From: Eubacteriales bacterium | GTDB lineage: Bacteria > Bacillota > Clostridia > Oscillospirales > CAG-272 | Direction of reading: 5' to 3' | Length of the DNA: 55,814 nucleotides | NCBI GenBank assembly: GCA_045656885.1 | Contig: JAZORZ010000063.1 | Coordinates: forward strand, 1 to 55,814 | Part shown: positions 1-55,814 of the stretch, one piece after another | How positions within the stretch are numbered: position 1 is the first letter of the stretch | How the letters are laid out: every line of letters begins with the position of its first letter | The notes under the pieces: model-generated | Seen by the model: the letters and a program-made list of their open reading frames with translations, nothing else | Database searches by the model: none | What the model was told of the DNA's origin: nothing | Translations under genes and position numbers: made by a program

Positions 1-857
1 TCAAAGAACTTTTCAAAGAAATCGATCTCGGCGGAGCAGTTTTCAAGAACGTAGCCAACAATGAACTTGATATATTCTTCAATAATTTCAATAATGTCGG
101 GCAGCTCTGCAAAAGCAACCTCGGGCTCAACCTGCCAGAACTCGGATACGTGACGGGAGGTGTTGGAGTTCTCGGCGCGGAAAACGGGACCGAAGGTGTA
201 GATCTTGCCAAGAGCCATAGCGGCAACCTCGCCCTCGAGCTGACCGGAAACGGTCAGGAACGCTTGCTTGCCAAAGAAATCCTCAGCAAAGTATTCCTCT
301 GCAGTCTTGGCGGTTGCATTCCAAGGTTGGGTGGTAACGCGGAATACCTCGCCGCCGCCCTCACAGTCGTTGCCGGTGATCAGGGGCGTGTGAACGTAGG
401 TGTAGCCGTTGCTCTGGAAGTAAAGGTGAGAAGCCGCAGCGAGAGCCGAACGAACGCGCTGAACGTTCATAATGGTGTTGGTTCTCACGCGCAGGTGAGG
501 CATGGTGCGGAGGAACTCGAGGGAGTGACGCTTCTTTTGCAGAGGATAGTCTGCAGGGCACTCGCCAAGAATTTCATAAGAGGTCATTTGCATCTCGCAC
601 TTGTTCATGTCGGAGGCAACGATAACACCGGTCACCTTAACACCGCAACCGATTACAAAAGCGGTATTTACCTTAATATCCATATTCTCCTTATCGATAA
701 CCAACTGCAGGTTAGCGGTGCAGGAGCCGTCATTGATTTCAACAAACGAAACGTTTTTCGAGTCACGGGTGGTTCTAACCCAACCGCACACGTCAATGGT
801 TTTTCCAACGTATTCATCCACGTTTGCAAATATTTTCTTAATGTCAACGTGTTTCAT
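1..857 (-). CDS. asnS: Asparaginyl-tRNA synthetase, partial (runs off the left edge)
   Basis: Hand translation of the minus strand from ATG at 857: MKHVDIKKIFANVDEYVGKTIDVCGWVRTTRDSK...INDGS...YPLQKKRHSLEFLR...YLTVSGQLEGE...YTFGPVFRAENSNTSRHVSEFWQVEPE. These are class II AsnRS motifs. Confidence 0.95.
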   Translation of the reverse strand, partial: MKHVDIKKIFANVDEYVGKTIDVCGWVRTTRDSKNVSFVEINDGSCTANLQLVIDKENMDIKVNTAFVIGCGVKVTGVIVASDMNKCEMQMTSYEILGECPADYPLQKKRHSLEFLRTMPHLRVRTNTIMNVQRVRSALAAASHLYFQSNGYTYVHTPLITGNDCEGGGEVFRVTTQPWNATAKTAEEYFAEDFFGKQAFLTVSGQLEGEVAAMALGKIYTFGPVFRAENSNTSRHVSEFWQVEPEVAFAELPDIIEIIEEYIKFIVGYVLENCSAEIDFFEKFF

Positions 858-912
858 TCTAAAATTCCTTTCACAAAGAGGATTGGAGAAAATTTCTTCC
901 TTCATTCTATAA

Positions 913-941
913 ATTGTACCACATTTTTCGGCGGTTGTCAA
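913..941 (-). promoter_or_regulatory. sigA promoter of asnS
   Basis: TTGACA-17 bp-TACAAT on the minus strand, about 55 nt upstream of the start codon. Confidence 0.7.
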
Positions 942-993
942 TAGGGGAGAGGAAGAAAGTGCAGGGTGAAGAGTGCAGAGTTATAGTGAACCG

Positions 994-1105
994 GTAGGGG
1001 CGAAGAGATTGCTTGCAATCTCGTGGCGGCTTGCCGCCTTCCATTAGGTCGCCCGCTTTGATGGCAAAACAACTTTTGTAGGGACCGGCGTCCCCGACGG
1101 TCCGC
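994..1105 (+). repeat. Two GTAG-type REP-like palindromes (994-1055 with nested hairpins; 1078-1105)
   Basis: GTAG-GGGCGA...TCGCCC and GTAG-GGACCG...CGGTCC. Same architecture recurs at 11989-12118, 37046-37093 and 55755-55814. Confidence 0.7.
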
Positions 1106-1117
1106 ACCAATACCAAA

Positions 1118-1312
1118 CAACTCTCTTAAAAATCAGGGTCTCGGTGGCCCCTGATTTTTTGCGGTAGCCAAAGCGAGCGGAGCGCTCGCGTCGTCCGTCT
1201 ATCCGAAAACTGACAAATCCATCTCGATATTTGTTTGGTGCAGGTTCTTGAAAAGGGGAGAGGTTTGGAGAGGGGGAAAACTTCTTGCAAGAAGTTTTCC
1301 CCCTCTCCAAAA
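1118..1312 (+). repeat. Dispersed structured repeat family A, copy 1
   Basis: AGGGTCTCGGTGGCCCCT stem, GCCAAAGCG-hairpin-CGCG, GTTCTTGAA and a terminal GGGGGAAAACTTCTT-GC-AAGAAGTTTTCCCCC hairpin. All are shared with five other copies. Confidence 0.85.
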
Positions 1313-1323
1313 GCACCCTACTC

Positions 1324-2499
1324 CTATCTTGCCAACACGGGCATGTTGGCGAGCATATTCTCCAAAAAGATGCCGTATCCCGTTGTCGGGTCGTTGATGA
1401 GGACGTGGGTGATGGCGCCGACGAGCTTGCCATCTTGAATGATGGGAGAGCCGCTCATTCCCTGCACGATGCCGCCGGTGAGGGCGAGCAGGTCGGGGTC
1501 GGTCACGGTGACGGTGAAGCACTTGGAGCCCTTGGCATCGCGCTTGATGTTGGAAATGCGAATGTCATATTTTTGGATCTCGTCGCCCGATGCGGTGCAA
1601 AGAATATAAGCATCGCCCTCGCGCAGATCGTCGCGCAGTCCCACGGGCATCGGCTCGTAAGAGGTTTCGGGAACCTCGGAGAACACGCCCCACACACCGC
1701 AGGTCGAGTTGCCGAGCAGTGCCCCCGAGCGACCGGGGTTAAAGTGCCCCTTGAGCTCTCCGGGCGCACCTGCCGCACCCTTGACCACCGAGGAGATGGT
1801 CACGTCGGATACCGCGCCCTTTCTCATCTGCACGAGTGCACCCGTGTCGGCATCGCAAATGCCGTGCCCAAGCCCTGCAAACGCGCCGCTATCGGGAAAT
1901 AGGAAGGTCACAGTGCCAATCCCCGCGCCGCTGTCACGCACCCAAATACCGGTCTTATATTGCCCCTCTGCAGCCGAGAGAACAGGAGTGAGCGTTGTTT
2001 CAAACTCCTTAGCACCTCTGCGGCAAAGGAGCTTGAGTGGCTTTCCGCCCGACGCCTCAATGCGCTCGGTCATATCCGCAGCACCGCAAAGCTTTTCCCC
2101 ATTGATTTGTAGAATGACGTCCTTTGGGTGCAGTCCCGCACGCGCGGCAGGATTAACGCTCCCCTTGCCCGTGTCAATATCGCAAAAGCCAACAACCATT
2201 ACGCCGTCTGTGTAAAATTTCACTCCAAAGGGCATGCCCCCGGGGTAGAGCATCAGGTCGCCGAGAGCATCGGCATCTGCCTCAAGAACTGCCGAGTAGG
2301 TGGCGGCTTCACGCAGCTCGGTCATATAGGGCAGAGAAGCAGACGCGGCGATGTCGGCATCAAATCCCGACGGGCAATGGCTCATAGCAAAAACAAACTC
2401 CTTTTTTGTTCTGCCTGCCGAGGGTATCAAAACTCCCAAAAAAGGGAGCGACAGCATCAGCAAAAGGCAGCACAAAAGCTTCCAAATTCTTCTTTTCAT
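1324..2499 (-). CDS. spoIVB: SpoIVB peptidase (PDZ + S55)
   Basis: PGGMPFGVKFYTDGVMVVG, GIWVRDSGAGIGTVTF, GLGHGICD, GGIVQGMSGSPIIQDGKLVGAITHV. Confidence 0.93.
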   Translation of the reverse strand: MKRRIWKLLCCLLLMLSLPFLGVLIPSAGRTKKEFVFAMSHCPSGFDADIAASASLPYMTELREAATYSAVLEADADALGDLMLYPGGMPFGVKFYTDGVMVVGFCDIDTGKGSVNPAARAGLHPKDVILQINGEKLCGAADMTERIEASGGKPLKLLCRRGAKEFETTLTPVLSAAEGQYKTGIWVRDSGAGIGTVTFLFPDSGAFAGLGHGICDADTGALVQMRKGAVSDVTISSVVKGAAGAPGELKGHFNPGRSGALLGNSTCGVWGVFSEVPETSYEPMPVGLRDDLREGDAYILCTASGDEIQKYDIRISNIKRDAKGSKCFTVTVTDPDLLALTGGIVQGMSGSPIIQDGKLVGAITHVLINDPTTGYGIFLENMLANMPVLAR

Positions 2500-2824
2500 A
2501 TCCTAAACCTTCCTATATATGGGCGCCCGAATGCGCCGTGATTTGTAAGAGGCAATGGGCGCAGGCCTGCAGTCGGCAATCGCTTTGCAAAACGCTCGCC
2601 GACGAATGATACCTTGTCCGGTTGCTGATACTAATGTGTGCCGCCACCGTGTGTTTCATAAGTAACAATGATAACCATTCGCCGCCTTCGACACGCCAAA
2701 ACATAGAAACGAAAAGAAGAAACAAAAGCTTTTTGTAAACGTGAGAATATTTTGCCCGACAAAGAAAAAAACATACTTAAGGGCGGTTATTTTTACAACT
2801 TTTGTTTGAAAAAAAGAAAAGGGC

Positions 2825-2870
2825 TTGACAAGCCCTGATTTTTGTGATATAATTTGAGAACCGTTCTCAA
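2825..2870 (+). promoter_or_regulatory. sigA promoter with adjacent Fur-type operator palindrome
   Basis: TTGACA(2825)-17-TATAAT(2848) with an extended TG, immediately followed by TTGAGAA-CCG-TTCTCAA (2854-2870). Confidence 0.75.
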
Positions 2871-2886
2871 TTTAAGGAGAAGACAA

Positions 2887-3312
2887 ATGAGAAAAAAGAG
2901 ATATAAGACAGCGGGCAGGGAAGCGCTCATCAGCTTTTTCAGACGCAATCCCGACCGCCAATTTACAGTAGAAGAGCTTTATACCGAGGTCAACGCCGAG
3001 GCACCCACGGGCAAGAGCAGTCTTTATCGCCATCTTGGCGAGCTTTGCAAAGTGGAGGTTTTGCGCAAGTTCCACGGCGGTGAAGGACGCGGAACCCTTT
3101 ATCAATACATCGGTGCCGAATGTGACTGCAAGGATCATTTTCACCAAAAGTGCACAGTTTGCGGTCGCGTCAGTCACCTTGATTGCTTTGCCAGCGCCGA
3201 GTTTGCAGAACATATGCTGCGCGAGCACGGCTTTTTGATCAACTGTGGCCGCTCCGTTCTTTATGGCGTTTGCGCTGCCTGCATGCGTAAAGGAGAGCCG
3301 AGCAATGCATGA
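2887..3312 (+). CDS. Fur-family metal-dependent transcriptional regulator
   Basis: N-terminal wHTH (FTVEELY...SSLYRHL), HFHQKCTVCG and C-terminal YGVCAAC. AAGGAG RBS before ATG 2887. Confidence 0.88.
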   Translation: MRKKRYKTAGREALISFFRRNPDRQFTVEELYTEVNAEAPTGKSSLYRHLGELCKVEVLRKFHGGEGRGTLYQYIGAECDCKDHFHQKCTVCGRVSHLDCFASAEFAEHMLREHGFLINCGRSVLYGVCAACMRKGEPSNA

Positions 3313-4198
3313 GTTCTTTCACATTTTAGGGCATAGCGCGCTCCACACGCTCGAGGACACCCTCAAGGTTGTTCCGTTCTTGTTTTTAACCTACCTCTTA
3401 ATGGAGTTTTTGGAGCACAAGGCAGGCGGCGCGCCGGAGCGTTGGTTGCGCACGTCGGGCAAGGTAGGGCCGCTGATTGGCGGTGCGCTCGGTGTGCTTC
3501 CGCAATGCGGATTTTCTGCCGCGGCAACGGGATTTTACACAGGACGAATGATCACCACGGGAACACTCATCGCGGTCTATCTTTCCACGTCCGACGAAAT
3601 GCTCCCCATTTTGATCTCAAGCGGTGCACCGATTCCTACTATATTAAAATTATTAGTAACAAAACTGACCATCGGTGTTGCCGCGGGCTTTGCCATTGAC
3701 GGCATCACGCGCCTTTGCCGACACGGCAAGAACGGCGAGCAGGAGCCGCAGATCGAGGAGCTTTGCGAACGCGAAAATTGCGCTTGCGGCGATCGCTTTG
3801 TGCTCTCGGCACTCAAGCACACCGCCTACATTACCGTTTTCCTTTTGCTATTCACCTTTGTTCTCAACATCGGCATTGAAGCCGTTGGCGAGGAGAACAT
3901 TCAAAGCTTGGTGCTGGGCCGCCCGATTATTGGCAGCTTTTTGGCGGCACTTGTAGGGCTCATTCCCAACTGTGCATCGTCGGTGGCACTTACCTCACTG
4001 TTTGCAGACGGTGTTCTCAGCAGTGGCGCGCTGCTTTCTGGCCTGATGGTGAATGCGGGCATTGGTCTTGCTATTCTCTTCCGCAATAACCGTCCCGTTA
4101 AGGATTCCTTCCGCGTGGTAGGGATTTTGTTCGGTATTTCCGTTGTGTGCGGAATTTTGATCGATCTGACAACGCTTGGCGCATGGATCGCAAAATGA
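3305..4198 (+). CDS. Putative metal (Mn/Zn-type) transporter, multi-TM permease
   Basis: Repeated LPQCGFS / IPNCASS and YLSTSDEMLP motifs with many TM segments. Overlaps the fur stop codon. Confidence 0.75.
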   Translation: MHEFFHILGHSALHTLEDTLKVVPFLFLTYLLMEFLEHKAGGAPERWLRTSGKVGPLIGGALGVLPQCGFSAAATGFYTGRMITTGTLIAVYLSTSDEMLPILISSGAPIPTILKLLVTKLTIGVAAGFAIDGITRLCRHGKNGEQEPQIEELCERENCACGDRFVLSALKHTAYITVFLLLFTFVLNIGIEAVGEENIQSLVLGRPIIGSFLAALVGLIPNCASSVALTSLFADGVLSSGALLSGLMVNAGIGLAILFRNNRPVKDSFRVVGILFGISVVCGILIDLTTLGAWIAK

Positions 4199-4202
4199 AT
4201 AA

Positions 4203-4238
4203 AAAAGAAGAGCGTCCCTAAAAGGGTCGCTCTTCTTT
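4203..4238. terminator. Bidirectional intrinsic terminator
   Basis: AAAGAAGAGCG...CGCTCTTCTTT hairpin between convergent genes. Confidence 0.7.
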
Positions 4239-4250
4239 ATGTTTGTTTGA

Positions 4251-5444
4251 TTAGTTTTTCTTGGTCAAATCCATAGGTTGATTGATAACAACCTCGATCT
4301 TGTTTGCGCGGTTGATGCGAGCATCGTGGTAAGTGCTGCTCATGTTTCTGGAGAGTGCTTCCATGTTTGCGGTTTCTTCGCCATAGAGAGCGGACTCACG
4401 CAGACGGTATTGTTCCTCGGTTTCGGGAATACCAAAGAGCTTGATGTGCAGCTTGGTAGCTCTCTTCTTGAGGTACTTGCTGAGCTTGTCAGCGTTGTGC
4501 AAATCATCGGGGTTAGCTGCTTGACGGGTGTCACGCATAAAGATAACCATATCGTCATATTCAGCAACCTTGAGCTTGTAGCGAATAACGCCCTTGTTCT
4601 GCTTGGTGAGCAGAGAATAAAGAACGATGCGGTAGTCGCCGTCTACCTTGATGGGGTTGGTAGGAGTTTCCAATACGAGCTGCTTGCCGTAGTAGGGGAA
4701 CTCTTTTCTGATGGCGATCTTAAGGGTGTGCAGACCGGGCTCAACGCGGAAGCAAGAGAACTCGCTATCAAGGTCAACTGCGCCAACCTCAACGCCATCG
4801 ATGTAAACAACTGCGTTATCAACAGAACCGGTGAAGCTTCTCAGCTCGGGAGTGCCTGCCTTGCTTGCATCAAAGTACTCATATTCGTCATCGTCTTCTG
4901 CTTCGCCATCCGCAACTTCCTCGTATTCAACAAGGGTCTCAAAAATGGAGCGAACGGAAACAACGATCTGGTTTTCAAGAACGCTGTCGATTTTTTCTCT
5001 CTTGAGGTTATCAAGCTTAATATCAACGTGGTCTGCCTTAGTGCTGTATCTTCTGTACTTTGCTTTGCAAACAAAGCTGAAGATGATGGCGAGAATGCCA
5101 AATACAGCAAATGCAATCAAGCCGGCAACAATCCAGAAAGCGGTTGCTTTGTGAATGAAGAATTCATAATCGGAGCCGATGTCAAAGAAGAAGAATTGAT
5201 CGCGGCCCAAATTGCCTGCAACAGCAGCACGAGCCCAACGAAGAATGCCGGTTACTACGCCTGCTGCAAGGGTGAGCCAAGCGGCCCAGATGAACAACAA
5301 ACGGAAGAATTCCCATTTTTTCCAAACACCAAGGCGTCTTTTCTTGGTGTAAACTGTTTTCAGATAATCATCCTTAAGCGCTTGCACCTTATCCTGCTCG
5401 TGCTTAGGGAGCTTTTGCGCTCTGGCATATGTATTTCTTGCCAT
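4251..5444 (-). CDS. Hypothetical membrane protein (2 TM plus a beta-rich C-terminal domain)
   Basis: 397-aa ORF with GAGG RBS and two hydrophobic helices. No family recognised. Confidence 0.8.
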   Translation of the reverse strand: MARNTYARAQKLPKHEQDKVQALKDDYLKTVYTKKRRLGVWKKWEFFRLLFIWAAWLTLAAGVVTGILRWARAAVAGNLGRDQFFFFDIGSDYEFFIHKATAFWIVAGLIAFAVFGILAIIFSFVCKAKYRRYSTKADHVDIKLDNLKREKIDSVLENQIVVSVRSIFETLVEYEEVADGEAEDDDEYEYFDASKAGTPELRSFTGSVDNAVVYIDGVEVGAVDLDSEFSCFRVEPGLHTLKIAIRKEFPYYGKQLVLETPTNPIKVDGDYRIVLYSLLTKQNKGVIRYKLKVAEYDDMVIFMRDTRQAANPDDLHNADKLSKYLKKRATKLHIKLFGIPETEEQYRLRESALYGEETANMEALSRNMSSTYHDARINRANKIEVVINQPMDLTKKN

Positions 5445-5651
5445 AACATTTATCCTCTTTTCTGCAATGATTTCGCGTTTTCATAATTGCGATAAACTTC
5501 CACACTAAATATTATATATATATTTTGCTGTTTTGTCAAGAGGGTTTTACAAAAGTGTACTCAAAAAAGCGAAAAAAGTTACAAAAAAGAAGAGGGAAAC
5601 AACAAAAAGGTCGACGCAAATGCCAAGGGCAGGCGCGTCGACCTTCGTTTT

Positions 5652-5870
5652 TTAATCCTCGATCTTGTCAAAGGTCTCGCGAGCGCGAAACAGCAGCGAG
5701 ATGCACCAAACACCGGCAAGACCTACCAGGGTGTAGATGATGCGGCTGAGCAGCGAGGATTGTCCACCGCAGATCCATGCCACGATGTCGAATTGAAACA
5801 GACCGATGCTGCCCCAGTTCAGAGCACCAACGATGGTTAAAATCAGAGAAATGCGATCCAATATCATCAT
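5652..5870 (-). CDS. DUF378 (YuzA-like) small membrane protein
   Basis: LILTIVGALNWGSIGLFQFDIVAWICGG...SRIIYTLVGLAG. Confidence 0.9.
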   Translation of the reverse strand: MMILDRISLILTIVGALNWGSIGLFQFDIVAWICGGQSSLLSRIIYTLVGLAGVWCISLLFRARETFDKIED

Positions 5871-5940
5871 TTTGTCTCCTTTGCATATTGCGGAATTCTG
5901 CCACGGGCTTACGTAGCGATTTTCAAATTCCGACTGCTTG

Positions 5941-5969
5941 TAGTATGTGCCGTTGTTGTTTCGTTATGC
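5941..5969 (-). promoter_or_regulatory. Forespore sigG-type promoter of the DUF378 gene
   Basis: GCATA-17 bp-CATACTA on the minus strand, matching the B. subtilis sigG consensus. Confidence 0.65.
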
Positions 5970-6016
5970 ACGCCGACGCCAAAAAAGAAATTTTATGCAA
6001 AAAAAACGCACTTTTA

Positions 6017-6045
6017 TTGACAAATGTTAGCAATTAAGATATAAT
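6017..6045 (+). promoter_or_regulatory. sigA promoter upstream of repeat copy 2 and recG
   Basis: TTGACA-17 bp-TATAAT. Confidence 0.75.
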
Positions 6046-6077
6046 TAAGCAAAGAGACAGAACAACTTTTCCGCTTT

Positions 6078-6249
6078 CAACTTTCTGAGCGGATAGGGTC
6101 TCGGCGGTCCCTAGCCGCTTGCGGCAGCCAAAGCGAGCGTTGCGCTCACGCCGACTGTCTGCTTGGGCCTAACAAATTTGTTTTGATATATTTTGTGCGA
6201 GAGTTCTTGAGGGGGCGTGGGGGGACTTCTTGCAAGAAGTTCCCCCACA
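6078..6249 (+). repeat. Dispersed structured repeat family A, copy 2 (in the recG leader)
   Basis: AGGGTCTCGGCGGTCCCT stem, GCCAAAGCG hairpin, CCGACTGTCT and GTGGGGGGACTTCTTGCAAGAAGTTCCCCCAC. Confidence 0.85.
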
Positions 6250-6273
6250 AAAAAACAAAAAGAGGTGCAATAA

Positions 6274-8415
6274 ATGGTTATAACGCGCAATTCGCCTGTT
6301 ACCGTGTTGGCGGGTGTAGGAAAAACGAGAGCGGAATACTATGCCAAGATTGGCATTGTTACCTTGGGTGACCTTTTGTTGCACTATCCGAGAGCATACG
6401 AGAACCGCGGAGACGTGGTGCTTTTGACAGATGCGAGAGAAAACGGAAAAAGCTCTCTGATCTTAACTGTTGCAAGTGACGCAAAGGTAGTAAGACTTCG
6501 TTCGCATAAATCTTTTTTGAAATTCCGCGCATTTGATGAAAGCGGCTCTTGCGAGATTACGTATTTCAATCAGGACTACCTCAAAACGCAATTCCGCGTA
6601 GGCACGGTCTTTCGGTTTTTTGGCAAGGTCGAGCGCGTAGGCAAGCGGTATACCATGTCCTCGCCCGTGGCAGAGCCATGGACACCGTCGGCAAATTTGC
6701 CGTCTTTGTGCGCGGTCTACCGCATGACCGAGGGGCTCACTCCCAAGCAGATCGCCAAGGATGTTGCGGCGGCAATCGAGCTGCTTGCGGCAAGCATCGA
6801 GGACCCGTTACCACCTGATGTAGTACAAAAACGCTCGCTTTGCACGCTTTCTTATGCACTCAAAAACATTCACAATCCCGAAACACCCGAGGCGTTGATG
6901 ATATCGCGCCGCCGTTTGGTATACGATGAATTTTTCTGCTTTTCGCTCGGCGCGGCAATGTCGCAACGCCGCGAGAAGTCGATGAACGCTCCCGCGTGCC
7001 CCGACGGGGATATTTCCCAATTACTTGCAACACTTCCGTATGAGCTCACGGGCGCGCAAAAACGCACGATCGGCGAGATCGCACGCGATATGGCACAGCA
7101 TACGCCAATGGGCAGAATCGTGGTCGGCGACGTTGGATGCGGCAAAACAATTTGTGCCGCCGCCGCAATGCTCATAGCGGTGCAAAACGGCAGGCAAGCG
7201 GCACTCATGGCACCCACCGAAATTTTGGCGCGCCAGCACTATCTTGACCTCGCCCCCGTTTTCGAGGGCATGGGTATTTCCTGTGAGCTTCTTATCGGCG
7301 CGACCACCGCAGGGGAGAAAAAACGTATTAAAGCCGCGCTTGCAAACGAGGACGAGAGCAAGCGATTGCAGGTTATTATCGGCACGCACGCCCTGCTTTC
7401 CGACGGTGTGGAGTTTGCCGCTCCCGGTCTTGTTGTGACCGACGAGCAGCACCGCTTTGGCGCACGTCAGCGTGCAAAGCTGGCAGAAAAGAACACCAAT
7501 GCCCACCTTTTGGTGATGAGCGCAACCCCCATTCCGCGCTCGCTCGCGCTCGTTCTTTATGGGGAGCTTGATATTTCCCGCATTGACGAAATGCCCGCGG
7601 GCAGACAAAGGGTTGACACCTTTGTCGTCGATGAAACCTACCGTCCGCGCCTCAATGCTTTCATTCAAAAGCAGGTCGACGAGGGGGGACAGGTCTACGT
7701 GGTTTGCCCGGCCGTCGAGGAACAGGAAAAAGAGCCCGAGGAGGTCACACTTTCTGACCTTGACGAGATCTTCCTCGCGCGCGAGGAAAAGCCGCCCCTC
7801 AAGGCGGCCGTCACCTTTGCCGAGGAGCTGCAAAAAGCACTTCCCGCGGTGCGTGTTGCGTTTTTACACGGGCGAATGAAGAGCCGCGAAAAAGATGCCG
7901 TAATGCAAGAATTTGCTGATGGCAACATCGACGTGCTGGTCTCCACCACCGTTATTGAGGTTGGCGTCAACGTGCCCAACGCCGCGTTGATGATCGTTGA
8001 AAACGCCGAGCGGTTTGGACTTTCGCAGCTGCATCAGCTGCGCGGCCGTGTCGGACGCGGCGTAAGAAAATCCCATTGCGTGCTTGTGATGGGTGGCGAG
8101 GGAGCGATATCCCGCACCTCGCGTGAACGCCTTGAGGTTATGCGTACCACCTACGACGGTTACCGCATCGCCGAGCAGGATCTGGCACAGCGCGGCCCCG
8201 GTGACTTTTTGGCCACCGCCGAGGGGGGAGTTGTTCGACAGAGCGGCGGACTTTCCTTCCGTCTTGCCGATGCCGGCGAGGATATTTCAGTGCTCACCGA
8301 GGCAGCTGCCGATGCAAGAGAAATTCTTTCCCATGACCCTGAGCTAACAGAAAACCCGCTCCTGCGCGAGCACATCAAGGGACTGTTCAGCATCGAGGCG
8401 GGGTTGATTAGTTAG
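6274..8415 (+). CDS. recG: ATP-dependent DNA helicase RecG
   Basis: GDVGCGKT, MAPTEILARQH, DEQHRFG, MSATPIPRSL, TTVIEVGVNVPNA, AERFGLSQLHQLRGRVGRG. Confidence 0.97.
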   Translation: MVITRNSPVTVLAGVGKTRAEYYAKIGIVTLGDLLLHYPRAYENRGDVVLLTDARENGKSSLILTVASDAKVVRLRSHKSFLKFRAFDESGSCEITYFNQDYLKTQFRVGTVFRFFGKVERVGKRYTMSSPVAEPWTPSANLPSLCAVYRMTEGLTPKQIAKDVAAAIELLAASIEDPLPPDVVQKRSLCTLSYALKNIHNPETPEALMISRRRLVYDEFFCFSLGAAMSQRREKSMNAPACPDGDISQLLATLPYELTGAQKRTIGEIARDMAQHTPMGRIVVGDVGCGKTICAAAAMLIAVQNGRQAALMAPTEILARQHYLDLAPVFEGMGISCELLIGATTAGEKKRIKAALANEDESKRLQVIIGTHALLSDGVEFAAPGLVVTDEQHRFGARQRAKLAEKNTNAHLLVMSATPIPRSLALVLYGELDISRIDEMPAGRQRVDTFVVDETYRPRLNAFIQKQVDEGGQVYVVCPAVEEQEKEPEEVTLSDLDEIFLAREEKPPLKAAVTFAEELQKALPAVRVAFLHGRMKSREKDAVMQEFADGNIDVLVSTTVIEVGVNVPNAALMIVENAERFGLSQLHQLRGRVGRGVRKSHCVLVMGGEGAISRTSRERLEVMRTTYDGYRIAEQDLAQRGPGDFLATAEGGVVRQSGGLSFRLADAGEDISVLTEAAADAREILSHDPELTENPLLREHIKGLFSIEAGLIS

Positions 8416-8480
8416 TTATCATAAAGCAAAAACGTTTAATGAATGCAAATTGTGCAAAGAGCGATGGAGAACCTCTTAAT

Positions 8481-8622
8481 GGCTCCCTTGTGTAAAGGGA
8501 GCTGTCAAATGCCGCAAGTGCATTTGACCAAGGGATTGTTTTTATGTAAAACACCCCTTTACAATCCCCCCGTCACCCTTCGCACGGCAACGGGTGCCAC
8601 CCCCCTTTACACAAGGGAGGCC
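8481..8622. repeat. Foldback repeat family C, copy 1
   Basis: GGCTCCCTTGTGTAAAGGGAGCTG...GGGATTGT-spacer-ACAATCCC...CCCTTTACACAAGGGAGGC. Second copy at 36817. Confidence 0.8.
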
Positions 8623-8635
8623 TAAGCAACCTTAG

Positions 8636-11788
<3,153 letters not shown>

Positions 11789-11795
11789 GGATTTA

Positions 11796-11968
11796 TGTGG
11801 GGGAACTTCTTTCGAGAAGTTCCCCCACACCCCCTCAAGAACTTGCTGACAAGGGGATTATCAAAACAAATCCGCAATGCACCAACAGACAGTCGGCGCA
11901 AGCCTACGCTTGCTTTTGCTCTCGCTAACTCGCAGGGGCCACCGAGACCCTGCTCGTTAAGAGAGTTC
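11796..11968 (-). repeat. Dispersed structured repeat family A, copy 3
   Basis: Reverse orientation. Positions 11922-11964 are identical (43 bp) to 54914-54956. Confidence 0.85.
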
Positions 11969-11988
11969 AAGGTATGAATTTTCGCACA

Positions 11989-12118
11989 GTAGGGCGGGGG
12001 CTTGCTCCCGCCGCTCCGCAAAAACAAACGCATACCGCAAACAAAAAAACGGGCGATTCGTGAATCGCCCCTACGGTGAAATTAAAAATCCATTGTAGGG
12101 GCGACCATTGGTCGCCCG
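11989..12118. repeat. Cluster of three GTAG-type REP-like palindromes (11989-12014, 12050-12074, 12095-12118)
   Basis: GTAG-GGCGGG...CCCGCC; CGGGCGATTC..GAATCGCCC-CTAC; GTAG-GGGCGACCATTGGTCGCCC. Confidence 0.8.
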
Positions 12119-12128
12119 TTTTTATTAT

Positions 12129-12719
12129 TCAATTATTTTTAATAAGGTCGCGCATACGCTTGGCAAAGTTCTTTTTGTTGTACGGCAAAATGAAATCTGT
12201 TGCTTCAGCCAACGCTTCTTCTTCGGCATAAAGCTCTTGCTTTTCCACGAGCAAAATAACTCTTTCACATTTGATGCTCTCGTCTACTCCCTTACATTGA
12301 AAAAAGAGTTCTTTTTCCGCTTCTACGTATACCTGGTAATCAAGCTCGTCAAGCGATTGCATGACATTCCATTTGCTGTTTTCAAAATCAAAATGAGGTG
12401 TGGCATCTGCCAAAAATAATGTTTTGTTGCAATAAAAGTATCCGTAATCACCGGGATCTTCGCTTTTTGGGAAAAATTGCAAAGGCAAGTTGTTTTTGAT
12501 GATCAGCTTATGTAGCCTGTATCCGTACGAGAGCGTGAAAAGCCACATATAGTTCGAGCGCCTTCCGTATATGCGTTTCATCTCTTTGCGAACAGCAGAA
12601 AGATGATATATAACAAAATCGATCGGCGTGTAAAGGAGCGCAAACAAAAGAAATGGAATGATAAAAAGGAAGGTGATGATCCCGACAATCACGGGGGAGT
12701 CTGTAATCTTTTTCTTCAT
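12129..12719 (-). CDS. Hypothetical protein with an N-terminal TM segment
   Basis: 196-aa ORF with AGGAGG RBS, AT-rich. Confidence 0.75.
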   Translation of the reverse strand: MKKKITDSPVIVGIITFLFIIPFLLFALLYTPIDFVIYHLSAVRKEMKRIYGRRSNYMWLFTLSYGYRLHKLIIKNNLPLQFFPKSEDPGDYGYFYCNKTLFLADATPHFDFENSKWNVMQSLDELDYQVYVEAEKELFFQCKGVDESIKCERVILLVEKQELYAEEEALAEATDFILPYNKKNFAKRMRDLIKNN

Positions 12720-12742
12720 AAAACCTCCTGTAAGAAAAATGC

Positions 12743-13306
12743 TTAAAAATCCGCCACGTGTTTACGAATATACTTTTTGAGATAGGTTTCAAGCGGCTCC
12801 ATTTCGTAGTATGCCTCGTCGTAATCGTCAAAGGGATATTCTTCTGCTTTCTCTTCAAATTCCTCGATTTTTTCTATGTCAAAAAAGGAAAGCTCGGTTA
12901 CGCTGATGTTGTTTTTCTTGATGAAATCATCAAACAGTTTTTTGTGAGCGGTTGCACCCACGATTTCCATATATTCGCTAACAAAGGGGGCGGCAATACG
13001 ACTTGAATTTACCAAAAACTGACACAAGCCACCATTGTTCACTTCCATTTCTAACCAATTTAAGGCATAAAACACCTTTTGAGAAGTATTTAGCGCGTTA
13101 AAGCCATCGGTGAGTTCTTCAAAACTATCCACCTTGTTTTCTGTTCTTACATTGACTGCCTCGAACAATTCTTCATCGTCAAGCGCGGCGAGTTCGTCGG
13201 TTGTCATAACAGGGTAGCGTATCTCTCTCTCCCTTATCGCTTCAAGCTCTTTTGCGAGATTTTTTCTCAAGGCAAAAAACGCCTTTATTGTACCAAAAAG
13301 TCCCAT
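12743..13306 (-). CDS. DUF4375 / DMP19-family protein
   Basis: LEMEVNNGGLCQFLVNSS signature and a very acidic C-terminus. Confidence 0.8.
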   Translation of the reverse strand: MGLFGTIKAFFALRKNLAKELEAIREREIRYPVMTTDELAALDDEELFEAVNVRTENKVDSFEELTDGFNALNTSQKVFYALNWLEMEVNNGGLCQFLVNSSRIAAPFVSEYMEIVGATAHKKLFDDFIKKNNISVTELSFFDIEKIEEFEEKAEEYPFDDYDEAYYEMEPLETYLKKYIRKHVADF

Positions 13307-13432
13307 AATCTTTCCCCTTTGCAGTGAATGAGTGATGAATTTATTGTATCACACGTGCAGATGTTTGTCAACGGATGCCGTTAACTTTCTTAAAAGTAGA
13401 TAACCATTTTTGAAAAACTCATTTGCGCATCC

Positions 13433-13605
13433 ACATTCTTAGCTCGTAGGGTTGGTGGTCCCTACGAGCTAGCGATAGCAAAGCGCGTCACAAGGACGCG
13501 CGCCGACTGTCTATTCGTAAACTAACAAACTGATTTTGATCATTTTTGTACGCAAGTTCTTGAAAGGGGTGTGGGGGAAACTTCTCTCAAGAAGTTTCCC
13601 CCACA
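13433..13605 (+). repeat. Dispersed structured repeat family A, copy 4
   Basis: AGCTCGTAGGG-TTGGTGGT-CCCTACGAGCT, GCAAAGCGCG hairpin, CCGACTGTCT and the terminal GTGGGGGAAACTTCT..AGAAGTTTCCCCCAC hairpin. Confidence 0.85.
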
Positions 13606-13617
13606 AAAAACGTGTCC

Positions 13618-14805
13618 TCACAATAGTGAACTATCAATATCAAATGTATCACTCTTATGTGCCACGCGGACGGCGTGCGAATGGCTGTAAACGTTATGTA
13701 AGAGCCCCATCATCATAAAGACGGCAAGCATTGAGGAGCCGCCGCAGGAGAGGAAGGGGAGCGTGATGCCGATAACGGGCAAGATTCCAAGGCACATACC
13801 AAGGTTGAGCAGTACCTGCACCGCGAGCACACTGCCGACACCCACGCAAATGAGTCCGCCATAGTCGGAGTGGCTGGCAAAGCGCGCAATCATGAAGATG
13901 CGAACCACCATAACGATGAGCACGACAACTACCAAAAATCCGCCAAGAAAGCCGAATTTTTCGCACACGGTAGCAAAAATAAAGTCCGTATGAGAAGCGG
14001 CAAGCGTTTCGTAATGCTCTCCGCCGAGCACACCCTTGCCGATCAGTCCGCCTGCGGCAATGGCGTCCTTGCTGAGCAGCGGCTGCCAGCTGTATTTTGA
14101 ATCGGGGTAGGCCTCGGGGTTAAATCCCACGATAATGCGTTGCTGCTGATAGTCGGCAAGCATCTCCCAAAGAAAAGGGGAAAGCAGGACGGCAACGACC
14201 GCCACACCCGCAAAATAGAGGGGGTGGAGTCCCGCACAAAAGAGCATCAAGGCGATCATTGCTATATAAACGAGGGCTACGCCGAGGTCGCCCGAGGCGA
14301 GAATGGGTCCTACCACCAACAGGGCATGAGCCGCCAAAAGGAGCACGTTGAGCGGTTTGTTGATCTCGCGGCGTACCTTGAACAGGTGTCGCGAAAAGGT
14401 GCAAATAAAAGTGAATTTGATAAACTCCGAGGGCTGGATCATCAATCCTGTTCCGGGAATTTTGAGCCAGCTTTTGTTTGAGGTTTCCATGTTTTCGCCC
14501 GAGCTGCCGAGTACCAGGGTTAAAATAAGGAGTACCACCGAGCCGATGAGCATATAGAGCCAAAGCTTGTCAACAATCACCCGAAAATCAAAGAACGCCA
14601 CGGCAACGGTCACAAAGATACCGAGGACGAATATGAATACCTGCATGCGGAGCTTCGACATACCAAAGTTATCGACCGCACCCCAAACGGTCACGATGCT
14701 GATAATAGAAAGAAGCGTAGCACAGCCGAACAAAATGGGGTCAATGTTCAAAATTGCCTCTTTGAGCACGGCTCTTATTCTGTTCCAATTGACGTGCATA
14801 GCCAC
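13618..14805 (-). CDS. rodA: SEDS family (RodA/FtsW/SpoVE) peptidoglycan glycosyltransferase
   Basis: IQPSEFIK, GDLG, YQQQRI, HTDFIFATVCEKFGFLG, GITLPFLSCGGSS. Confidence 0.85.
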   Translation of the reverse strand: MAMHVNWNRIRAVLKEAILNIDPILFGCATLLSIISIVTVWGAVDNFGMSKLRMQVFIFVLGIFVTVAVAFFDFRVIVDKLWLYMLIGSVVLLILTLVLGSSGENMETSNKSWLKIPGTGLMIQPSEFIKFTFICTFSRHLFKVRREINKPLNVLLLAAHALLVVGPILASGDLGVALVYIAMIALMLFCAGLHPLYFAGVAVVAVLLSPFLWEMLADYQQQRIIVGFNPEAYPDSKYSWQPLLSKDAIAAGGLIGKGVLGGEHYETLAASHTDFIFATVCEKFGFLGGFLVVVVLIVMVVRIFMIARFASHSDYGGLICVGVGSVLAVQVLLNLGMCLGILPVIGITLPFLSCGGSSMLAVFMMMGLLHNVYSHSHAVRVAHKSDTFDIDSSLL

Positions 14806-15112
14806 TCCTTTCCGCGCGCGGGCGCATATTTCGCTATTTTCATTATACCTTACTTTGCATTTTCTGTCAAGGCGTTTGGGCTATTTTTGAAGGAAAGATA
14901 ACAGAACGGTCACAAATGCATCTCCCATTCAGTTTTTTGGCAAAACGCGGCGCAGCGGTTGACATTTTTTGTCGTGTGTGCTATACTGTTCTTGAAAGGA
15001 TCAAAGGAATTTTACCAAAAAATAAAAATATTTTTATTTTCGAGTGATATATCCTTACAAAATGCCGTCTATTATGGTAGGATCCACAAAACCACAAAAA
15101 GGAGAAAGGAAA

Positions 15113-16858
15113 ATGAAAAAGACGTTCAGATCCGCAATGCTGATAGCCCTTACGGTGTTTGTTTTGTTCTCAGCGGTTGCCTGCAACTTCCTCTCGGGAA
15201 TTTCGACCACCGAGCAAACGGGAGAGTCGGCCAGCACACCGCAAGAGAGTACGCCCTTTGGAACAACTCCCGAGCCCACTCCCGAGGAAACAACGCCGGA
15301 AGCCACCACTCCGGAATCCACCACTCCCGAAGTAACAACTCCTGAAATCACAACTCCCGAAATCACAACTCCTGAAATTACAACCCCCGAGGTCACCACC
15401 CCCGAGAACACAACGCCCCCCGAGGACGACCCGGGTGAGGATCCCCCTATGATCGATCTGGAGGGATATGTCTACCGCGCCTACGTTCGCTCCAATTATG
15501 TTGGCAACAACCCTATTGAGGACGGCAATCCGAACTTCCAATGCGAGGACTTCTGGTATGACTATGCCACAGGCGGCGAGCCCGAAAACGCACTCTCGTA
15601 TGCTGTTTATTTGCGCAACCAAATGATTGAGAAGGAGTATAACGTAAAGATCCGCCAGACACCTCAAAGAGGTAACATGGCAGATGAAATGGAGCTTTTC
15701 TATCTTAACGGCGAATACTTTGACCTTTCCATCATTTTGGCAAAGTCCGGCGCACAGGTTGCCACCATGGGACTTTTGCAGGATTTGAACAGTCTCCCCC
15801 TGCTATCTTTGCAGGAATCTGCATACGATAAAAACTCTGTTCGCGAGCTTTCCATCGGCGGCAAGCTTTATTTCGTCAGCGGTGATATGAACATCTCCAC
15901 CTTGGACTGCCTTACCCCTACGGTTGTCAACATGGAGCTCTATGAAGCATTTGCAGAAGGTATCGTTGAACATTTTGGCGGCGACCTTGCCTTTACAAAC
16001 GTTTATAATTTGGTTTTGGAAGGCAAGTGGACGATTGCAAACATGTTGGAAATTGCAGCGCTTGCTTCTGTTGATTGCGACACAAGTGACGGCGCGCTCG
16101 GTTCTTCTGTTGACGATCTTGTCGGCTACTACCAATACGCTACATCTACGCTTTACTATTTCTACGGTGCGGGCGGACGCCTGACAGAGATCAATGACGA
16201 GGGTGTTCCCGAGTTTGTCATTCAAAACGAACAACATCAGGAGCTCTTCAATTACCTCTTCGACAACATGAACAGGAACAACCGCGATATTCAATATCCC
16301 TACGGTTGGTCTGCTGCAAGAAAAGCAAATTTCATTACCAACCGAAACACGCTCTTTACCGAAATGTCTTTGTGGGATCTTCGCAAGGACCTTTACTTCA
16401 ACGCTGATTTTGAATACGGTATTCTTCCCACGCCCACCTACAACGAGGGCGATGATTATCACTCGGTCGTTCATTTTTCAAACCTCGCGCACCTGTGGGC
16501 AATTCCCACCTATTGCAAAGATTCCCTCATCGCACAACTGATGATGGAGACCTTCGTGGCACTCTCCGACATTGCGGTGACCGATTCCACAATGGATGCA
16601 TACTACACCAGGACTCTTTCCTTTGCAGTTGCACTCAACCCCAATGCGCGCTATGCGATGAATATTATCAAAAACTCCACAGTTTATGATATCGGTCTGC
16701 TTTACAACTGGGGCGGCTTTGTAGAGGAGCTTGAAAAGCTTGGTGAAAGAATTTATAACAACTATGGTTCTCTCATCTACATGATGCCCGAAAATGCAAT
16801 TCCGGATCTTGAGGCGACCATTGAGCGCTTTATCAATCCCGGGCTTTCCGAAAATTGA
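15113..16858 (+). CDS. Lipoprotein, extracellular solute-binding-protein-like, with a Thr/Pro/Glu-rich linker
   Basis: Lipobox (FSAVA-C), (x)TTPE repeats, and SBP-like motifs (AVYLRNQMIEKEYNVKI, GKWTI, YGILPTP). Confidence 0.8.
   Translation: MKKTFRSAMLIALTVFVLFSAVACNFLSGISTTEQTGESASTPQESTPFGTTPEPTPEETTPEATTPESTTPEVTTPEITTPEITTPEITTPEVTTPENTTPPEDDPGEDPPMIDLEGYVYRAYVRSNYVGNNPIEDGNPNFQCEDFWYDYATGGEPENALSYAVYLRNQMIEKEYNVKIRQTPQRGNMADEMELFYLNGEYFDLSIILAKSGAQVATMGLLQDLNSLPLLSLQESAYDKNSVRELSIGGKLYFVSGDMNISTLDCLTPTVVNMELYEAFAEGIVEHFGGDLAFTNVYNLVLEGKWTIANMLEIAALASVDCDTSDGALGSSVDDLVGYYQYATSTLYYFYGAGGRLTEINDEGVPEFVIQNEQHQELFNYLFDNMNRNNRDIQYPYGWSAARKANFITNRNTLFTEMSLWDLRKDLYFNADFEYGILPTPTYNEGDDYHSVVHFSNLAHLWAIPTYCKDSLIAQLMMETFVALSDIAVTDSTMDAYYTRTLSFAVALNPNARYAMNIIKNSTVYDIGLLYNWGGFVEELEKLGERIYNNYGSLIYMMPENAIPDLEATIERFINPGLSEN
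15262..15424 (+). repeat. Intragenic 15-bp tandem repeats encoding (x)TTPE
   Basis: About 9-10 degenerate units such as ATCACAACTCCCGAA. Confidence 0.85.
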
Positions 16859-16898
16859 TATCGATTCGCCGGCACCCATGTGCGGTTGCAATTTTACA

Positions 16899-16943
16899 AA
16901 CAAGCAGGCAGGGCCGCCCTACGCGGTCCTGCCTGCTTGTTTT
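16899..16943 (+). terminator. Intrinsic terminator
   Basis: AACAAGCAGGCAGG...CCTGCCTGCTTGTTTT. Confidence 0.7.
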
Positions 16944-17096
16944 CGCCCCAAAGCGACAAAATATTAACAAATCCTGCCAAAAATTTCGCATAACATCTTG
17001 ATTTTTTGAGAATAATATATTACAATATATACGATTATGATTTTTTGAAAAAACTGTTTATCAGTTTCCCCAATGGCGGGAGAGAAAGGATATCTT

Positions 17097-18173
17097 ATGG
17101 CATTTAAGAAGATTGGCGTTCTCACCTCGGGCGGCGATGCTCCGGGTATGAACGCATGTGTAAAAGCGGTTTTCAATCGCGCAACCGAAATGGGCATTGA
17201 GGTTGTTGGCATTATGGGCGGTTATGCAGGCCTCGTCAATGGCGAGATCGTACCGATGACACGTCAAATGCTCACCAACGCAATGACTGTTGGCGGCACC
17301 CGTTTGTATTCCAGCCGTTTCCCCGAGTTCAAAGAGCACGAGGTGCGCTTGAAGGCAGTTGAAATGTGCAAAAAGCAGGGCATTGATGCACTCATCTGCA
17401 TTGGCGGCGACGGAACCTTCCGCGGCGCTACCGAGATGACCAAGCTTGGCATTCCTTCCATTGGCATTCCCGGCACCATCGATAACGATATTACCGCGAC
17501 CGATTATACCATCGGTCTCGATACCTCCATCAACACCACCCTGCGTATGATCGACAACCTCAAGGATACCTGCGAATCCCACGCACGTCTCAACGTTGTT
17601 GAGGTTATGGGCCGCGACTGCGGACAGATCGCACTCTATGCGGCAATTGCAAGTGCGGCAGTTGCAGTAGCCATTCCCGAGGTTCCCTTCGACGAGGAAG
17701 CAGCCATCAAAAAGATCGCACATCTGCGCGATATGGGTAAGAGAGGCATGATCGTAGTTGTTTCCGAGGGCGTTATGAACTCCGATGGCACACGTTTTGC
17801 CGAGAGCTTTGCAAAGAGAATTGAGGAGGAGACCGGTGTAGAGACCAAGTTTGCACGCTTCTCTCACGTTGTTCGCGGTGGCAGACCTACCATGCGCGAC
17901 CGTGCAACGGCAGCGCACATGGCAGTCAGAGCGGTTGAGCTTTTGGCAGAGGGCAAGAGCAACGTTGTTATGTGCGAGCTCGAAGGATTTATTCGTCCCG
18001 TCGATATTCAATTTGCGCTTATTGCAGACCGTATGTATAAAAATAAGCTTCAGGATGGCGATCTTGACAGATTTACTCCCGAACAGCTTGAGGGCATGAA
18101 GCTGCTTTGTGCAAAGCGCCGCGAGGAGATTGAGAATCTTTATAAAGTTGCAGGACACGTTGGCTTTAGATAA
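17097..18173 (+). CDS. pfkA: ATP-dependent 6-phosphofructokinase
   Basis: GVLTSGGDAPGMN, IGGDGTF, PGTIDND, VEVMGR. Confidence 0.95.
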   Translation: MAFKKIGVLTSGGDAPGMNACVKAVFNRATEMGIEVVGIMGGYAGLVNGEIVPMTRQMLTNAMTVGGTRLYSSRFPEFKEHEVRLKAVEMCKKQGIDALICIGGDGTFRGATEMTKLGIPSIGIPGTIDNDITATDYTIGLDTSINTTLRMIDNLKDTCESHARLNVVEVMGRDCGQIALYAAIASAAVAVAIPEVPFDEEAAIKKIAHLRDMGKRGMIVVVSEGVMNSDGTRFAESFAKRIEEETGVETKFARFSHVVRGGRPTMRDRATAAHMAVRAVELLAEGKSNVVMCELEGFIRPVDIQFALIADRMYKNKLQDGDLDRFTPEQLEGMKLLCAKRREEIENLYKVAGHVGFR

Positions 18174-18481
18174 AAGACGGCTTCGAAATTCGCGCCGAAC
18201 AAAAGCCACACTTTAAAAGCAATTTAAATTCAATTTAAACTTGACACACACAAATAAAAGGTTGAAACCCGTCGAGAAAATCGACGGGTTTCTTCATTTT
18301 CGGTGTGTGGCTTTTTAGCCGCGCTCGACCTCTCTGCCGTACTTTTGTACGGCGACGAGTGGTCGATCACGTCTTCTGCATCGAATTTCGCGCGCCTTTT
18401 ACGGCTTCGCAATTTGCGCAGAACGAAAGCAAAAAGTAATAAAGAACAGCGAATGAGGTTTTCTCATTTGCTGTTCTTTGT

Positions 18482-18832
18482 TTATGCAAATATTCCCATC
18501 AACGCCTCAATCCAAACGGGTACAAGGAACAAAACCGCAGAGATGCTGATTGTTCCAAAGGGCAAAAATTGCCAGAGAAAGGCGGAAAGGTAACGCTCTT
18601 TTATCCATCGCTTTATCGAGAGAACGATCCCCAAAATGCAATAGATAGGGGTGAAAACGATTATCGTGGTCGCCACTACCCAAAACACCTGCATGGACGA
18701 CCAATCCCAACCGATCGCCACCAAATAGAACAATGCGGCGGCAGATACCATCCAAGAGGTGGAAAGATAGAAATATGACAAAATAATGTTGCTGATGATG
18801 CAAAGAACTTTTTTCATATTTTGTTGCCTCAA
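18482..18832 (-). CDS. Small hypothetical membrane protein (start may be 18817)
   Basis: 3 hydrophobic segments. Overlaps the stop codon of the upstream hydrolase. Confidence 0.65.
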   Translation of the reverse strand: MRQQNMKKVLCIISNIILSYFYLSTSWMVSAAALFYLVAIGWDWSSMQVFWVVATTIIVFTPIYCILGIVLSIKRWIKERYLSAFLWQFLPFGTISISAVLFLVPVWIEALMGIFA

Positions 18833-20352
18833 CTTCTCACCGTTGCCAAAACCGTTTTCACCTTGTCACCGTAGTGAACCTCAATTTCAATCGGTTTTTC
18901 GCACAGAGCGGTGATGATGGGTTCTTCATCCGCGCTTGCTCTCTCTGCACAAATCAAATCGACGGAAAGCTCACCCAAGGGGTAATTCTTAACGCCGTGC
19001 TCTTCGACAAGACGAATATCCCAAACGATTTTTTCTTCTCTTGCATGGGGATGAATTCCGAATACGTATTCAAACAGGATGCTGATGGGGAAGAGTCCCG
19101 ACCATCCCACAAAATTGGGCTTTGCGGGCGCACCCTTGGAGGTGCTTTCGGGCATATAGTTTTCGTAGATGGTTCCGTCGTTTTGGAACACCGTGACTAC
19201 GTTTTCAAGGCAATTTCGTGCAATGTCGTAGGCGAGAGCGTGGTAGCCGTTCTTCTCAAGTCCCTTGAGCACCATATAGTTGGTGGGCGCCCAAACGCTA
19301 CCCTTCCAATATCTGCCCTGCGGGCTGTAATTGGGGGTATCTGCCGAAAGGGAAGGAACACGGCAGGGACGCTTGAACTCCTTTTCGTTGTCGAGGTGTG
19401 CTACAAATCGTGCAAGTCTTTCGGGCGGAATGATGTCCGCCAGGAGCGCCCAATACGCGCCAATCGACTTGACCTTGTTCAGCTCTCCGTTCTTCCAAAG
19501 ATCGTAGTAGAAGGCATCATCCTCGTGCCAGAGCTTGTCGTTGATAACAGAGGTCAGATGCTTGACTTCTTCTTTGAGAACGGCTATGTTTTTATCATCG
19601 GCACGCCCGATGATGTCTGCAATTTGAATGAGGATCTTTGCCGAGAGCACCTGCTGAATGCAAGCGTCTACCCATACCATGTGACCGTGTGAAAAGGCAA
19701 CGTTGTAGCTCGATTCAAAGCGAGGCATATTGTCCATTCCGCAGCCCCAACCCGTCGACCAATAGGTGCCGTCGCGCCAGGTGCGGTACTCTTTTAGCCA
19801 CAGATGGTATGCAAGAAGGGGGTCAAAAATCTTTTCAAGACGTTCTACGTCACCCGTTTGCGAGTAGTATTCCCACTCCGACCAACCAAGAATGTTCGGG
19901 CCCGTAGAGGACGGGTCGTGTCTTGAGAAATGCTCGCTTGCACGAAATTCACAAAGCTCGCGGCAAATGTAGCCGTCCTTGTGCTGATGCGAGTAGAAAT
20001 TGTCGAGCGTTTTTTGAAAATTGAACGCACGTGCGCCGTATTTGCCAAACATCACGATAAAGGAGGAATCCCACATAAAGAGGTATCCGTTAAACGCGGT
20101 GTCAATAAAGTTGGAAACAAAATGGAACTCACCGTTGGCAGGGCGCAGATTGGCAAACGCCGTGCGCCACGCATAGTTGTAGCAGGCAAGCACGTCGTTG
20201 CGACCGCGCCAAACAGGAGAGGGAAGCAGATGCGCGATCTCCTCGTATTTGGGGAGCGGTGCATTCTCTGCGGGCATCGAAAGAAATACGTTGTTCTTAA
20301 CAATCGGCGACGCCTCATAGGTTAAATCCTGATTCATTTGAAAGCTTGGCAT
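18829..20352 (-). CDS. GH63/MGH1-like (alpha/alpha)6 glycoside hydrolase
   Basis: FMWDSSF, GCGMDNMPR, YWKGSVWAPTNYM, IYENY, FVGWSG. Confidence 0.8.
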   Translation of the reverse strand: MPSFQMNQDLTYEASPIVKNNVFLSMPAENAPLPKYEEIAHLLPSPVWRGRNDVLACYNYAWRTAFANLRPANGEFHFVSNFIDTAFNGYLFMWDSSFIVMFGKYGARAFNFQKTLDNFYSHQHKDGYICRELCEFRASEHFSRHDPSSTGPNILGWSEWEYYSQTGDVERLEKIFDPLLAYHLWLKEYRTWRDGTYWSTGWGCGMDNMPRFESSYNVAFSHGHMVWVDACIQQVLSAKILIQIADIIGRADDKNIAVLKEEVKHLTSVINDKLWHEDDAFYYDLWKNGELNKVKSIGAYWALLADIIPPERLARFVAHLDNEKEFKRPCRVPSLSADTPNYSPQGRYWKGSVWAPTNYMVLKGLEKNGYHALAYDIARNCLENVVTVFQNDGTIYENYMPESTSKGAPAKPNFVGWSGLFPISILFEYVFGIHPHAREEKIVWDIRLVEEHGVKNYPLGELSVDLICAERASADEEPIITALCEKPIEIEVHYGDKVKTVLATVRS

Positions 20353-20490
20353 AATGGTACCTCTTTTCAAGTAGTGAGTTTATTATAGCATAGATGTCGG
20401 CTTTTTTCAAGAGGAAGAAGGAACAAAAGAAAAAAAGAAAAGCAACCCCGATGGGTTGCTTTTGTGCGGTGTTGCAAAAATAGAGATTGC

Positions 20491-20904
20491 TCAATTTTCA
20501 ATGAGCTTTTCCAATTTTGAACCTTCCTTAACGTACCTTACGCTTCCATCACCGGAGTGACATACAAAAAACTCCTTGGAAAAATAGACCGGGCCGGTGA
20601 GTAACGGAATTGTTCCACCCGCGTGGTCTTCATGGTAAGTGGTTTTTGTTCTGAATAAATAAATCGCGCCGTCCGAGGCCTCTCGCCAGACAAACTCAAC
20701 GCGCCCCGATATAGTGGTGTTGGAATGAGAATAGTAATATTCACAGTATCCGGTTTGATCTCTTTTGAATACGTAATATTGCTCATCGCTACGCACGCTA
20801 TGAAAATACTTTTTTCCGTAGGCAATGGGATTTTTCCCGGAGGTGCAAGACACCATAGTGATTACGATAGCCAAAAGCGCCAATACAGATAATACCTTTT
20901 TCAT
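20491..20904 (-). CDS. Hypothetical lipoprotein
   Basis: GGAGG RBS and MKKVLSVLALLAIVITMVS-C lipobox. Confidence 0.75.
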   Translation of the reverse strand: MKKVLSVLALLAIVITMVSCTSGKNPIAYGKKYFHSVRSDEQYYVFKRDQTGYCEYYYSHSNTTISGRVEFVWREASDGAIYLFRTKTTYHEDHAGGTIPLLTGPVYFSKEFFVCHSGDGSVRYVKEGSKLEKLIEN

Positions 20905-21027
20905 GTTTCTGCCTCCACTGTTTGCGTTTGCTATATTATAGCATAAAATCAAGCGCTTGTCAAGGGCAAAGACTGCTCGCCCCAACCCCAAATCAATGTT
21001 TTTATGGCACAGAGCGTGAAATTGATC

Positions 21028-21253
21028 TTCTTTTTGGTTGCGGAGATGGGAGTCCCACCACATGGTCTCGCTGCGGCTCGTGTCACAAAAGTTGCCGCAG
21101 GCAACTTGGCGGTTCTGACAGTCCACCGGACTGTCATTCATTGCCGCTCGGCCGTTCGCAAAACGCTATGCGTTTTTCTCACTACCTCCGAGTTATTCGC
21201 CCGTCGGGCTCATAACCCTGCGCCCACGTGGGTGCAACCAACATCACAACCAA
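21028..21253. pseudogene. Two degenerate tRNA-fMet-derived segments: a minus-strand copy with a ~120-bp palindromic insert, and a plus-strand inverted copy
   Basis: 21028-21051 is identical to 21282-21305 (24 bp). 21184-21203 resembles the variable loop and anticodon arm. 21199-21252 reads GCCCGTCGGGCTCATAACCC...ACGTGG...CAACCA on the plus strand. Confidence 0.7.
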
Positions 21254-21288
21254 AAAGAAAAGCAACCCACAAAGGGTTGCTTTCTTTT

Positions 21289-21366
<78 letters not shown>

Positions 21367-21384
21367 ATATTATTTTCGGTCCCT

Positions 21385-21473
21385 TGGTGCCGGTGACCGG
21401 GATCGAACCGGTACGATGCTCTCGCATCACGGGATTTTAAGTCCCGGGCGTCTGCCTGTTCCGCCACACCGGC
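21385..21473 (-). tRNA. tRNA-Leu (TAA)
   Basis: GCCGGTGTGGCGGAACAGGCAGACGCCCGGGACTTAAAATCCCG, long variable arm, then GGTTCGATCCCGGTCACCGGCACCA. Confidence 0.95.
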
Positions 21474-21516
21474 AGGTAACACCAAGAGACTTGCGTCCTT
21501 TCGGTTCGCACTGCTT

Positions 21517-21545
21517 ATTATAGCACACACTATGCCCTTTGTCAA
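21517..21545 (-). promoter_or_regulatory. sigA promoter of the tRNA-Leu/tRNA-fMet operon
   Basis: TTGACA-17-TATAAT with an extended TG on the minus strand. Confidence 0.75.
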
Positions 21546-21820
21546 CCCCTTTTTCAAAAATCTTTTCATCTTTTTATATTTTTCGTTCGACCTTTTTCGC
21601 TTTGGCGATTGCAAAAAGCTTTTATTTCTTATCTGCTTTGTCAAAAACAGTCCCTTTATTTGTTGCACTTTTACCAAAAAACGTGCCGATATGTGAAACT
21701 TATGTAAAAACCCACCCAAAAACATTGACGGTATTGGGAATGTGTGCTATACTTTAGATGGAGTTATAAATACAATGTATTTATAACTCGGTGCAATTAA
21801 AACACAAAACGGAGGTACTT

Positions 21821-24800
21821 ATGAAAGTAGGTCAAATCGTGCAAATCGTTGTGATCGCCATTTTGATTACGGCATTGGTTATTGGTAACGTAATCGTGCT
21901 CGAACCGCAAATGGCATCCAACATCACAGGCCTTCAGGCATTCTTTGAGGAGGTTCTTAACTTCCACCCGTTTGCTGTTAACAGCAGCACGATCAATGAG
22001 GCAAGAAAGGGAGGCCAGGAGCTCTCCGAGCAGATCATTCAAGAGGGAAGTGTTCTTGTTAAAAACAACGGTGCTCTCCCGCTCGCACTTGATGCCGCTT
22101 CGCAGGTCAACGTATTTGGCCACGCGGTTATCGACTGGGTACACGGTGGCTCAGGTTCCGGTCAGGTTCTTCCCGAAAACAACAACCCCGCCGAAAACAT
22201 CGACTTTTTGGAGGCGTTGGAGCTATACGGGGTTGCCTACAACCAAGATCTTATCTCCATGTATCGCAAATTTGCTCCCGCATTTGGCGATATTGGCTCT
22301 ATTAACAACAACTACGATGCATTCTATCGACTTGCAGAGCCCAGCATCTCCGACACCAACCATTATACAACTGCGCTTTTGAACAATGCAAAGAGCTATT
22401 CCAACACGGCATTTGTTGTAATCGGCCGCCACGCAGGCGAGACCGAGGACCCGACCAGAGTGCAGTACAAGGTCGGTGCAAAGAGTGCAATGGATACAAG
22501 CCGCCACTATCTTGAGATCTCCACCGAGGAAGAAGAGATGCTCAAGTATGTTGGCGAAAACTTTGAAACGGTTATCGTTATCATCAACTCCACCAACGCA
22601 ATGGAGCTCGATTTTGTAGATACCATTCCCGGCATCGATGCCTGCTTGGTAGTCGGTGCTACCGGTACAAAGGCGGCAAAGGCGATTCCTTCCGTTCTGT
22701 ATGGCGAGGTTTCTCCCAGCGGTCGCTTTACCGATACCTATGCTTATGATATGGCAAGCAATGTAAGCTTTAAGCGCACGAGCTCTCAGGGCATCGGCCA
22801 CTATACCGGTGCTGCGGATATGTACCCCACGGGTGCCGGCAGTAACGCAGGCGGAACACGCCGCGATGCTCCCGCATTCATCGATTACATCGAGGGCGTT
22901 TATCTTGGCTACAAATGGTACGAGACTGCCGACGTTGAGGGCATTTGGGCAAACTACTCCAGAGAGATCCTTGACGAAAACGATAACAAGATCACCGTAA
23001 CGGGTTATGAAAGCGTGGTTCAGTATCCCTTTGGATATGGACTTTCCTATACATCTTTTGAGTGGACGGTAGAAGCACTCTCTATTCCCGACGGCTCCGA
23101 GATCAACCGCGAGAGCGAGATCACCATCACGCTGTCTGTCACCAACGTTGGTCAGGTAGCGGGCAAGGACGTTATCGAGGTCTATCTCACCCCCGAATAT
23201 AAGAGAGGGGAGATCGAAAAGGCGCACGTCAATTTGGTTGCCTTTGCAAAGACGGGTGTGATCAATCCCGGCGAAAAGCAAACTCTCACCGTCTCTGTTG
23301 ATGTAGAGGACCTCGCTTGCTACGATGCATACGACCTCAACCGCAACGGCAACAAGGGCTATGAGCTTGACTCCGGCTCTTATCAGCTCAAGCTGATGAC
23401 CGACTCTCACAACGTTAAGACCGTTAACTTTACCGGTGGTGCTTCCGGCACCCCGGGCATCATTACATACAACGTATCCGAAACCATCAATTTCCTGATC
23501 GACAACGTAACCGGAAACCCCGTAACCAACAAGTTCACGGGTGAGGACGCTATCGACGGTGTAAGTCTTGACGGCAGCGACAGCGGCCAGAACATCGGCT
23601 TTATCTCCCGTGCGGCATTCCCCGATCCTTACGAGATCGCAGACGTTGCCAACAGAGAGATGGCGGATAACGTAAAGGAATTCAACCAATACACCAAGGA
23701 TCAGGCAAGTGAATGGGATAATGCCGCAACCGACATTTTCGGCGTTCCCGTTAACAACAACTCCGTTACCTGGGGCAAGAGTGCGGGCAAGATCGAATAC
23801 GAAGGCGTTACCTACAACAAGAGCGGCAACGCACTGATTTACTCGAACGGTAAGATTACCGAGCTCGGCCTGTTGCTCGGCTCGGATTACAACCACCCGT
23901 TGTGGGACGTTGTTCTTTCCCAGATTACCTTTAGCGAAGCAGTAGAGCTCATTCACGCAGGTAACTTCGGTAATGCAGCGCTTCCGTCGGTAGGTAAGCC
24001 CAAGCTCACCGACCACGACGGTCCTTCTCAAGTTCGTTCCTTTAACGCAGGAGCACAACGCGGCACCGGCTTCCCCTGCACCACCGTTCTCGGTCAAACC
24101 TGGAACCCGTCGCTCGCTTACAGCTTTGGTATCAACTACGGCAAAGAAATGGGCGTTCAGGGTATCGCAATGGACGGCACCTACGGCTTTGGCGCAAACC
24201 TGCACCGCAGCGCGTGGGGCGGACGTAACTACGAGTATTTCTCCGAGGACGGCTTCCTCGCAGGCACCATGCTTGCAGAGCAGGTACGCGGTCTTACCAA
24301 CACGGGCAAGTATTGCTACCTCAAGCACCTCGTTCTTTACGAAACCGAGCACGAGCGTGACTCGATGTATACCTGGTGTACCGAGCAAGCATTGCGCGAA
24401 ATTTATCTCAAGCCCTTCAAAAAAGCAATTCAGGACGGTGGCTGTGTAGGCATTATGTCCTCCTACAACCGCATTGGCAACGTTTGGACGGGCGGTAGCG
24501 AAGCCCTCATTCAAGGTGTTATCCGCAATGAGCTTGGCTTCAAGGGTACGGTCGTAACCGACTACGTTGACGGCTGGTCCCGTGAATACATGTCTATTGA
24601 GGATGCGGTTCGCGCAGGCGGCGACATTAACCTCGGTCAAAGAACCAACGCGCTTGATACCGGCTTTGATGCGACTAACCGTATTCAAAATCAGGCAAAA
24701 GAGGTCTGCCACCACGTTTTGTATATGTTCCTTAGCCCCCTTTATGCAAACAATCAATACAACGAAAACGATGACGTAGAGCAGATCACCGTAGGTTCTG

Positions 24801-25051
24801 TTATCGAGCCCTGGATCTGGTGGAAGCTTGCACTCATCGATCTTGATATCATCGTAGGCGTTGCCTGCATCTATTGGTTATACTTTATCCTCCGCAAAGT
24901 GGTCATTCGCAAGAGAGCCAAAAAGCTTGCCGCGAGTGGACCCGTTGACACAGATCAGCTTGTAACTGCCGGTGCAACAGAAGTTGTCACAGAGGCAGAA
25001 CCCATCGAGGAAGGAAAGACAAACGAGGACGAACAGTCCGACCAAGAGTGA
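21821..25051 (+). CDS. Membrane-anchored GH3 beta-glycosidase (C-terminal/Fn3 domains first, TIM barrel second)
   Basis: EGSVLVKNNGALPL, YPFGYGLSYTSF, DGPS, GGRNYEYFSEDG, KHLVLYETE, IMSSYNRIG, VVTDY, with N- and C-terminal TM helices. Confidence 0.9.
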   Translation: MKVGQIVQIVVIAILITALVIGNVIVLEPQMASNITGLQAFFEEVLNFHPFAVNSSTINEARKGGQELSEQIIQEGSVLVKNNGALPLALDAASQVNVFGHAVIDWVHGGSGSGQVLPENNNPAENIDFLEALELYGVAYNQDLISMYRKFAPAFGDIGSINNNYDAFYRLAEPSISDTNHYTTALLNNAKSYSNTAFVVIGRHAGETEDPTRVQYKVGAKSAMDTSRHYLEISTEEEEMLKYVGENFETVIVIINSTNAMELDFVDTIPGIDACLVVGATGTKAAKAIPSVLYGEVSPSGRFTDTYAYDMASNVSFKRTSSQGIGHYTGAADMYPTGAGSNAGGTRRDAPAFIDYIEGVYLGYKWYETADVEGIWANYSREILDENDNKITVTGYESVVQYPFGYGLSYTSFEWTVEALSIPDGSEINRESEITITLSVTNVGQVAGKDVIEVYLTPEYKRGEIEKAHVNLVAFAKTGVINPGEKQTLTVSVDVEDLACYDAYDLNRNGNKGYELDSGSYQLKLMTDSHNVKTVNFTGGASGTPGIITYNVSETINFLIDNVTGNPVTNKFTGEDAIDGVSLDGSDSGQNIGFISRAAFPDPYEIADVANREMADNVKEFNQYTKDQASEWDNAATDIFGVPVNNNSVTWGKSAGKIEYEGVTYNKSGNALIYSNGKITELGLLLGSDYNHPLWDVVLSQITFSEAVELIHAGNFGNAALPSVGKPKLTDHDGPSQVRSFNAGAQRGTGFPCTTVLGQTWNPSLAYSFGINYGKEMGVQGIAMDGTYGFGANLHRSAWGGRNYEYFSEDGFLAGTMLAEQVRGLTNTGKYCYLKHLVLYETEHERDSMYTWCTEQALREIYLKPFKKAIQDGGCVGIMSSYNRIGNVWTGGSEALIQGVIRNELGFKGTVVTDYVDGWSREYMSIEDAVRAGGDINLGQRTNALDTGFDATNRIQNQAKEVCHHVLYMFLSPLYANNQYNENDDVEQITVGSVIEPWIWWKLALIDLDIIVGVACIYWLYFILRKVVIRKRAKKLAASGPVDTDQLVTAGATEVVTEAEPIEEGKTNEDEQSDQE

Positions 25052-25127
25052 TTCCCACAAAAAGTTCTTTTGTTCTTACCCAATCGAAAAAACAAACAAA
25101 ACTACAAATACGGAGGAAAAGTAGAAT

Positions 25128-27236
25128 ATGAATAAAAAGAAGATCGCAAAGATTATAGAGATCGTTCTATTGGTTGCCGGTATTCTTGCAACCGTAGCGG
25201 TCGTTATTGCCATTCCGCTCAAATCCTACCGCGAGTACGCAGAGTATTTTGCGTGGATCGAGGAAATGAATAAGCCGGAAATCAAACCTGTTCTGGAATC
25301 CATCAGTGTTGAACTAAAAGAAGATGTCAAGTATTTCAAAAACGATTTGGCAGAGCCCAAGGCAAGCGATTTCCTGGTAACGGCAAATTATACGCTTGAC
25401 GGCGTACCTTACAGTGAAACAATTGAAGAGGGCAAGTTTAGTTTTACAACCGAAAACGACTTTTATTCGGTTGGCGGTGACATAACCGTTACCTATAAAA
25501 ACAAAACCGCGGTATTAAATATTGAACTCATTCCCATCAAGCTCGAATCCATCAGCGTGGCAAAAGCGCCCTACAAGGTGCGTTATCAAACGGGTTCCAC
25601 CTTTGATGCAGAGGGCTTGGTACTTACCGCCCATTATAACGACGGCTCAACCCAAACCATTCCTGCCGAAAAATACGCGGTAGATGCTGAGGAGCTCACC
25701 CCTGCCGACAGTTCGGTAAACGTTAGCTACACCGAGGGTAAAGAGACCAAAACCGTGGCAATTTCGGTTATGGTGTTTGACGTTTTAGAAGACGGAGCGG
25801 TTGTTGCTATCGTTCTTACGGGCGATGCTATCGTACAGTCGGGCAGCAAGCTTGCCGACACTGATATGGAAATCAGTGCTATTTATGAGAGCGGCAACAG
25901 AAAGCGTTTGGGCAAAGAGGAATACACTGTTTCTACCGGCAACACCGTTGCAAATCTTGGTAAGGCATATACTATATCTGTTTCCTACAACGAAAACCCC
26001 ACCATTTCGCTTACCACCGGTGTTATCGTTCGCACCACCGTTCAAGGTGAAAGCGGCATTATCGTTGGCGGTAACAGCAACACCGAAACCGAATATGCCG
26101 TTGTAGATGGTGTTATCACCAACCTTGGAAAGAACGTTTCCTTTGCGGGCAACTTCGGCAAAACTGTTCTCAACGGCGGTGAGGGCTCTCTCACCATTAC
26201 CGTAAACTCCGAGTCTGCTATCGTTGGTAACATTACTATGCGTTGCGGCAACAGCTATTGCTGCTTTGTAAACGGTGCAAACAAGAATGACGGCTACCGT
26301 ATGTTGCCTTTGCAAATTAACACCATTCTTGACCTGACCGTAAACGGCAAAGAGGTTGCCATTCCCGACAGTGTCGTTCTCAAGGGAACCGACATTCACA
26401 AGGATTACCAACCACTGTACAGTATTTACTATGAATTCACCTTTGAAAACATCGCACTCGATGCGGGCACAAACACTATTAAGGTTAGTTTCAAAAACAG
26501 CACAGCAGGTGCCATGACTTGTTGGAATGAGTCTCCCTCTACCCTCAACATCGACTACGTCAACGTTGATGCCGTTGGCAATGAGATTCCCGACAGTTTC
26601 GACATAGAGCAAATCGAGCTTTCTCCCAACTACACCGTAGCGGTAGGCGGCAAGCTCACAAACATCAAGCCCCCTGTTGTTGCAACACTTTCCAACGGTA
26701 CCAAGGTTTTGGTTTCGTCCAATCTCTTCAACTATGAGGTCAGTGGCGGCAAAGAGGGCGCAACCGTTACCGAATACGGCAAATATACGGTTACCGCAAC
26801 CTTGAAGTCTAACCCCGAAGTCAAGGCAAGTCGGGAGATTGAATTTGTCGGTATTAAGGTTCTCCATGCGAGTGTTGAACAGCAAGGCGACAGGGTTTAC
26901 TACGTATTCAGCGGTACTTCTTACGGCTATACCGCCGAGGATTTGCAATTCTTCGACAACGCAAAGCTTTACGATTTGATTGTCGAATTTACCGGCAACA
27001 CGTTCACGTTTAAGATTGACGTCACCCTGCTTCCTGTTGGAACAACTATTTATCCTCACCTGCGTGTAAAGGGTAGTGTTTACTACAACGCTGCAAACAG
27101 TAACGGTGACATCAGAGGCAACGGCCTGAAATTTGAAGGCGGACAAAATGTTACCCTCAACGGTCAAGTTTACACAATCACCAGAGAGTATGAGATGCCT
27201 ACCCTCAAGATAACCGCCGCACCCGAAAGCAACTAA
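25128..27236 (+). CDS. Membrane-anchored extracellular protein with bacterial Ig-like (Big_3-like) repeats and a CBM-like beta-sandwich
   Basis: N-terminal TM. LESISVAKAPYKVRYQTGSTFDAEGLVLTAHYNDG is a Big_3-like repeat. IALDAGTNTIKV...NIDYV is CBM6/35-like. Confidence 0.7.
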   Translation: MNKKKIAKIIEIVLLVAGILATVAVVIAIPLKSYREYAEYFAWIEEMNKPEIKPVLESISVELKEDVKYFKNDLAEPKASDFLVTANYTLDGVPYSETIEEGKFSFTTENDFYSVGGDITVTYKNKTAVLNIELIPIKLESISVAKAPYKVRYQTGSTFDAEGLVLTAHYNDGSTQTIPAEKYAVDAEELTPADSSVNVSYTEGKETKTVAISVMVFDVLEDGAVVAIVLTGDAIVQSGSKLADTDMEISAIYESGNRKRLGKEEYTVSTGNTVANLGKAYTISVSYNENPTISLTTGVIVRTTVQGESGIIVGGNSNTETEYAVVDGVITNLGKNVSFAGNFGKTVLNGGEGSLTITVNSESAIVGNITMRCGNSYCCFVNGANKNDGYRMLPLQINTILDLTVNGKEVAIPDSVVLKGTDIHKDYQPLYSIYYEFTFENIALDAGTNTIKVSFKNSTAGAMTCWNESPSTLNIDYVNVDAVGNEIPDSFDIEQIELSPNYTVAVGGKLTNIKPPVVATLSNGTKVLVSSNLFNYEVSGGKEGATVTEYGKYTVTATLKSNPEVKASREIEFVGIKVLHASVEQQGDRVYYVFSGTSYGYTAEDLQFFDNAKLYDLIVEFTGNTFTFKIDVTLLPVGTTIYPHLRVKGSVYYNAANSNGDIRGNGLKFEGGQNVTLNGQVYTITREYEMPTLKITAAPESN

Positions 27237-27353
27237 CACAATTTTTCCAAGGCCTCAACCCGCGGTGGGTTGGGGCTTTGGGGGCTATTGATCCCTGATA
27301 CAATATCAGAAATGACGTGACATTCTTTACATTCCGATAAACGGAGGTGCGAT

Positions 27354-29774
27354 ATGAAAGCACAAGAACAAATTAAAAAACTCTCGCTTGAAGAAAAGGC
27401 GGCACTCCTGCAAGGCAAGACCGTGTGGACGACCTATTCCTTTGAGCACGCCGATATTCCCGAGATCTTCATGTCCGACGGCCCTCACGGTCTTCGCAAG
27501 CAGGCGGGGGCTGCCGACCACCTTGGCTTGAATGCATCTGTTCCCGCAACCTGTTTTCCCACTGCGGCGGGCATGGCGAACTCTTGGAACTTGGAGCTGG
27601 CCGAGGAGCTCGGTCGCGCTCTGGGCGAGGAAGCCGCGGCAAACAACGTACACGTTGTTCTCGGCCCCGGACTGAACATCAAGCGCAGTCCTCTTTGCGG
27701 CCGTAACTTTGAATATTTCTCTGAGGATCCCTACCTTGCCGGCAAAATGGCGGCGGCATACATCAGGGGTATTCAGTCAAACGGTGTGGCGGCTTGCCCC
27801 AAGCACTTTGCCGTCAACTCACAGGAGCTGCGCCGTATGGCAATGGATTCGGTTCTTGACGAGCGTACCTTCCGCGAGATCTACCTGACGGGCTTTGAAA
27901 TTGCAGTTAAAGAGGGCAGAGCAAAGAGCATTATGTCCTCTTACAATAGAATTAACGGCACCTATGCCAACGAAAACGCACACCTGCTCACCGACATTTT
28001 GCGCGATGAGTGGGGCTTTGACGGCTTTGTTGTAACCGACTGGGGTGCCGACAACAACCACACCGAGGGCGTGAGAGCCGGCTCTAATTTGGTTATGCCT
28101 GCTCCGGGAGCGGACTGTGCACTCGGTTTGCTCAAAGACCTCGCCGAGGGAAAAATCGAGGAGAGCGTTCTCGATGCGCGCCTTGCGGAGTTGCTTGGCG
28201 TTGTCAATTCTACCACCGAGGCGGTTGCCAACGCGCCCAAGACCTTTGACACTGACGCCCACCACGCCCTTGCAAAAAGGTGTGCCGCCGAGAGCATCGT
28301 GCTTTTGGAGAATGACGGAATTTTGCCTCTTGCAAGCGATGCAAAGGTAGCTGTTATCGGTGATTTTGCAAAATCCCCTCGCTATCAGGGCGCGGGCTCT
28401 TCGCAGGTCAACCCTACCAAGCTCGATAACCTTTATGACTGCTTAAGCAAAGAGGGCATCGAAATTACCGCATACGCCCAAGGGTTTGACCGCCGCAATC
28501 CAAATCCCGATCAAAAAATGATCGACGAGGCAGTTGCTGTGGCAAAGAACGCCGAGACCGTTTTGCTTTGTGTAGGACTTGATGAAATTCTTGAGTCCGA
28601 GGGCATGGACCGCTTACACATGGAATTGAGCCGCTCGCAACAAGAGCTTATCAAAGCTGTTTGTGCGGTCAATACCAACGTTATTCTCGTTCTTTCCGGA
28701 GGAGCTCCCTTTGTAATGCCCGAGAGAGAGCTCTACCGCGCGGCTATCCACGGCTACCTTGGCGGTCAAGCGGGAGCGGGTGCTATGGTCGATGCCATTC
28801 TCGGCAAAACCAACCCATCGGGCAAGCTCAACGAAACCTGGCCTCTCTCTTTGGAGGACGTTTCGGCAACGCCTTATTTCCCGAGCCGCGAACGCAATGC
28901 CGAGTACCGCGAGGGACTTTATATCGGCTACCGCTATTTTGAAAGCGCGGGTGTTCCCGTGTGCTATCCCTTTGGCTACGGCTTGAGTTATACGAATTTT
29001 GCGTATAGCGATATAAAGGTGGACGACAAATCCGTCAGCGTTACCGTTACCAACACGGGCGAGCGCGATGGCGCCGAGGTGGTACAACTTTATGTTTCTT
29101 GCGAGGATAGTAAGATCTACCGTCCCGAAAAAGAGCTCAAGGGATTTGCAAAGGTATTCCTTGCGGCAGGTGAGAGCCAACGTGTCACCATTCCGTTCGA
29201 CGATAAGACCTTCCGTTACTTTGATATCGCCGATAATGCATGGGCAATCGAGGATGCAGATTATGACATCTGCATTGCCAAGAACGCACACGAGGTCGTT
29301 CTTTCGAGTGTGCTGCACGTAGCAGGCAAAAAGGCGAACGATAACGCTCCTGCATGCTATAAGCGTGCGGATATCAAAGAGGTATCCGATGGTGACTTTG
29401 AGGCGCTTTTGGGTCACGCTATTCCCGATGGCAAATGGAGCGGTGAAATTACCGAAAACGATGCTCTGTGTCAGCTTTATTATGCAAAGGGTGCGTTTGC
29501 GCGTTTCCTCTATCGCGTTCTGACCTCTATCAAGGAAAAGGCAGATGCCAAGGGAGAGCCGAATTTGAACATCATGTTTATTTACAACATGCCCGTTCGT
29601 GCAATGGCAAAATTCTCTAACGGAATCGTATCCAAAAAGATGGCCGAGGATATTTTGTTTATGATCAACGGACACTTCTGGCGCGGACTTGGACGCTTGA
29701 TTGTAGACTTCTTCAAAAACCTGAAAAATGCTTCTGCCTTCAAAAAGGCACTCAAAAAGGCAGAGGATCAATAA
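27354..29774 (+). CDS. GH3 beta-glucosidase, cytoplasmic
   Basis: SDGPHGLRKQ, GPGLNIKRSPLCGRNFEYFSEDP, KHFAVN, VVTDWG, YPFGYGLSYT. Confidence 0.92.
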   Translation: MKAQEQIKKLSLEEKAALLQGKTVWTTYSFEHADIPEIFMSDGPHGLRKQAGAADHLGLNASVPATCFPTAAGMANSWNLELAEELGRALGEEAAANNVHVVLGPGLNIKRSPLCGRNFEYFSEDPYLAGKMAAAYIRGIQSNGVAACPKHFAVNSQELRRMAMDSVLDERTFREIYLTGFEIAVKEGRAKSIMSSYNRINGTYANENAHLLTDILRDEWGFDGFVVTDWGADNNHTEGVRAGSNLVMPAPGADCALGLLKDLAEGKIEESVLDARLAELLGVVNSTTEAVANAPKTFDTDAHHALAKRCAAESIVLLENDGILPLASDAKVAVIGDFAKSPRYQGAGSSQVNPTKLDNLYDCLSKEGIEITAYAQGFDRRNPNPDQKMIDEAVAVAKNAETVLLCVGLDEILESEGMDRLHMELSRSQQELIKAVCAVNTNVILVLSGGAPFVMPERELYRAAIHGYLGGQAGAGAMVDAILGKTNPSGKLNETWPLSLEDVSATPYFPSRERNAEYREGLYIGYRYFESAGVPVCYPFGYGLSYTNFAYSDIKVDDKSVSVTVTNTGERDGAEVVQLYVSCEDSKIYRPEKELKGFAKVFLAAGESQRVTIPFDDKTFRYFDIADNAWAIEDADYDICIAKNAHEVVLSSVLHVAGKKANDNAPACYKRADIKEVSDGDFEALLGHAIPDGKWSGEITENDALCQLYYAKGAFARFLYRVLTSIKEKADAKGEPNLNIMFIYNMPVRAMAKFSNGIVSKKMAEDILFMINGHFWRGLGRLIVDFFKNLKNASAFKKALKKAEDQ

Positions 29775-29800
29775 ACCTTTGAATGATTAAAATTATGACT

Positions 29801-30901
29801 ATGAAATACGACTATTTAATCGTTGGTGCCGGATTGTTTGGTGCTACCTTTGCCCAAAAAGCAAAGGAGGCGGGCAAAACGGTGCTGGTTATCGACAAAC
29901 GCCCTCACGTGGGCGGCAACATTTACACCGAGGAAATAGAAGGAATTGCGGTACATAAGTACGGCGCGCACATTTTTCACACCAACGACCGTCGCGTGTG
30001 GGAGTACGTCAACCGCTTTGCCGAGTTCAACCGTTATACAAATTCGCCTATGGCGAACTATTACGGCGAGCTCTACTCCTTGCCCTTTAATATGCTCACC
30101 TTTAACAAGATGTGGGGTGTTGTAACCCCTAACGAGGCAAAGGAAAAGATCGAGGAGCAAAAACGAGAGAGTGGCGTTGGCGAGCCCAAAAACCTCGAGG
30201 AGCAAGCCATCAGCTTGGTTGGCACCGACATATACGAAAAGCTGATTAAGGGATATACAGGGAAGCAATGGGGAAGACCCTGCCAAGAGCTCCCTGCGTT
30301 TATCATCAAACGTCTGCCCGTTCGCTTTACTTACGACAACAACTACTTCAACGCGCTCTATCAGGGCATTCCTATCGATGGGTACACTGCAATGGTAGAA
30401 AAGATGCTTGATGGAATCGAGGTGCGCCTCGACGTTGATTATCTTGAGGAACGCGATGCGTATAATAACATCGCCGATAAGGTCGTTTATACGGGAGCAC
30501 TCGATGCTTACTTTGATTACTGCTATGGACCCTTGAATTATCGCAGTATCCGTTTTGACGTCGAGGTGCTTGACACCGACAACTATCAAGGCAATGCGGT
30601 CATCAATTATACCGATGCCGAAACGCCTTACACACGCATCATCGAGCACAAGCATTTTGTGTTTGGCACACAGCCCAAAACGGTCATTTCGCGTGAGTAC
30701 AGTCAGGAGTGGACGCCCGGCATCGAGCCCTATTATCCCATCAACGACGATGCCAACAACACCCTGTGCGAAAAATACAAGGCGTTGGCAGAAAAAGAAG
30801 AAAAGGTCATTTTTGGCGGTCGCCTTGGGCAATACCGCTACTATGATATGGATGCGGTGATACTTTCCGCTCTGGATGCCGCAGAAAGAGAGTTTGCATG
30901 A
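29801..30901 (+). CDS. glf: UDP-galactopyranose mutase
   Basis: YDYLIVGAGLFG, HKYGAHIFHT, GYTGKQWG, YTRIIEHKHF, EPYYP, GRLGQYRYYDMD. Confidence 0.95.
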   Translation: MKYDYLIVGAGLFGATFAQKAKEAGKTVLVIDKRPHVGGNIYTEEIEGIAVHKYGAHIFHTNDRRVWEYVNRFAEFNRYTNSPMANYYGELYSLPFNMLTFNKMWGVVTPNEAKEKIEEQKRESGVGEPKNLEEQAISLVGTDIYEKLIKGYTGKQWGRPCQELPAFIIKRLPVRFTYDNNYFNALYQGIPIDGYTAMVEKMLDGIEVRLDVDYLEERDAYNNIADKVVYTGALDAYFDYCYGPLNYRSIRFDVEVLDTDNYQGNAVINYTDAETPYTRIIEHKHFVFGTQPKTVISREYSQEWTPGIEPYYPINDDANNTLCEKYKALAEKEEKVIFGGRLGQYRYYDMDAVILSALDAAEREFA

Positions 30902-31914
30902 ATCAAAAATTATTAACCGTTACCGTGCCTTGCTACAATTCCGAGGCGTATATGAGAGGTTGTGTCGACAGTCTCTTGGTAGGTGGCGAACGTGTGGAGA
31001 TCATCATTATTGACGACGGCTCCACCGATGCCACGGGTGCCATTGCCGATGAATACGCAAGTGCATATCCCACCATCGTTAAGGTCGTTCACCAAGAGAA
31101 CGGTGGACACGGCGAGGGCATCAACCAAGGCGCAAAGCACGCCACGGGCATCTATTTTAAGGTGGTCGACAGTGACGATAAGATGAGCGAGGATTTTCCC
31201 GCTTTCCTTGATGCACTCGAGGCATGCGAGCGCGAGGGTGGCGTTGATATGGCGATAACGAACTATTATTACGTTCACACCGACGGCGAAGGTGACCGTT
31301 CCATCGATTACTCAAGCGTGCTCCCCAAAAATCGCATTTTTGAGTGGAAGGATACCAAACGCTTCCGCCTGCACCAAATGCTCACCATTCATTCCAGCAC
31401 CTTCCGCACCTCCCTTGTCAAGGCGTGGGACGAGCCCCTACCGCGCAAGATCTTTTATGAGGATAACCTCATGATCTGCAAGACTCTGCCGCGCGTCAAG
31501 AAGCTGTATTATTTCCCGCACGATCTTTACCGTTATTGGATCGGTCGTCCCGACCAATCGGTGCAAGAGGCAGCTGTGATCAAAAGATACACGCATCAGC
31601 TGCTTGTCAGCGAAAAGAGCTTTATTGCCTGTGACCTCGATAACATCGAGGAGCCGATGCTCAAAAAGTATCTGGATCACGAGCTGTTTATGCTCTTTGG
31701 CATTGCTGTTATGTTCGCACGCCTGAACAAGAGCGACGAGGCAGATGCCAATCTTGAACAGATGTGGGCGAATTGCAAAAAGCATAACCTCAAGTGGGGC
31801 AGGCACTATCGCAACCGTACCCCCCTTGCCATTATTTGTTTGAAGGGCAAATTCGGCCGCTCTGTGGCGATTTTCTTCTATCGAATTGCCAATAAGATTG
31901 TACGTTTCAATTAA
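30898..31914 (+). CDS. Glycosyltransferase family 2
   Basis: VPCYNSE, IIDDGSTD, HQENGGHG, KVVDSDD. Confidence 0.92.
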   Translation: MNQKLLTVTVPCYNSEAYMRGCVDSLLVGGERVEIIIIDDGSTDATGAIADEYASAYPTIVKVVHQENGGHGEGINQGAKHATGIYFKVVDSDDKMSEDFPAFLDALEACEREGGVDMAITNYYYVHTDGEGDRSIDYSSVLPKNRIFEWKDTKRFRLHQMLTIHSSTFRTSLVKAWDEPLPRKIFYEDNLMICKTLPRVKKLYYFPHDLYRYWIGRPDQSVQEAAVIKRYTHQLLVSEKSFIACDLDNIEEPMLKKYLDHELFMLFGIAVMFARLNKSDEADANLEQMWANCKKHNLKWGRHYRNRTPLAIICLKGKFGRSVAIFFYRIANKIVRFN

Positions 31915-31919
31915 AAAAG

Positions 31920-31952
31920 CAACCGCACACACGAGAGCCGTGTGTGCGGTTG
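31920..31952. terminator. Bidirectional terminator
   Basis: CAACCGCACAC...GTGTGCGGTTG between convergent genes. Confidence 0.7.
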
Positions 31953-31979
31953 TTTATTTGGGGCCGTTTTTTGCATATG

Positions 31980-32564
31980 TCATGCATTTTCGGCACTTTT
32001 TGTGTTGCTTTGACTATCCTTAAAGATGATTTTGTTTACAAAGAAGAAGACGATCATTGAGACTCCGCCTTGGATGAATGTGGTGAGAAGGTTGTAAATC
32101 ACGTCGGGCAGAAAAGCGACCGCTACTCCCGTCCAAATGCTGTTGATTGCGTTGACGATTACGGTAATGACACACCATGCAACAAAATAAATCGATCCCT
32201 GAAAGACGATATTGCCGTTACTGCGGAAGGTGAATTTTCTCTGCATAAAGAAGTTAACGACCTCGCAGACGAGAGATGCGCTGTAAAATGCTACAGTGTA
32301 TGCAAGGCCGCCAACCAATTCGTCGTATCCGACGATTTGGAAGTTAAAGTTCTGACCGAACAGTGTGAGGGGAAGGTTAGGCCACCCCCAAGTCTCGGTT
32401 CCGAGGAAGGAAGCGAAAGCAGGTGTAAGGAACGTCATAAATAGCGCTCTCAAAAGGGTAATGAGGTTGCTGATGATGATGAAAAATCCGCCTTCGCGTA
32501 CCCACACCGAAAGCTTAGGATGCTTTAGGGCAAAGTTAGCCCACAGCTGCTTGATTTTTTGCAT
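31980..32564 (-). CDS. GtrA-like membrane protein
   Basis: 4 TM segments with VNFFMQRKFTFRS and FFVNKIIF, the GtrA-type motifs. Confidence 0.7.
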   Translation of the reverse strand: MQKIKQLWANFALKHPKLSVWVREGGFFIIISNLITLLRALFMTFLTPAFASFLGTETWGWPNLPLTLFGQNFNFQIVGYDELVGGLAYTVAFYSASLVCEVVNFFMQRKFTFRSNGNIVFQGSIYFVAWCVITVIVNAINSIWTGVAVAFLPDVIYNLLTTFIQGGVSMIVFFFVNKIIFKDSQSNTKSAENA

Positions 32565-32694
32565 ATGACACCTCCAAAGGGTTTTATGTATTCATTATAC
32601 CATATATTTCTAATAAAGAAAAGCCCTTTTTTTCAAAAAATGTGCTTTTCTTCAAAAAAAGAGCGCCCACCCGTGTGGACGCTCAACTTTTGTT

Positions 32695-33486
32695 TTATTT
32701 TTCGGCTTTTTCAACCGTTTCGGTCTGCTCGACCTTTCCTGTGGTTTTTGTAAGGTTTGATGCCTGTTGAGGGGTCGCATCTCCGACCTTTTGCGACTTT
32801 GAAAACCAATCAAGAAAGGAACCAACCAAAAATCCCATAAAGATGACCGCCAAAACACCCACGAGGTAGGCAATAAAGGTTGCCTCAAAGGTGCCGAAAA
32901 TATCAAGGAAGTAGATGGAATAGTCACCGTACATATCCATTTGAAAGTTGTTCAAATGGAAGCACCAGTTCAAAAATACGCCAAATCCAATGGCGGTATA
33001 AATAAATACGATGGCCTTGCCAAGGTTTTCCCAGCTCAACTTTACCTTGTTGGCCAAAATCAGATAAAAGCCGTAAAGAGACATTGTCAGGTGGCATACT
33101 GCCTCACTGATGTGCACAAAGGTTGCCGTGTGGTTGTGATCCAAAAAATAGGAAGCACCGGGGCTGATGTAGAGTGCTAAGAACATACCAAACCCCAAAA
33201 ACGCAATGGCACAGTAGGCAAGGTTTCTGATCTTTTCCTGCAAAAACGGAGTTGCGATAATAACGGTGCAAATAAAAGGACTGATGTTTTCCAGGGTCAT
33301 AAAGCCGTTCTTGAGCCAGCCGCGTTCGTATGCCGCGTAGTTCCAGCAAAAAAAGCAAACGGCACAAACGATCAAAAACAGGGGATTGATAATGGGGTTA
33401 TTCAGCTTTTCACGAAAGTAGCATAGCAGAAAGAGTCCTGCAAAGAATACCAGCGAGAGAGCACCGAGCATTTGCATCATATGCAT
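32695..33486 (-). CDS. Hypothetical integral membrane protein (YwaF-like)
   Basis: 7 TM segments. Co-oriented with and adjacent to the LRR gene. Confidence 0.7.
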   Translation of the reverse strand: MHMMQMLGALSLVFFAGLFLLCYFREKLNNPIINPLFLIVCAVCFFCWNYAAYERGWLKNGFMTLENISPFICTVIIATPFLQEKIRNLAYCAIAFLGFGMFLALYISPGASYFLDHNHTATFVHISEAVCHLTMSLYGFYLILANKVKLSWENLGKAIVFIYTAIGFGVFLNWCFHLNNFQMDMYGDYSIYFLDIFGTFEATFIAYLVGVLAVIFMGFLVGSFLDWFSKSQKVGDATPQQASNLTKTTGKVEQTETVEKAEK

Positions 33487-33489
33487 AAT

Positions 33490-34401
33490 TTATCCCCTCC
33501 TGCGCTCCTTATCCTTGTCTTGTTCCTTGTCATCATCCTTCTTGCCGTCCTCGTCCTCTTCGGCGTCCTCGTCCTCCGTCTTTTCTACAATTTCAACGGT
33601 GGCGTCGCCAAACCAACCGGCCGCCCAGCCCGCGGGCCATTCCTCTTGGGGCAGGGTGGTTTTGATTACAAGGTTTTCGCAATCGGCAAACGCGCCCGCT
33701 TCAATGGTTGTAAGACTTTCGGGCAGCAGCACCTCCGTTAAGGACGTGCAGCCCTTAAACGCTCCTGCCGAAATGGTCAAAAGGCCCTCGTTGAGCGTTA
33801 AGGTCTCCAGCGCGGTGCAGCCGCGGAAGGCGCCGTCTCCAAGGTAGATAACGGTTTCGGGAATTTCGATCTCGGTCAGCTTGGTGCAGTTTGCAAACGC
33901 ATTCGCGCCAATGGAATACAGACCGTCCAGCAAATAGACCCTTGTGATTTCGGTTTGATTTGCAAAAACGCCGTCACGAATACCGAGCACCTTTTTTTCA
34001 TCGTAGTAAGCACCCAAATAGACCGCGCCGCGCAAATGGGGAAAAGCGCCAACGATTTCGGTGAAGTTTTGGTTCTCGCTGTCGGCATAAATAATGCCGG
34101 CGGTGGTTTCGTATTCCCAAACCGCCTCAATTACAATGTCTCTTGTAATACGGCGGTAGGGAGCGCTCCATCCGCGCAAAAAGGCGCCCTCCTTAACAAC
34201 CGACGGGGGAATCGCATCCTGACCTTGCATAACACGTTGCTCCAAAGAGCCACCCAAAAGAGTGCCGCCGTCCAACTCAAAGCGTACGGTGTAGGTCTTT
34301 TTGCCATCTAAAAAGATAAGCATCAAGAGCACGGCAATGAGCAAAAACAAAACGCCAAAAACAATAATGATTTTGAGCTTGCCCGTGTGTTTGTTCTTCA
34401 T
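33490..34401 (-). CDS. BspA-type leucine-rich-repeat surface protein with an InlB B-repeat-like domain
   Basis: YTVRFELDGG...FLRGWS, repeats of IGANAFANCTKLTEIEIPETV, and an acidic tail. Confidence 0.85.
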   Translation of the reverse strand: MKNKHTGKLKIIIVFGVLFLLIAVLLMLIFLDGKKTYTVRFELDGGTLLGGSLEQRVMQGQDAIPPSVVKEGAFLRGWSAPYRRITRDIVIEAVWEYETTAGIIYADSENQNFTEIVGAFPHLRGAVYLGAYYDEKKVLGIRDGVFANQTEITRVYLLDGLYSIGANAFANCTKLTEIEIPETVIYLGDGAFRGCTALETLTLNEGLLTISAGAFKGCTSLTEVLLPESLTTIEAGAFADCENLVIKTTLPQEEWPAGWAAGWFGDATVEIVEKTEDEDAEEDEDGKKDDDKEQDKDKERRRG

Positions 34402-34624
34402 TATATATCATTCCTTTCAAGGTGTTTTTTTCATTGTAACATAAACAATTGAAGGATTTGTGAATATTCTGTTAAGGGGTGTCAAAAAGGTAGATTTATT
34501 GATAAAAATAAGGCAAAAAAATTTTGGAATTTTGTTGACAAATAGGAACACTTGTGCTAAAATTGGGGGGTGCGCCAAAAGATGGCGTTTTTTAATGCAT
34601 AATTTTGATTGGAAAGGGAACAGT

Positions 34625-35917
34625 ATGGAACTTTCAATTTTGATTGCCGCCGCCACCTGCTTGGCGATGATTGCGGCAGTGCTCTTTTTTCCAAAAGTGA
34701 AGATTGGTCGATTTTCCTTCGGCTCATATTGGGTGGTCACGGTTGTGGGTGCCATTCTTTTGCTCCTTGTGGGAGCGGTTGATATAGGAACCGTCGGTGC
34801 GGCCCTTTTGGCAGACACCGCCATCAACCCACTTAAAATCCTCGTTTTGTTTATCTCCATGACAGTGCTCTCCATCTTTTTGGATGAGCTTGGCTTTTTC
34901 CGCTATTTGGCGAGTGTTACCTTGCACAAGGCAGGGCATAGCCAAATGCGACTGTTCCTCATTTTGTATGTAACCGTATCGGTGCTGACTGTGTTTACAT
35001 CCAACGATATTATCATTTTATCCTTCACCCCCTTTATTTGCTACTTTGCAAAGAATGCGCACATCAGCCCCATTCCTTACCTTGCGGCAGAATTTGTAGC
35101 GGCAAACACGTGGAGCATGGAGCTCATCATCGGCAATCCCACCAACATCTATTTGGTAACGGCGGCAGGCGGCAACTTTGTCTCTTACGTTGCTATTATG
35201 ATGATCCCAACCCTCGTTTCGGGATTGGTTGCATTCGGCTGTCTGTATCTGCTCTTCCGCAAAAAGCTCTCCGAGCCCATTGATGCCACGCCCGAGGACG
35301 TCAAAATTGAGGATCACCTTTCGCTGACCGTCGGCCTTGTTCACCTTGGCGTGTGCACCGTTCTGCTTGCCATCGGCTCTTACATCGGGCTGGATATGTG
35401 GCTTGTGTCCTTGGTGTCGGCATTGAGTCTTTTGACCTTTACCGTTGTTCTCGCAATCGTTCGCAAGGAGAAGCCCACGCACACCAAGGCGTGCTTGAAA
35501 CGCGCACCGTGGGAGCTGATTCCCTTTATTCTTTCGATGTTTGTGGTGGTGGAGGCACTCCATACCAACGGCGTGACCGACTTTATTTACGGAATGTTGA
35601 GCGGTTCGGCATCTGTCTGGAGCTACGGCATTACCTCGTTCCTCTCGGCAAACCTGATTAATAACATTCCCATGAGCGTTTTGTACTCCGCCATTCTTTC
35701 GGGCGGAGCGACCGATGCGGCGGTGTATGCCACCGTTGTCGGCTCTAATTTGGGCGCGTGCTTGACTCCTATTGGCGCGCTTGCAGGCATTATGTGGAGC
35801 TCGATTCTTAAAGAGCATCACCTCAAATTCGGCTATGCGGATTTTCTCAAGATCGGCACGACCGTTGCGGTTCCTTCGCTCATCGCGGCACTTGGAACGC
35901 TGTCCTTGGTATTTTGA
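34625..35917 (+). CDS. ArsB/NhaD/SLC13-superfamily anion permease
   Basis: FTSNDIIILSFTP, IIGNPTNI, NLINNIPM, GSNLGACLTPIGALAGIMW. Confidence 0.85.
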   Translation: MELSILIAAATCLAMIAAVLFFPKVKIGRFSFGSYWVVTVVGAILLLLVGAVDIGTVGAALLADTAINPLKILVLFISMTVLSIFLDELGFFRYLASVTLHKAGHSQMRLFLILYVTVSVLTVFTSNDIIILSFTPFICYFAKNAHISPIPYLAAEFVAANTWSMELIIGNPTNIYLVTAAGGNFVSYVAIMMIPTLVSGLVAFGCLYLLFRKKLSEPIDATPEDVKIEDHLSLTVGLVHLGVCTVLLAIGSYIGLDMWLVSLVSALSLLTFTVVLAIVRKEKPTHTKACLKRAPWELIPFILSMFVVVEALHTNGVTDFIYGMLSGSASVWSYGITSFLSANLINNIPMSVLYSAILSGGATDAAVYATVVGSNLGACLTPIGALAGIMWSSILKEHHLKFGYADFLKIGTTVAVPSLIAALGTLSLVF

Positions 35918-36132
35918 CAGATCAGAAAAAGATACCCGTTGGCGCACCTGCGATAAAGCAGGCGCGCCAATTTATTGTTTTTATGCTTTGCTGCATATCG
36001 TGTTGGCAGGAGCGCGCACAAGTAAGGCGTGTTTTTATTTCAAGTAACAATACGTGGACAGGGTTTTTCAATTATGTTATAATAAAAGCACAGGAGGCCG
36101 CCTGCAATACAGATATGGAGGAATTTTTATTT

Positions 36133-36744
36133 ATGACTTTGGGAGAAAAAATCAAAAAATTACGTGTAGAAAACAATTGGACTCAAGAAAAATTTGCAGA
36201 AATGATGGGAGTTTCCGCGCAAGCGGTAAGCCGTTGGGAAACAGATTCATCAATGCCCGATATTTCGATGCTCGCCCCCATTGCCTACACCTTTAACGTG
36301 TCCTGCGATTATTTGCTTGGAGTGGATCTGAATAGCAAAGAAAAGGATATTTTCAGAATCAGAAAAGAGGCGTTTGAATCCATTGTTGGAGATAATCCCA
36401 ACAAATGGGTGAACGCTTATAACATGATAAAAGAAGGACTAAAGCAGTACCCTGATAGTTGGATGTTAAAAGATAGTCTTGTTGTTTTTTTAGCTGTTCT
36501 TGCTATGCCAAAGCATAATGAGGATTATCTTTCGGCGGGTAAGGAGTTAAATCAGCTTTGTGAGGATATTATCGCAGAATGTTCGATTCAAGAATACCGA
36601 TACAAGGCCATTTTCTATTTGTGCGGTGCCGCAACAGCAACAAACAACCGCGAAAGAGCTTTGGAATTGGCAAAGACTATGCCCAAGCACTATTACTGTC
36701 AAGAGGAGTTGCTCAAACGAATAGATATGGATTTTGAAAGTTAA
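36133..36744 (+). CDS. XRE-family HTH transcriptional regulator
   Basis: LGEKIKKLR...WTQEKFAEMMGVSAQAVSRWET...PDI followed by a helical C-terminus. AT-rich. Confidence 0.85.
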   Translation: MTLGEKIKKLRVENNWTQEKFAEMMGVSAQAVSRWETDSSMPDISMLAPIAYTFNVSCDYLLGVDLNSKEKDIFRIRKEAFESIVGDNPNKWVNAYNMIKEGLKQYPDSWMLKDSLVVFLAVLAMPKHNEDYLSAGKELNQLCEDIIAECSIQEYRYKAIFYLCGAATATNNRERALELAKTMPKHYYCQEELLKRIDMDFES

Positions 36745-36816
36745 TTTTGCTTTTGTGTCCACAAAAGCAGTGCTTGTCAGGAAAAGCAGACGAACTTTCG
36801 GGGCGCACAACCTAAA

Positions 36817-36941
36817 GGCTCCCTTGTGCAAAGGGAGCTGTCACCGAAGGTGACTGAGGGATTGTTTTTCGGTATAATTTTATTTTTAACAATCCCTCCG
36901 TCTCGCTCGCGCGAGCCACCTCCCTTTACACAAGGGAGGCT
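36817..36941. repeat. Foldback repeat family C, copy 2
   Basis: GGCTCCCTTGTGCAAAGGGAGCTGTCA...GAGGGATTGT-spacer-ACAATCCCTC...CTCCCTTTACACAAGGGAGGC. Confidence 0.8.
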
Positions 36942-37045
36942 CATTACCGCCCGACAGTGCACCTACAAAGGTGTAACACACTATACCTTGCAGAGCAAGG
37001 CGTGTGAAAAAGGACAGAGACGAAAAATCTCTGTCCTTTTGTAAT

Positions 37046-37093
37046 GTAGGGGCGTTCATTGAACGCCCGCGGGCGACCACTGGTCGCCCCTAC
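37046..37093. repeat. Abutting inverted pair of GTAG-type REP-like palindromes
   Basis: GTAG-GGGCGTTCATTGAACGCCCG / CGGGCGACCACTGGTCGCCC-CTAC. Confidence 0.8.
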
Positions 37094-37172
37094 AAATTTG
37101 TTTCTTATGGTAGGTAAAACCTGCTTTATGGAAGGCACCCACGTGGGTGCCTTTTTATGTTTGTATAATGGA

Positions 37173-38558
37173 TCAACCAATGTTGGGCAAGCTTGCTGCT
37201 GCGATGGACTGACCAACGCGGCGGCTGCTTTCGTCGGGCAGGTGGATGGTGATCTTTTCTGCCAGCTCGGGGAACTCGACCTCGAGTACCTTTTGCGCGT
37301 TTTGGAACAGGATGTTTCCGCCCTCACCGGAGGATACGCGGCCCATCAAAAGGACGTGCTTGATATCATAGAACAGAGCGTAGTAAGCAACGGCATAGCC
37401 GAAGTAAACACCGATGGTCTCATAAATCTTCTTGGCTCTTTCGTCGCCCTCTGCCATCAGTTTTTGAACTGCTTTGAGCTTTTCTGCGGGAGATGCGTTC
37501 TCGTCGAGCTCGATGCCTGCTGCGGGAGCAAGCTTGATAACGGAGTCTTGAGAGAAGTACTTAACGCCACAGCCGTAGTCGCCCGACCACTCGTCAACCA
37601 TTGCATTCTTGTTGTAGTCTGCGGGAACGAATGCGAGCTCGTTGAGCCAACCGGTAATGTTGCCGTTGCCGTCAACGTAGCCGCCTGCCTCGCTGGTACC
37701 CATAGCAACGCCGAGAACGTTGTTGTCGCCAAGGTCCATAGCGCCTGCAAGGGCGGTAACGTCACCGTCGTTTGCAACCTCAATCGGAACGTTGCCAAGC
37801 TCTTTTGCAATGTCGGTGTAAATGTTCTTAACAACCTTTTCAAATGCCTCGGGGTTTTCATTCTTTACCTTAAGGAAGAGGGAAGAGGTCATAATGCGGT
37901 TGCCGATAACAACACCTGCGGTAGAAACACCGATGGCGTCAACGCGAGGCATCTTGGATGCCGCGGTCTTCATCGCGTCCATAATGCCTGCATAGTGGTA
38001 GGAAGGATCGTTTTGGAGCTTGGGGAACCAAACAACCTCTTCGGAGTAGGTAGCTTCACCCTCAACAACAGAGGAGACCTTGCGGTCGGATCCGCCTGCG
38101 TCAAAGCCGATGCGGCAACCGTCGAGGTGACGGCCTACGGGAGCGGCAGACTCTTTGTTAACGGGAGCTTGTTCAAAAGGAACGTGAATCACCTCAAACG
38201 GAGCTTCGTAAACACCGGACATAAAGTCACGGTCAAAATCGCGGTAGCCGCCTACAGAGTAATCTGCCTTGATCTTGTCGGCAATAACCTTGGAGCCGGC
38301 AATGATGATCTTATAACCGCCGCGGGTCCAGAGCAGCGTTTTTACAAGACGCTCAACAAACTCGTGGTTCTCTTCGTCGTGACCGGTGCCGTCCTTGAAG
38401 ACCTCAACGGTGTAAACAGAGGTCAGACCGTCATTTCTTTCAAGACCGATGGTCAGCTTTTGACCGCCCTCTTTTGCAACTGCTTCTTCAAATTCGCGGT
38501 AAACGACAGCCATAGGCATAAAGCCGGGGTCGAGCGGAGCATTCATTTTAAGCTTCAT
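37173..38558 (-). CDS. ROK-family sugar kinase, long form
   Basis: IGFDAGGSDRK, VANDGDVTALAG, GTSEAGG, NELAF. Coupled to nagA. Confidence 0.85.
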   Translation of the reverse strand: MKLKMNAPLDPGFMPMAVVYREFEEAVAKEGGQKLTIGLERNDGLTSVYTVEVFKDGTGHDEENHEFVERLVKTLLWTRGGYKIIIAGSKVIADKIKADYSVGGYRDFDRDFMSGVYEAPFEVIHVPFEQAPVNKESAAPVGRHLDGCRIGFDAGGSDRKVSSVVEGEATYSEEVVWFPKLQNDPSYHYAGIMDAMKTAASKMPRVDAIGVSTAGVVIGNRIMTSSLFLKVKNENPEAFEKVVKNIYTDIAKELGNVPIEVANDGDVTALAGAMDLGDNNVLGVAMGTSEAGGYVDGNGNITGWLNELAFVPADYNKNAMVDEWSGDYGCGVKYFSQDSVIKLAPAAGIELDENASPAEKLKAVQKLMAEGDERAKKIYETIGVYFGYAVAYYALFYDIKHVLLMGRVSSGEGGNILFQNAQKVLEVEFPELAEKITIHLPDESSRRVGQSIAAASLPNIG

Positions 38559-39699
38559 AAATGGTTCTTCCTTTCTTTATGGTTCTTACGATGTTGATAT
38601 CGTTATCTGCAATAATGATGTCGGCATCCTTGCCTGCCTCGAGCGAGCCGATGCGATCGGCAACGTGAATGGAGGTTGCGGGGTTGAGAGATGCCATTTT
38701 AAATACTTCGTTTACGGGGAGCGTGGTGTTTGCAAGCACGTTTCTCACTGCGTGGTTGAGCTTGAGCACGCTGCCTGCAATGGTACCGTCGGCAAGGCGG
38801 CACTCAATGCCCTTGAGGAAAATGGGTTGTCCACCCAGGTCGTACTCACCGTCGGGCATACCGCCGGCACGGGTACAGTCGGTGATGAGCACCATCTTGT
38901 CGCCCTTTACCTTGGCGATGATGGAGTACAGACCGGGATTGATGTGGAAGGTATCTGCAATGACCTCAACAGATACGTTTTCGGATGCGAGAGCCGCGCC
39001 GACAACACCGGGGTTGCGGTGAGCGAGGGCAGACATTGCGTTAAAGAGGTGAGTTGCGTGGTTTACACCGTCGCGAGCCGCGCTCATTGCCTCTTCAAAC
39101 TTTGCATCGGTGTGACCCATCGAAACCAGAACCTTGGATTTTGCCGCCAAGCACTTAATGCACTTGTGACCGGGGTCCATTTCGGGAGCGAGGGTTACGG
39201 ATGTAATGATGTCTGCGTTTTCGAGAATGAAATCAGCGTCGGGAGTGAGAATGTTCTCCTCGGCTTGTGCGCCCTTTTTGCTCGGGTTGATGAACGGACC
39301 TTCGGCGTGAACACCGATGATCTCGGCGCCATCCCAGGTTTTGCTTTCTTCCTTAACGGAGCGAACAGCGTTGAGGGCGTCAACAATTTCATTCTTTGCC
39401 ACGGTCATAGTGGTGGGCAGGAAGGAAGTAACACCGTTTTGTGCTATGCCGTAAGCCATCTTTTTAATGCCTTCGGGCTTTGCGTCGCAGGTATCCTCGC
39501 CGAGGTATCCGTGAATGTGGATATCTACAAGGCCGGGTGCTACGTAGTTGCCACCGGCGTCAATGGTCTTGGCTCCTGCGGGAACGGTATCAACAACGCC
39601 TTCAATTTTGCCGGTTTCCTCGGAGAAGGCGAGTGCTTTTCCTTCGATCACGGCCTCGGGCAGAACGATTTTACCGCCAATAATATATGTCAATGCCAT
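38548..39699 (-). CDS. nagA: N-acetylglucosamine-6-phosphate deacetylase
   Basis: PGLVDIHIHG, HAEGPFIN, MGHTDA, THLFNAM, ITDC, IAGSVL. Confidence 0.95.
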   Translation of the reverse strand: MALTYIIGGKIVLPEAVIEGKALAFSEETGKIEGVVDTVPAGAKTIDAGGNYVAPGLVDIHIHGYLGEDTCDAKPEGIKKMAYGIAQNGVTSFLPTTMTVAKNEIVDALNAVRSVKEESKTWDGAEIIGVHAEGPFINPSKKGAQAEENILTPDADFILENADIITSVTLAPEMDPGHKCIKCLAAKSKVLVSMGHTDAKFEEAMSAARDGVNHATHLFNAMSALAHRNPGVVGAALASENVSVEVIADTFHINPGLYSIIAKVKGDKMVLITDCTRAGGMPDGEYDLGGQPIFLKGIECRLADGTIAGSVLKLNHAVRNVLANTTLPVNEVFKMASLNPATSIHVADRIGSLEAGKDADIIIADNDINIVRTIKKGRTIYEA

Positions 39700-39954
39700 A
39701 ATAGGGGTCCTCCTTGGTATTTTTTCACTATAAGTATAACAAAAGTTTTTGAATAAAGCAAGACTTTTTGCGATATTTTTTTATTTTATAAAAAAACATG
39801 TCGAATTTACAAAAAACATCTTTTTGAGTGCCAAAATTCTACATCATTCTGCACAAAAGTGATTTTTTTGTGAAAAAAAGGTTGCATTTGGTAGGGAACT
39901 GTGATAAAATAATCCCATATTCCAAAAAAGTGGGATATAGAAGGAGGAATAAAA

Positions 39955-41436
39955 ATGAAAAACGGTTTTCTCAAAGCGCTCGGTTTTGATCCTGTGAAGA
40001 AGCAAACAAGCATCAAGACCGAAATCGTCGCAGGTATTGTTACGTTCCTTGCAATGGCGTACATCCTGACGGTTAACCCCGCACAGATCCTTGTGAGCCC
40101 TGATATGGGCGCATACTGGCCCTCTGTATTCATCGCAACCGCTCTTGGCGCAATCATTGGTACCCTCTTGATGGCGTTCTTGGCAAAAATGCCTTTGGCG
40201 CAAGCTTCCGGCATGGGTCTGAACTCCCTGCTTGGCGGTCTCGTTGCGCTTTGGGCAGCCGACACCTACGGTGTAAGATTCACCCTCGGTCAGGCATTTA
40301 TGATGGTTCTTATCTCCGGTGTTCTGTTCCTTGCTCTTACTCTTATCAAAATCAATGGCAAGTCCTTCCGTGAGCTGATCTTCGACGGTATGCCCGTTGC
40401 AATTAGAAGCTCCATTTCCATTGGTATTGGCTTGTTCATTGCTTACATTGGTTTCCAAAATGCAGGCATTATTGTTGCTGACCCCTACGTTCAGGTTGGT
40501 CTTGTTAACTTCACCAGCTTTGAGGCATGCAAAACCGCAATCGTTGCATTCATCGGTTTGTTCCTCATTGCAATTCTCGATAAGCTCAACGTTAAGGGCT
40601 CCGTTATTCTCGGTATCCTTGGTGCAACCCTGATCGGTATTCCCTTTGGCGTTACCGATCTCGCAGTTCTCGCAGGCGACGGCGCAGTTTCTTGGAAGTT
40701 CTGGGAAAACTTCGCTAACTTCTTCGCAGGAGAGAACTCTGTGTTCCTTTCTTTCGTTGACGTATTCAAGAACGGTCTCGTTCCCGAGGGCGGCAGCATA
40801 TTCACCGTAATCATGGTTATCATCACCATGTGCATGATCGATATGTTCGATACCATGGGTACCATTGTTGGTTGCTGCGGCGGTAACAGAATTCTCTCCG
40901 ACGAGAACAACAAGCCCTACAACTACGATAAGATCATGATCTCCGATGCAATTGCAACCTGCACAGGCGCAATGCTCGGTACCTCCACCGTTACCACATT
41001 CGTTGAATCCGGTGCAGGCGTATCTGCAGGCGGCAGAACCGGTTTGACCTCGTTCACCACTGCTTCCATGTTCTTCTTGGCAATGTTTGCAATGCCCGCA
41101 TTTGCAGTTATCCCCGGTGCGGCAACCGCAGCAGCTCTGATTTACGTTGGCGTCCTGATGATGAAGAACAACATTAAGAGTGTTGACATGGACGACGCTA
41201 TCAGTGCAACCTCTGCATTCCTTACCATCGTTGTAATGCTTCTCTCTTACTCCATCACCAAGGGTATCGGTATCGGTATGGTAACCTACACCGTTATGTC
41301 TGCTATCGCATACCTCATCGGCCTTATTACCTACGCTATCAACAAGAAGGAAAAGCCCGTATGGAAGGTTTCTGTTGTTGCCCTTATCGTAACGGCTCTG
41401 TTCTGCGTATACTTCTTTGTTCCCGTAGCATTCTGA
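39955..41436 (+). CDS. NCS2/AzgA-family purine permease
   Basis: TEIVAGIVTFLAMAYILTVNP, DMFDTMGT, GTSTVTTFVESGAGVSAGGRTGLT. Confidence 0.92.
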   Translation: MKNGFLKALGFDPVKKQTSIKTEIVAGIVTFLAMAYILTVNPAQILVSPDMGAYWPSVFIATALGAIIGTLLMAFLAKMPLAQASGMGLNSLLGGLVALWAADTYGVRFTLGQAFMMVLISGVLFLALTLIKINGKSFRELIFDGMPVAIRSSISIGIGLFIAYIGFQNAGIIVADPYVQVGLVNFTSFEACKTAIVAFIGLFLIAILDKLNVKGSVILGILGATLIGIPFGVTDLAVLAGDGAVSWKFWENFANFFAGENSVFLSFVDVFKNGLVPEGGSIFTVIMVIITMCMIDMFDTMGTIVGCCGGNRILSDENNKPYNYDKIMISDAIATCTGAMLGTSTVTTFVESGAGVSAGGRTGLTSFTTASMFFLAMFAMPAFAVIPGAATAAALIYVGVLMMKNNIKSVDMDDAISATSAFLTIVVMLLSYSITKGIGIGMVTYTVMSAIAYLIGLITYAINKKEKPVWKVSVVALIVTALFCVYFFVPVAF

Positions 41437-41504
41437 TAAAAACGAATTATAAAAGCGGGGGCTGTCAACCGACGGTCCCCGCGGCTTTTTGACTTGGAGG
41501 AAAG

Positions 41505-42503
41505 ATGAAATCCAAAAGACAATTCAAAATCATTCTTTGCATCGTGGCAGTGGCAGTCGGCATCAGCGCAGGACTTGGATTGTTCCTTTGGCGACGCTCT
41601 CTTGAAAACGCCCCTGAAGAGCCACCGGAGGACGAGATATACGAACTGAATATGAATACCGATTTTCCCGCGCCGCAAAATCTTCCCGACGGAGAAGGGA
41701 AGCGGGTGCGCGTGATCCTGCTTTTGGGGCAGAGCAATGCCACAGGGTGCTCGCTGACGAGCTATCTCGAGCAAGGCGTGGGAGTCGAAAAGTATGCGGA
41801 ATATGAAAAAGGATATTCCTCTGTGCTCATCAATTACTGCCTTGACGATCACAAATACACCTCAAACGGTGAATTTGTGCCGGTTGACCTGACCTGCGCT
41901 GCCGGAGAGGGCTACTTTGGTCCTGAGGTTGGCATGGCGGAGGTTTTGTCGGCGGCGTATCCCGACGAGACGGTCGTGATCCTAAAATACACGATGTCGG
42001 GCTATTCCTTGCATTATCATTGGCTCTCACAAGGGGAGCGCGGCTCTATCTATCGGGCGTGCATGGCGTTTCTTCAAACCTATCTGCAGGCCTTGAAGAA
42101 TCAAAACTACGATGCGCACATCGGTGCTGTCTGTTGGATGCAAGGGGAGTCGGATACCACCGACTTTAAGGCAGCACACTATTACGAGAATCAAACCAAA
42201 TTCGCATCCTATCTGCGTGAGGATCTTGCCCCCTACGCCGAGGAGCGCGGCATCTATTTTATCGATGCGGGTATTTCCAACAGTCCTTACTGCGAGCCCG
42301 CTTACCCCGCCATCAATGAGGCAAAGGTGGCATTTTCAAAGGACTCGGCGCTGAATCTCTATTTCCCCACCATTGAGGCGGGCTTTACCGTTCACAAAGA
42401 GCCCGAGGGCTCTCCCGATTGGGGACATTACGATGCGATGAGTGAGCTGGCGCTTGGGCATTTGTTTGGCGAACAGGTGATACATTCCTATCAGTCGCGA
42501 TAG
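41505..42503 (+). CDS. Membrane-anchored sialate O-acetylesterase (SASA)/CE6-like esterase, paralog 1
   Basis: LLGQSNA, FGPEVG, WMQGESD, DWGH. Confidence 0.85.
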   Translation: MKSKRQFKIILCIVAVAVGISAGLGLFLWRRSLENAPEEPPEDEIYELNMNTDFPAPQNLPDGEGKRVRVILLLGQSNATGCSLTSYLEQGVGVEKYAEYEKGYSSVLINYCLDDHKYTSNGEFVPVDLTCAAGEGYFGPEVGMAEVLSAAYPDETVVILKYTMSGYSLHYHWLSQGERGSIYRACMAFLQTYLQALKNQNYDAHIGAVCWMQGESDTTDFKAAHYYENQTKFASYLREDLAPYAEERGIYFIDAGISNSPYCEPAYPAINEAKVAFSKDSALNLYFPTIEAGFTVHKEPEGSPDWGHYDAMSELALGHLFGEQVIHSYQSR

Positions 42504-42554
42504 GCAAGTGAACTGGGCAGCATTGCGACCGCAAATAAAAAAGGAGACAGACAG

Positions 42555-43538
42555 ATGAAAAAAGCACTGAAAATTGTTTTGTGCATTGCTTTAGCACTTT
42601 TGGTTTTGGGGACGGGTATTGGACTGCACGCTTGGTGGCGTTCCGTCAAATGGCCGAATAAGGCGATTGAAATGAAAATGCATACCGATTTTCCCAAACC
42701 CGAGAATTTGCCAAACGGCAACGGCAAGCGCGTTAAGGTGATTCTTTTGATGGGGCAGAGCAACGCAACGGGCATTGGCCGCATCAAATATTTAGAAAAG
42801 AACACCACCCCCGAGCAGTTTGCCAAATATGAGAGCGGTTTTGATACGGTTCACATCAACTATTGTGTGGATAATCATACCAACTGCTCAAACGGAGAGT
42901 TTGTAAACGTTGATCTGGGTTGCAGTGTTTGGGATGACGTCTTTGGCCCCGAGGTCGGCATGGCAGAAAAATTCAGCGAGGCGTGGGGTGACGAAGAGGT
43001 CATCATTCTCAAGTACACCTATTCGGGCACGTCTTTGTATTATCAATGGTTGAAGTACGGTGAGCGCGGTGACATCTACAAGGCAATGAAGGAATATGTT
43101 GATACCTATATGACAGCTCTGCGTGACGCGGGCTACGATGCGCGCATCGGTGCCGTTTGCTGGATGCAGGGCGAATCCGACTCCTTTGAGCCCGTTGTTT
43201 ACAGACGTTACTACAAAGCGCAAAGCAATTTCCTTTCCTATTTGCGAGAGGATTTTGCCGAGTATGCCGAGGATGGCGGCATCTGCTTTATCGATGCGGG
43301 TATTTCGGATAGCCCCTGCTGGCCCGGCTACCAAGCCGTAAACAGTGCCAAAAAGAGAATGGCGGAGGAATCGGATATGAACTATTATTTCTCCACCATT
43401 GATGCAGGCCTTGAATGGGGCGTTGAGCCCGAAGAATCCCCCGACCTTGCGCACTACGGTGCGATGAGCACGCTCAAGCTCGGGCATTTGTTTGGCGAGT
43501 ACGTTATCGAAGCATACCGCGCGCACCATACAAAGTAA
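42555..43538 (+). CDS. Membrane-anchored SASA/CE6-like esterase, paralog 2
   Basis: LMGQSNA, FGPEVG, WMQGESD, DLAH. Confidence 0.85.
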   Translation: MKKALKIVLCIALALLVLGTGIGLHAWWRSVKWPNKAIEMKMHTDFPKPENLPNGNGKRVKVILLMGQSNATGIGRIKYLEKNTTPEQFAKYESGFDTVHINYCVDNHTNCSNGEFVNVDLGCSVWDDVFGPEVGMAEKFSEAWGDEEVIILKYTYSGTSLYYQWLKYGERGDIYKAMKEYVDTYMTALRDAGYDARIGAVCWMQGESDSFEPVVYRRYYKAQSNFLSYLREDFAEYAEDGGICFIDAGISDSPCWPGYQAVNSAKKRMAEESDMNYYFSTIDAGLEWGVEPEESPDLAHYGAMSTLKLGHLFGEYVIEAYRAHHTK

Positions 43539-43545
43539 AAAATAC

Positions 43546-43574
43546 TTGACAAACCCATAAAAATGTGTTATACT
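43546..43574 (+). promoter_or_regulatory. sigA promoter upstream of the riboswitch
   Basis: TTGACA-17-TATACT with an extended TG. Confidence 0.75.
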
Positions 43575-43600
43575 GTTTGGGCAAAGCAGAATGCTTTGCC

Positions 43601-43671
43601 TCAATAGGTATATTCTTGCAATATGGGCAAGTGTTTCTACAAACCACCGATAATGGTTGACTACCGGATGA
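43601..43671 (+). ncRNA. Purine riboswitch aptamer, guanine-type (C at the specificity position)
   Basis: P1 GGTA/TACC; P2 CTTGC-AATATGG-GCAAG; J2/3 GTTTCTAC; P3 AACCA-CCGATAA-TGGTT; J3/1 GACT. Confidence 0.9.
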
Positions 43672-43698
43672 ATTTTCCGTAGTCAACCATATTTTTTT
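43653..43698 (+). terminator. Riboswitch expression-platform terminator overlapping the aptamer
   Basis: ATGGTTGACTAC (43653-43664) pairs with GTAGTCAACCAT (43679-43690), followed by a T7 run. Confidence 0.85.
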
Positions 43699-43718
43699 AC
43701 ACAGGAGAAATTACCCCA

Positions 43719-44318
43719 ATGAATCTTTATCTTGAAATTTTCGGTTATATCGGCACGGCTTTTGTTATTGTTTCCATGATGATGACCTCGGTTATCAAAT
43801 TACGCATTTTCAATATGTGCGGCGCCCTCATCAGTCTTATTTACGCCGTTTGCGTTAACACCTGGCCCGTGGCGGTACTCAATGCCTGCTTGCTTTGCAT
43901 CAATCTTGTGCAAACGCTGCGGCAACTGCGCCACAAGTCGGATTTTACCGATCTGAAACTTGATGCCGATGATCTCACCGTACAACACTTTTTGTCGGTG
44001 AACGCAGAGGACGTTCAAAAATATTTTCCAAATTATCGCCTGCAAGCACATCAGGAAACCGAGATTCATATGATATACGTAGAGTGCGAGGCGGTCGGCA
44101 TTTTGGTGGGCACACGTGCAGTTGACGTGTATCGTATCGAGATGGATTACGTTGTGCCTAAATATCGTGATATTGCGGTTGGCAAATTTTTGTTTCCGCA
44201 ATTAAAAGAGCAGGGCGTCAATCTGCTCACAGCCGCAAGCGTCTGCCGTGAGCACGATCAATACTTGCAAAAGCTTGGCTTTAGAGAAGACAGCGGAATT
44301 CTTTTGAGAGATCTTTAA
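43719..44318 (+). CDS. YgjV-like membrane protein with a C-terminal GNAT-like domain
   Basis: IFGYIGTAFVIVSMMMTSVIKLRIFN at the N-terminus; MDYVVPKYRDIAVGKFL...YLQKLGF at the C-terminus. Confidence 0.75.
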   Translation: MNLYLEIFGYIGTAFVIVSMMMTSVIKLRIFNMCGALISLIYAVCVNTWPVAVLNACLLCINLVQTLRQLRHKSDFTDLKLDADDLTVQHFLSVNAEDVQKYFPNYRLQAHQETEIHMIYVECEAVGILVGTRAVDVYRIEMDYVVPKYRDIAVGKFLFPQLKEQGVNLLTAASVCREHDQYLQKLGFREDSGILLRDL

Positions 44319-44335
44319 TCAATGGGAGGCAGAAA

Positions 44336-46033
44336 ATGAAATTATTGATAGATGGAATCGAAACCACAGCAAGAGAGGGACAATCGCTTTTGGATATTAC
44401 CCAAGAGATGGGCTTGCATGAAGGCAAGCTTTCCACCGACCCCCTTGCGGCAAAAATTGCAGGACGTGTGTTTAACCTCAACTACATCCCCGTGCGCGAA
44501 AAGGACATCAAAGAGCGCGAATCGATGCGAAAGGCAATGGCGGCATCGGGTGGCGTAATCCGTTTGCTCCGTTACAGTGACCCCGTCGGCCGCGACGTTT
44601 ACAAGAGAACCGCGCAGTTCGTCCTCTTTTTGGCAGTGCGCCGTCTGTGGCCCAATGCACGTGCAAAAATGAGTTGCGTGGTTGGCTCGGGTACTTATTT
44701 TAAGGTTGAAGCTGCGGACTTTGATGCTAACCGCCTTGGAGAAGAAGTGAATCGCATCGTTGCCGAGAATATTACACTCCACCGCCGCAGAATGCCCACA
44801 ATCGAGGCGATTCAAAAATTTGAAAGCCAAGGAGAATTCGACAAGGCGCGCCTTTTGGGTTACCGCAAAAAAGAGAGAATAGACCTTTATGAAAGTGGCG
44901 ACTTTGCCGATTATTACTATGGCGAGATGGCACCCTCTACGGGCTTTTTGCGCTCCTGGGATATCATTCCCGCACCCGAGGGCTTCATTTTTGTATTCCC
45001 CGATGTTAACGATCCCGAGCGTGTATCCGAATACCGCGAGATGCCTAACCTCTTTTCGGTTTACACCGAGGGCAAGCGTTGGTGCGAGCTGATGGGCTGC
45101 GAAACGGTTGCCGACCTCAACGAGCTTGTCAAGTCGGGCGGCGTGCGCGAGCTGATCCGCGTCAACGAGGCGTTACACGAAAAGCGCTTTTCGCAAATTG
45201 CCGATATGATCTGCGAGAGAGGAGCCCGGGCGGTTCTTTTGTCGGGGCCGAGCTCCTCGGGCAAGACCACCTCTGCCAACCGCCTCGCAACTCAGTTGCG
45301 CGTGCACGGCAAAAAGCCGATTTTGATGAGTCTTGACGATTACTACCTCGACCGCGATCAAATCCCCGTAGGGCCTGACGGTAGCGTTGACCTTGAGCAC
45401 ATCAACACCATTGATGCCGAGCTCTTTGCCGCTCACCTCGGTCAGCTGCTCGCAGGAGAAGAGGTGGAGATCCCCACCTTCAACTTCAAAAAGGGAAAGA
45501 GGGAATGGGTAGGACACCGTATGCGCCTGTGCGACGATACCGTCATCATTGTAGAGGGCTTGCACGCGCTCAATCCCGTTCTGCTCCCCCGTGAGCTGGA
45601 TGCGGGCAAGGTGTTCAAAATGTACGTCAGCCCTCTGCTGCCCCTCAATCTTGACGACCACAACCGCATTGCAAGCAGATATTTGCGCCTGCTTCGCCGC
45701 ACCGTGCGCGACTACGAAACAAGGGGCTCCTCGGTTCAGCAAACGCTTTCCATGTGGGATTCGGTTCGCCGCGGCGAGGAAAGATGGATCTTCCCCTACC
45801 AAGAGAACGCCGACGTTATTTTCAATAGCTCCACGCTCTACGAGCTGGCAGTGCTCAAGCGTCACATCTTCCCGCTTTTGCAGGTCATCGGTGCCGATGA
45901 CGATTGCTACGACCAAGTACGCGCAATGGTCAAAATTCTCAACTATATCTACGAGGCAGACGTTGACGATGAAATTCCGCCCACAAGCATCGTGCGCGAG
46001 TTCATTGGCGGCAATAGTTTTTACCGCAAATAA
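44336..46033 (+). CDS. Nucleoside-kinase-like protein (ThrRS-N/TGS-like domain fused to a PRK/uridine kinase P-loop domain)
   Basis: LLSGPSSSGKTT, SLDDYY, IVEGLHALNP, RLLRRTVRD...RG, MWDSVRRGEERWIFPYQENAD. Confidence 0.85.
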   Translation: MKLLIDGIETTAREGQSLLDITQEMGLHEGKLSTDPLAAKIAGRVFNLNYIPVREKDIKERESMRKAMAASGGVIRLLRYSDPVGRDVYKRTAQFVLFLAVRRLWPNARAKMSCVVGSGTYFKVEAADFDANRLGEEVNRIVAENITLHRRRMPTIEAIQKFESQGEFDKARLLGYRKKERIDLYESGDFADYYYGEMAPSTGFLRSWDIIPAPEGFIFVFPDVNDPERVSEYREMPNLFSVYTEGKRWCELMGCETVADLNELVKSGGVRELIRVNEALHEKRFSQIADMICERGARAVLLSGPSSSGKTTSANRLATQLRVHGKKPILMSLDDYYLDRDQIPVGPDGSVDLEHINTIDAELFAAHLGQLLAGEEVEIPTFNFKKGKREWVGHRMRLCDDTVIIVEGLHALNPVLLPRELDAGKVFKMYVSPLLPLNLDDHNRIASRYLRLLRRTVRDYETRGSSVQQTLSMWDSVRRGEERWIFPYQENADVIFNSSTLYELAVLKRHIFPLLQVIGADDDCYDQVRAMVKILNYIYEADVDDEIPPTSIVREFIGGNSFYRK

Positions 46034-46168
46034 CCGAAACAAAAGATTTCCCCAATGTCAATCGATGTTGGGGAAATTTTGTTTTTTCGCCTATCCGCTT
46101 GCAATCCCCCTCAAAAAATGGTATACTATTCTCAACGACCAACACCGCGCGGCGGAAAAGGAGATTTT

Positions 46169-46852
46169 ATGAAAATTCAAGGCGCAATTTTTGATATGGA
46201 CGGCACACTTGTCGATTCTCTGTCCTTTTGGGACTGCTTTTGGAAGGATATGGGGGAGCGCTATTTCGATGATCCCAACTTCTCTATAGATGCCGCGCAT
46301 TTTGACGCTCACGTGCGCCCTATGATCTTCAGTCACGCCATTTCCTATCTGCACGGCTACCTCAAGGTGCCCTGCAGTGCCGAGGAATTCAACGGTTTTG
46401 CCGCCGCTTACGTTCACCGCTTTTACACCACCGTTGTCACGGCAAAGCCGGGAGCGCGTGAGCTTTTGACAGCTCTGCGCGAGCGCGGTGTGCGTGTTTG
46501 CCTTGCATCTGCAACCGATCGCCGCTACCTTGACATTGCCCTTGAAAGCTGCGGACTTGCCGCGTTTTTTACACCCGAGACGATTCTTTCCTGCTCTGAC
46601 ATCGGTGTGGGCAAGGAGCGCCCCGACGTATTCCTCGCGGCACAAAAGGTTTTGGAAACTCCCCTTGATGCGACTGCTGTGTTTGAGGATTCCGCCTTGG
46701 CGCTCGAAACGGCAAAGGGCGCGGGATTTGTCACCGTTGGCATTTACGATAGCCACAATACCGCACAGGAGCGACTCTCTGCCGCATCCGATATTTACCT
46801 CGGTAGGGGCAAAACACTCCTTGATGCGCTGGCAGAAATCGAGACCGAATAA
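46169..46852 (+). CDS. HAD-family phosphatase
   Basis: IFDMDGTLVDS, K..PDVF, VFEDS. Confidence 0.9.
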   Translation: MKIQGAIFDMDGTLVDSLSFWDCFWKDMGERYFDDPNFSIDAAHFDAHVRPMIFSHAISYLHGYLKVPCSAEEFNGFAAAYVHRFYTTVVTAKPGARELLTALRERGVRVCLASATDRRYLDIALESCGLAAFFTPETILSCSDIGVGKERPDVFLAAQKVLETPLDATAVFEDSALALETAKGAGFVTVGIYDSHNTAQERLSAASDIYLGRGKTLLDALAEIETE

Positions 46853-46968
46853 TTGGTTTGGCGGTGCAATTTTTCTTGACAAAACCCACCGCGTATTGTA
46901 TAATAATTATAGAAATCTAAAATGGGGTGGTGTGCGCCCCTTTTTATCAATCTTTTGGGGAGGATGCT

Positions 46969-47937
46969 ATGGCAATTGAACAAAAAATCAAAATTCTTGC
47001 CATAGTCGGCCCTACGGCAAGCGGAAAAACATCCATCTCGATAGAGCTTGCAAAACGTCTTGGCGGCGAGATCATCTCCTGCGACTCGATGCAGATCTAT
47101 CGCCGCATGGATATTGGTACGGCAAAGCCGACAGAGGAGGAAAAGTGTGGCGTGCCGCATCACCTCATCGATGCGGTCGAGCCGAGCGATGCCTTCTCCT
47201 GTGCCGATTACGTCACCATGGCGGGGGAGGCAGTCAAAGAGATTGCCGCGCGCGGCAAGCTGCCCATTCTTTGCGGTGGAACGGGACTTTATCTCGACCG
47301 TTTTTTGTGCGGTGAGATGGAGGAGACCCAAGCAGACGAAGCATTGCGCGCCTCTCTTTTTGCCTATGCCGAAAGTGAGGGTATCGAAGCTTTGCACGCG
47401 CGTTTGCGCGAGGTGGACCCCGAAAGTGCCGATGCCATTCACCCCAACAACGTCAAGCGCGTGGTTCGCGCACTCGAAATTTATGAGCAAACGGGCATTC
47501 CCAAAAGCGAGTTCGACCGCCGCTCGCAGGTTGTCGAATCTCCTTACGAGGCCACCGTTATCGGTCTTTTTTATCCGCGTCGCGAGGTGCTTTACGAGCG
47601 CATCAACCGCCGCGTAGATATGATGCTTGCCGACGGACTCTTGGAGGAAACCAAGCGCCTTTTGGACGAAGGCGTGTTTGAGGTCAACCTCACCGCCGCC
47701 CAAGCCATTGGCTACAAGGAGCTGCTCGGCTATCTTGGCGGCAGTGAAACCTTGACCGAAGCTGCCGAAAACCTCAAAACCGCCACCCGTCGCTATGCCA
47801 AACGCCAAATTACTTGGTTCTCGGCAAAGCCCTACGTCGAGTGGGTGGAGATGGAAAAGGACGGAGAACTGCGCTCTCTGGACGATGTCTGCGAGGAGAT
47901 CGTCTCTCGCTTTGAGAGAGAGGAGGGCAGACCGTGA
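46969..47937 (+). CDS. miaA: tRNA dimethylallyltransferase
   Basis: GPTASGKT, DSMQIYRRMDIGTAKP, GGTGLY, AIGYKE, TRRYAKRQITWF. Confidence 0.96.
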   Translation: MAIEQKIKILAIVGPTASGKTSISIELAKRLGGEIISCDSMQIYRRMDIGTAKPTEEEKCGVPHHLIDAVEPSDAFSCADYVTMAGEAVKEIAARGKLPILCGGTGLYLDRFLCGEMEETQADEALRASLFAYAESEGIEALHARLREVDPESADAIHPNNVKRVVRALEIYEQTGIPKSEFDRRSQVVESPYEATVIGLFYPRREVLYERINRRVDMMLADGLLEETKRLLDEGVFEVNLTAAQAIGYKELLGYLGGSETLTEAAENLKTATRRYAKRQITWFSAKPYVEWVEMEKDGELRSLDDVCEEIVSRFEREEGRP

Positions 47938-49184
47938 CGAGAAAAGGATTTTTGCAAAAGTATGCACTTCGTATTGCCGTTACCTTGGCAATGCTGGGGC
48001 TCATCGTCTATACGGTGGCACACGCCATGGGCTTTGCCATGGGCAACGTGCTCACCACTCCTGTGCGCCGCATCACCGATACGCAGATCACATCGGCACA
48101 AGGGTATCTCTTCCGCAACGAGGAGGTGCTTACCACCGCGGGCGAGGGATTGGTCGATACCTTGGTCGAAAACGGCACCAAGGTCGGCAAAAACGTCTCG
48201 GTCGCCAAGGTATGGTCAACCAATGTCGGCGGTGACGCGCTTGCTGCGGCACAGCTGAAGCTTTCGCGCATCAATCGCGCCATCCGCATCTTAGAGGATA
48301 GCCAACTCAAGGTGGGTACACCTCTTTCCGAGGCGAACAAATACCGCGCCGAATATATCGCACTCTACCGCGAGATCGCGGCGGCAACCGAGGAGGGCAG
48401 ACTCGACCGGATCCCTGCACTTGAAGAAAAGCTGCTTGTCGCCCTCAATCGCTACGTTTCTCTGGTAGGGGAGACCGACGAGACAAACAGCCATCTGCAG
48501 GAACTGCGCGAAGAAAAAGAGAGCATCATCGGTGCATCAAGTGCTACCGAGGTCAAGAGTGAAACATCCTCGGGGCTGTTTTATGACGGCGGCTACGTTG
48601 ATGGCTTTGAGAGCATCTTTGCGGCAACCGCACTGGAGGACCTGACTCCCGAAGCTTTGCATACCCTTGCCGAAAGCACCCCAACAATTTCCGAGGGACA
48701 AACCGTTGGCAAGCTTGTGTACGGCTACGAGTGGTATTTGGCAATGGAGCTTTCCCCTTCGGTTGCGGCGGGCTTTGCCGTGGGCAGGGAATATCGCTTT
48801 ACATTCCCCGAAAATGATGACATCACCGCAAAGCTTACGCTTGAAAAGCTGGTGAGGGGCGAGGGATCGGTGCTTGCCGTATTCCGTTGCGAGAGCCACC
48901 CCAACGACTTTCTCTTTTACCGCAAACAAACGGTAGAGATCACCGTTGGCGAGACCGAGGGCTTTTATATTCCCGAAACCGCAATCGTTACCGAGAACGG
49001 CATGATGGGTGTGTACGTGTTTGAGGAGAGCACCGTGCGCTTCCGCAAAGCCCACATCATTTGGATGGGTGAGGGCTATGCCATAGCCGAGCTCCCGGGC
49101 GAGGGATCCTTGACCGAGCTGCGCGAGAATGATATTTTGATCGTTTCGGGGAAAGATCTGTACGAAGGGAAGGTGTACCGATGA
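47934..49184 (+). CDS. HlyD/membrane-fusion-like protein of the yggS-sepF cluster
   Basis: N-terminal TM, lipoyl-like halves, coiled coil, SGLFY..VDGFE. Confidence 0.7.
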   Translation: MTRKGFLQKYALRIAVTLAMLGLIVYTVAHAMGFAMGNVLTTPVRRITDTQITSAQGYLFRNEEVLTTAGEGLVDTLVENGTKVGKNVSVAKVWSTNVGGDALAAAQLKLSRINRAIRILEDSQLKVGTPLSEANKYRAEYIALYREIAAATEEGRLDRIPALEEKLLVALNRYVSLVGETDETNSHLQELREEKESIIGASSATEVKSETSSGLFYDGGYVDGFESIFAATALEDLTPEALHTLAESTPTISEGQTVGKLVYGYEWYLAMELSPSVAAGFAVGREYRFTFPENDDITAKLTLEKLVRGEGSVLAVFRCESHPNDFLFYRKQTVEITVGETEGFYIPETAIVTENGMMGVYVFEESTVRFRKAHIIWMGEGYAIAELPGEGSLTELRENDILIVSGKDLYEGKVYR

Positions 49185-49879
49185 CGGCACTATCATACGT
49201 TGACCAAAACCTTGCCGCTATCCGTGCGCGCATCGATGCGGCGGCACAAAAAAACGGCGGTCGCGAGGTCACCCTTCTGGCGGCAGTCAAATATACCGAT
49301 ACCGACCACATCAACTATCTGCACGGGCTCGGTGTTAACGACATCGGCGAGAATCGCGTGCAGCAGCTCCTGGAGCATTGGGAGGCCCTTGATCGCACAA
49401 ATCTGCGCGTGCATTTCATCGGCACCCTGCAAAAAAACAAGGTCAAGTATATCATCGATAAGGTGTCAATGATCCATTCCTTGGATAGTCTTTCGCTTGC
49501 CGCCGAGATCGAAAAGCAGGCCGCCAAGCATGGCATCGTTATGGATGTTTTGGTAGAGATCAACAGCGGAATGGAAGAAAACAAGAGCGGAATTTCTCCC
49601 GATGATGCCGCGGCGTTTTGCCAAGAGATCGGTCAATTTTCGCACCTGAATTTGCGTGGATTTATGACAATGGCACCAAAATGCGAAAAAAATGAAGAAT
49701 ATCGAAAATATTTTCGCAAAACTTCGCAATTATGTCTTGACATTTGGCAAAAAACACTTCATAATATAGGTAGGCCCATTTTGTCGATGGGAATGTCCGA
49801 TAGCTTTGAGGTTGCTATCGAAGAGGGCGCGGATATCGTTCGCGTCGGGCGCGCACTGTTCGCGCCGCACGAAAATTAG
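49181..49879 (+). CDS. yggS: PLP homeostasis protein YggS/YlmE
   Basis: LAAVKY, IGENRVQ, HFIGTLQKNKVK, LSMGMSDSFEVAIEEGADIVRVG. Confidence 0.95.
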   Translation: MTALSYVDQNLAAIRARIDAAAQKNGGREVTLLAAVKYTDTDHINYLHGLGVNDIGENRVQQLLEHWEALDRTNLRVHFIGTLQKNKVKYIIDKVSMIHSLDSLSLAAEIEKQAAKHGIVMDVLVEINSGMEENKSGISPDDAAAFCQEIGQFSHLNLRGFMTMAPKCEKNEEYRKYFRKTSQLCLDIWQKTLHNIGRPILSMGMSDSFEVAIEEGADIVRVGRALFAPHEN

Positions 49880-49912
49880 TATTTTGTATGAGGAACATAT
49901 AGGAGGCACAAA

Positions 49913-50425
49913 ATGAATTTACTCAAAAGATTTGTTCGCAATGACAATGCGGATTTTGACGAGAGCTACGACGAGAACGAGCTGTACGTAATGCCCGAGG
50001 ATCTGGAGATCCCCGAGGAGACACTCAACGGCGTTTCCGCTTTGGAAAGCCCCGCACGCAAGGATCCCGAGTTCCGTCCCGCAAGCGCGGCAGATAAGGT
50101 ATCCCTGAAGCTGCTCCAACCCAAGAGCCACATCGAGGCAACCAAAATTGCCGACAAGCTCAAGGACGGTTGCATCGTTCTTCTCGACATCAGCCGTCTG
50201 ACCAAAGAGCAGGCACACCGCTTGGTAGACTTCTTGTCCGGTGTTGCATACGTGCTTGGTGGCGAAATGATCAGAACCAACAAGAACACCATCGTTATCT
50301 CTCCCTCCGGTGTTGATATCTCCGGCTTTGCTCCCGACGTAGAGGCACCCGCTGAGCCGCAACCCGTTGAGGAGCCCGCACAAGAACAAAGCGGACTCAC
50401 CGAGGAATACGAAGAGGAAGCATAA
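49913..50425 (+). CDS. sepF: Cell division protein SepF
   Basis: IADKLK...VLLD...RLVDFLSGVAYVLGG...IVISP. Confidence 0.92.
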   Translation: MNLLKRFVRNDNADFDESYDENELYVMPEDLEIPEETLNGVSALESPARKDPEFRPASAADKVSLKLLQPKSHIEATKIADKLKDGCIVLLDISRLTKEQAHRLVDFLSGVAYVLGGEMIRTNKNTIVISPSGVDISGFAPDVEAPAEPQPVEEPAQEQSGLTEEYEEEA

Positions 50426-50507
50426 TTTTGCGTGATCCCATGCACAAAAAGGGCTGTTGCGATTTGCGTAACAGCCCTTTGCATTGAATTTTTCAAAGGA
50501 GAACCGT

Positions 50508-50786
50508 ATGTTATACGTGGTCAATCTTATCAAAAATATTGCGCTGGCACTTCTGAGCGTGTTGGATATTGCCATGTTTGGCAGAGCCATTCTTTCCTGG
50601 ATCGATCCGATGAGTGACGGACCCTTGGCGTCCTTTCTGTATGCCATCACCGAGCCAATCATCTTGCCCTTCCGCAAGCTGTTTGAAAAAAAGAATTGGT
50701 TTGTGGGGGTTCCCATCGATATGGCGTTTTTCTTTGCCATGATCTCAATCATCATTCTTCAAACGGTTTTGGAGGCACTTTTGTAA
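50508..50786 (+). CDS. ylmG: YggT/YlmG family membrane protein
   Basis: RAILSWI...LYAITEPIILPFR...PID. Confidence 0.9.
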   Translation: MLYVVNLIKNIALALLSVLDIAMFGRAILSWIDPMSDGPLASFLYAITEPIILPFRKLFEKKNWFVGVPIDMAFFFAMISIIILQTVLEALL

Positions 50787-51601
50787 TGGCGACGGAGAAC
50801 TCACGTGACCTGTTTGAGGCGCGCCTTGAGGACGCCGTTCGCAAATGCACCTCGGGGAGCGTGGCACAGGTTCCGTTTTTGACGATGCGCGAGCGTCGCC
50901 GTGCCGAACGCATTTTGAACGCTCGCGGAATGAGAGATGCCTATTGGTTTTGGGGCGGTCACAAAACCGCTGAGCGGACCTGTCTCTTTCTGTTGCCCGA
51001 TTATCTTGTTGCCATTCTACCCGAAGATGCCGCCGAGCGCGAAGCAGCTCTCCCTGATTACCTTGCCGAGGAGCTGACCGAGGCGGTGGTGTCTCTTTCC
51101 GTCAAGGGCAGCGGCTTTCGCAACCTTTCACATCGTGATTACCTTGGTGCTGTTTTGGGGCTTGGCATTGAGCGTGATGCCATTGGCGACATCGCCGTGC
51201 AGGATGAGCACAGTGCCATTCTATTTTGTCCGCGCACCCTTGCCGGCTTTTTGATAGGGGAACTCACCAAGGTGGGCTCCGATACCGTTCGTTGCCGTGA
51301 GTGCACTATTGACGAAACCTTTACCGACGGAAAGAAGTATCGCCCCATCAGCGATACCGTCGCATCTCCGCGACTCGATTGCGTGGTCGCCGCACTTTGC
51401 AACCTCTCGCGCGAAGCGGCACAAAACGCCGTACGCGGCGGACTTGTTGAGGTCGATTTCGAGCCCGAGGAACGTGTTGATACCGTCCTCGAGCCACCCA
51501 TTACCGTCTCTGTGCGCGGCTACGGCCGCTTTATTCTCCGCTCCTTCGACGGAGAGACCAGAAAGGGAAGGTTGCGCCTAAAAGCAGATCAGTTAGTTTA
51601 G
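50786..51601 (+). CDS. ylmH: YlmH/Sll1252 family S4-like RNA-binding protein
   Basis: LSHRDYLGAVLGLGIERDAIGDI, TVASPRLDCVVA, SVRGYGRF. Confidence 0.9.
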   Translation: MATENSRDLFEARLEDAVRKCTSGSVAQVPFLTMRERRRAERILNARGMRDAYWFWGGHKTAERTCLFLLPDYLVAILPEDAAEREAALPDYLAEELTEAVVSLSVKGSGFRNLSHRDYLGAVLGLGIERDAIGDIAVQDEHSAILFCPRTLAGFLIGELTKVGSDTVRCRECTIDETFTDGKKYRPISDTVASPRLDCVVAALCNLSREAAQNAVRGGLVEVDFEPEERVDTVLEPPITVSVRGYGRFILRSFDGETRKGRLRLKADQLV

Positions 51602-51610
51602 AAATAAGAA

Positions 51611-51787
51611 TGTGGGGGAAACTTCTTGCAAGAAGTTTCCCCCACACCCCTTTCAAGAACTCTCTAACAAAGGGTCTACAAAAACAAATCGTTCGTGTTC
51701 TAACAGACAGTCGACGCGAGGAGAAACCTCGCTTTGGCTACCGCAATTTTGTAGGGGCCACCGAGACCCTACAAAATAAGAAAGTTG
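51611..51787 (-). repeat. Dispersed structured repeat family A, copy 5
   Basis: Reverse orientation: TGTGGGGGAAACTTCTTGCAAGAAGTTTCCCCCACA...AGACAGTCG...ATTTTGTAGGGGCCACCGAGACCCTACAAAAT. Confidence 0.85.
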
Positions 51788-51831
51788 TTTAGGTACGCAA
51801 AGGGATAGCAAATGTGCTATCCCTTTGGTTT

Positions 51832-52365
51832 TTATTGGCATTTGTTTCTTTTGCGACTTCTTTTCCATTGATTGATTTTATCAAATACACCCAAACAGTG
51901 AAGTGCATAAAGCATCAATGAAGCAAGCGCCAAACCGCACACAAATGACATAATATTATCGCAAATATTCGCAGGAATCAAGCCGTTCAATCGTCCTTTG
52001 TGCTCATTTCCAAAAAGCAGATAACTAACAAGCATCAAGCAAATAGAGGAAGCCAACATTGTTCGCAATTTTTCTTTGCGTCTGTTAGTTTCTTCTGTCG
52101 TGTATTCTGCTACCTTTTTCAGGGTTTCTTTGGTTTCATTATTCATCTTCTCGCTTTTCCTTTCCCCATCTATTATTTCGCGGATGTCCACATCATAAAA
52201 ATCTGCAAGCTCTATGAGCATATCAATATCGGGCATATTACTACCGGTCTCCCATCGCGATATTGTTCTTGAGGATACGTAAAAATGCTCTGCAAACTGT
52301 TCTTGTGTCAATCCTTTTTCTTTGCGTAGGCATTTGAGAAATTTGCCTATTTTTTGTTGGTTCAT
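51832..52365 (-). CDS. XRE-family HTH regulator with C-terminal TM helices
   Basis: IGKFLKCLRKEKGLTQEQFAE...SRWETGSNMPD. AT-rich. Confidence 0.88.
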   Translation of the reverse strand: MNQQKIGKFLKCLRKEKGLTQEQFAEHFYVSSRTISRWETGSNMPDIDMLIELADFYDVDIREIIDGERKSEKMNNETKETLKKVAEYTTEETNRRKEKLRTMLASSICLMLVSYLLFGNEHKGRLNGLIPANICDNIMSFVCGLALASLMLYALHCLGVFDKINQWKRSRKRNKCQ

Positions 52366-52495
52366 TTGTCACCCCTCCTTGTGTCTAAATAATATCACAC
52401 CAAAATGCAAAACTCCACGACACAAAGCGAGAAATGCCGTGATTGATGGGTGACATCTTGTGTCCTGTCCGTGTATGATAAACTCTTTTTTCTTC

Positions 52496-52562
52496 CTTTT
52501 GTTCAAAAGTTTTTGAAAGGGGTGCAGGGGGAAACTTTTTCCTTAAAAAGTTTCCCCCTGCA
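52496..52562 (+). repeat. Repeat family A, partial copy (terminal hairpin only)
   Basis: TTGAAAGGGG-TGCAGGGGGAAACTTTTT-CCTT-AAAAAGTTTCCCCCTGCA. Confidence 0.75.
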
Positions 52563-52574
52563 ATCTTTTAAAAT

Positions 52575-53930
52575 TTACTCCTCATCATCCGCGTCGTCGG
52601 CAAAAACTTGTGCGAGCGTTTGGTGAGCGTGTGCTTCTTCTTTGGGAACGATGTCGCCTGCCTTGGTCAAGGCGATCTTGGTCAGCGCGGGGCCTACAAG
52701 CTCATAAACAAGGACACCAAAGAGAACGATGTTTCTTACGATGTAACCGTCGGCGAGGAGTGCGCCTGCAATGGCGGACATACCGAGAGCGACACCCGCT
52801 TGCGGGAAGAGGGTAATGCCGAGGTACTTCACAATGGATTTGCTGCAACCGGAGAGCTTTGCGCTTGCCGCTGCGCCGATATATTTACCGAGCGCACGGG
52901 AGAGCACGTAAACCACACCGATGATAACAACGGTCACCGAGCCGAAAATGCTCAAATCAAGCTCTGCACCGCTGAATACGAAGAAGAGAATGAGCACGGG
53001 CATGGTCCATTTATCGGTTTTTTCCATTAGCTCGTCTGCGCTGTCACAAATGTTGCAGAAGAGTGTACCCATCATCATACAAACAAGCAGGTTCGAGAAC
53101 GCGATCTCAATGCCAAAGGGCAGGAAGAACTCGAGCTGCGCGAGAGCAACTGTCAAAAGCACAAAGGTCAGGGTGATACAAAGACGCTTACTGTTGGATT
53201 GGAAGTGATCCTCTACAACCGAGAGGATCCAACCGGTCAGTGCGCCAAGCACCAACGAAAGGGTTACTTCAACCAAGGGGTTGATCAAAAGGGAAACGAT
53301 ACCAACGGCAGCCGCACCGCTTTCAAGCGCTTGAGCTATACCCATCGAAACGGCAAAGCAAACAAGACCAACCGCGTCGTCGAGTGCAACAACGGGGAGC
53401 AAGAGACTCGTCAAGGGACCCTTTGCCTTGTACTGCTTAACAACCATCATGGTTGCCGCAGGAGCGGTAGCGGTTGCGATTGCACCAAGGGTGATGGCAA
53501 CCGAAAGGGGAAGAACCTCCGGGCCAAGAATAAAATGCAAGCCGATGAGTGCGCCGTCAACCACAAGCATTGTAACAATGGCTTGCGCGCAACCAACAAT
53601 GGCTGCTTGGCGTCCCGTCTTTTTGAGCGAGGAGAGCTTAAACTCCGAGCCAATGGCAAACGCAATAAAGCCGAGGGCAACGTCCTGAACGATGGCGCCT
53701 GTGCCCTTGAGCGTTTCCTCCGAGGAGAACACGCCCGTAATACCGAGCGCACCAAGGCAGTAGGGGCCAATGAGTACGCCTGCAATCAAATATCCCGTGA
53801 CGGCAGGGAGCTTTAAGGGCTTAACGATACGCGAGAGCAACAAACCCATAAAGAGGGCAAGTGCCAAGCCGAACAAAACCTGCGAGCTTCCTCCCTCGGA
53901 GAAAGCACCCGAAAATGCTTCGTAAAACAT
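52575..53930 (-). CDS. Cation:proton antiporter (Na+/H+ exchanger family)
   Basis: LPAVTGYLIAGVLIGP, ALGFIAFAIGSEF, ATATAPAAT, VVALDDA, FFVFSGAEL, PQAGVALG. Confidence 0.9.
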   Translation of the reverse strand: MFYEAFSGAFSEGGSSQVLFGLALALFMGLLLSRIVKPLKLPAVTGYLIAGVLIGPYCLGALGITGVFSSEETLKGTGAIVQDVALGFIAFAIGSEFKLSSLKKTGRQAAIVGCAQAIVTMLVVDGALIGLHFILGPEVLPLSVAITLGAIATATAPAATMMVVKQYKAKGPLTSLLLPVVALDDAVGLVCFAVSMGIAQALESGAAAVGIVSLLINPLVEVTLSLVLGALTGWILSVVEDHFQSNSKRLCITLTFVLLTVALAQLEFFLPFGIEIAFSNLLVCMMMGTLFCNICDSADELMEKTDKWTMPVLILFFVFSGAELDLSIFGSVTVVIIGVVYVLSRALGKYIGAAASAKLSGCSKSIVKYLGITLFPQAGVALGMSAIAGALLADGYIVRNIVLFGVLVYELVGPALTKIALTKAGDIVPKEEAHAHQTLAQVFADDADDEE

Positions 53931-54081
53931 AATTAAAAATACCTTCTTTTATGCAAAAATATAAAGTCACAAAACATCGACTATTATACTCCCTTTGTGT
54001 GCTAATGTCAACCCCTAAAAGCATTTTTTTGTTTTTTTGTCAGCTTTGTCAAACAGAGGGGCAAAAACAGTCGCTTTTTGC

Positions 54082-54110
54082 TTGACATCGCACAGAAAAT
54101 ATGCTATACT
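54082..54110 (+). promoter_or_regulatory. sigA promoter
   Basis: TTGACA-17-TATACT with an extended TG. Confidence 0.75.
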
Positions 54111-54143
54111 TGATACAGAAAACCAAGTCGGAGGAACAGTACA

Positions 54144-54767
54144 ATGCTCAAAGTGGAACGCACATCCGTTATGAATATCGATAACGCCATTCGTGGCGCA
54201 CGCAACCCCATGAACAGCTGGGCAAAATCGGATAGCACATACGATGAGAACGGCAAGTTTATCATCGGCGCCGCTGACCTCGATTTTGGTCATCGCTTGG
54301 CGGTTGCAGGCAGCGACCACCGCAAATTTTTGCGTCAGGTGTTCGTTTCGGTTGACATCACCGCTCCTCTGTATTGGTGGAAGGAATTTGACACCTACAA
54401 GGTAGGCACGGTTGCCAACTCTACCTCGACCATGCACAAAATTCACGCCAAGGAATTCACCCGCGACGACTTTTCGCACGATCGCCTCGACGAGAGCGGG
54501 CTGAACATGCTCGATGCTATTATCGATTACCTCGAGTGTGAACGCCAAAAGTTCCTCGAGAACAAAGAGGACCGCCAAAGCTGGCACAACATGATTCAAA
54601 TGCTGCCGTCCTCTTACAACCAAATGCGTACCGTGACAATGAACTACGAAAACCTCATCAACATCTATTACGCGCGCCGCACTCACAAGCTCGCCGAGTG
54701 GCACACCCTTTGCGAGTGGATCGAATCTCTCCCTTGCGCCGCTGAATGGATTTGTGTGAGAGAGTGA
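54144..54767 (+). CDS. Conserved hypothetical protein, divergent ThyX-like fold
   Basis: DHRKFLRQVFVSVDITAPLYWWKEFDTYK...NSTSTMH and LPSSYNQMRTVTMNYENL...RRTHKLAEW. The layout parallels ThyX but the RHR motif is absent. Confidence 0.65.
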   Translation: MLKVERTSVMNIDNAIRGARNPMNSWAKSDSTYDENGKFIIGAADLDFGHRLAVAGSDHRKFLRQVFVSVDITAPLYWWKEFDTYKVGTVANSTSTMHKIHAKEFTRDDFSHDRLDESGLNMLDAIIDYLECERQKFLENKEDRQSWHNMIQMLPSSYNQMRTVTMNYENLINIYYARRTHKLAEWHTLCEWIESLPCAAEWICVRE

Positions 54768-54779
54768 TTTTAGAGATGA

Positions 54780-54958
54780 TGTGGGGGAACCTTTTTCGCG
54801 AAAAAGGGTTCCCCCGCACCCCCTCCAAAAAGCACTCGCACAAAAAGAAAAAGGATTCACTCCAAAGATACGGATAGACAGTAGGAGCGCACCACAAGGA
54901 TGCGCTTTTGCTGTCGCTAACTCGCAGGGGCCACCGAGACCCTGCTCGTTAAGAGATT
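54780..54958 (-). repeat. Dispersed structured repeat family A, copy 6
   Basis: Reverse orientation. 43-bp identity with copy 3. Confidence 0.85.
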
Positions 54959-54981
54959 ACAAAAAGAAAGGAGAAATTGCA

Positions 54982-55749
54982 TTGAAAATTACTTTTTTCA
55001 AAAACGAGCCCTCTCTTTATCTGCGCCGCTCTTTCTCTTGGGAGAATGCAAAGAAAGTCGATTTTAATTTCAATTTTAAAAAGCAAAAAGTACGTAGATG
55101 CATCGATGTATTGTCCATAATTTCCATGCTTGTTTTTGTGTGTTTCTTTTATTCTCAACTTGTAGAAATTTATTGGCTTTTCCTTGCCACACTTCTTTTA
55201 TGTCTCCCCGTGCACGAGTTATGCCACGCTGTTTTTTGTTGGATAGTCGGCAGGAAAGTGGAATGCATTTGCTTTTTTCCATATTCAAAGCTTCCCCTCA
55301 AAAAACAGCTTTCTCTTCCCTCGGCATACGTAAGATTGGTTTCCGGAGTTTGGCGGAAACACCAAGCTATTTTGTTTGCCGCATTTCCACTTATTTTGTT
55401 GTCAATTATTCCTGCAGTATTGGCTATCTTTATTTCTCCTTTAAGATATTTGCTATTATTCCTTTCCATTTATAATTTTGGGACTTCTTCTTTTGATATT
55501 TACGATGTGCTTTGTTTCATTCACGCACCTGCAAATTGTATTAACGTTGGCGATGTATGGCTGATTGCACAGGATAAAAGCAAGCCGATTGTGATACATC
55601 AAATATTTGTAACACCTGAGCTTGATAAAATACATCACGAGAGTTTTTCGTATTTCAACGGTCAACGCACTGAAATACAAGCGTACGACACTTCCGAAAC
55701 AGTAACGTTGAAACAAGAATTTCGACAACAATTTCATCTTGAACAATAA
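54982..55749 (+). CDS. DUF3267-like membrane zinc metalloprotease
   Basis: AAGGAG RBS before TTG 54982, HELCH (HExxH) within the TM region, later S..DIY. AT-rich. Confidence 0.7.
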   Translation: MKITFFKNEPSLYLRRSFSWENAKKVDFNFNFKKQKVRRCIDVLSIISMLVFVCFFYSQLVEIYWLFLATLLLCLPVHELCHAVFCWIVGRKVECICFFPYSKLPLKKQLSLPSAYVRLVSGVWRKHQAILFAAFPLILLSIIPAVLAIFISPLRYLLLFLSIYNFGTSSFDIYDVLCFIHAPANCINVGDVWLIAQDKSKPIVIHQIFVTPELDKIHHESFSYFNGQRTEIQAYDTSETVTLKQEFRQQFHLEQ

Positions 55750-55754
55750 CAAAA

Positions 55755-55814
55755 CGGGCGACCAATGGTCGCCCCTACGGATATTATGAAATTCATTGTA
55801 GGGGCGACCATTGG
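55755..55814. repeat. Inverted pair of GTAG-type REP-like palindromes (second copy truncated by the window edge)
   Basis: CGGGCGACCAATGGTCGCCC-CTAC, 19-bp spacer, GTAG-GGGCGACCATTGG. Same layout as 12050-12118. Confidence 0.8.

Follow-up and report, generated by a model that had tools for sequence, protein, structure and literature searches.

Background

REP and BIME sequences of E. coli and other Proteobacteria are short G+C-rich palindromes present in tens to hundreds of intergenic copies, often as inverted pairs with set linkers. According to PMC3733652, the ends of REPs lie against stop codons or provide them, and one class of REPs is without a transposase; according to PMC12306157, REPs within 15 nt of a stop influence translation. 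REP325 is described as a terminator and stabiliser, and REPs have been reported to stabilise upstream mRNA and to attenuate transcription (bioRxiv 10.64898/2026.03.23.713779). REPINs are reported to be inherited vertically and to persist for a long time. ERIC, BOX, RUP, Correia and bcr1 are repeats of 100-200 nt with strong predicted folds that are co-transcribed with their neighbours. BOX is modular; ERIC, which can have internal inserts, exists in long and short forms. Either these elements carry terminal inverted repeats together with short target duplications, or they are sequence-defined in other taxa.

The window analysed here (the whole stretch of 55,814 nt from an Eubacteriales bacterium of the CAG-272 lineage) contains members of a real family of abundant, dispersed, non-coding, modular hairpin repeats, which are intergenic and belong to a gut lineage of Clostridia. 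The family is best read as new and as unrelated in sequence to the REP/BIME of E. coli, which it most resembles, and not as a new RNA gene. It shares with REP/BIME the G+C-rich palindromes, the intergenic copy numbers, the set linkers and the inverted pairing: neighbouring units are mainly head-to-head, and inverted doublets of its strongest hairpin (B'-B) occur in several other genera. However, it occurs in a spore-forming lineage of Clostridia, its units are much larger (175-250 nt) and have four modules in order and a core loop that is constant, B sites stay fixed while their module A turns over, the B hairpin and stem 1 are without the GTAG or CGTC tag, and no RAYT was found in this genome or in five relatives. 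REPIN-RAYT systems also have inverted hairpin doublets and units retained at orthologous sites, but the single-copy RAYT flanked by repeats that defines them was not found in this genome or its close relatives. Like PATEs and other miniature elements of the IS200-IS605 type, the units have hairpins near both ends and neither terminal inverted repeats nor target duplications, both absences being also a difference from the ERIC group. Unlike PATEs, they have no conserved 5' target oligonucleotide, their end hairpins differ, and the genome of the window yielded no TnpA or TnpB.

Copies in the window and extent of the family

A preliminary description, made from the letters alone, had placed six full copies and one partial copy in the window. 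A covariance model (R1) built from the six full copies recovered all of them, scoring 151-185 bits for the full copies and 58.5 bits for the partial one (52408-52562); its matches had E values as low as 5e-48, far above chance. The full copies could be aligned end to end (262 columns, mean column identity 65%). The place of the partial copy, given as 52496-52562, was right and its extent was not, since clear homology by nhmmer is longer, at 52465-52558 (Table 1).

Table 1. Units of the family, adjoining genes and other features in the window. The strand of a unit is that of the preliminary description.
Feature	Position	Strand	Remarks
c1	1118..1312	+	A 1118-1203, L 1204-1235, B-core 1236-1302, hairpin extended to ~1312; R1 match 1118-1305
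c1 neighbour, spoIVB ORF	1324-2499	-	stop 11-18 nt from c1 hairpin end
c2	6078..6249	+	A 6078-6163, L 6164-6194, B-core 6195-6249
c3	11796..11968	-	B-core 11796-11850, L 11851-11883, A 11884-11967
c3 neighbour, lacZ-like ORF	8645-11788	+	c3 hairpin begins 7 nt past stop
c4	13431..13605	+	A 13433-13515, L 13516-13547, B-core 13548-13605
c4 neighbour, spoVE/ftsW-family ORF	13618-14805	-	stop 12 nt from c4 hairpin end
c5	51611..51787	-	B-core 51611-51668, L 51669-51701, A 51702-51787
c5 neighbour, ylmH-like ORF	50696-51601	+	c5 hairpin begins 9 nt past stop
p7 (partial)	52408..52562	+	L + B-core clear at 52465-52558; 52408-52464 decayed A at most
p7 neighbour, Na/H-exchanger ORF	52575-53930	-	stop 13 nt from p7 hairpin end
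c6	54780..54960	-	B-core 54780-54841, L 54842-54872, A 54873-54958
c6 neighbour, ORF without Pfam match	54144-54767	+	c6 hairpin begins 12 nt past stop
REP-like GTAG hairpin	1078..1104	+	13 nt upstream of c1 5' end
GTAG-like units	11989-12013, 12095-12118		beside c3; similar to 1078..1104 hairpin
GGGATAGC..GCTATCCC hairpin	51800-51825		beside c5
Two accessory ORFs	12129..13306	-	196 aa (no Pfam match) and 187 aa DMP19-like; inside head-to-head pair c3/c4
XRE-family HTH gene	51832..52365	-	177 aa; inside head-to-head pair c5/p7

The covariance model search proposed in the preliminary description was extended to the genome of the window (G000; 2.02 Mb, 98.5% complete) and to related genomes. About 77 hairpin-bearing units were found in G000, 56 with the 5' half (match beginning at one of model positions 1-35) and 21 having the 3' hairpin part alone. 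The window is therefore only a sample of a family of about 77 units genome-wide. Matches were obtained in all of the 18 same-genus genomes sampled and in 39 of a further 120 genomes of the taxonomic family, B-like units being present in 33 of the 97 sampled genera, and in none of 12 genomes that belong to other families within the order.

The earlier view that the element belongs to no named family held at Rfam gathering scores. Rfam 15 matched only two tRNAs and a purine riboswitch in the whole window. With c1, c4 and one long-form copy it returned, at E values up to 10, miRNA-type hairpin noise far below gathering scores, and the ylbH leader model reached 14.4 bits against a cut-off of 50. 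No conserved ORF was found in the element: in several copies every one of the six frames is interrupted by stops, and frames from GTG, TTG or ATG at the hairpin foot run for 5-88 codons (merely 5-7 codons in 19 of 71). An element coding for a protein or small peptide was thus rejected.

Modular architecture

Alignment and the covariance model confirmed four modules in fixed order. What had been described as one element of ~180 bp is instead a mosaic of separable modules: a very stable hairpin (B), a linker (L), a part composed of stem 1 and hairpin 3 (A), and an optional part (N). B is a G+C-rich hairpin of 15-18 bp preceded by GTTCTTGAAAGGGG, and L is A/T-rich. A consists, in order, of CAACTCTCTTA, stem 1 with the constant core AGGGTCTCGGTGGCCCCT, GCGNNAGCAAAAGC and hairpin 3, and ends at CGACTGTCT. 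N is a unit of ~80 nt nested inside the stem-1 loop. In the long form of the element GGTCTCG occurs three times. Units of L and B or of B only exist, and A was never seen without L and B. Mean folding energies were -23.5 kcal/mol for B, -15.6 kcal/mol for stem 1 and -9.6 kcal/mol for hairpin 3. The 5' end of the element lies ~13 nt further out than first drawn (weak TTTGC..AAA) and the 3' end ~10-20 nt further out (AAA-CGCG-TCC), after which comes the stop codon of the neighbour.

In diverged species the stem arms vary, but the sequence is conserved at the loop and core of stem 1 (CAGGGUCUCGGUGGCCCCUG), at GCGNNAGCAA and in the B region. Across the genus, a constant 18-nt core is carried on variable arms. 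The stem-1 arms had been described as different yet complementary. Their variation was evident, but pairing is incomplete in several copies, which have G-A/A-G mismatches beside the core. Beside the element, REP-like hairpins with a GTAG tag are numerous (195 matches, five types).

Placement after stop codons and transcribed strand

The B hairpin end lies 4-25 nt past the stop of an incoming gene in 36 of the 77 G000 units, with gene calls from a crude greedy longest-ORF set (at least 90 aa), against 0.063 expected from random placement (binomial p≈5e-23). REPs, too, lie close to or touch the stop of the upstream gene, as far as the accounts in PMC3733652 and PMC12306157 go. The other 41 of the 77 units had no called stop adjoining. 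Stop codons of all three kinds precede the 36 stop-proximal units (TAA 24, TAG 7, TGA 5), and the bases upstream are not shared. In the window, five of the six stop-proximal neighbour genes were confirmed by Pfam. The layout recurs elsewhere in the family: of 20 loci taken from 20 other genomes, 16 have an open frame of 80 codons or more that stops 0-31 nt short of the hairpin. B is taken to stand 0-30 nt past the stop of an incoming gene. Since B sits at the stops of incoming genes, the most surely transcribed strand is the reverse complement of the one first described, and the preliminary reading of the strand probably has to be turned round for about half of the units, judging from their layout. 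Thirteen of the 45 short copies stand between co-directional genes, some with hardly any space for a new promoter. Copy c2 lies inside the 5' leader of recG (promoter 6017-6045, recG start 6274), in the orientation that has no U tail at hairpin 3.

Among the six combinations of hairpin and direction, a U-rich tail was found only at hairpin 3 on the gene-sense strand, where at least five T in 8 nt follow the stem in 27 of 45 copies and at least four T in 43 of 45; the remaining five combinations gave 0, 0, 0, 0 and 4 of 45. Stem 1 has no U tract in either direction (45 copies). Nor does B, which was never flagged as terminator-like in c1-c4. In gene sense, hairpin 3 resembles an intrinsic (Rho-independent) terminator, with a G+C-rich stem of 7-8 bp, free to vary in sequence, followed by UUUUGCU. 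Unlike such terminators, it has a short tail (UUUUGCU or UUUGGCU, with two of four window copies examined flagged by a simple scan), is accompanied by a far stronger B without U tract and is part of a dispersed repeat with extra conserved modules.

Pairing and covariation

In an alignment of 41 copies, 91.4% of the cells of the proposed helices were paired; shuffles gave 80.9% and slid partners 44-60%. Changes on both sides were seen in 24 of 46 pairs. The alignment was fitted to the model, so these counts lean towards structure. Helix 3 had 260 Watson-Crick, 2 G-U and 1 A-C cells, and helix 5 had 551, 5 and 7, respectively. In helix 2, which covaries (GGGAG/CUCCC, GGUAG/CUACC, GACAG/CUGUC), G-U cells (35) outnumber A-C cells (16). 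This excess and the G-A/A-G mismatches of stem 1 favour folding of the strand in Table 1, which is opposite to gene sense. Single copies folded far better than shuffles (z = -5.5), and so did the opposite strand (z = -4.7). The preliminary description had taken compensatory change as a sign of selection on a single-stranded fold. That step is unsafe, because the well-supported helices are near-pure Watson-Crick and whole hairpins are swapped at orthologous sites.

Orthology and turnover

Mobility, to be judged from filled and empty sites, found support in the gain or loss of some parts between species, but most units occupy conserved orthologous sites, at which B is kept across species. The hairpin after the lacZ stop (c3) persists even in species at ~70% identity; copies are present at this site in G003, G014 and G009, a diverged full copy in G050 and the hairpin only in G044. 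At C21:15188, A is a clean indel bounded exactly by CAAC and GTCTGTCC, which G000, G004 and G014 carry and G003 and G041 lack. A canonical bidirectional terminator follows there with or without A, which makes A unnecessary for termination at this site. At the c2 site G000 has a full copy and none of the five relatives compared does, and at the position of p7 G004 has a full long-form copy.

We compared 21 orthologous pairs at 10 loci with random paralogues. Likeness of the stem-1 arms was 0.47-0.54 between orthologues and 0.49-0.50 between random paralogues, and that of hairpin 3 was 0.66 and 0.65, while the linker retained a signal of orthology (0.74 vs 0.59). Between c3 of G000 and its counterpart in G003 the 3' two thirds are identical and stem 1 differs, that of G000 being the same as in c6; c4 and its G003 orthologue differ in stem 1 and hairpin 3. 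Variants of stem 1, hairpin 3 and the B hairpin assort independently. Wholesale swaps of stems with almost no G-U pairs fit exchange of whole hairpins better than compensatory drift at the RNA level.

Search for a mobilising enzyme

The preliminary description noted no cognate enzyme within the window, which was borne out. In G000 there were no matches to Y1/HUH (PF01797), to the TnpB zinc ribbon (PF07282) or to IS110 (PF01548), and no multi-copy protein family was found. None of the five closest relatives (G003, G004, G006, G014 and G041) had a PF01797 match above cut-off. Y1 genes occur in 18 of the 78 genomes of the genus; these are ordinary IS200 transposases by NCBIfam (160 bits), score 30-39 bits against the RAYT model (cut-off 80) and were not found flanked by the element. 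Draft assemblies often lose repeats and IS genes, so absence of an enzyme is not proven by these searches.

Terminal inverted repeats were not found in 45 copies (longest inverted end match 5.1 nt on average, against 4.9 nt in shuffled sequences), nor were target duplications, direct repeats between the flanks following the shuffled distribution. A MITE was rejected on these grounds, as were an IS110 bridge-RNA or TnpB guide-RNA element, given the absence of PF01548 and PF07282 matches in G000, and a PATE or IS200-IS605 derivative, given the lack of a fixed tetra- or pentanucleotide upstream and of a TnpA or TnpB match in G000.

Possible function and origin

We consider it somewhat probable (about 0.55) that the family consists of modular palindromic intergenic DNA repeats that serve as a 3'-end module in the manner of REP/BIME, acting partly as stabiliser and partly as terminator, as their layout suggests. 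The gene-sense strand would be transcribed as the 3' untranslated region of the incoming gene. B, having no U tract, may form a stop-proximal barrier against 3' exonucleases and possibly also a brake on terminating ribosomes, and ~110 nt further downstream hairpin 3 with UUUUGCU could bring about modest intrinsic termination. The repeats would spread and turn over at the DNA level: B sites would be old and positionally conserved, A would be gained, lost and overwritten at them, and whole hairpins may be exchanged between copies, as the mosaic patterns suggest, by ectopic gene conversion or by template switching at hairpins. Such exchange would account for "compensated" stems that are perfectly paired and free of G-U. 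To judge from the assembly, no resident transposase would be involved today. The model leaves unexplained stem 1 and its highly conserved loop, which lie downstream of the proposed terminator, and it does not account for the origin of the stop-proximal placement, which counts against it. The short tail of hairpin 3, the G-U cells of helix 2 and the mismatches of stem 1, the 41 units with no called stop adjoining, the short copies between co-directional genes and the dispensability of A at C21:15188 also weigh against it.

One of the two readings in the preliminary description was a non-autonomous mobile element resembling PATEs or REPINs and moved in trans, for example by an HUH nuclease. Such a transposon would travel in single-stranded form, with an HUH (Y1) enzyme recognising its subterminal hairpins. 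Hairpins near both ends in the absence of terminal repeats and target duplications would suit this, as would the differing presence of c2, of A and of whole head-to-head blocks between species, the small units nested in hairpin loops, the REPIN-like B'-B doublets and the GTAG-tagged hairpins that adjoin the element; 13 of 20 neighbouring unit pairs (within 4 kb) are head-to-head, five of them within 5-167 bp. We regard such a transposon as unlikely, because the proposed nuclease was not found in the assemblies of G000 and its five closest relatives, the Y1 genes of the genus are unflanked IS200, all three kinds of stop codon precede the element with no common tetra- or pentanucleotide as target, the two end hairpins are dissimilar and most sites are orthologous. 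An RNA acting from the strand of Table 1 (a small RNA, an antisense to the stop region of the convergent gene or a cis leader) whose fold is selected appears improbable. Conserved loop and core sequences on varying arms, the G-U pairs of helix 2, the tandem G-A mismatches of stem 1, which are purine-purine on that strand, the stable folds of single copies and the certain transcription of c2 in that orientation, as recG leader, all speak for it. However, none of the window copies has a promoter-like site at the 5' end, U-tailed hairpins in that direction number 0/45 for stem 1, 0/45 for hairpin 3 and 4/45 for B, and the opposite strand folds about equally. Helices 1, 3 and 5 have almost no G-U pairs and whole hairpins are swapped, the A half is missing from 21 units, Rfam gave no match, and a copy number of some 77 per genome with a link to the ends of genes would be unusual for an RNA gene.

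A transposase-free cassette system is a further reading, which we hold to be doubtful. B hairpins fixed just past stops would be anchors, A and single hairpins would be rewritten by hairpin-templated copying between loci, with stalled forks as the place of template switching or of conversion over short tracts, and head-to-head pairs would be landing pads that gain and lose accessory genes (XRE-HTH, DMP19-like, BspA-LRR). If this were true, terminator-type stems would stay perfectly paired yet hypervariable. Very unlikely, in our estimate, is a putative recognition site in the DNA for a protein of the host, for instance a nucleoid, topoisomerase or recombination factor, with the stem-1 core as its motif and head-to-head pairs as landing sites: no candidate protein was identified, and such a site would explain neither the tight link to stop codons nor the strand-specific U tail, although the helices are strand-symmetric, the 18-nt core is constant and GGTCTCG recurs in the long form. 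The content of the head-to-head pairs is also in its favour. The genes inside them (three XRE-HTH, two DMP19-like, one BspA-type LRR and several unknowns) vary between species. G003 is without the 12129..13306 segment, its counterparts of c3 and c4 being ~117 bp apart, the XRE-HTH gene of the c5/p7 pair is absent from G004, and G014 has 92 bp in place of the entire stretch from c5 to p7 (978 bp).

Recovery of the repeat and its non-coding nature

The six full copies of the window could be aligned over their full length, and RNAalifold placed 46 pairs in four hairpin regions of this alignment, 17 of them altered on both sides. A covariance model built from these copies (R1) regained all of them with scores of 151-185 bits; the partial copy, which spans 52408-52562, scored 58.5 bits. 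The dispersed, structure-keeping repeat of the preliminary description, with six copies and one partial, was thus recovered and could be extended to the whole genome (G000). An nhmmer search of G000 gave 138 hits, of which 67 cover at least 100 model positions. With overlaps merged, as well as reverse-strand echoes of the palindromic hairpin, G000 contains 77 hairpin-bearing units; in 56 of them the match starts at one of model positions 1-35, and the other 21 consist of the 3′ part only. By separate criteria, there were 45 uninterrupted short copies and 12 copies with an insert of about 80 nt in the loop of stem 1.

At the gathering threshold, Rfam detected nothing for the repeat in the whole window, only two tRNAs and a purine riboswitch, and permissive scans of copies c1, c4 and one long-form copy returned nothing but hairpin noise. 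The repeat belongs to no named family. All six reading frames are interrupted by stops in several copies, showing that the repeat is non-coding. Matches were found in all 18 sampled genomes of the same genus and in 39 of 120 genomes from the rest of the family (33 of 97 genera); 12 genomes taken from the order's other families gave none. What the other genera of the family have in common is the 3′ hairpin unit, which frequently occurs in two inverted copies. A phage origin was considered and rejected, as a viral collection gave one 18-nt match to the core alone and none to the B-core module described below.

Position at the 3′ ends of genes

The strongest regularity of the repeat, which was absent from the preliminary description, is its proximity to stop codons. 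In 36 of the 77 units, the outer end of the stable hairpin B lies 4-25 nt past the stop of a gene reading into the hairpin, against an expectation of 6.3% for random intergenic placement based on crude gene calls (binomial tail 5e-23). These stops are TAA (N = 24), TAG (N = 7) and TGA (N = 5). The 36 stop-proximal units share no sequence upstream of the stops, and a purine-rich GGA(CGCGG)TTTT often follows the stop. Neighbours confirmed by Pfam in the window are spoIVB-, lacZ-, spoVE- and ylmH-like genes and a Na/H-exchanger gene, in addition to one ORF without a match. Comparison of the lacZ locus indicated that the stop belongs to the gene and that the repeat starts directly after it. Outside the genus, at 16 of 20 loci from 20 genomes, the hairpin is preceded at a distance of 0-31 nt by the end of an open frame of 80 codons or more. 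The purine-rich GGA/GGAGG after the stop and a GTG at the hairpin foot raised the idea of a small ORF in translational coupling with the gene upstream. Frames from the start-like codon at the hairpin foot, however, run for 5-88 codons without conservation, 19 of 71 ending after 5-7 codons, and the idea was rejected.

From this gene-end layout, it follows that the strand transcribed at these units would be the reverse complement of the one described initially (hereafter the gene-sense strand), as the 3′ untranslated region of the incoming gene. The originally described strand is favoured by helix 2, with 35 G-U versus 16 A-C cells, and by the G-A/A-G mismatches retained in stem 1. The repeat itself stands as described, while, going by the layout at stop codons, the transcribed strand that matters is probably the gene-sense strand.

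Strand-specific features of the hairpins

Counting T in the 8 nt past each of the three hairpins in both directions over the 45 short copies revealed at least five T in 27 copies for hairpin 3 on the gene-sense strand; the other five combinations gave 0, 0, 0, 0 and 4 of 45. The U-rich tail (UUUUGCU or UUUGGCU) is found at hairpin 3 on the gene-sense strand only. A simple terminator scan flagged hairpin 3 in two of the four window copies examined and never flagged B, which lacks a U tract in both directions and was rejected as an intrinsic terminator. B is by far the most stable of the three (mean energy -23.5 kcal/mol; stem 1, -15.6; hairpin 3, -9.6). B might be pictured as an mRNA stabiliser or a ribosome brake, and hairpin 3 as a putative terminator. 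Copy c2 is situated between a perfect promoter-like site and the start of recG, in the orientation without the U tail. This site, at 6017-6045, is predicted to drive the recG leader that includes c2; in four relatives, other kinds of repeat occupy the leader.

Modules and their turnover

Comparison of orthologous sites splits the repeat into modules and indicates that it is a mosaic. B-core consists of GTGCGAGAGTTCTTGAAAGGGG, a hairpin of 15-18 bp and a short tail, in this order. The linker L has about 35 nt, and A, extending from CAACTCTCTTA to CGACTGTCT, contains stem 1 and hairpin 3. At one site (C21:15188, C-numbers being contigs of G000), G000 and the relatives G004 and G014 have A, and G003 and G041 do not; the boundary is exactly CAAC...GTCTGTCC, with flanks alignable on both sides. 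At another (C46:11885), G003 and the relative G006 retain B alone. The hairpin after the lacZ-like gene is retained even in a species of about 70% identity and is absent in two others. Units composed of L and B, or of B only, are common, and A was never found without L and B.

The optional nested unit N, of about 80 nt, has the form GGGTCTCGCTGCGGCTCGG ... variable hairpin ... GCCGCTTCGCTAC and is located in the stem-1 loop of 12 copies in G000. In other gut Clostridia it is found in the loops of unrelated hairpins, many with a GTAG/CTAC tag; the metagenome-assembled genomes concerned carry the labels Candidatus Limivicinus, Eubacteriales, Clostridia, Oscillospiraceae and Acutalibacteraceae. 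N behaves as a separate small element entering hairpin loops. The end motifs of N are 50-70 nt apart in all 12 G000 copies and nearly always 47-61 nt apart at 114 loci of other genomes. These narrow spacings, with the rare wider gaps being second copies or a 132-nt insert, led to the rejection of a longer autonomous parent that would carry an ORF in the loop of stem 1.

Covariation and probable hairpin exchange

Over 41 copies, in an alignment that was fitted to the model, 91.4% of cells were paired, compared with 80.9% after shuffling and 44-60% for slid partners, and 24 of the 46 pairs were altered on both sides. Helices 3 and 5 are almost wholly Watson-Crick (260 Watson-Crick, 2 G-U and 1 A-C cells, and 551, 5 and 7, respectively). 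The covariation claimed in the preliminary description was thus seen. As proof of selection on a single-stranded fold, however, it is not safe, since an exchange of hairpins explains it better. In 21 orthologous pairs from 10 loci, the stem-1 arms of orthologues were no more alike (0.47-0.54) than those of random paralogues (0.49-0.50), and the same was true of hairpin 3 (0.66 versus 0.65), whereas the unpaired linker retained an orthology signal (0.74 versus 0.59). Copy c3 is identical between G000 and G003 over its 3′ two thirds and differs in the stem-1 sequence, the G000 version being that of c6. Within the set of 45 short copies, stem-1, hairpin-3 and B-hairpin variants combine independently of one another. 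We read these patterns as whole hairpins being exchanged between loci, possibly via ectopic conversion or hairpin-templated copying, rather than as compensatory substitutions accumulated step by step under selection on an RNA. Diverged species nevertheless keep the sequence of the constant stem-1 core and of the motifs next to hairpin 3, and therefore some constraint acts on these parts, which the exchange of hairpins does not explain. As a practical warning, paired 'compensatory' differences between paralogous copies of a repeat can arise from swaps of whole hairpins and alone are no evidence of a functional RNA.

Mobilising enzymes and neighbouring hairpins

The preliminary description had named, as one of two options, a mobile element moved in trans, for example by an HUH enzyme. 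This option found no support in G000, where PF01797 (Y1/HUH), PF07282 (TnpB zinc ribbon) and PF01548 (IS110) gave zero matches, with control genomes positive. Draft assemblies can lose such genes, and therefore the lack of a mobilising enzyme is not proven. No protein family of G000 has more than one close paralogue. Y1 genes exceeded the cut-off in 18 of 78 genomes of the genus, G003, G004, G006, G014 and G041 not being among them; the two tested were IS200-type, and none of ten fetched Y1 loci contained the repeat. Neither terminal inverted repeats nor target duplications were found for the repeat. A DNA run (X1) compared with window positions 1-20000 gave no usable filled or empty sites; it represents a mixed community of related organisms, in which the joints found connect repeats and have short sides in most cases. 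G000 has one reverse transcriptase, which is flanked by a radical-SAM/UPF0004 gene on one side and a choloylglycine (bile-salt) hydrolase gene on the other; no copy adjoins it, and a link to the repeat was rejected.

REP-like hairpins tagged with GTAG/CTAC gave about 195 hits in G000, in at least five sequence types, with no RAYT match in the genome. In 22 of the 45 short copies, a listed hairpin repeat is found at most 70 nt from the 5′ end.

Paired arrangement and enclosed genes

Neighbouring units less than 4 kb apart form 20 pairs, of which 13 are head-to-head, four tandem and three tail-to-tail. Five head-to-head pairs are 5-167 bp apart, and the remainder enclose one or two accessory genes, encoding three XRE-type HTH proteins, two DMP19-like proteins, one BspA-type LRR protein and unknowns. 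Two of the three XRE-type HTH proteins are paralogues with 27% identity, and the enclosed genes include a paralogous family of XRE-HTH proteins of about 390-400 aa. The enclosed centres vary in presence between species: that between c3 and c4 is missing from G003, the HTH gene between c5 and the partial copy is missing from G004, and the latter block (978 bp) is replaced by 92 bp in G014.

Coordinates of features in the window and in G000 (C-numbers, G000 contigs; L-numbers, fetched loci)
Feature	Location	Remarks
GTAG/CTAC-tagged hairpins	window 994-1055, 1078-1104, 11989-12013, 12051-12070, 12095-12118, 37046-37093, 55755-55778	994-1055: larger unit, two extra hairpins nested in loop
Perfect 12-of-12 TTGACA-17-TATAAT promoter-like sites	window 6017-6045 (+), 2825-2853 (+), 5539-5511 (-)	
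Purine riboswitch aptamer	window 43586-43683 (+)	48 bits; upstream of ORF 43719-44318
tRNA genes	window 21292-21366, 21388-21473 (-)	neighbouring
Accessory genes within head-to-head pairs	window 12129-13306, 51832-52365; C1:72445-73653, C71:63602-64771, C61:18517-19524, C13:8441-10741	
N-bearing copies, G000	C61:19723-19974, C62:31340-31590, C2:26056-26305, C76:2478-2728, C14:16213-16460	seven more
N-unit loci, other genomes	L143-L254	
Sole G000 reverse transcriptase	C36:8691-9263 (L072:1255-2181, minus)	retron-type, 308 aa, PADLOC RT_Ec107-like, E = 5e-127
Contig-end ORF pairs (examples)	C12:45923-46981 vs C25:2-844; C14:2-1285 vs C61:19940-22192; C30:24281-24727 vs C62:31595-32665	

Comparison with known repeats

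To our knowledge, much work on dispersed palindromic repeats exists for Proteobacteria and hardly any for gut Clostridia, and in the library searched we found no paper linking REP sequences with Oscillospiraceae or Firmicutes. ERIC, BOX, RUP, Correia and bcr1 are further repeat families. The closest parallel is the REP/BIME class, and the family may be read as REP/BIME-like modules of gene 3′ ends. One source (PMC3733652) states that the ends of REPs frequently adjoin stop codons or provide them, and describes one large REP class without a dedicated transposase. In E. coli, according to another (PMC12306157), many REPs lie 1-20 nt from an ORF end and affect translation only if less than 16 nt from it. 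One REP is described, in a 2026 preprint (bioRxiv 10.64898/2026.03.23.713779), as terminating transcription in part and also stabilising the mRNA upstream of it. The likeness of the present repeat to REPs lies in this behaviour and does not extend to sequence, to the GTAG/CGTC tag or to the RAYT, and the present unit is several times larger than a REP, with ordered modules. The family offers a clean natural experiment, in which a stop-proximal hairpin is long retained and the adjoining module replaced, and could show how bacteria build and renew gene 3′ ends without a transposase.

Genome context

The G000 assembly comprises 2,020,921 bases in 79 contigs (98.55% complete, about 50% G+C), the window being contig C63, and its host is a spore-former in which the SpoIVB, SpoVE/FtsW and YlmH families are present. 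Several copies of the repeat lie less than 400 bases from contig ends, in line with what repeats that interrupt an assembly would show. Such repeats fragment draft assemblies and could mislead gene callers around stop codons. The stated contamination of the assembly is 3.63%. Some ORFs located at contig ends have counterparts on other contigs with 82-95% identity, and these pairs probably reflect mixed strains or alleles that the assembly has split.

What the first reader, a model, noticed from the sequence alone, without database searches (positions are those of the whole stretch)
43546..43718. Guanine-type purine riboswitch wired as an ON switch
Seen: a canonical aptamer core (J2/3 GTTTCTAC, and C at the position equivalent to Y74). 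The 12-bp terminator stem uses the aptamer's own P3-3'/P1-3' strand (43653-43664 with 43679-43690, then T7), so aptamer and terminator are mutually exclusive. J1/2 and L3 deviate slightly (TATAT rather than TATAA; CCGATAA rather than CCGTAAA). Established: C74 aptamers bind guanine/hypoxanthine and are mostly OFF switches on synthesis or uptake genes, whereas the overlapping-terminator ON design is known from the adenine pbuE switch. Inference: the downstream genes are induced by excess guanine or a related purine or nucleoside.
Basis: partly seen in the sequence, partly recalled or inferred. Interest (0 to 1): 0.7.

Follow-up and report, generated by a model that had tools for sequence, protein, structure and literature searches.

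The report
Guanine ON riboswitch controlling orphan kinase
This RNA leader holds a standard guanine-type sensor whose own strand forms the transcription stop hairpin, so guanine is predicted to switch the downstream genes on rather than off, and its most constant target is a widespread kinase-like enzyme of unknown substrate that likely acts on a nucleoside other than uridine.

Summary
Confirmed. RF00167 matches 43586-43683 (48 bits, cut-off 37). The pocket is canonical guanine-I (U22, U47, U51, C74), and none of the junction changes that define the published variant classes is present. The terminator (43653-43664/43679-43690, T7 at 43692-43698) consumes P3-3', C74 and P1-3', so ligand should give read-through.

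The wiring is conserved. 49 of 54 related leaders in front of these genes have it, with compensatory pairs at three positions. Other purine aptamers rarely do: 0 of 11 in the genus, 1 of 32 in the order, 0 of 28 in the class.

The operon is a three-helix YgjV-GNAT protein plus a ThrRS-N-terminus/uridine-kinase-fold fusion. All 16 genus genomes with this kinase carry the switch. The kinase lacks the uridine-determining His, the genome has a separate canonical Udk, and the Thermotoga homologue made no UMP in print.

ON purine switches are published (pbuE, guanine-II, xanthine-II, 2'-dG-III, 8-oxoG). What I did not find in print is a canonical guanine-I pocket wired ON to this kinase. Binding and polarity are untested. 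The scan reported this system before on other DNA (three notes).

The parts
43546..43574 (+). sigma-A/70-type promoter, TTGACA-17-TATACT with TG extension; start site predicted near 43580
   Evidence: 11 of 12; a similar promoter lies 9-59 nt before P1 in most relatives with enough upstream sequence
43580..43600 (+). 9-bp 5' leader hairpin without U tract; optional, weaker or absent in relatives
43607..43665 (+). purine aptamer with guanine-I pocket: P1 43607-10/43662-65 (4 bp); J1/2 43611-13; P2 43614-19/43627-32; L2 43620-26; J2/3 43633-40 (U47=43634, U51=43638); P3 43641-46/43654-59 (A54.G72 open); L3 43647-53; J3/1 43660-61 (C74=43661)
   Evidence: RF00167 48 bits; pairs checked; family counts
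43653..43698 (+). intrinsic terminator overlapping the aptamer: 12 bp plus a 3-bp nucleating cap, then A and T7
   Evidence: conservation and compensatory pairs
43703..43708 (+). ribosome-binding site AGGAGA, outside the terminator
   Evidence: sequence
43719..44318 (+). 199-aa protein: three predicted membrane helices of the YgjV family (residues 3-71) plus a GNAT-fold domain that is dispensable in relatives
   Evidence: PF10688 25.4 bits > 23.5; model pLDDT 80.8; GNAT Z 12.7, rmsd 2.7, 118 aligned; 24 of 41 complete homologues behind the switch are 110 aa or shorter
44336..46033 (+). 565-aa fusion of a ThrRS N-terminal (TGS plus editing-fold) region with a uridine-cytidine-kinase-fold domain; Gly387 at the His site that determines uridine use
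46043..46087 (+). terminator closing the two-gene operon; the next gene (HAD hydrolase) has its own promoter-like site at 46099-46127

Best explanation
The leader carries a canonical guanine-type aptamer overlapped by an intrinsic terminator, and guanine (or hypoxanthine) binding is predicted to block that terminator and turn on a two-gene operon whose kinase-like product likely salvages a non-uridine nucleoside. Shown: the aptamer, the mutually exclusive terminator, the promoter, the operon layout and the conservation of this wiring. Inferred: the aptamer folds first during transcription. Without ligand, the 3-bp cap nucleates and the 3' arm invades the weak 4-bp P1, C74 and P3, ending the transcript near 43698. 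With guanine bound in time, P1 is held and polymerase reads through. The terminator fold is about 14 kcal/mol more stable than the aptamer's secondary structure, so control must be kinetic, as in pbuE. Most inferred step: the kinase traps purine nucleosides (guanosine or inosine) as monophosphates when guanine is plentiful, with the three-helix protein as an accessory carrier (about 0.35; cytidine kinase about 0.3; non-kinase role about 0.35).
For: RF00167 over cut-off. All 17 genus members found by Rfam, not by my pattern, keep GTTTCTAC and C74 and lack insertions. Overlapping terminator in 49 of 54 de-duplicated leaders before ygjV and/or the kinase (17 of 17 in the genus, 32 of 37 in metagenomes); shuffled downstream sequence passes 6% of the time. 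Controls: 0 of 11 other genus aptamers and 1 of 32 order aptamers, 0 of 28 class rows. Aptamer changes at positions 71, 72 and 73 are matched in the terminator arm in 5, 3 and 1 of 48 sequences; 0 of 500 shuffles reached that, and slid registers pair 17-54% against 88%. Only 20 nt separate the U tract from the start codon, and the scan found no promoter-like site there, so the genes need read-through. Aptamer plus cap -12.4 against terminator plus P2 -26.5 kcal/mol; P1 is predicted at 0.9 for transcripts ending at 43671-43677 and is lost from 43680. The kinase is the most constant target: 16 of 16 genus genomes with the full-length gene have the switch, and four have it directly before the kinase with no ygjV. 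Gly387 replaces the His/Gln required for uridine activity (PMC5614712). A canonical Udk with His lies on another contig (266 bits > 180). The Thermotoga homologue formed no UMP from uridine (PMC10248530).
Against: No binding, termination or expression data. 5 of 54 leaders failed the terminator test (L063, L067, L075, L087, L089); L075 shows no terminator at all. The pair counts were made only on the 49 leaders that had passed the test, so their pairing percentage is partly circular, and kin are not independent. In the strand-swap test only 10 of 16 variant strands paired better with their own arm than the consensus strand did. The very short P1, short P2 and open 54.72 pair may weaken or alter binding. 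A 65%-identical kinase in another family has no switch (L135), nor do 8 of 8 distant kinases within 1.5 kb, so the link is lineage-specific. One genus genome has the switch and ygjV without the kinase (G079, 76% complete). The genome already has DeoD and Hpt for guanosine salvage. Gly at the His site still allows cytidine use with a higher Km in the Thermus enzyme.
Confidence: 0.8

Rival explanations
1. The aptamer is a specificity variant: the short P2, 4-bp P1 and open 54.72 pair loosen the junction so that it responds to guanosine, inosine or 2'-deoxyguanosine, the likely substrate of the kinase, and switches ON.
For: The three features are nearly fixed in the subfamily and rare in controls: 19-nt arm in 17 of 17 against 4 of 58; non-C-G at 54.72 in 16 of 17 against 9 of 58; 4-bp P1 in 15 of 17. 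The 2'-dG-III class keeps a uridine at the sugar edge and was argued to sense nucleosides from gene context (PMC9295807; PMC12342879).
Against: Position 51 and J2/3 nucleotides 47-51 set base against nucleoside selectivity (PMC6847200), and here they are the guanine-I sequence in 17 of 17. Variation at position 24 and the proximal P2 pairs is the known 'tunebox' that changes kinetics and affinity (PMC7707468). 54.72 mismatches also occur in ordinary switches (9 of 58).
Confidence: 0.12
2. The switch is guanine-ON, but the kinase is a cytidine (pyrimidine) kinase or a regulatory ATPase, induced to balance pyrimidine pools or translation when guanine is in excess.
For: The closest folds are uridine-cytidine kinases. 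P-loop, D334, E354 and the arginine cluster are conserved. Thermus Y93G-type mutants keep cytidine activity. The Thermotoga protein hydrolysed ATP in the presence of uridine, and its authors favour a role in translational autoregulation.
Against: The genome's canonical Udk should already handle cytidine (inference). Riboswitch ligands usually match the pathway of the target (argument used in PMC9295807). The other purine switches examined by family scan control purine PRTases, permeases, PnrA-like proteins or guanine-deaminase-like genes, apart from an uncharacterised FAD protein.
Confidence: 0.45
3. The hairpin is a constitutive attenuator, or the terminator of the upstream esterase transcript, and the aptamer is a decaying relic with no ligand response.
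For: The terminator dominates at equilibrium (P1 probability 0.0 in the full leader). P1 is only 4 bp. No terminator lies between the upstream stop codon (43538) and the promoter.
Against: The pocket is invariant in 17 of 17 genus members while P2 changes by compensatory pairs (4 of 6 P2 pairs). The terminator arm tracks aptamer changes. A near-consensus promoter travels with the element across different upstream genes. Terminator dominance is expected for kinetic ON switches such as pbuE.
Confidence: 0.07

Closest known systems
Bacillus subtilis pbuE adenine riboswitch (transcriptional ON switch)
   Same: The terminator is built from aptamer sequence and forms by strand invasion through P1 and P3 from a small nucleating hairpin; kinetic control (PMC7707468, passages and section 9).
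   Different: C74 instead of U74; 4-bp P1, 6-position P2, 3-bp cap; controls a kinase-like gene and a three-helix membrane protein.
Guanine-I riboswitch (xpt-pbuX type, RF00167 with C74)
   Same: U22, U47, U51, C74, the A23-G46-C53 and U22-A52 layers, two L2-L3 G-C pairs, no junction insertions.
   Different: Opposite predicted polarity. Guanine-I switches commonly reduce expression (PMC9295807), and the five B. anthracis examples are OFF (PMC5393184, passages). Shorter P1 and P2, open 54.72, atypical target.
Guanine-II riboswitch (Paenibacillus PRT; ON)
   Same: Guanine ligand, ON logic through an overlapping terminator, salvage-type target.
   Different: Guanine-II has one extra base in J2/3 and three or four in J3/1 (PMC12445698, passages); none here. 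Different gene and lineage.
8-oxoG, xanthine-II, 2'-dG-I/II/III variants
   Same: Same scaffold. In 8-oxoG the terminator competes with P1 and P3 as here (PMC10556655); xanthine-II and 2'-dG-III are predicted ON.
   Different: They lack U47, carry G51 or C51, or have remodelled junctions. This element has none of these.
Thermotoga maritima TmUK (three-domain ThrRS/uridine-kinase fusion)
   Same: Same domain description; no uridine kinase activity found (PMC10248530, section 6).
   Different: Not compared by sequence here. The window's protein belongs to a tight subclade, 55% or more identical within it and about 35-43% to the wider family, that sits behind a riboswitch.

Membership tests
Purine riboswitch RF00167 | Score above the Rfam gathering cut-off over the whole model | tested here: met
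   48 bits against 37, model 1-102
Purine riboswitch RF00167 | Three-stem junction with L2-L3 G37-C61 and G38-C60 pairs | tested here: met
   Pairs present in the window; P2 covaries at 4 of 6 pairs; loop pairs 48 of 48 but invariant and partly fixed by my pattern
Guanine-I class | U22, U47, U51, C74 and unmodified junction lengths (3, 8, 2) | tested here: met
   Window sequence; 17 of 17 genus members; definitions from PMC9295807, PMC6847200
Guanine-I class | Binds guanine and hypoxanthine with high affinity | not testable with these tools
   Needs in-line probing or ITC
Guanine-I class | Typical, not defining: OFF polarity on synthesis or uptake genes | tested here: not met
   Terminator overlaps the aptamer; the target is a kinase-like gene
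Adenine riboswitch (pbuE/add) | U74 | tested here: not met
   C at 43661; C in 17 of 17
pbuE-type ON expression platform (works like) | Terminator needs aptamer P3-3'/J3-1/P1-3' and has a nucleating hairpin | tested here: met
   PMC7707468
Guanine-II class | One-base insertion in J2/3 and three or four bases in J3/1 | tested here: not met
   J2/3 is 8 nt and J3/1 2 nt; definition
Xanthine-II class | U51G plus J2/3 and J3/1 insertions | tested here: not met
   U51 at 43638; definition
2'-dG-I and 2'-dG-II classes | C51 (class II also has a two-base J3/1 insertion) | tested here: not met
   U51; definition
2'-dG-III class | Changed J2/3 (C36, A37, A38, A42, U43) and U61; nucleoside hydrolase gene | tested here: not met
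   J2/3 is GUUUCUAC; definition
8-oxoG class | Deletion of U47; 8-oxoguanine deaminase gene | tested here: not met
   U47 at 43634; definition
Uridine kinase Udk (TIGR00235, NF004018) for the 565-aa protein | Score above the equivalog cut-off | tested here: not met
   78.6 against 220.3 and 84.3 against 180
Uridine kinase Udk for the 565-aa protein | His or Gln at the Thermus-93/human-117 site | tested here: not met
   Gly387; G in 104 of 121 aligned, Q in 5, H in 0; site placed by sequence alignment; rule from PMC5614712
YgjV family PF10688 for the 199-aa protein | Pfam gathering score | tested here: met
   25.4 against 23.5
SemiSWEET/PQ-loop three-helix transporters for the YgjV domain | Triple-helix-bundle fold and dimer transport | tested here: inconclusive
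   Three helices predicted; fold lists were filled by the GNAT domain; the domain was not folded alone

The most novel reading that the evidence does not exclude
A guanine-induced, canonical-pocket ON riboswitch marks the substrate class of a large orphan enzyme family. The ThrRS-N/uridine-kinase-fold fusions (1,386 clusters at E<=1e-30, short relatives included), misnamed uridine kinases, are purine nucleoside kinases, and YgjV three-helix proteins are their dimeric purine carriers, forming an uptake-and-trap salvage route in gut Clostridia.
Probability: 0.25. Interest if true: 0.75.

Novelty: new variant of a known kind. Interest (0 to 1): 0.5.

Why it matters
It shows that an unmodified guanine-I pocket can be rewired to ON by the expression platform alone. 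The published guanine-family ON switches I read about all came with altered pockets. It gives a natural series of about 50 leaders for studying strand-invasion switching with a minimal 4-bp P1. It also gives a direct substrate lead for a widespread kinase-like family whose Thermotoga member failed as a uridine kinase, and for the unassigned YgjV membrane family. Genome annotation that reads every C74 purine riboswitch as OFF would get these operons backwards.

Tried and rejected
Variant classes (guanine-II, xanthine-II, 2'-dG-I/II/III, 8-oxoG, adenine) were rejected on their defining junction features.

J1/2 TAT as a distinguishing mark was rejected: 23 of 58 controls have it. A U24-A54 pairing like that in 2'-dG-III was considered; the two positions do not covary by inspection.

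The 5' hairpin is not essential: it is absent or weak in many relatives.

Wide distribution was not found. The exact pattern hit 2 of 401 class genomes, one being the own genome and one an ordinary switch. Model R1 found no member among 150 other class genomes (best 55.8 bits, against 76-91 for three near members). The RF00167 hits fetched from the order sample (29 loci, out of 39 non-self matches) and the 27 class loci have no ygjV or kinase nearby.

No RNA holder was listed for expression; read laying was not used.

A transporter-family link for YgjV was not found by sequence against solved structures, by the Atlas (only YgjV clusters, score 0.80 or less) or in the paper listing. The domain was not folded alone, so this is not evidence against.

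The long-window fold scan of controls was noisy and is used only as a lead. The first kinase-site regex failed and was redone (15 of 16 genus loci parsed).

Three papers were not held.

Full report
Observation. Rfam finds three elements above cut-off in the window: two tRNAs and RF00167 at 43586-43683, 48 bits against 37. It is the only purine riboswitch match in the 2.0-Mb genome. A promoter TTGACA-17-TATACT lies at 43546-43574. In xpt numbering (recalled, and consistent with PMC9295807 and PMC6847200) the aptamer is P1 43607-43610/43662-43665, J1/2 UAU, P2 43614-43619/43627-43632, J2/3 GUUUCUAC 43633-43640, P3 43641-43646/43654-43659 and J3/1 AC with C74 at 43661. Its 5' arm contains P3-3', C74 and most of P1-3'.

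Energetics. The aptamer's secondary structure with the cap is -12.4 kcal/mol and terminator plus P2 is -26.5. In stepwise folding, P1 has probability 0.9 for transcripts ending at 43671-43677, falls at 43680, and the terminator reaches 0.95 by 43692. These are equilibrium calculations without tertiary contacts or ligand. They fit a short window for binding followed by strand invasion, the mechanism described for pbuE, where a nucleating P4 hairpin and the P1 sequence govern switching (PMC7707468; passages and section 9 part 1). The U tract ends 20 nt before the start codon and the scan found no promoter-like site in between, so the genes depend on read-through.

Is the wiring selected? In the 78 genomes of the genus, RF00167 gave 28 matches in 26 genomes. 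Seventeen precede ygjV and/or the kinase, three an FAD-dependent protein and eight a PnrA-like lipoprotein. A pattern scan of metagenomes gave 45 loci. Of these, 38 precede ygjV and/or the kinase: 20 both, 11 ygjV only and 7 kinase only within the DNA held, and many contigs are short. I grouped by downstream gene and then tested for a duplex that pairs C74, has energy of -7 or lower, and is followed by a T tract. After dropping one duplicate (L066), 49 of 54 passed (17 of 17 genus, 32 of 37 metagenome), against 6% for shuffled downstream sequence. Three of 13 leaders with other or truncated downstream genes also passed. Controls: 0 of 11 other genus aptamers, 1 of 32 aptamers in 29 order loci and 0 of 28 rows in 27 class loci. 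On an alignment of the 49 passing leaders (48 distinct), terminator pairs are 87.7% standard against 17-54% for slid registers. Both-sided changes occur at positions 71 (5 sequences), 72 (3) and 73 (1), nine cells against 2.1 in shuffles. Caveats: the alignment holds only leaders that passed, relatives are not independent, the metagenome pattern fixed part of the aptamer, and the strand-swap test favoured the own arm in only 10 of 16 variant cases (289 of 378 in all cross comparisons).

Which class? All 17 genus members, found without my pattern, have GTTTCTAC and C74 and no insertions. That is the guanine-I pocket. It fails the defining features of guanine-II and xanthine-II (PMC9295807 parts 1-4 of 6; PMC12445698 passages), 2'-dG-I/II (PMC6847200 passages), 2'-dG-III (PMC12342879 abstract, part 3 and section 17) and 8-oxoG (PMC10556655 parts 1-2 of 7). 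The subfamily has its own peripheral signature. The 25-45 arm is 19 nt in 17 of 17 (4 of 58 controls; 21 nt in 38). The 54.72 pair is not C-G in 16 of 17 (9 of 58 controls), and P1 is 4 bp in 15 of 17 (6-9 bp in 44 of 58 controls, with 14 ambiguous parses). J1/2 TAT is common in controls (23 of 58) and belongs to the known P2 tunebox. I read these features as tuning for easy invasion, and give about 0.12 to a changed ligand.

Targets. A terminator at 46043-46080 and a separate promoter-like site for the next gene bound a two-gene operon. Gene 1 has three predicted helices of family YgjV and a GNAT-fold domain (Foldseek E 6e-7; Z 12.7, rmsd 2.7, 118 aligned). The GNAT part is dispensable: 24 of 41 complete homologues behind the switch are 110 aa or shorter, by a rough length estimate. 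Gene 2 joins the ThrRS N-terminal region to a uridine-cytidine-kinase fold (model pLDDT 94.6) and scores far below the Udk cut-offs. The full-length gene is in 16 of 78 genus genomes, and all 16 have the switch, 15 directly upstream on the same contig and one across a contig break. Four have no ygjV in between. Exceptions: G079 has switch and ygjV without this kinase, and G100 has ygjV with no switch. Outside the genus, a 65%-identical kinase and eight kinases at 36-39% have no switch within 1.5 kb.

What the kinase does is open. P-loop, D334, E354 and R451/454/455/458 are conserved. The site that aligns with Thermus Tyr93/His is Gly387: G in 104 of 121 family members, His in none. Uridine activity needs His or Gln there, while Gly mutants keep weaker cytidine binding (PMC5614712 passages). 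The genome has a canonical Udk with His, plus Hpt, Upp, an Apt-like protein, DeoD and GuaB. The Thermotoga three-domain homologue gave no UMP and only ATP hydrolysis with uridine (PMC10248530 passages and section 6). The family is large: 1,386 representatives at E<=1e-30, a count that includes short relatives. A guanine-induced purine nucleoside kinase is my preferred guess (about 0.35). Cytidine kinase and a regulatory ATPase are together more likely than that single guess.

Known or new. ON switches on this scaffold are in print: pbuE, guanine-II (shown in a reporter), 8-oxoG, and the predicted xanthine-II and 2'-dG-III. Guanine-induced expression is therefore not new. I found no paper on a canonical guanine-I pocket wired ON, or on a purine riboswitch before this kinase or YgjV. 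The searches were made, plus passages of PMC3766115, PMC5393184 and PMC9481103 and one supplement file of PMC9295807. The library lacks most subscription papers, Weinberg 2017 was not held, and supplementary regulon tables of PMC3766115 were not examined, so the association may be listed there. Guanine-deaminase-like genes in the same order also seem to have ON-type wiring on canonical pockets, so rewiring may be recurrent. Earlier notes of this scan describe the same system in other genomes. They are not independent evidence, and I took the uptake-and-trap idea from one of them.

Verdict. A real, conserved, predicted guanine-ON riboswitch: a new variant of a known kind. Its main value is the substrate lead for an orphan kinase family. 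Interest 0.5.

Noticed in passing
L161, L162 (tandem), L163, L165: Canonical C74 aptamers before guanine-deaminase-like genes (TIGR02967 331-364 bits, under the 375 cut-off). Long hairpins take aptamer strands and end at a U tract (for L161, L162, L165; L163 by eye). Probably a second, independent ON wiring.
   Followed up: partly
L159:1430-1650: Tandem purine aptamers before an NCS2-type permease, with a long hairpin that pairs the second aptamer and ends at a U tract; possibly an ON switch on a permease.
   Followed up: no
L020, L021, L022, L062: Related short-P2 purine aptamers sit about 35 nt before an uncharacterised 455-aa FAD-dependent protein (PF21688). L062 has an overlapping terminator; the other three have none and may act on translation.
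   Followed up: partly
L067, L072, L082, L085, L089, L091: Sub-type with A72 or G72 in which the hairpin extends to pair P3-5' with the GGAGG ribosome-binding site, suggesting combined or translational ON control.
   Followed up: partly
L121-L134 (for example G030:C17:314141-314998): A second homologue matching only the kinase half (residues about 270-560, about 30% identity, E about 1e-31 to 1e-38) occurs in most genus genomes; not found in G000 by tblastn.
   Followed up: no
L055, L061, L079: The switch is followed by a short ORF (L061 begins like a rubredoxin, recalled and not tested) or about 300 nt before ygjV; in L055 and L057 an oppositely oriented gene resembling ornithine carbamoyltransferase (recalled) follows.
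   Followed up: no
window 41505-43538: Two tandem SASA-family (PF03629) esterase paralogues lie directly upstream, the second ending 7 nt before the promoter with no terminator.
   Followed up: no
window 39955-41436: An NCS2-type xanthine/uracil-family permease (PF00860) lies 2.1 kb upstream without a riboswitch of its own.
   Followed up: no
window 43580-43600: A perfect 9-bp hairpin at the predicted transcript start, present in weaker form in close relatives; may shield the leader from mispairing or from 5' decay.
   Followed up: partly
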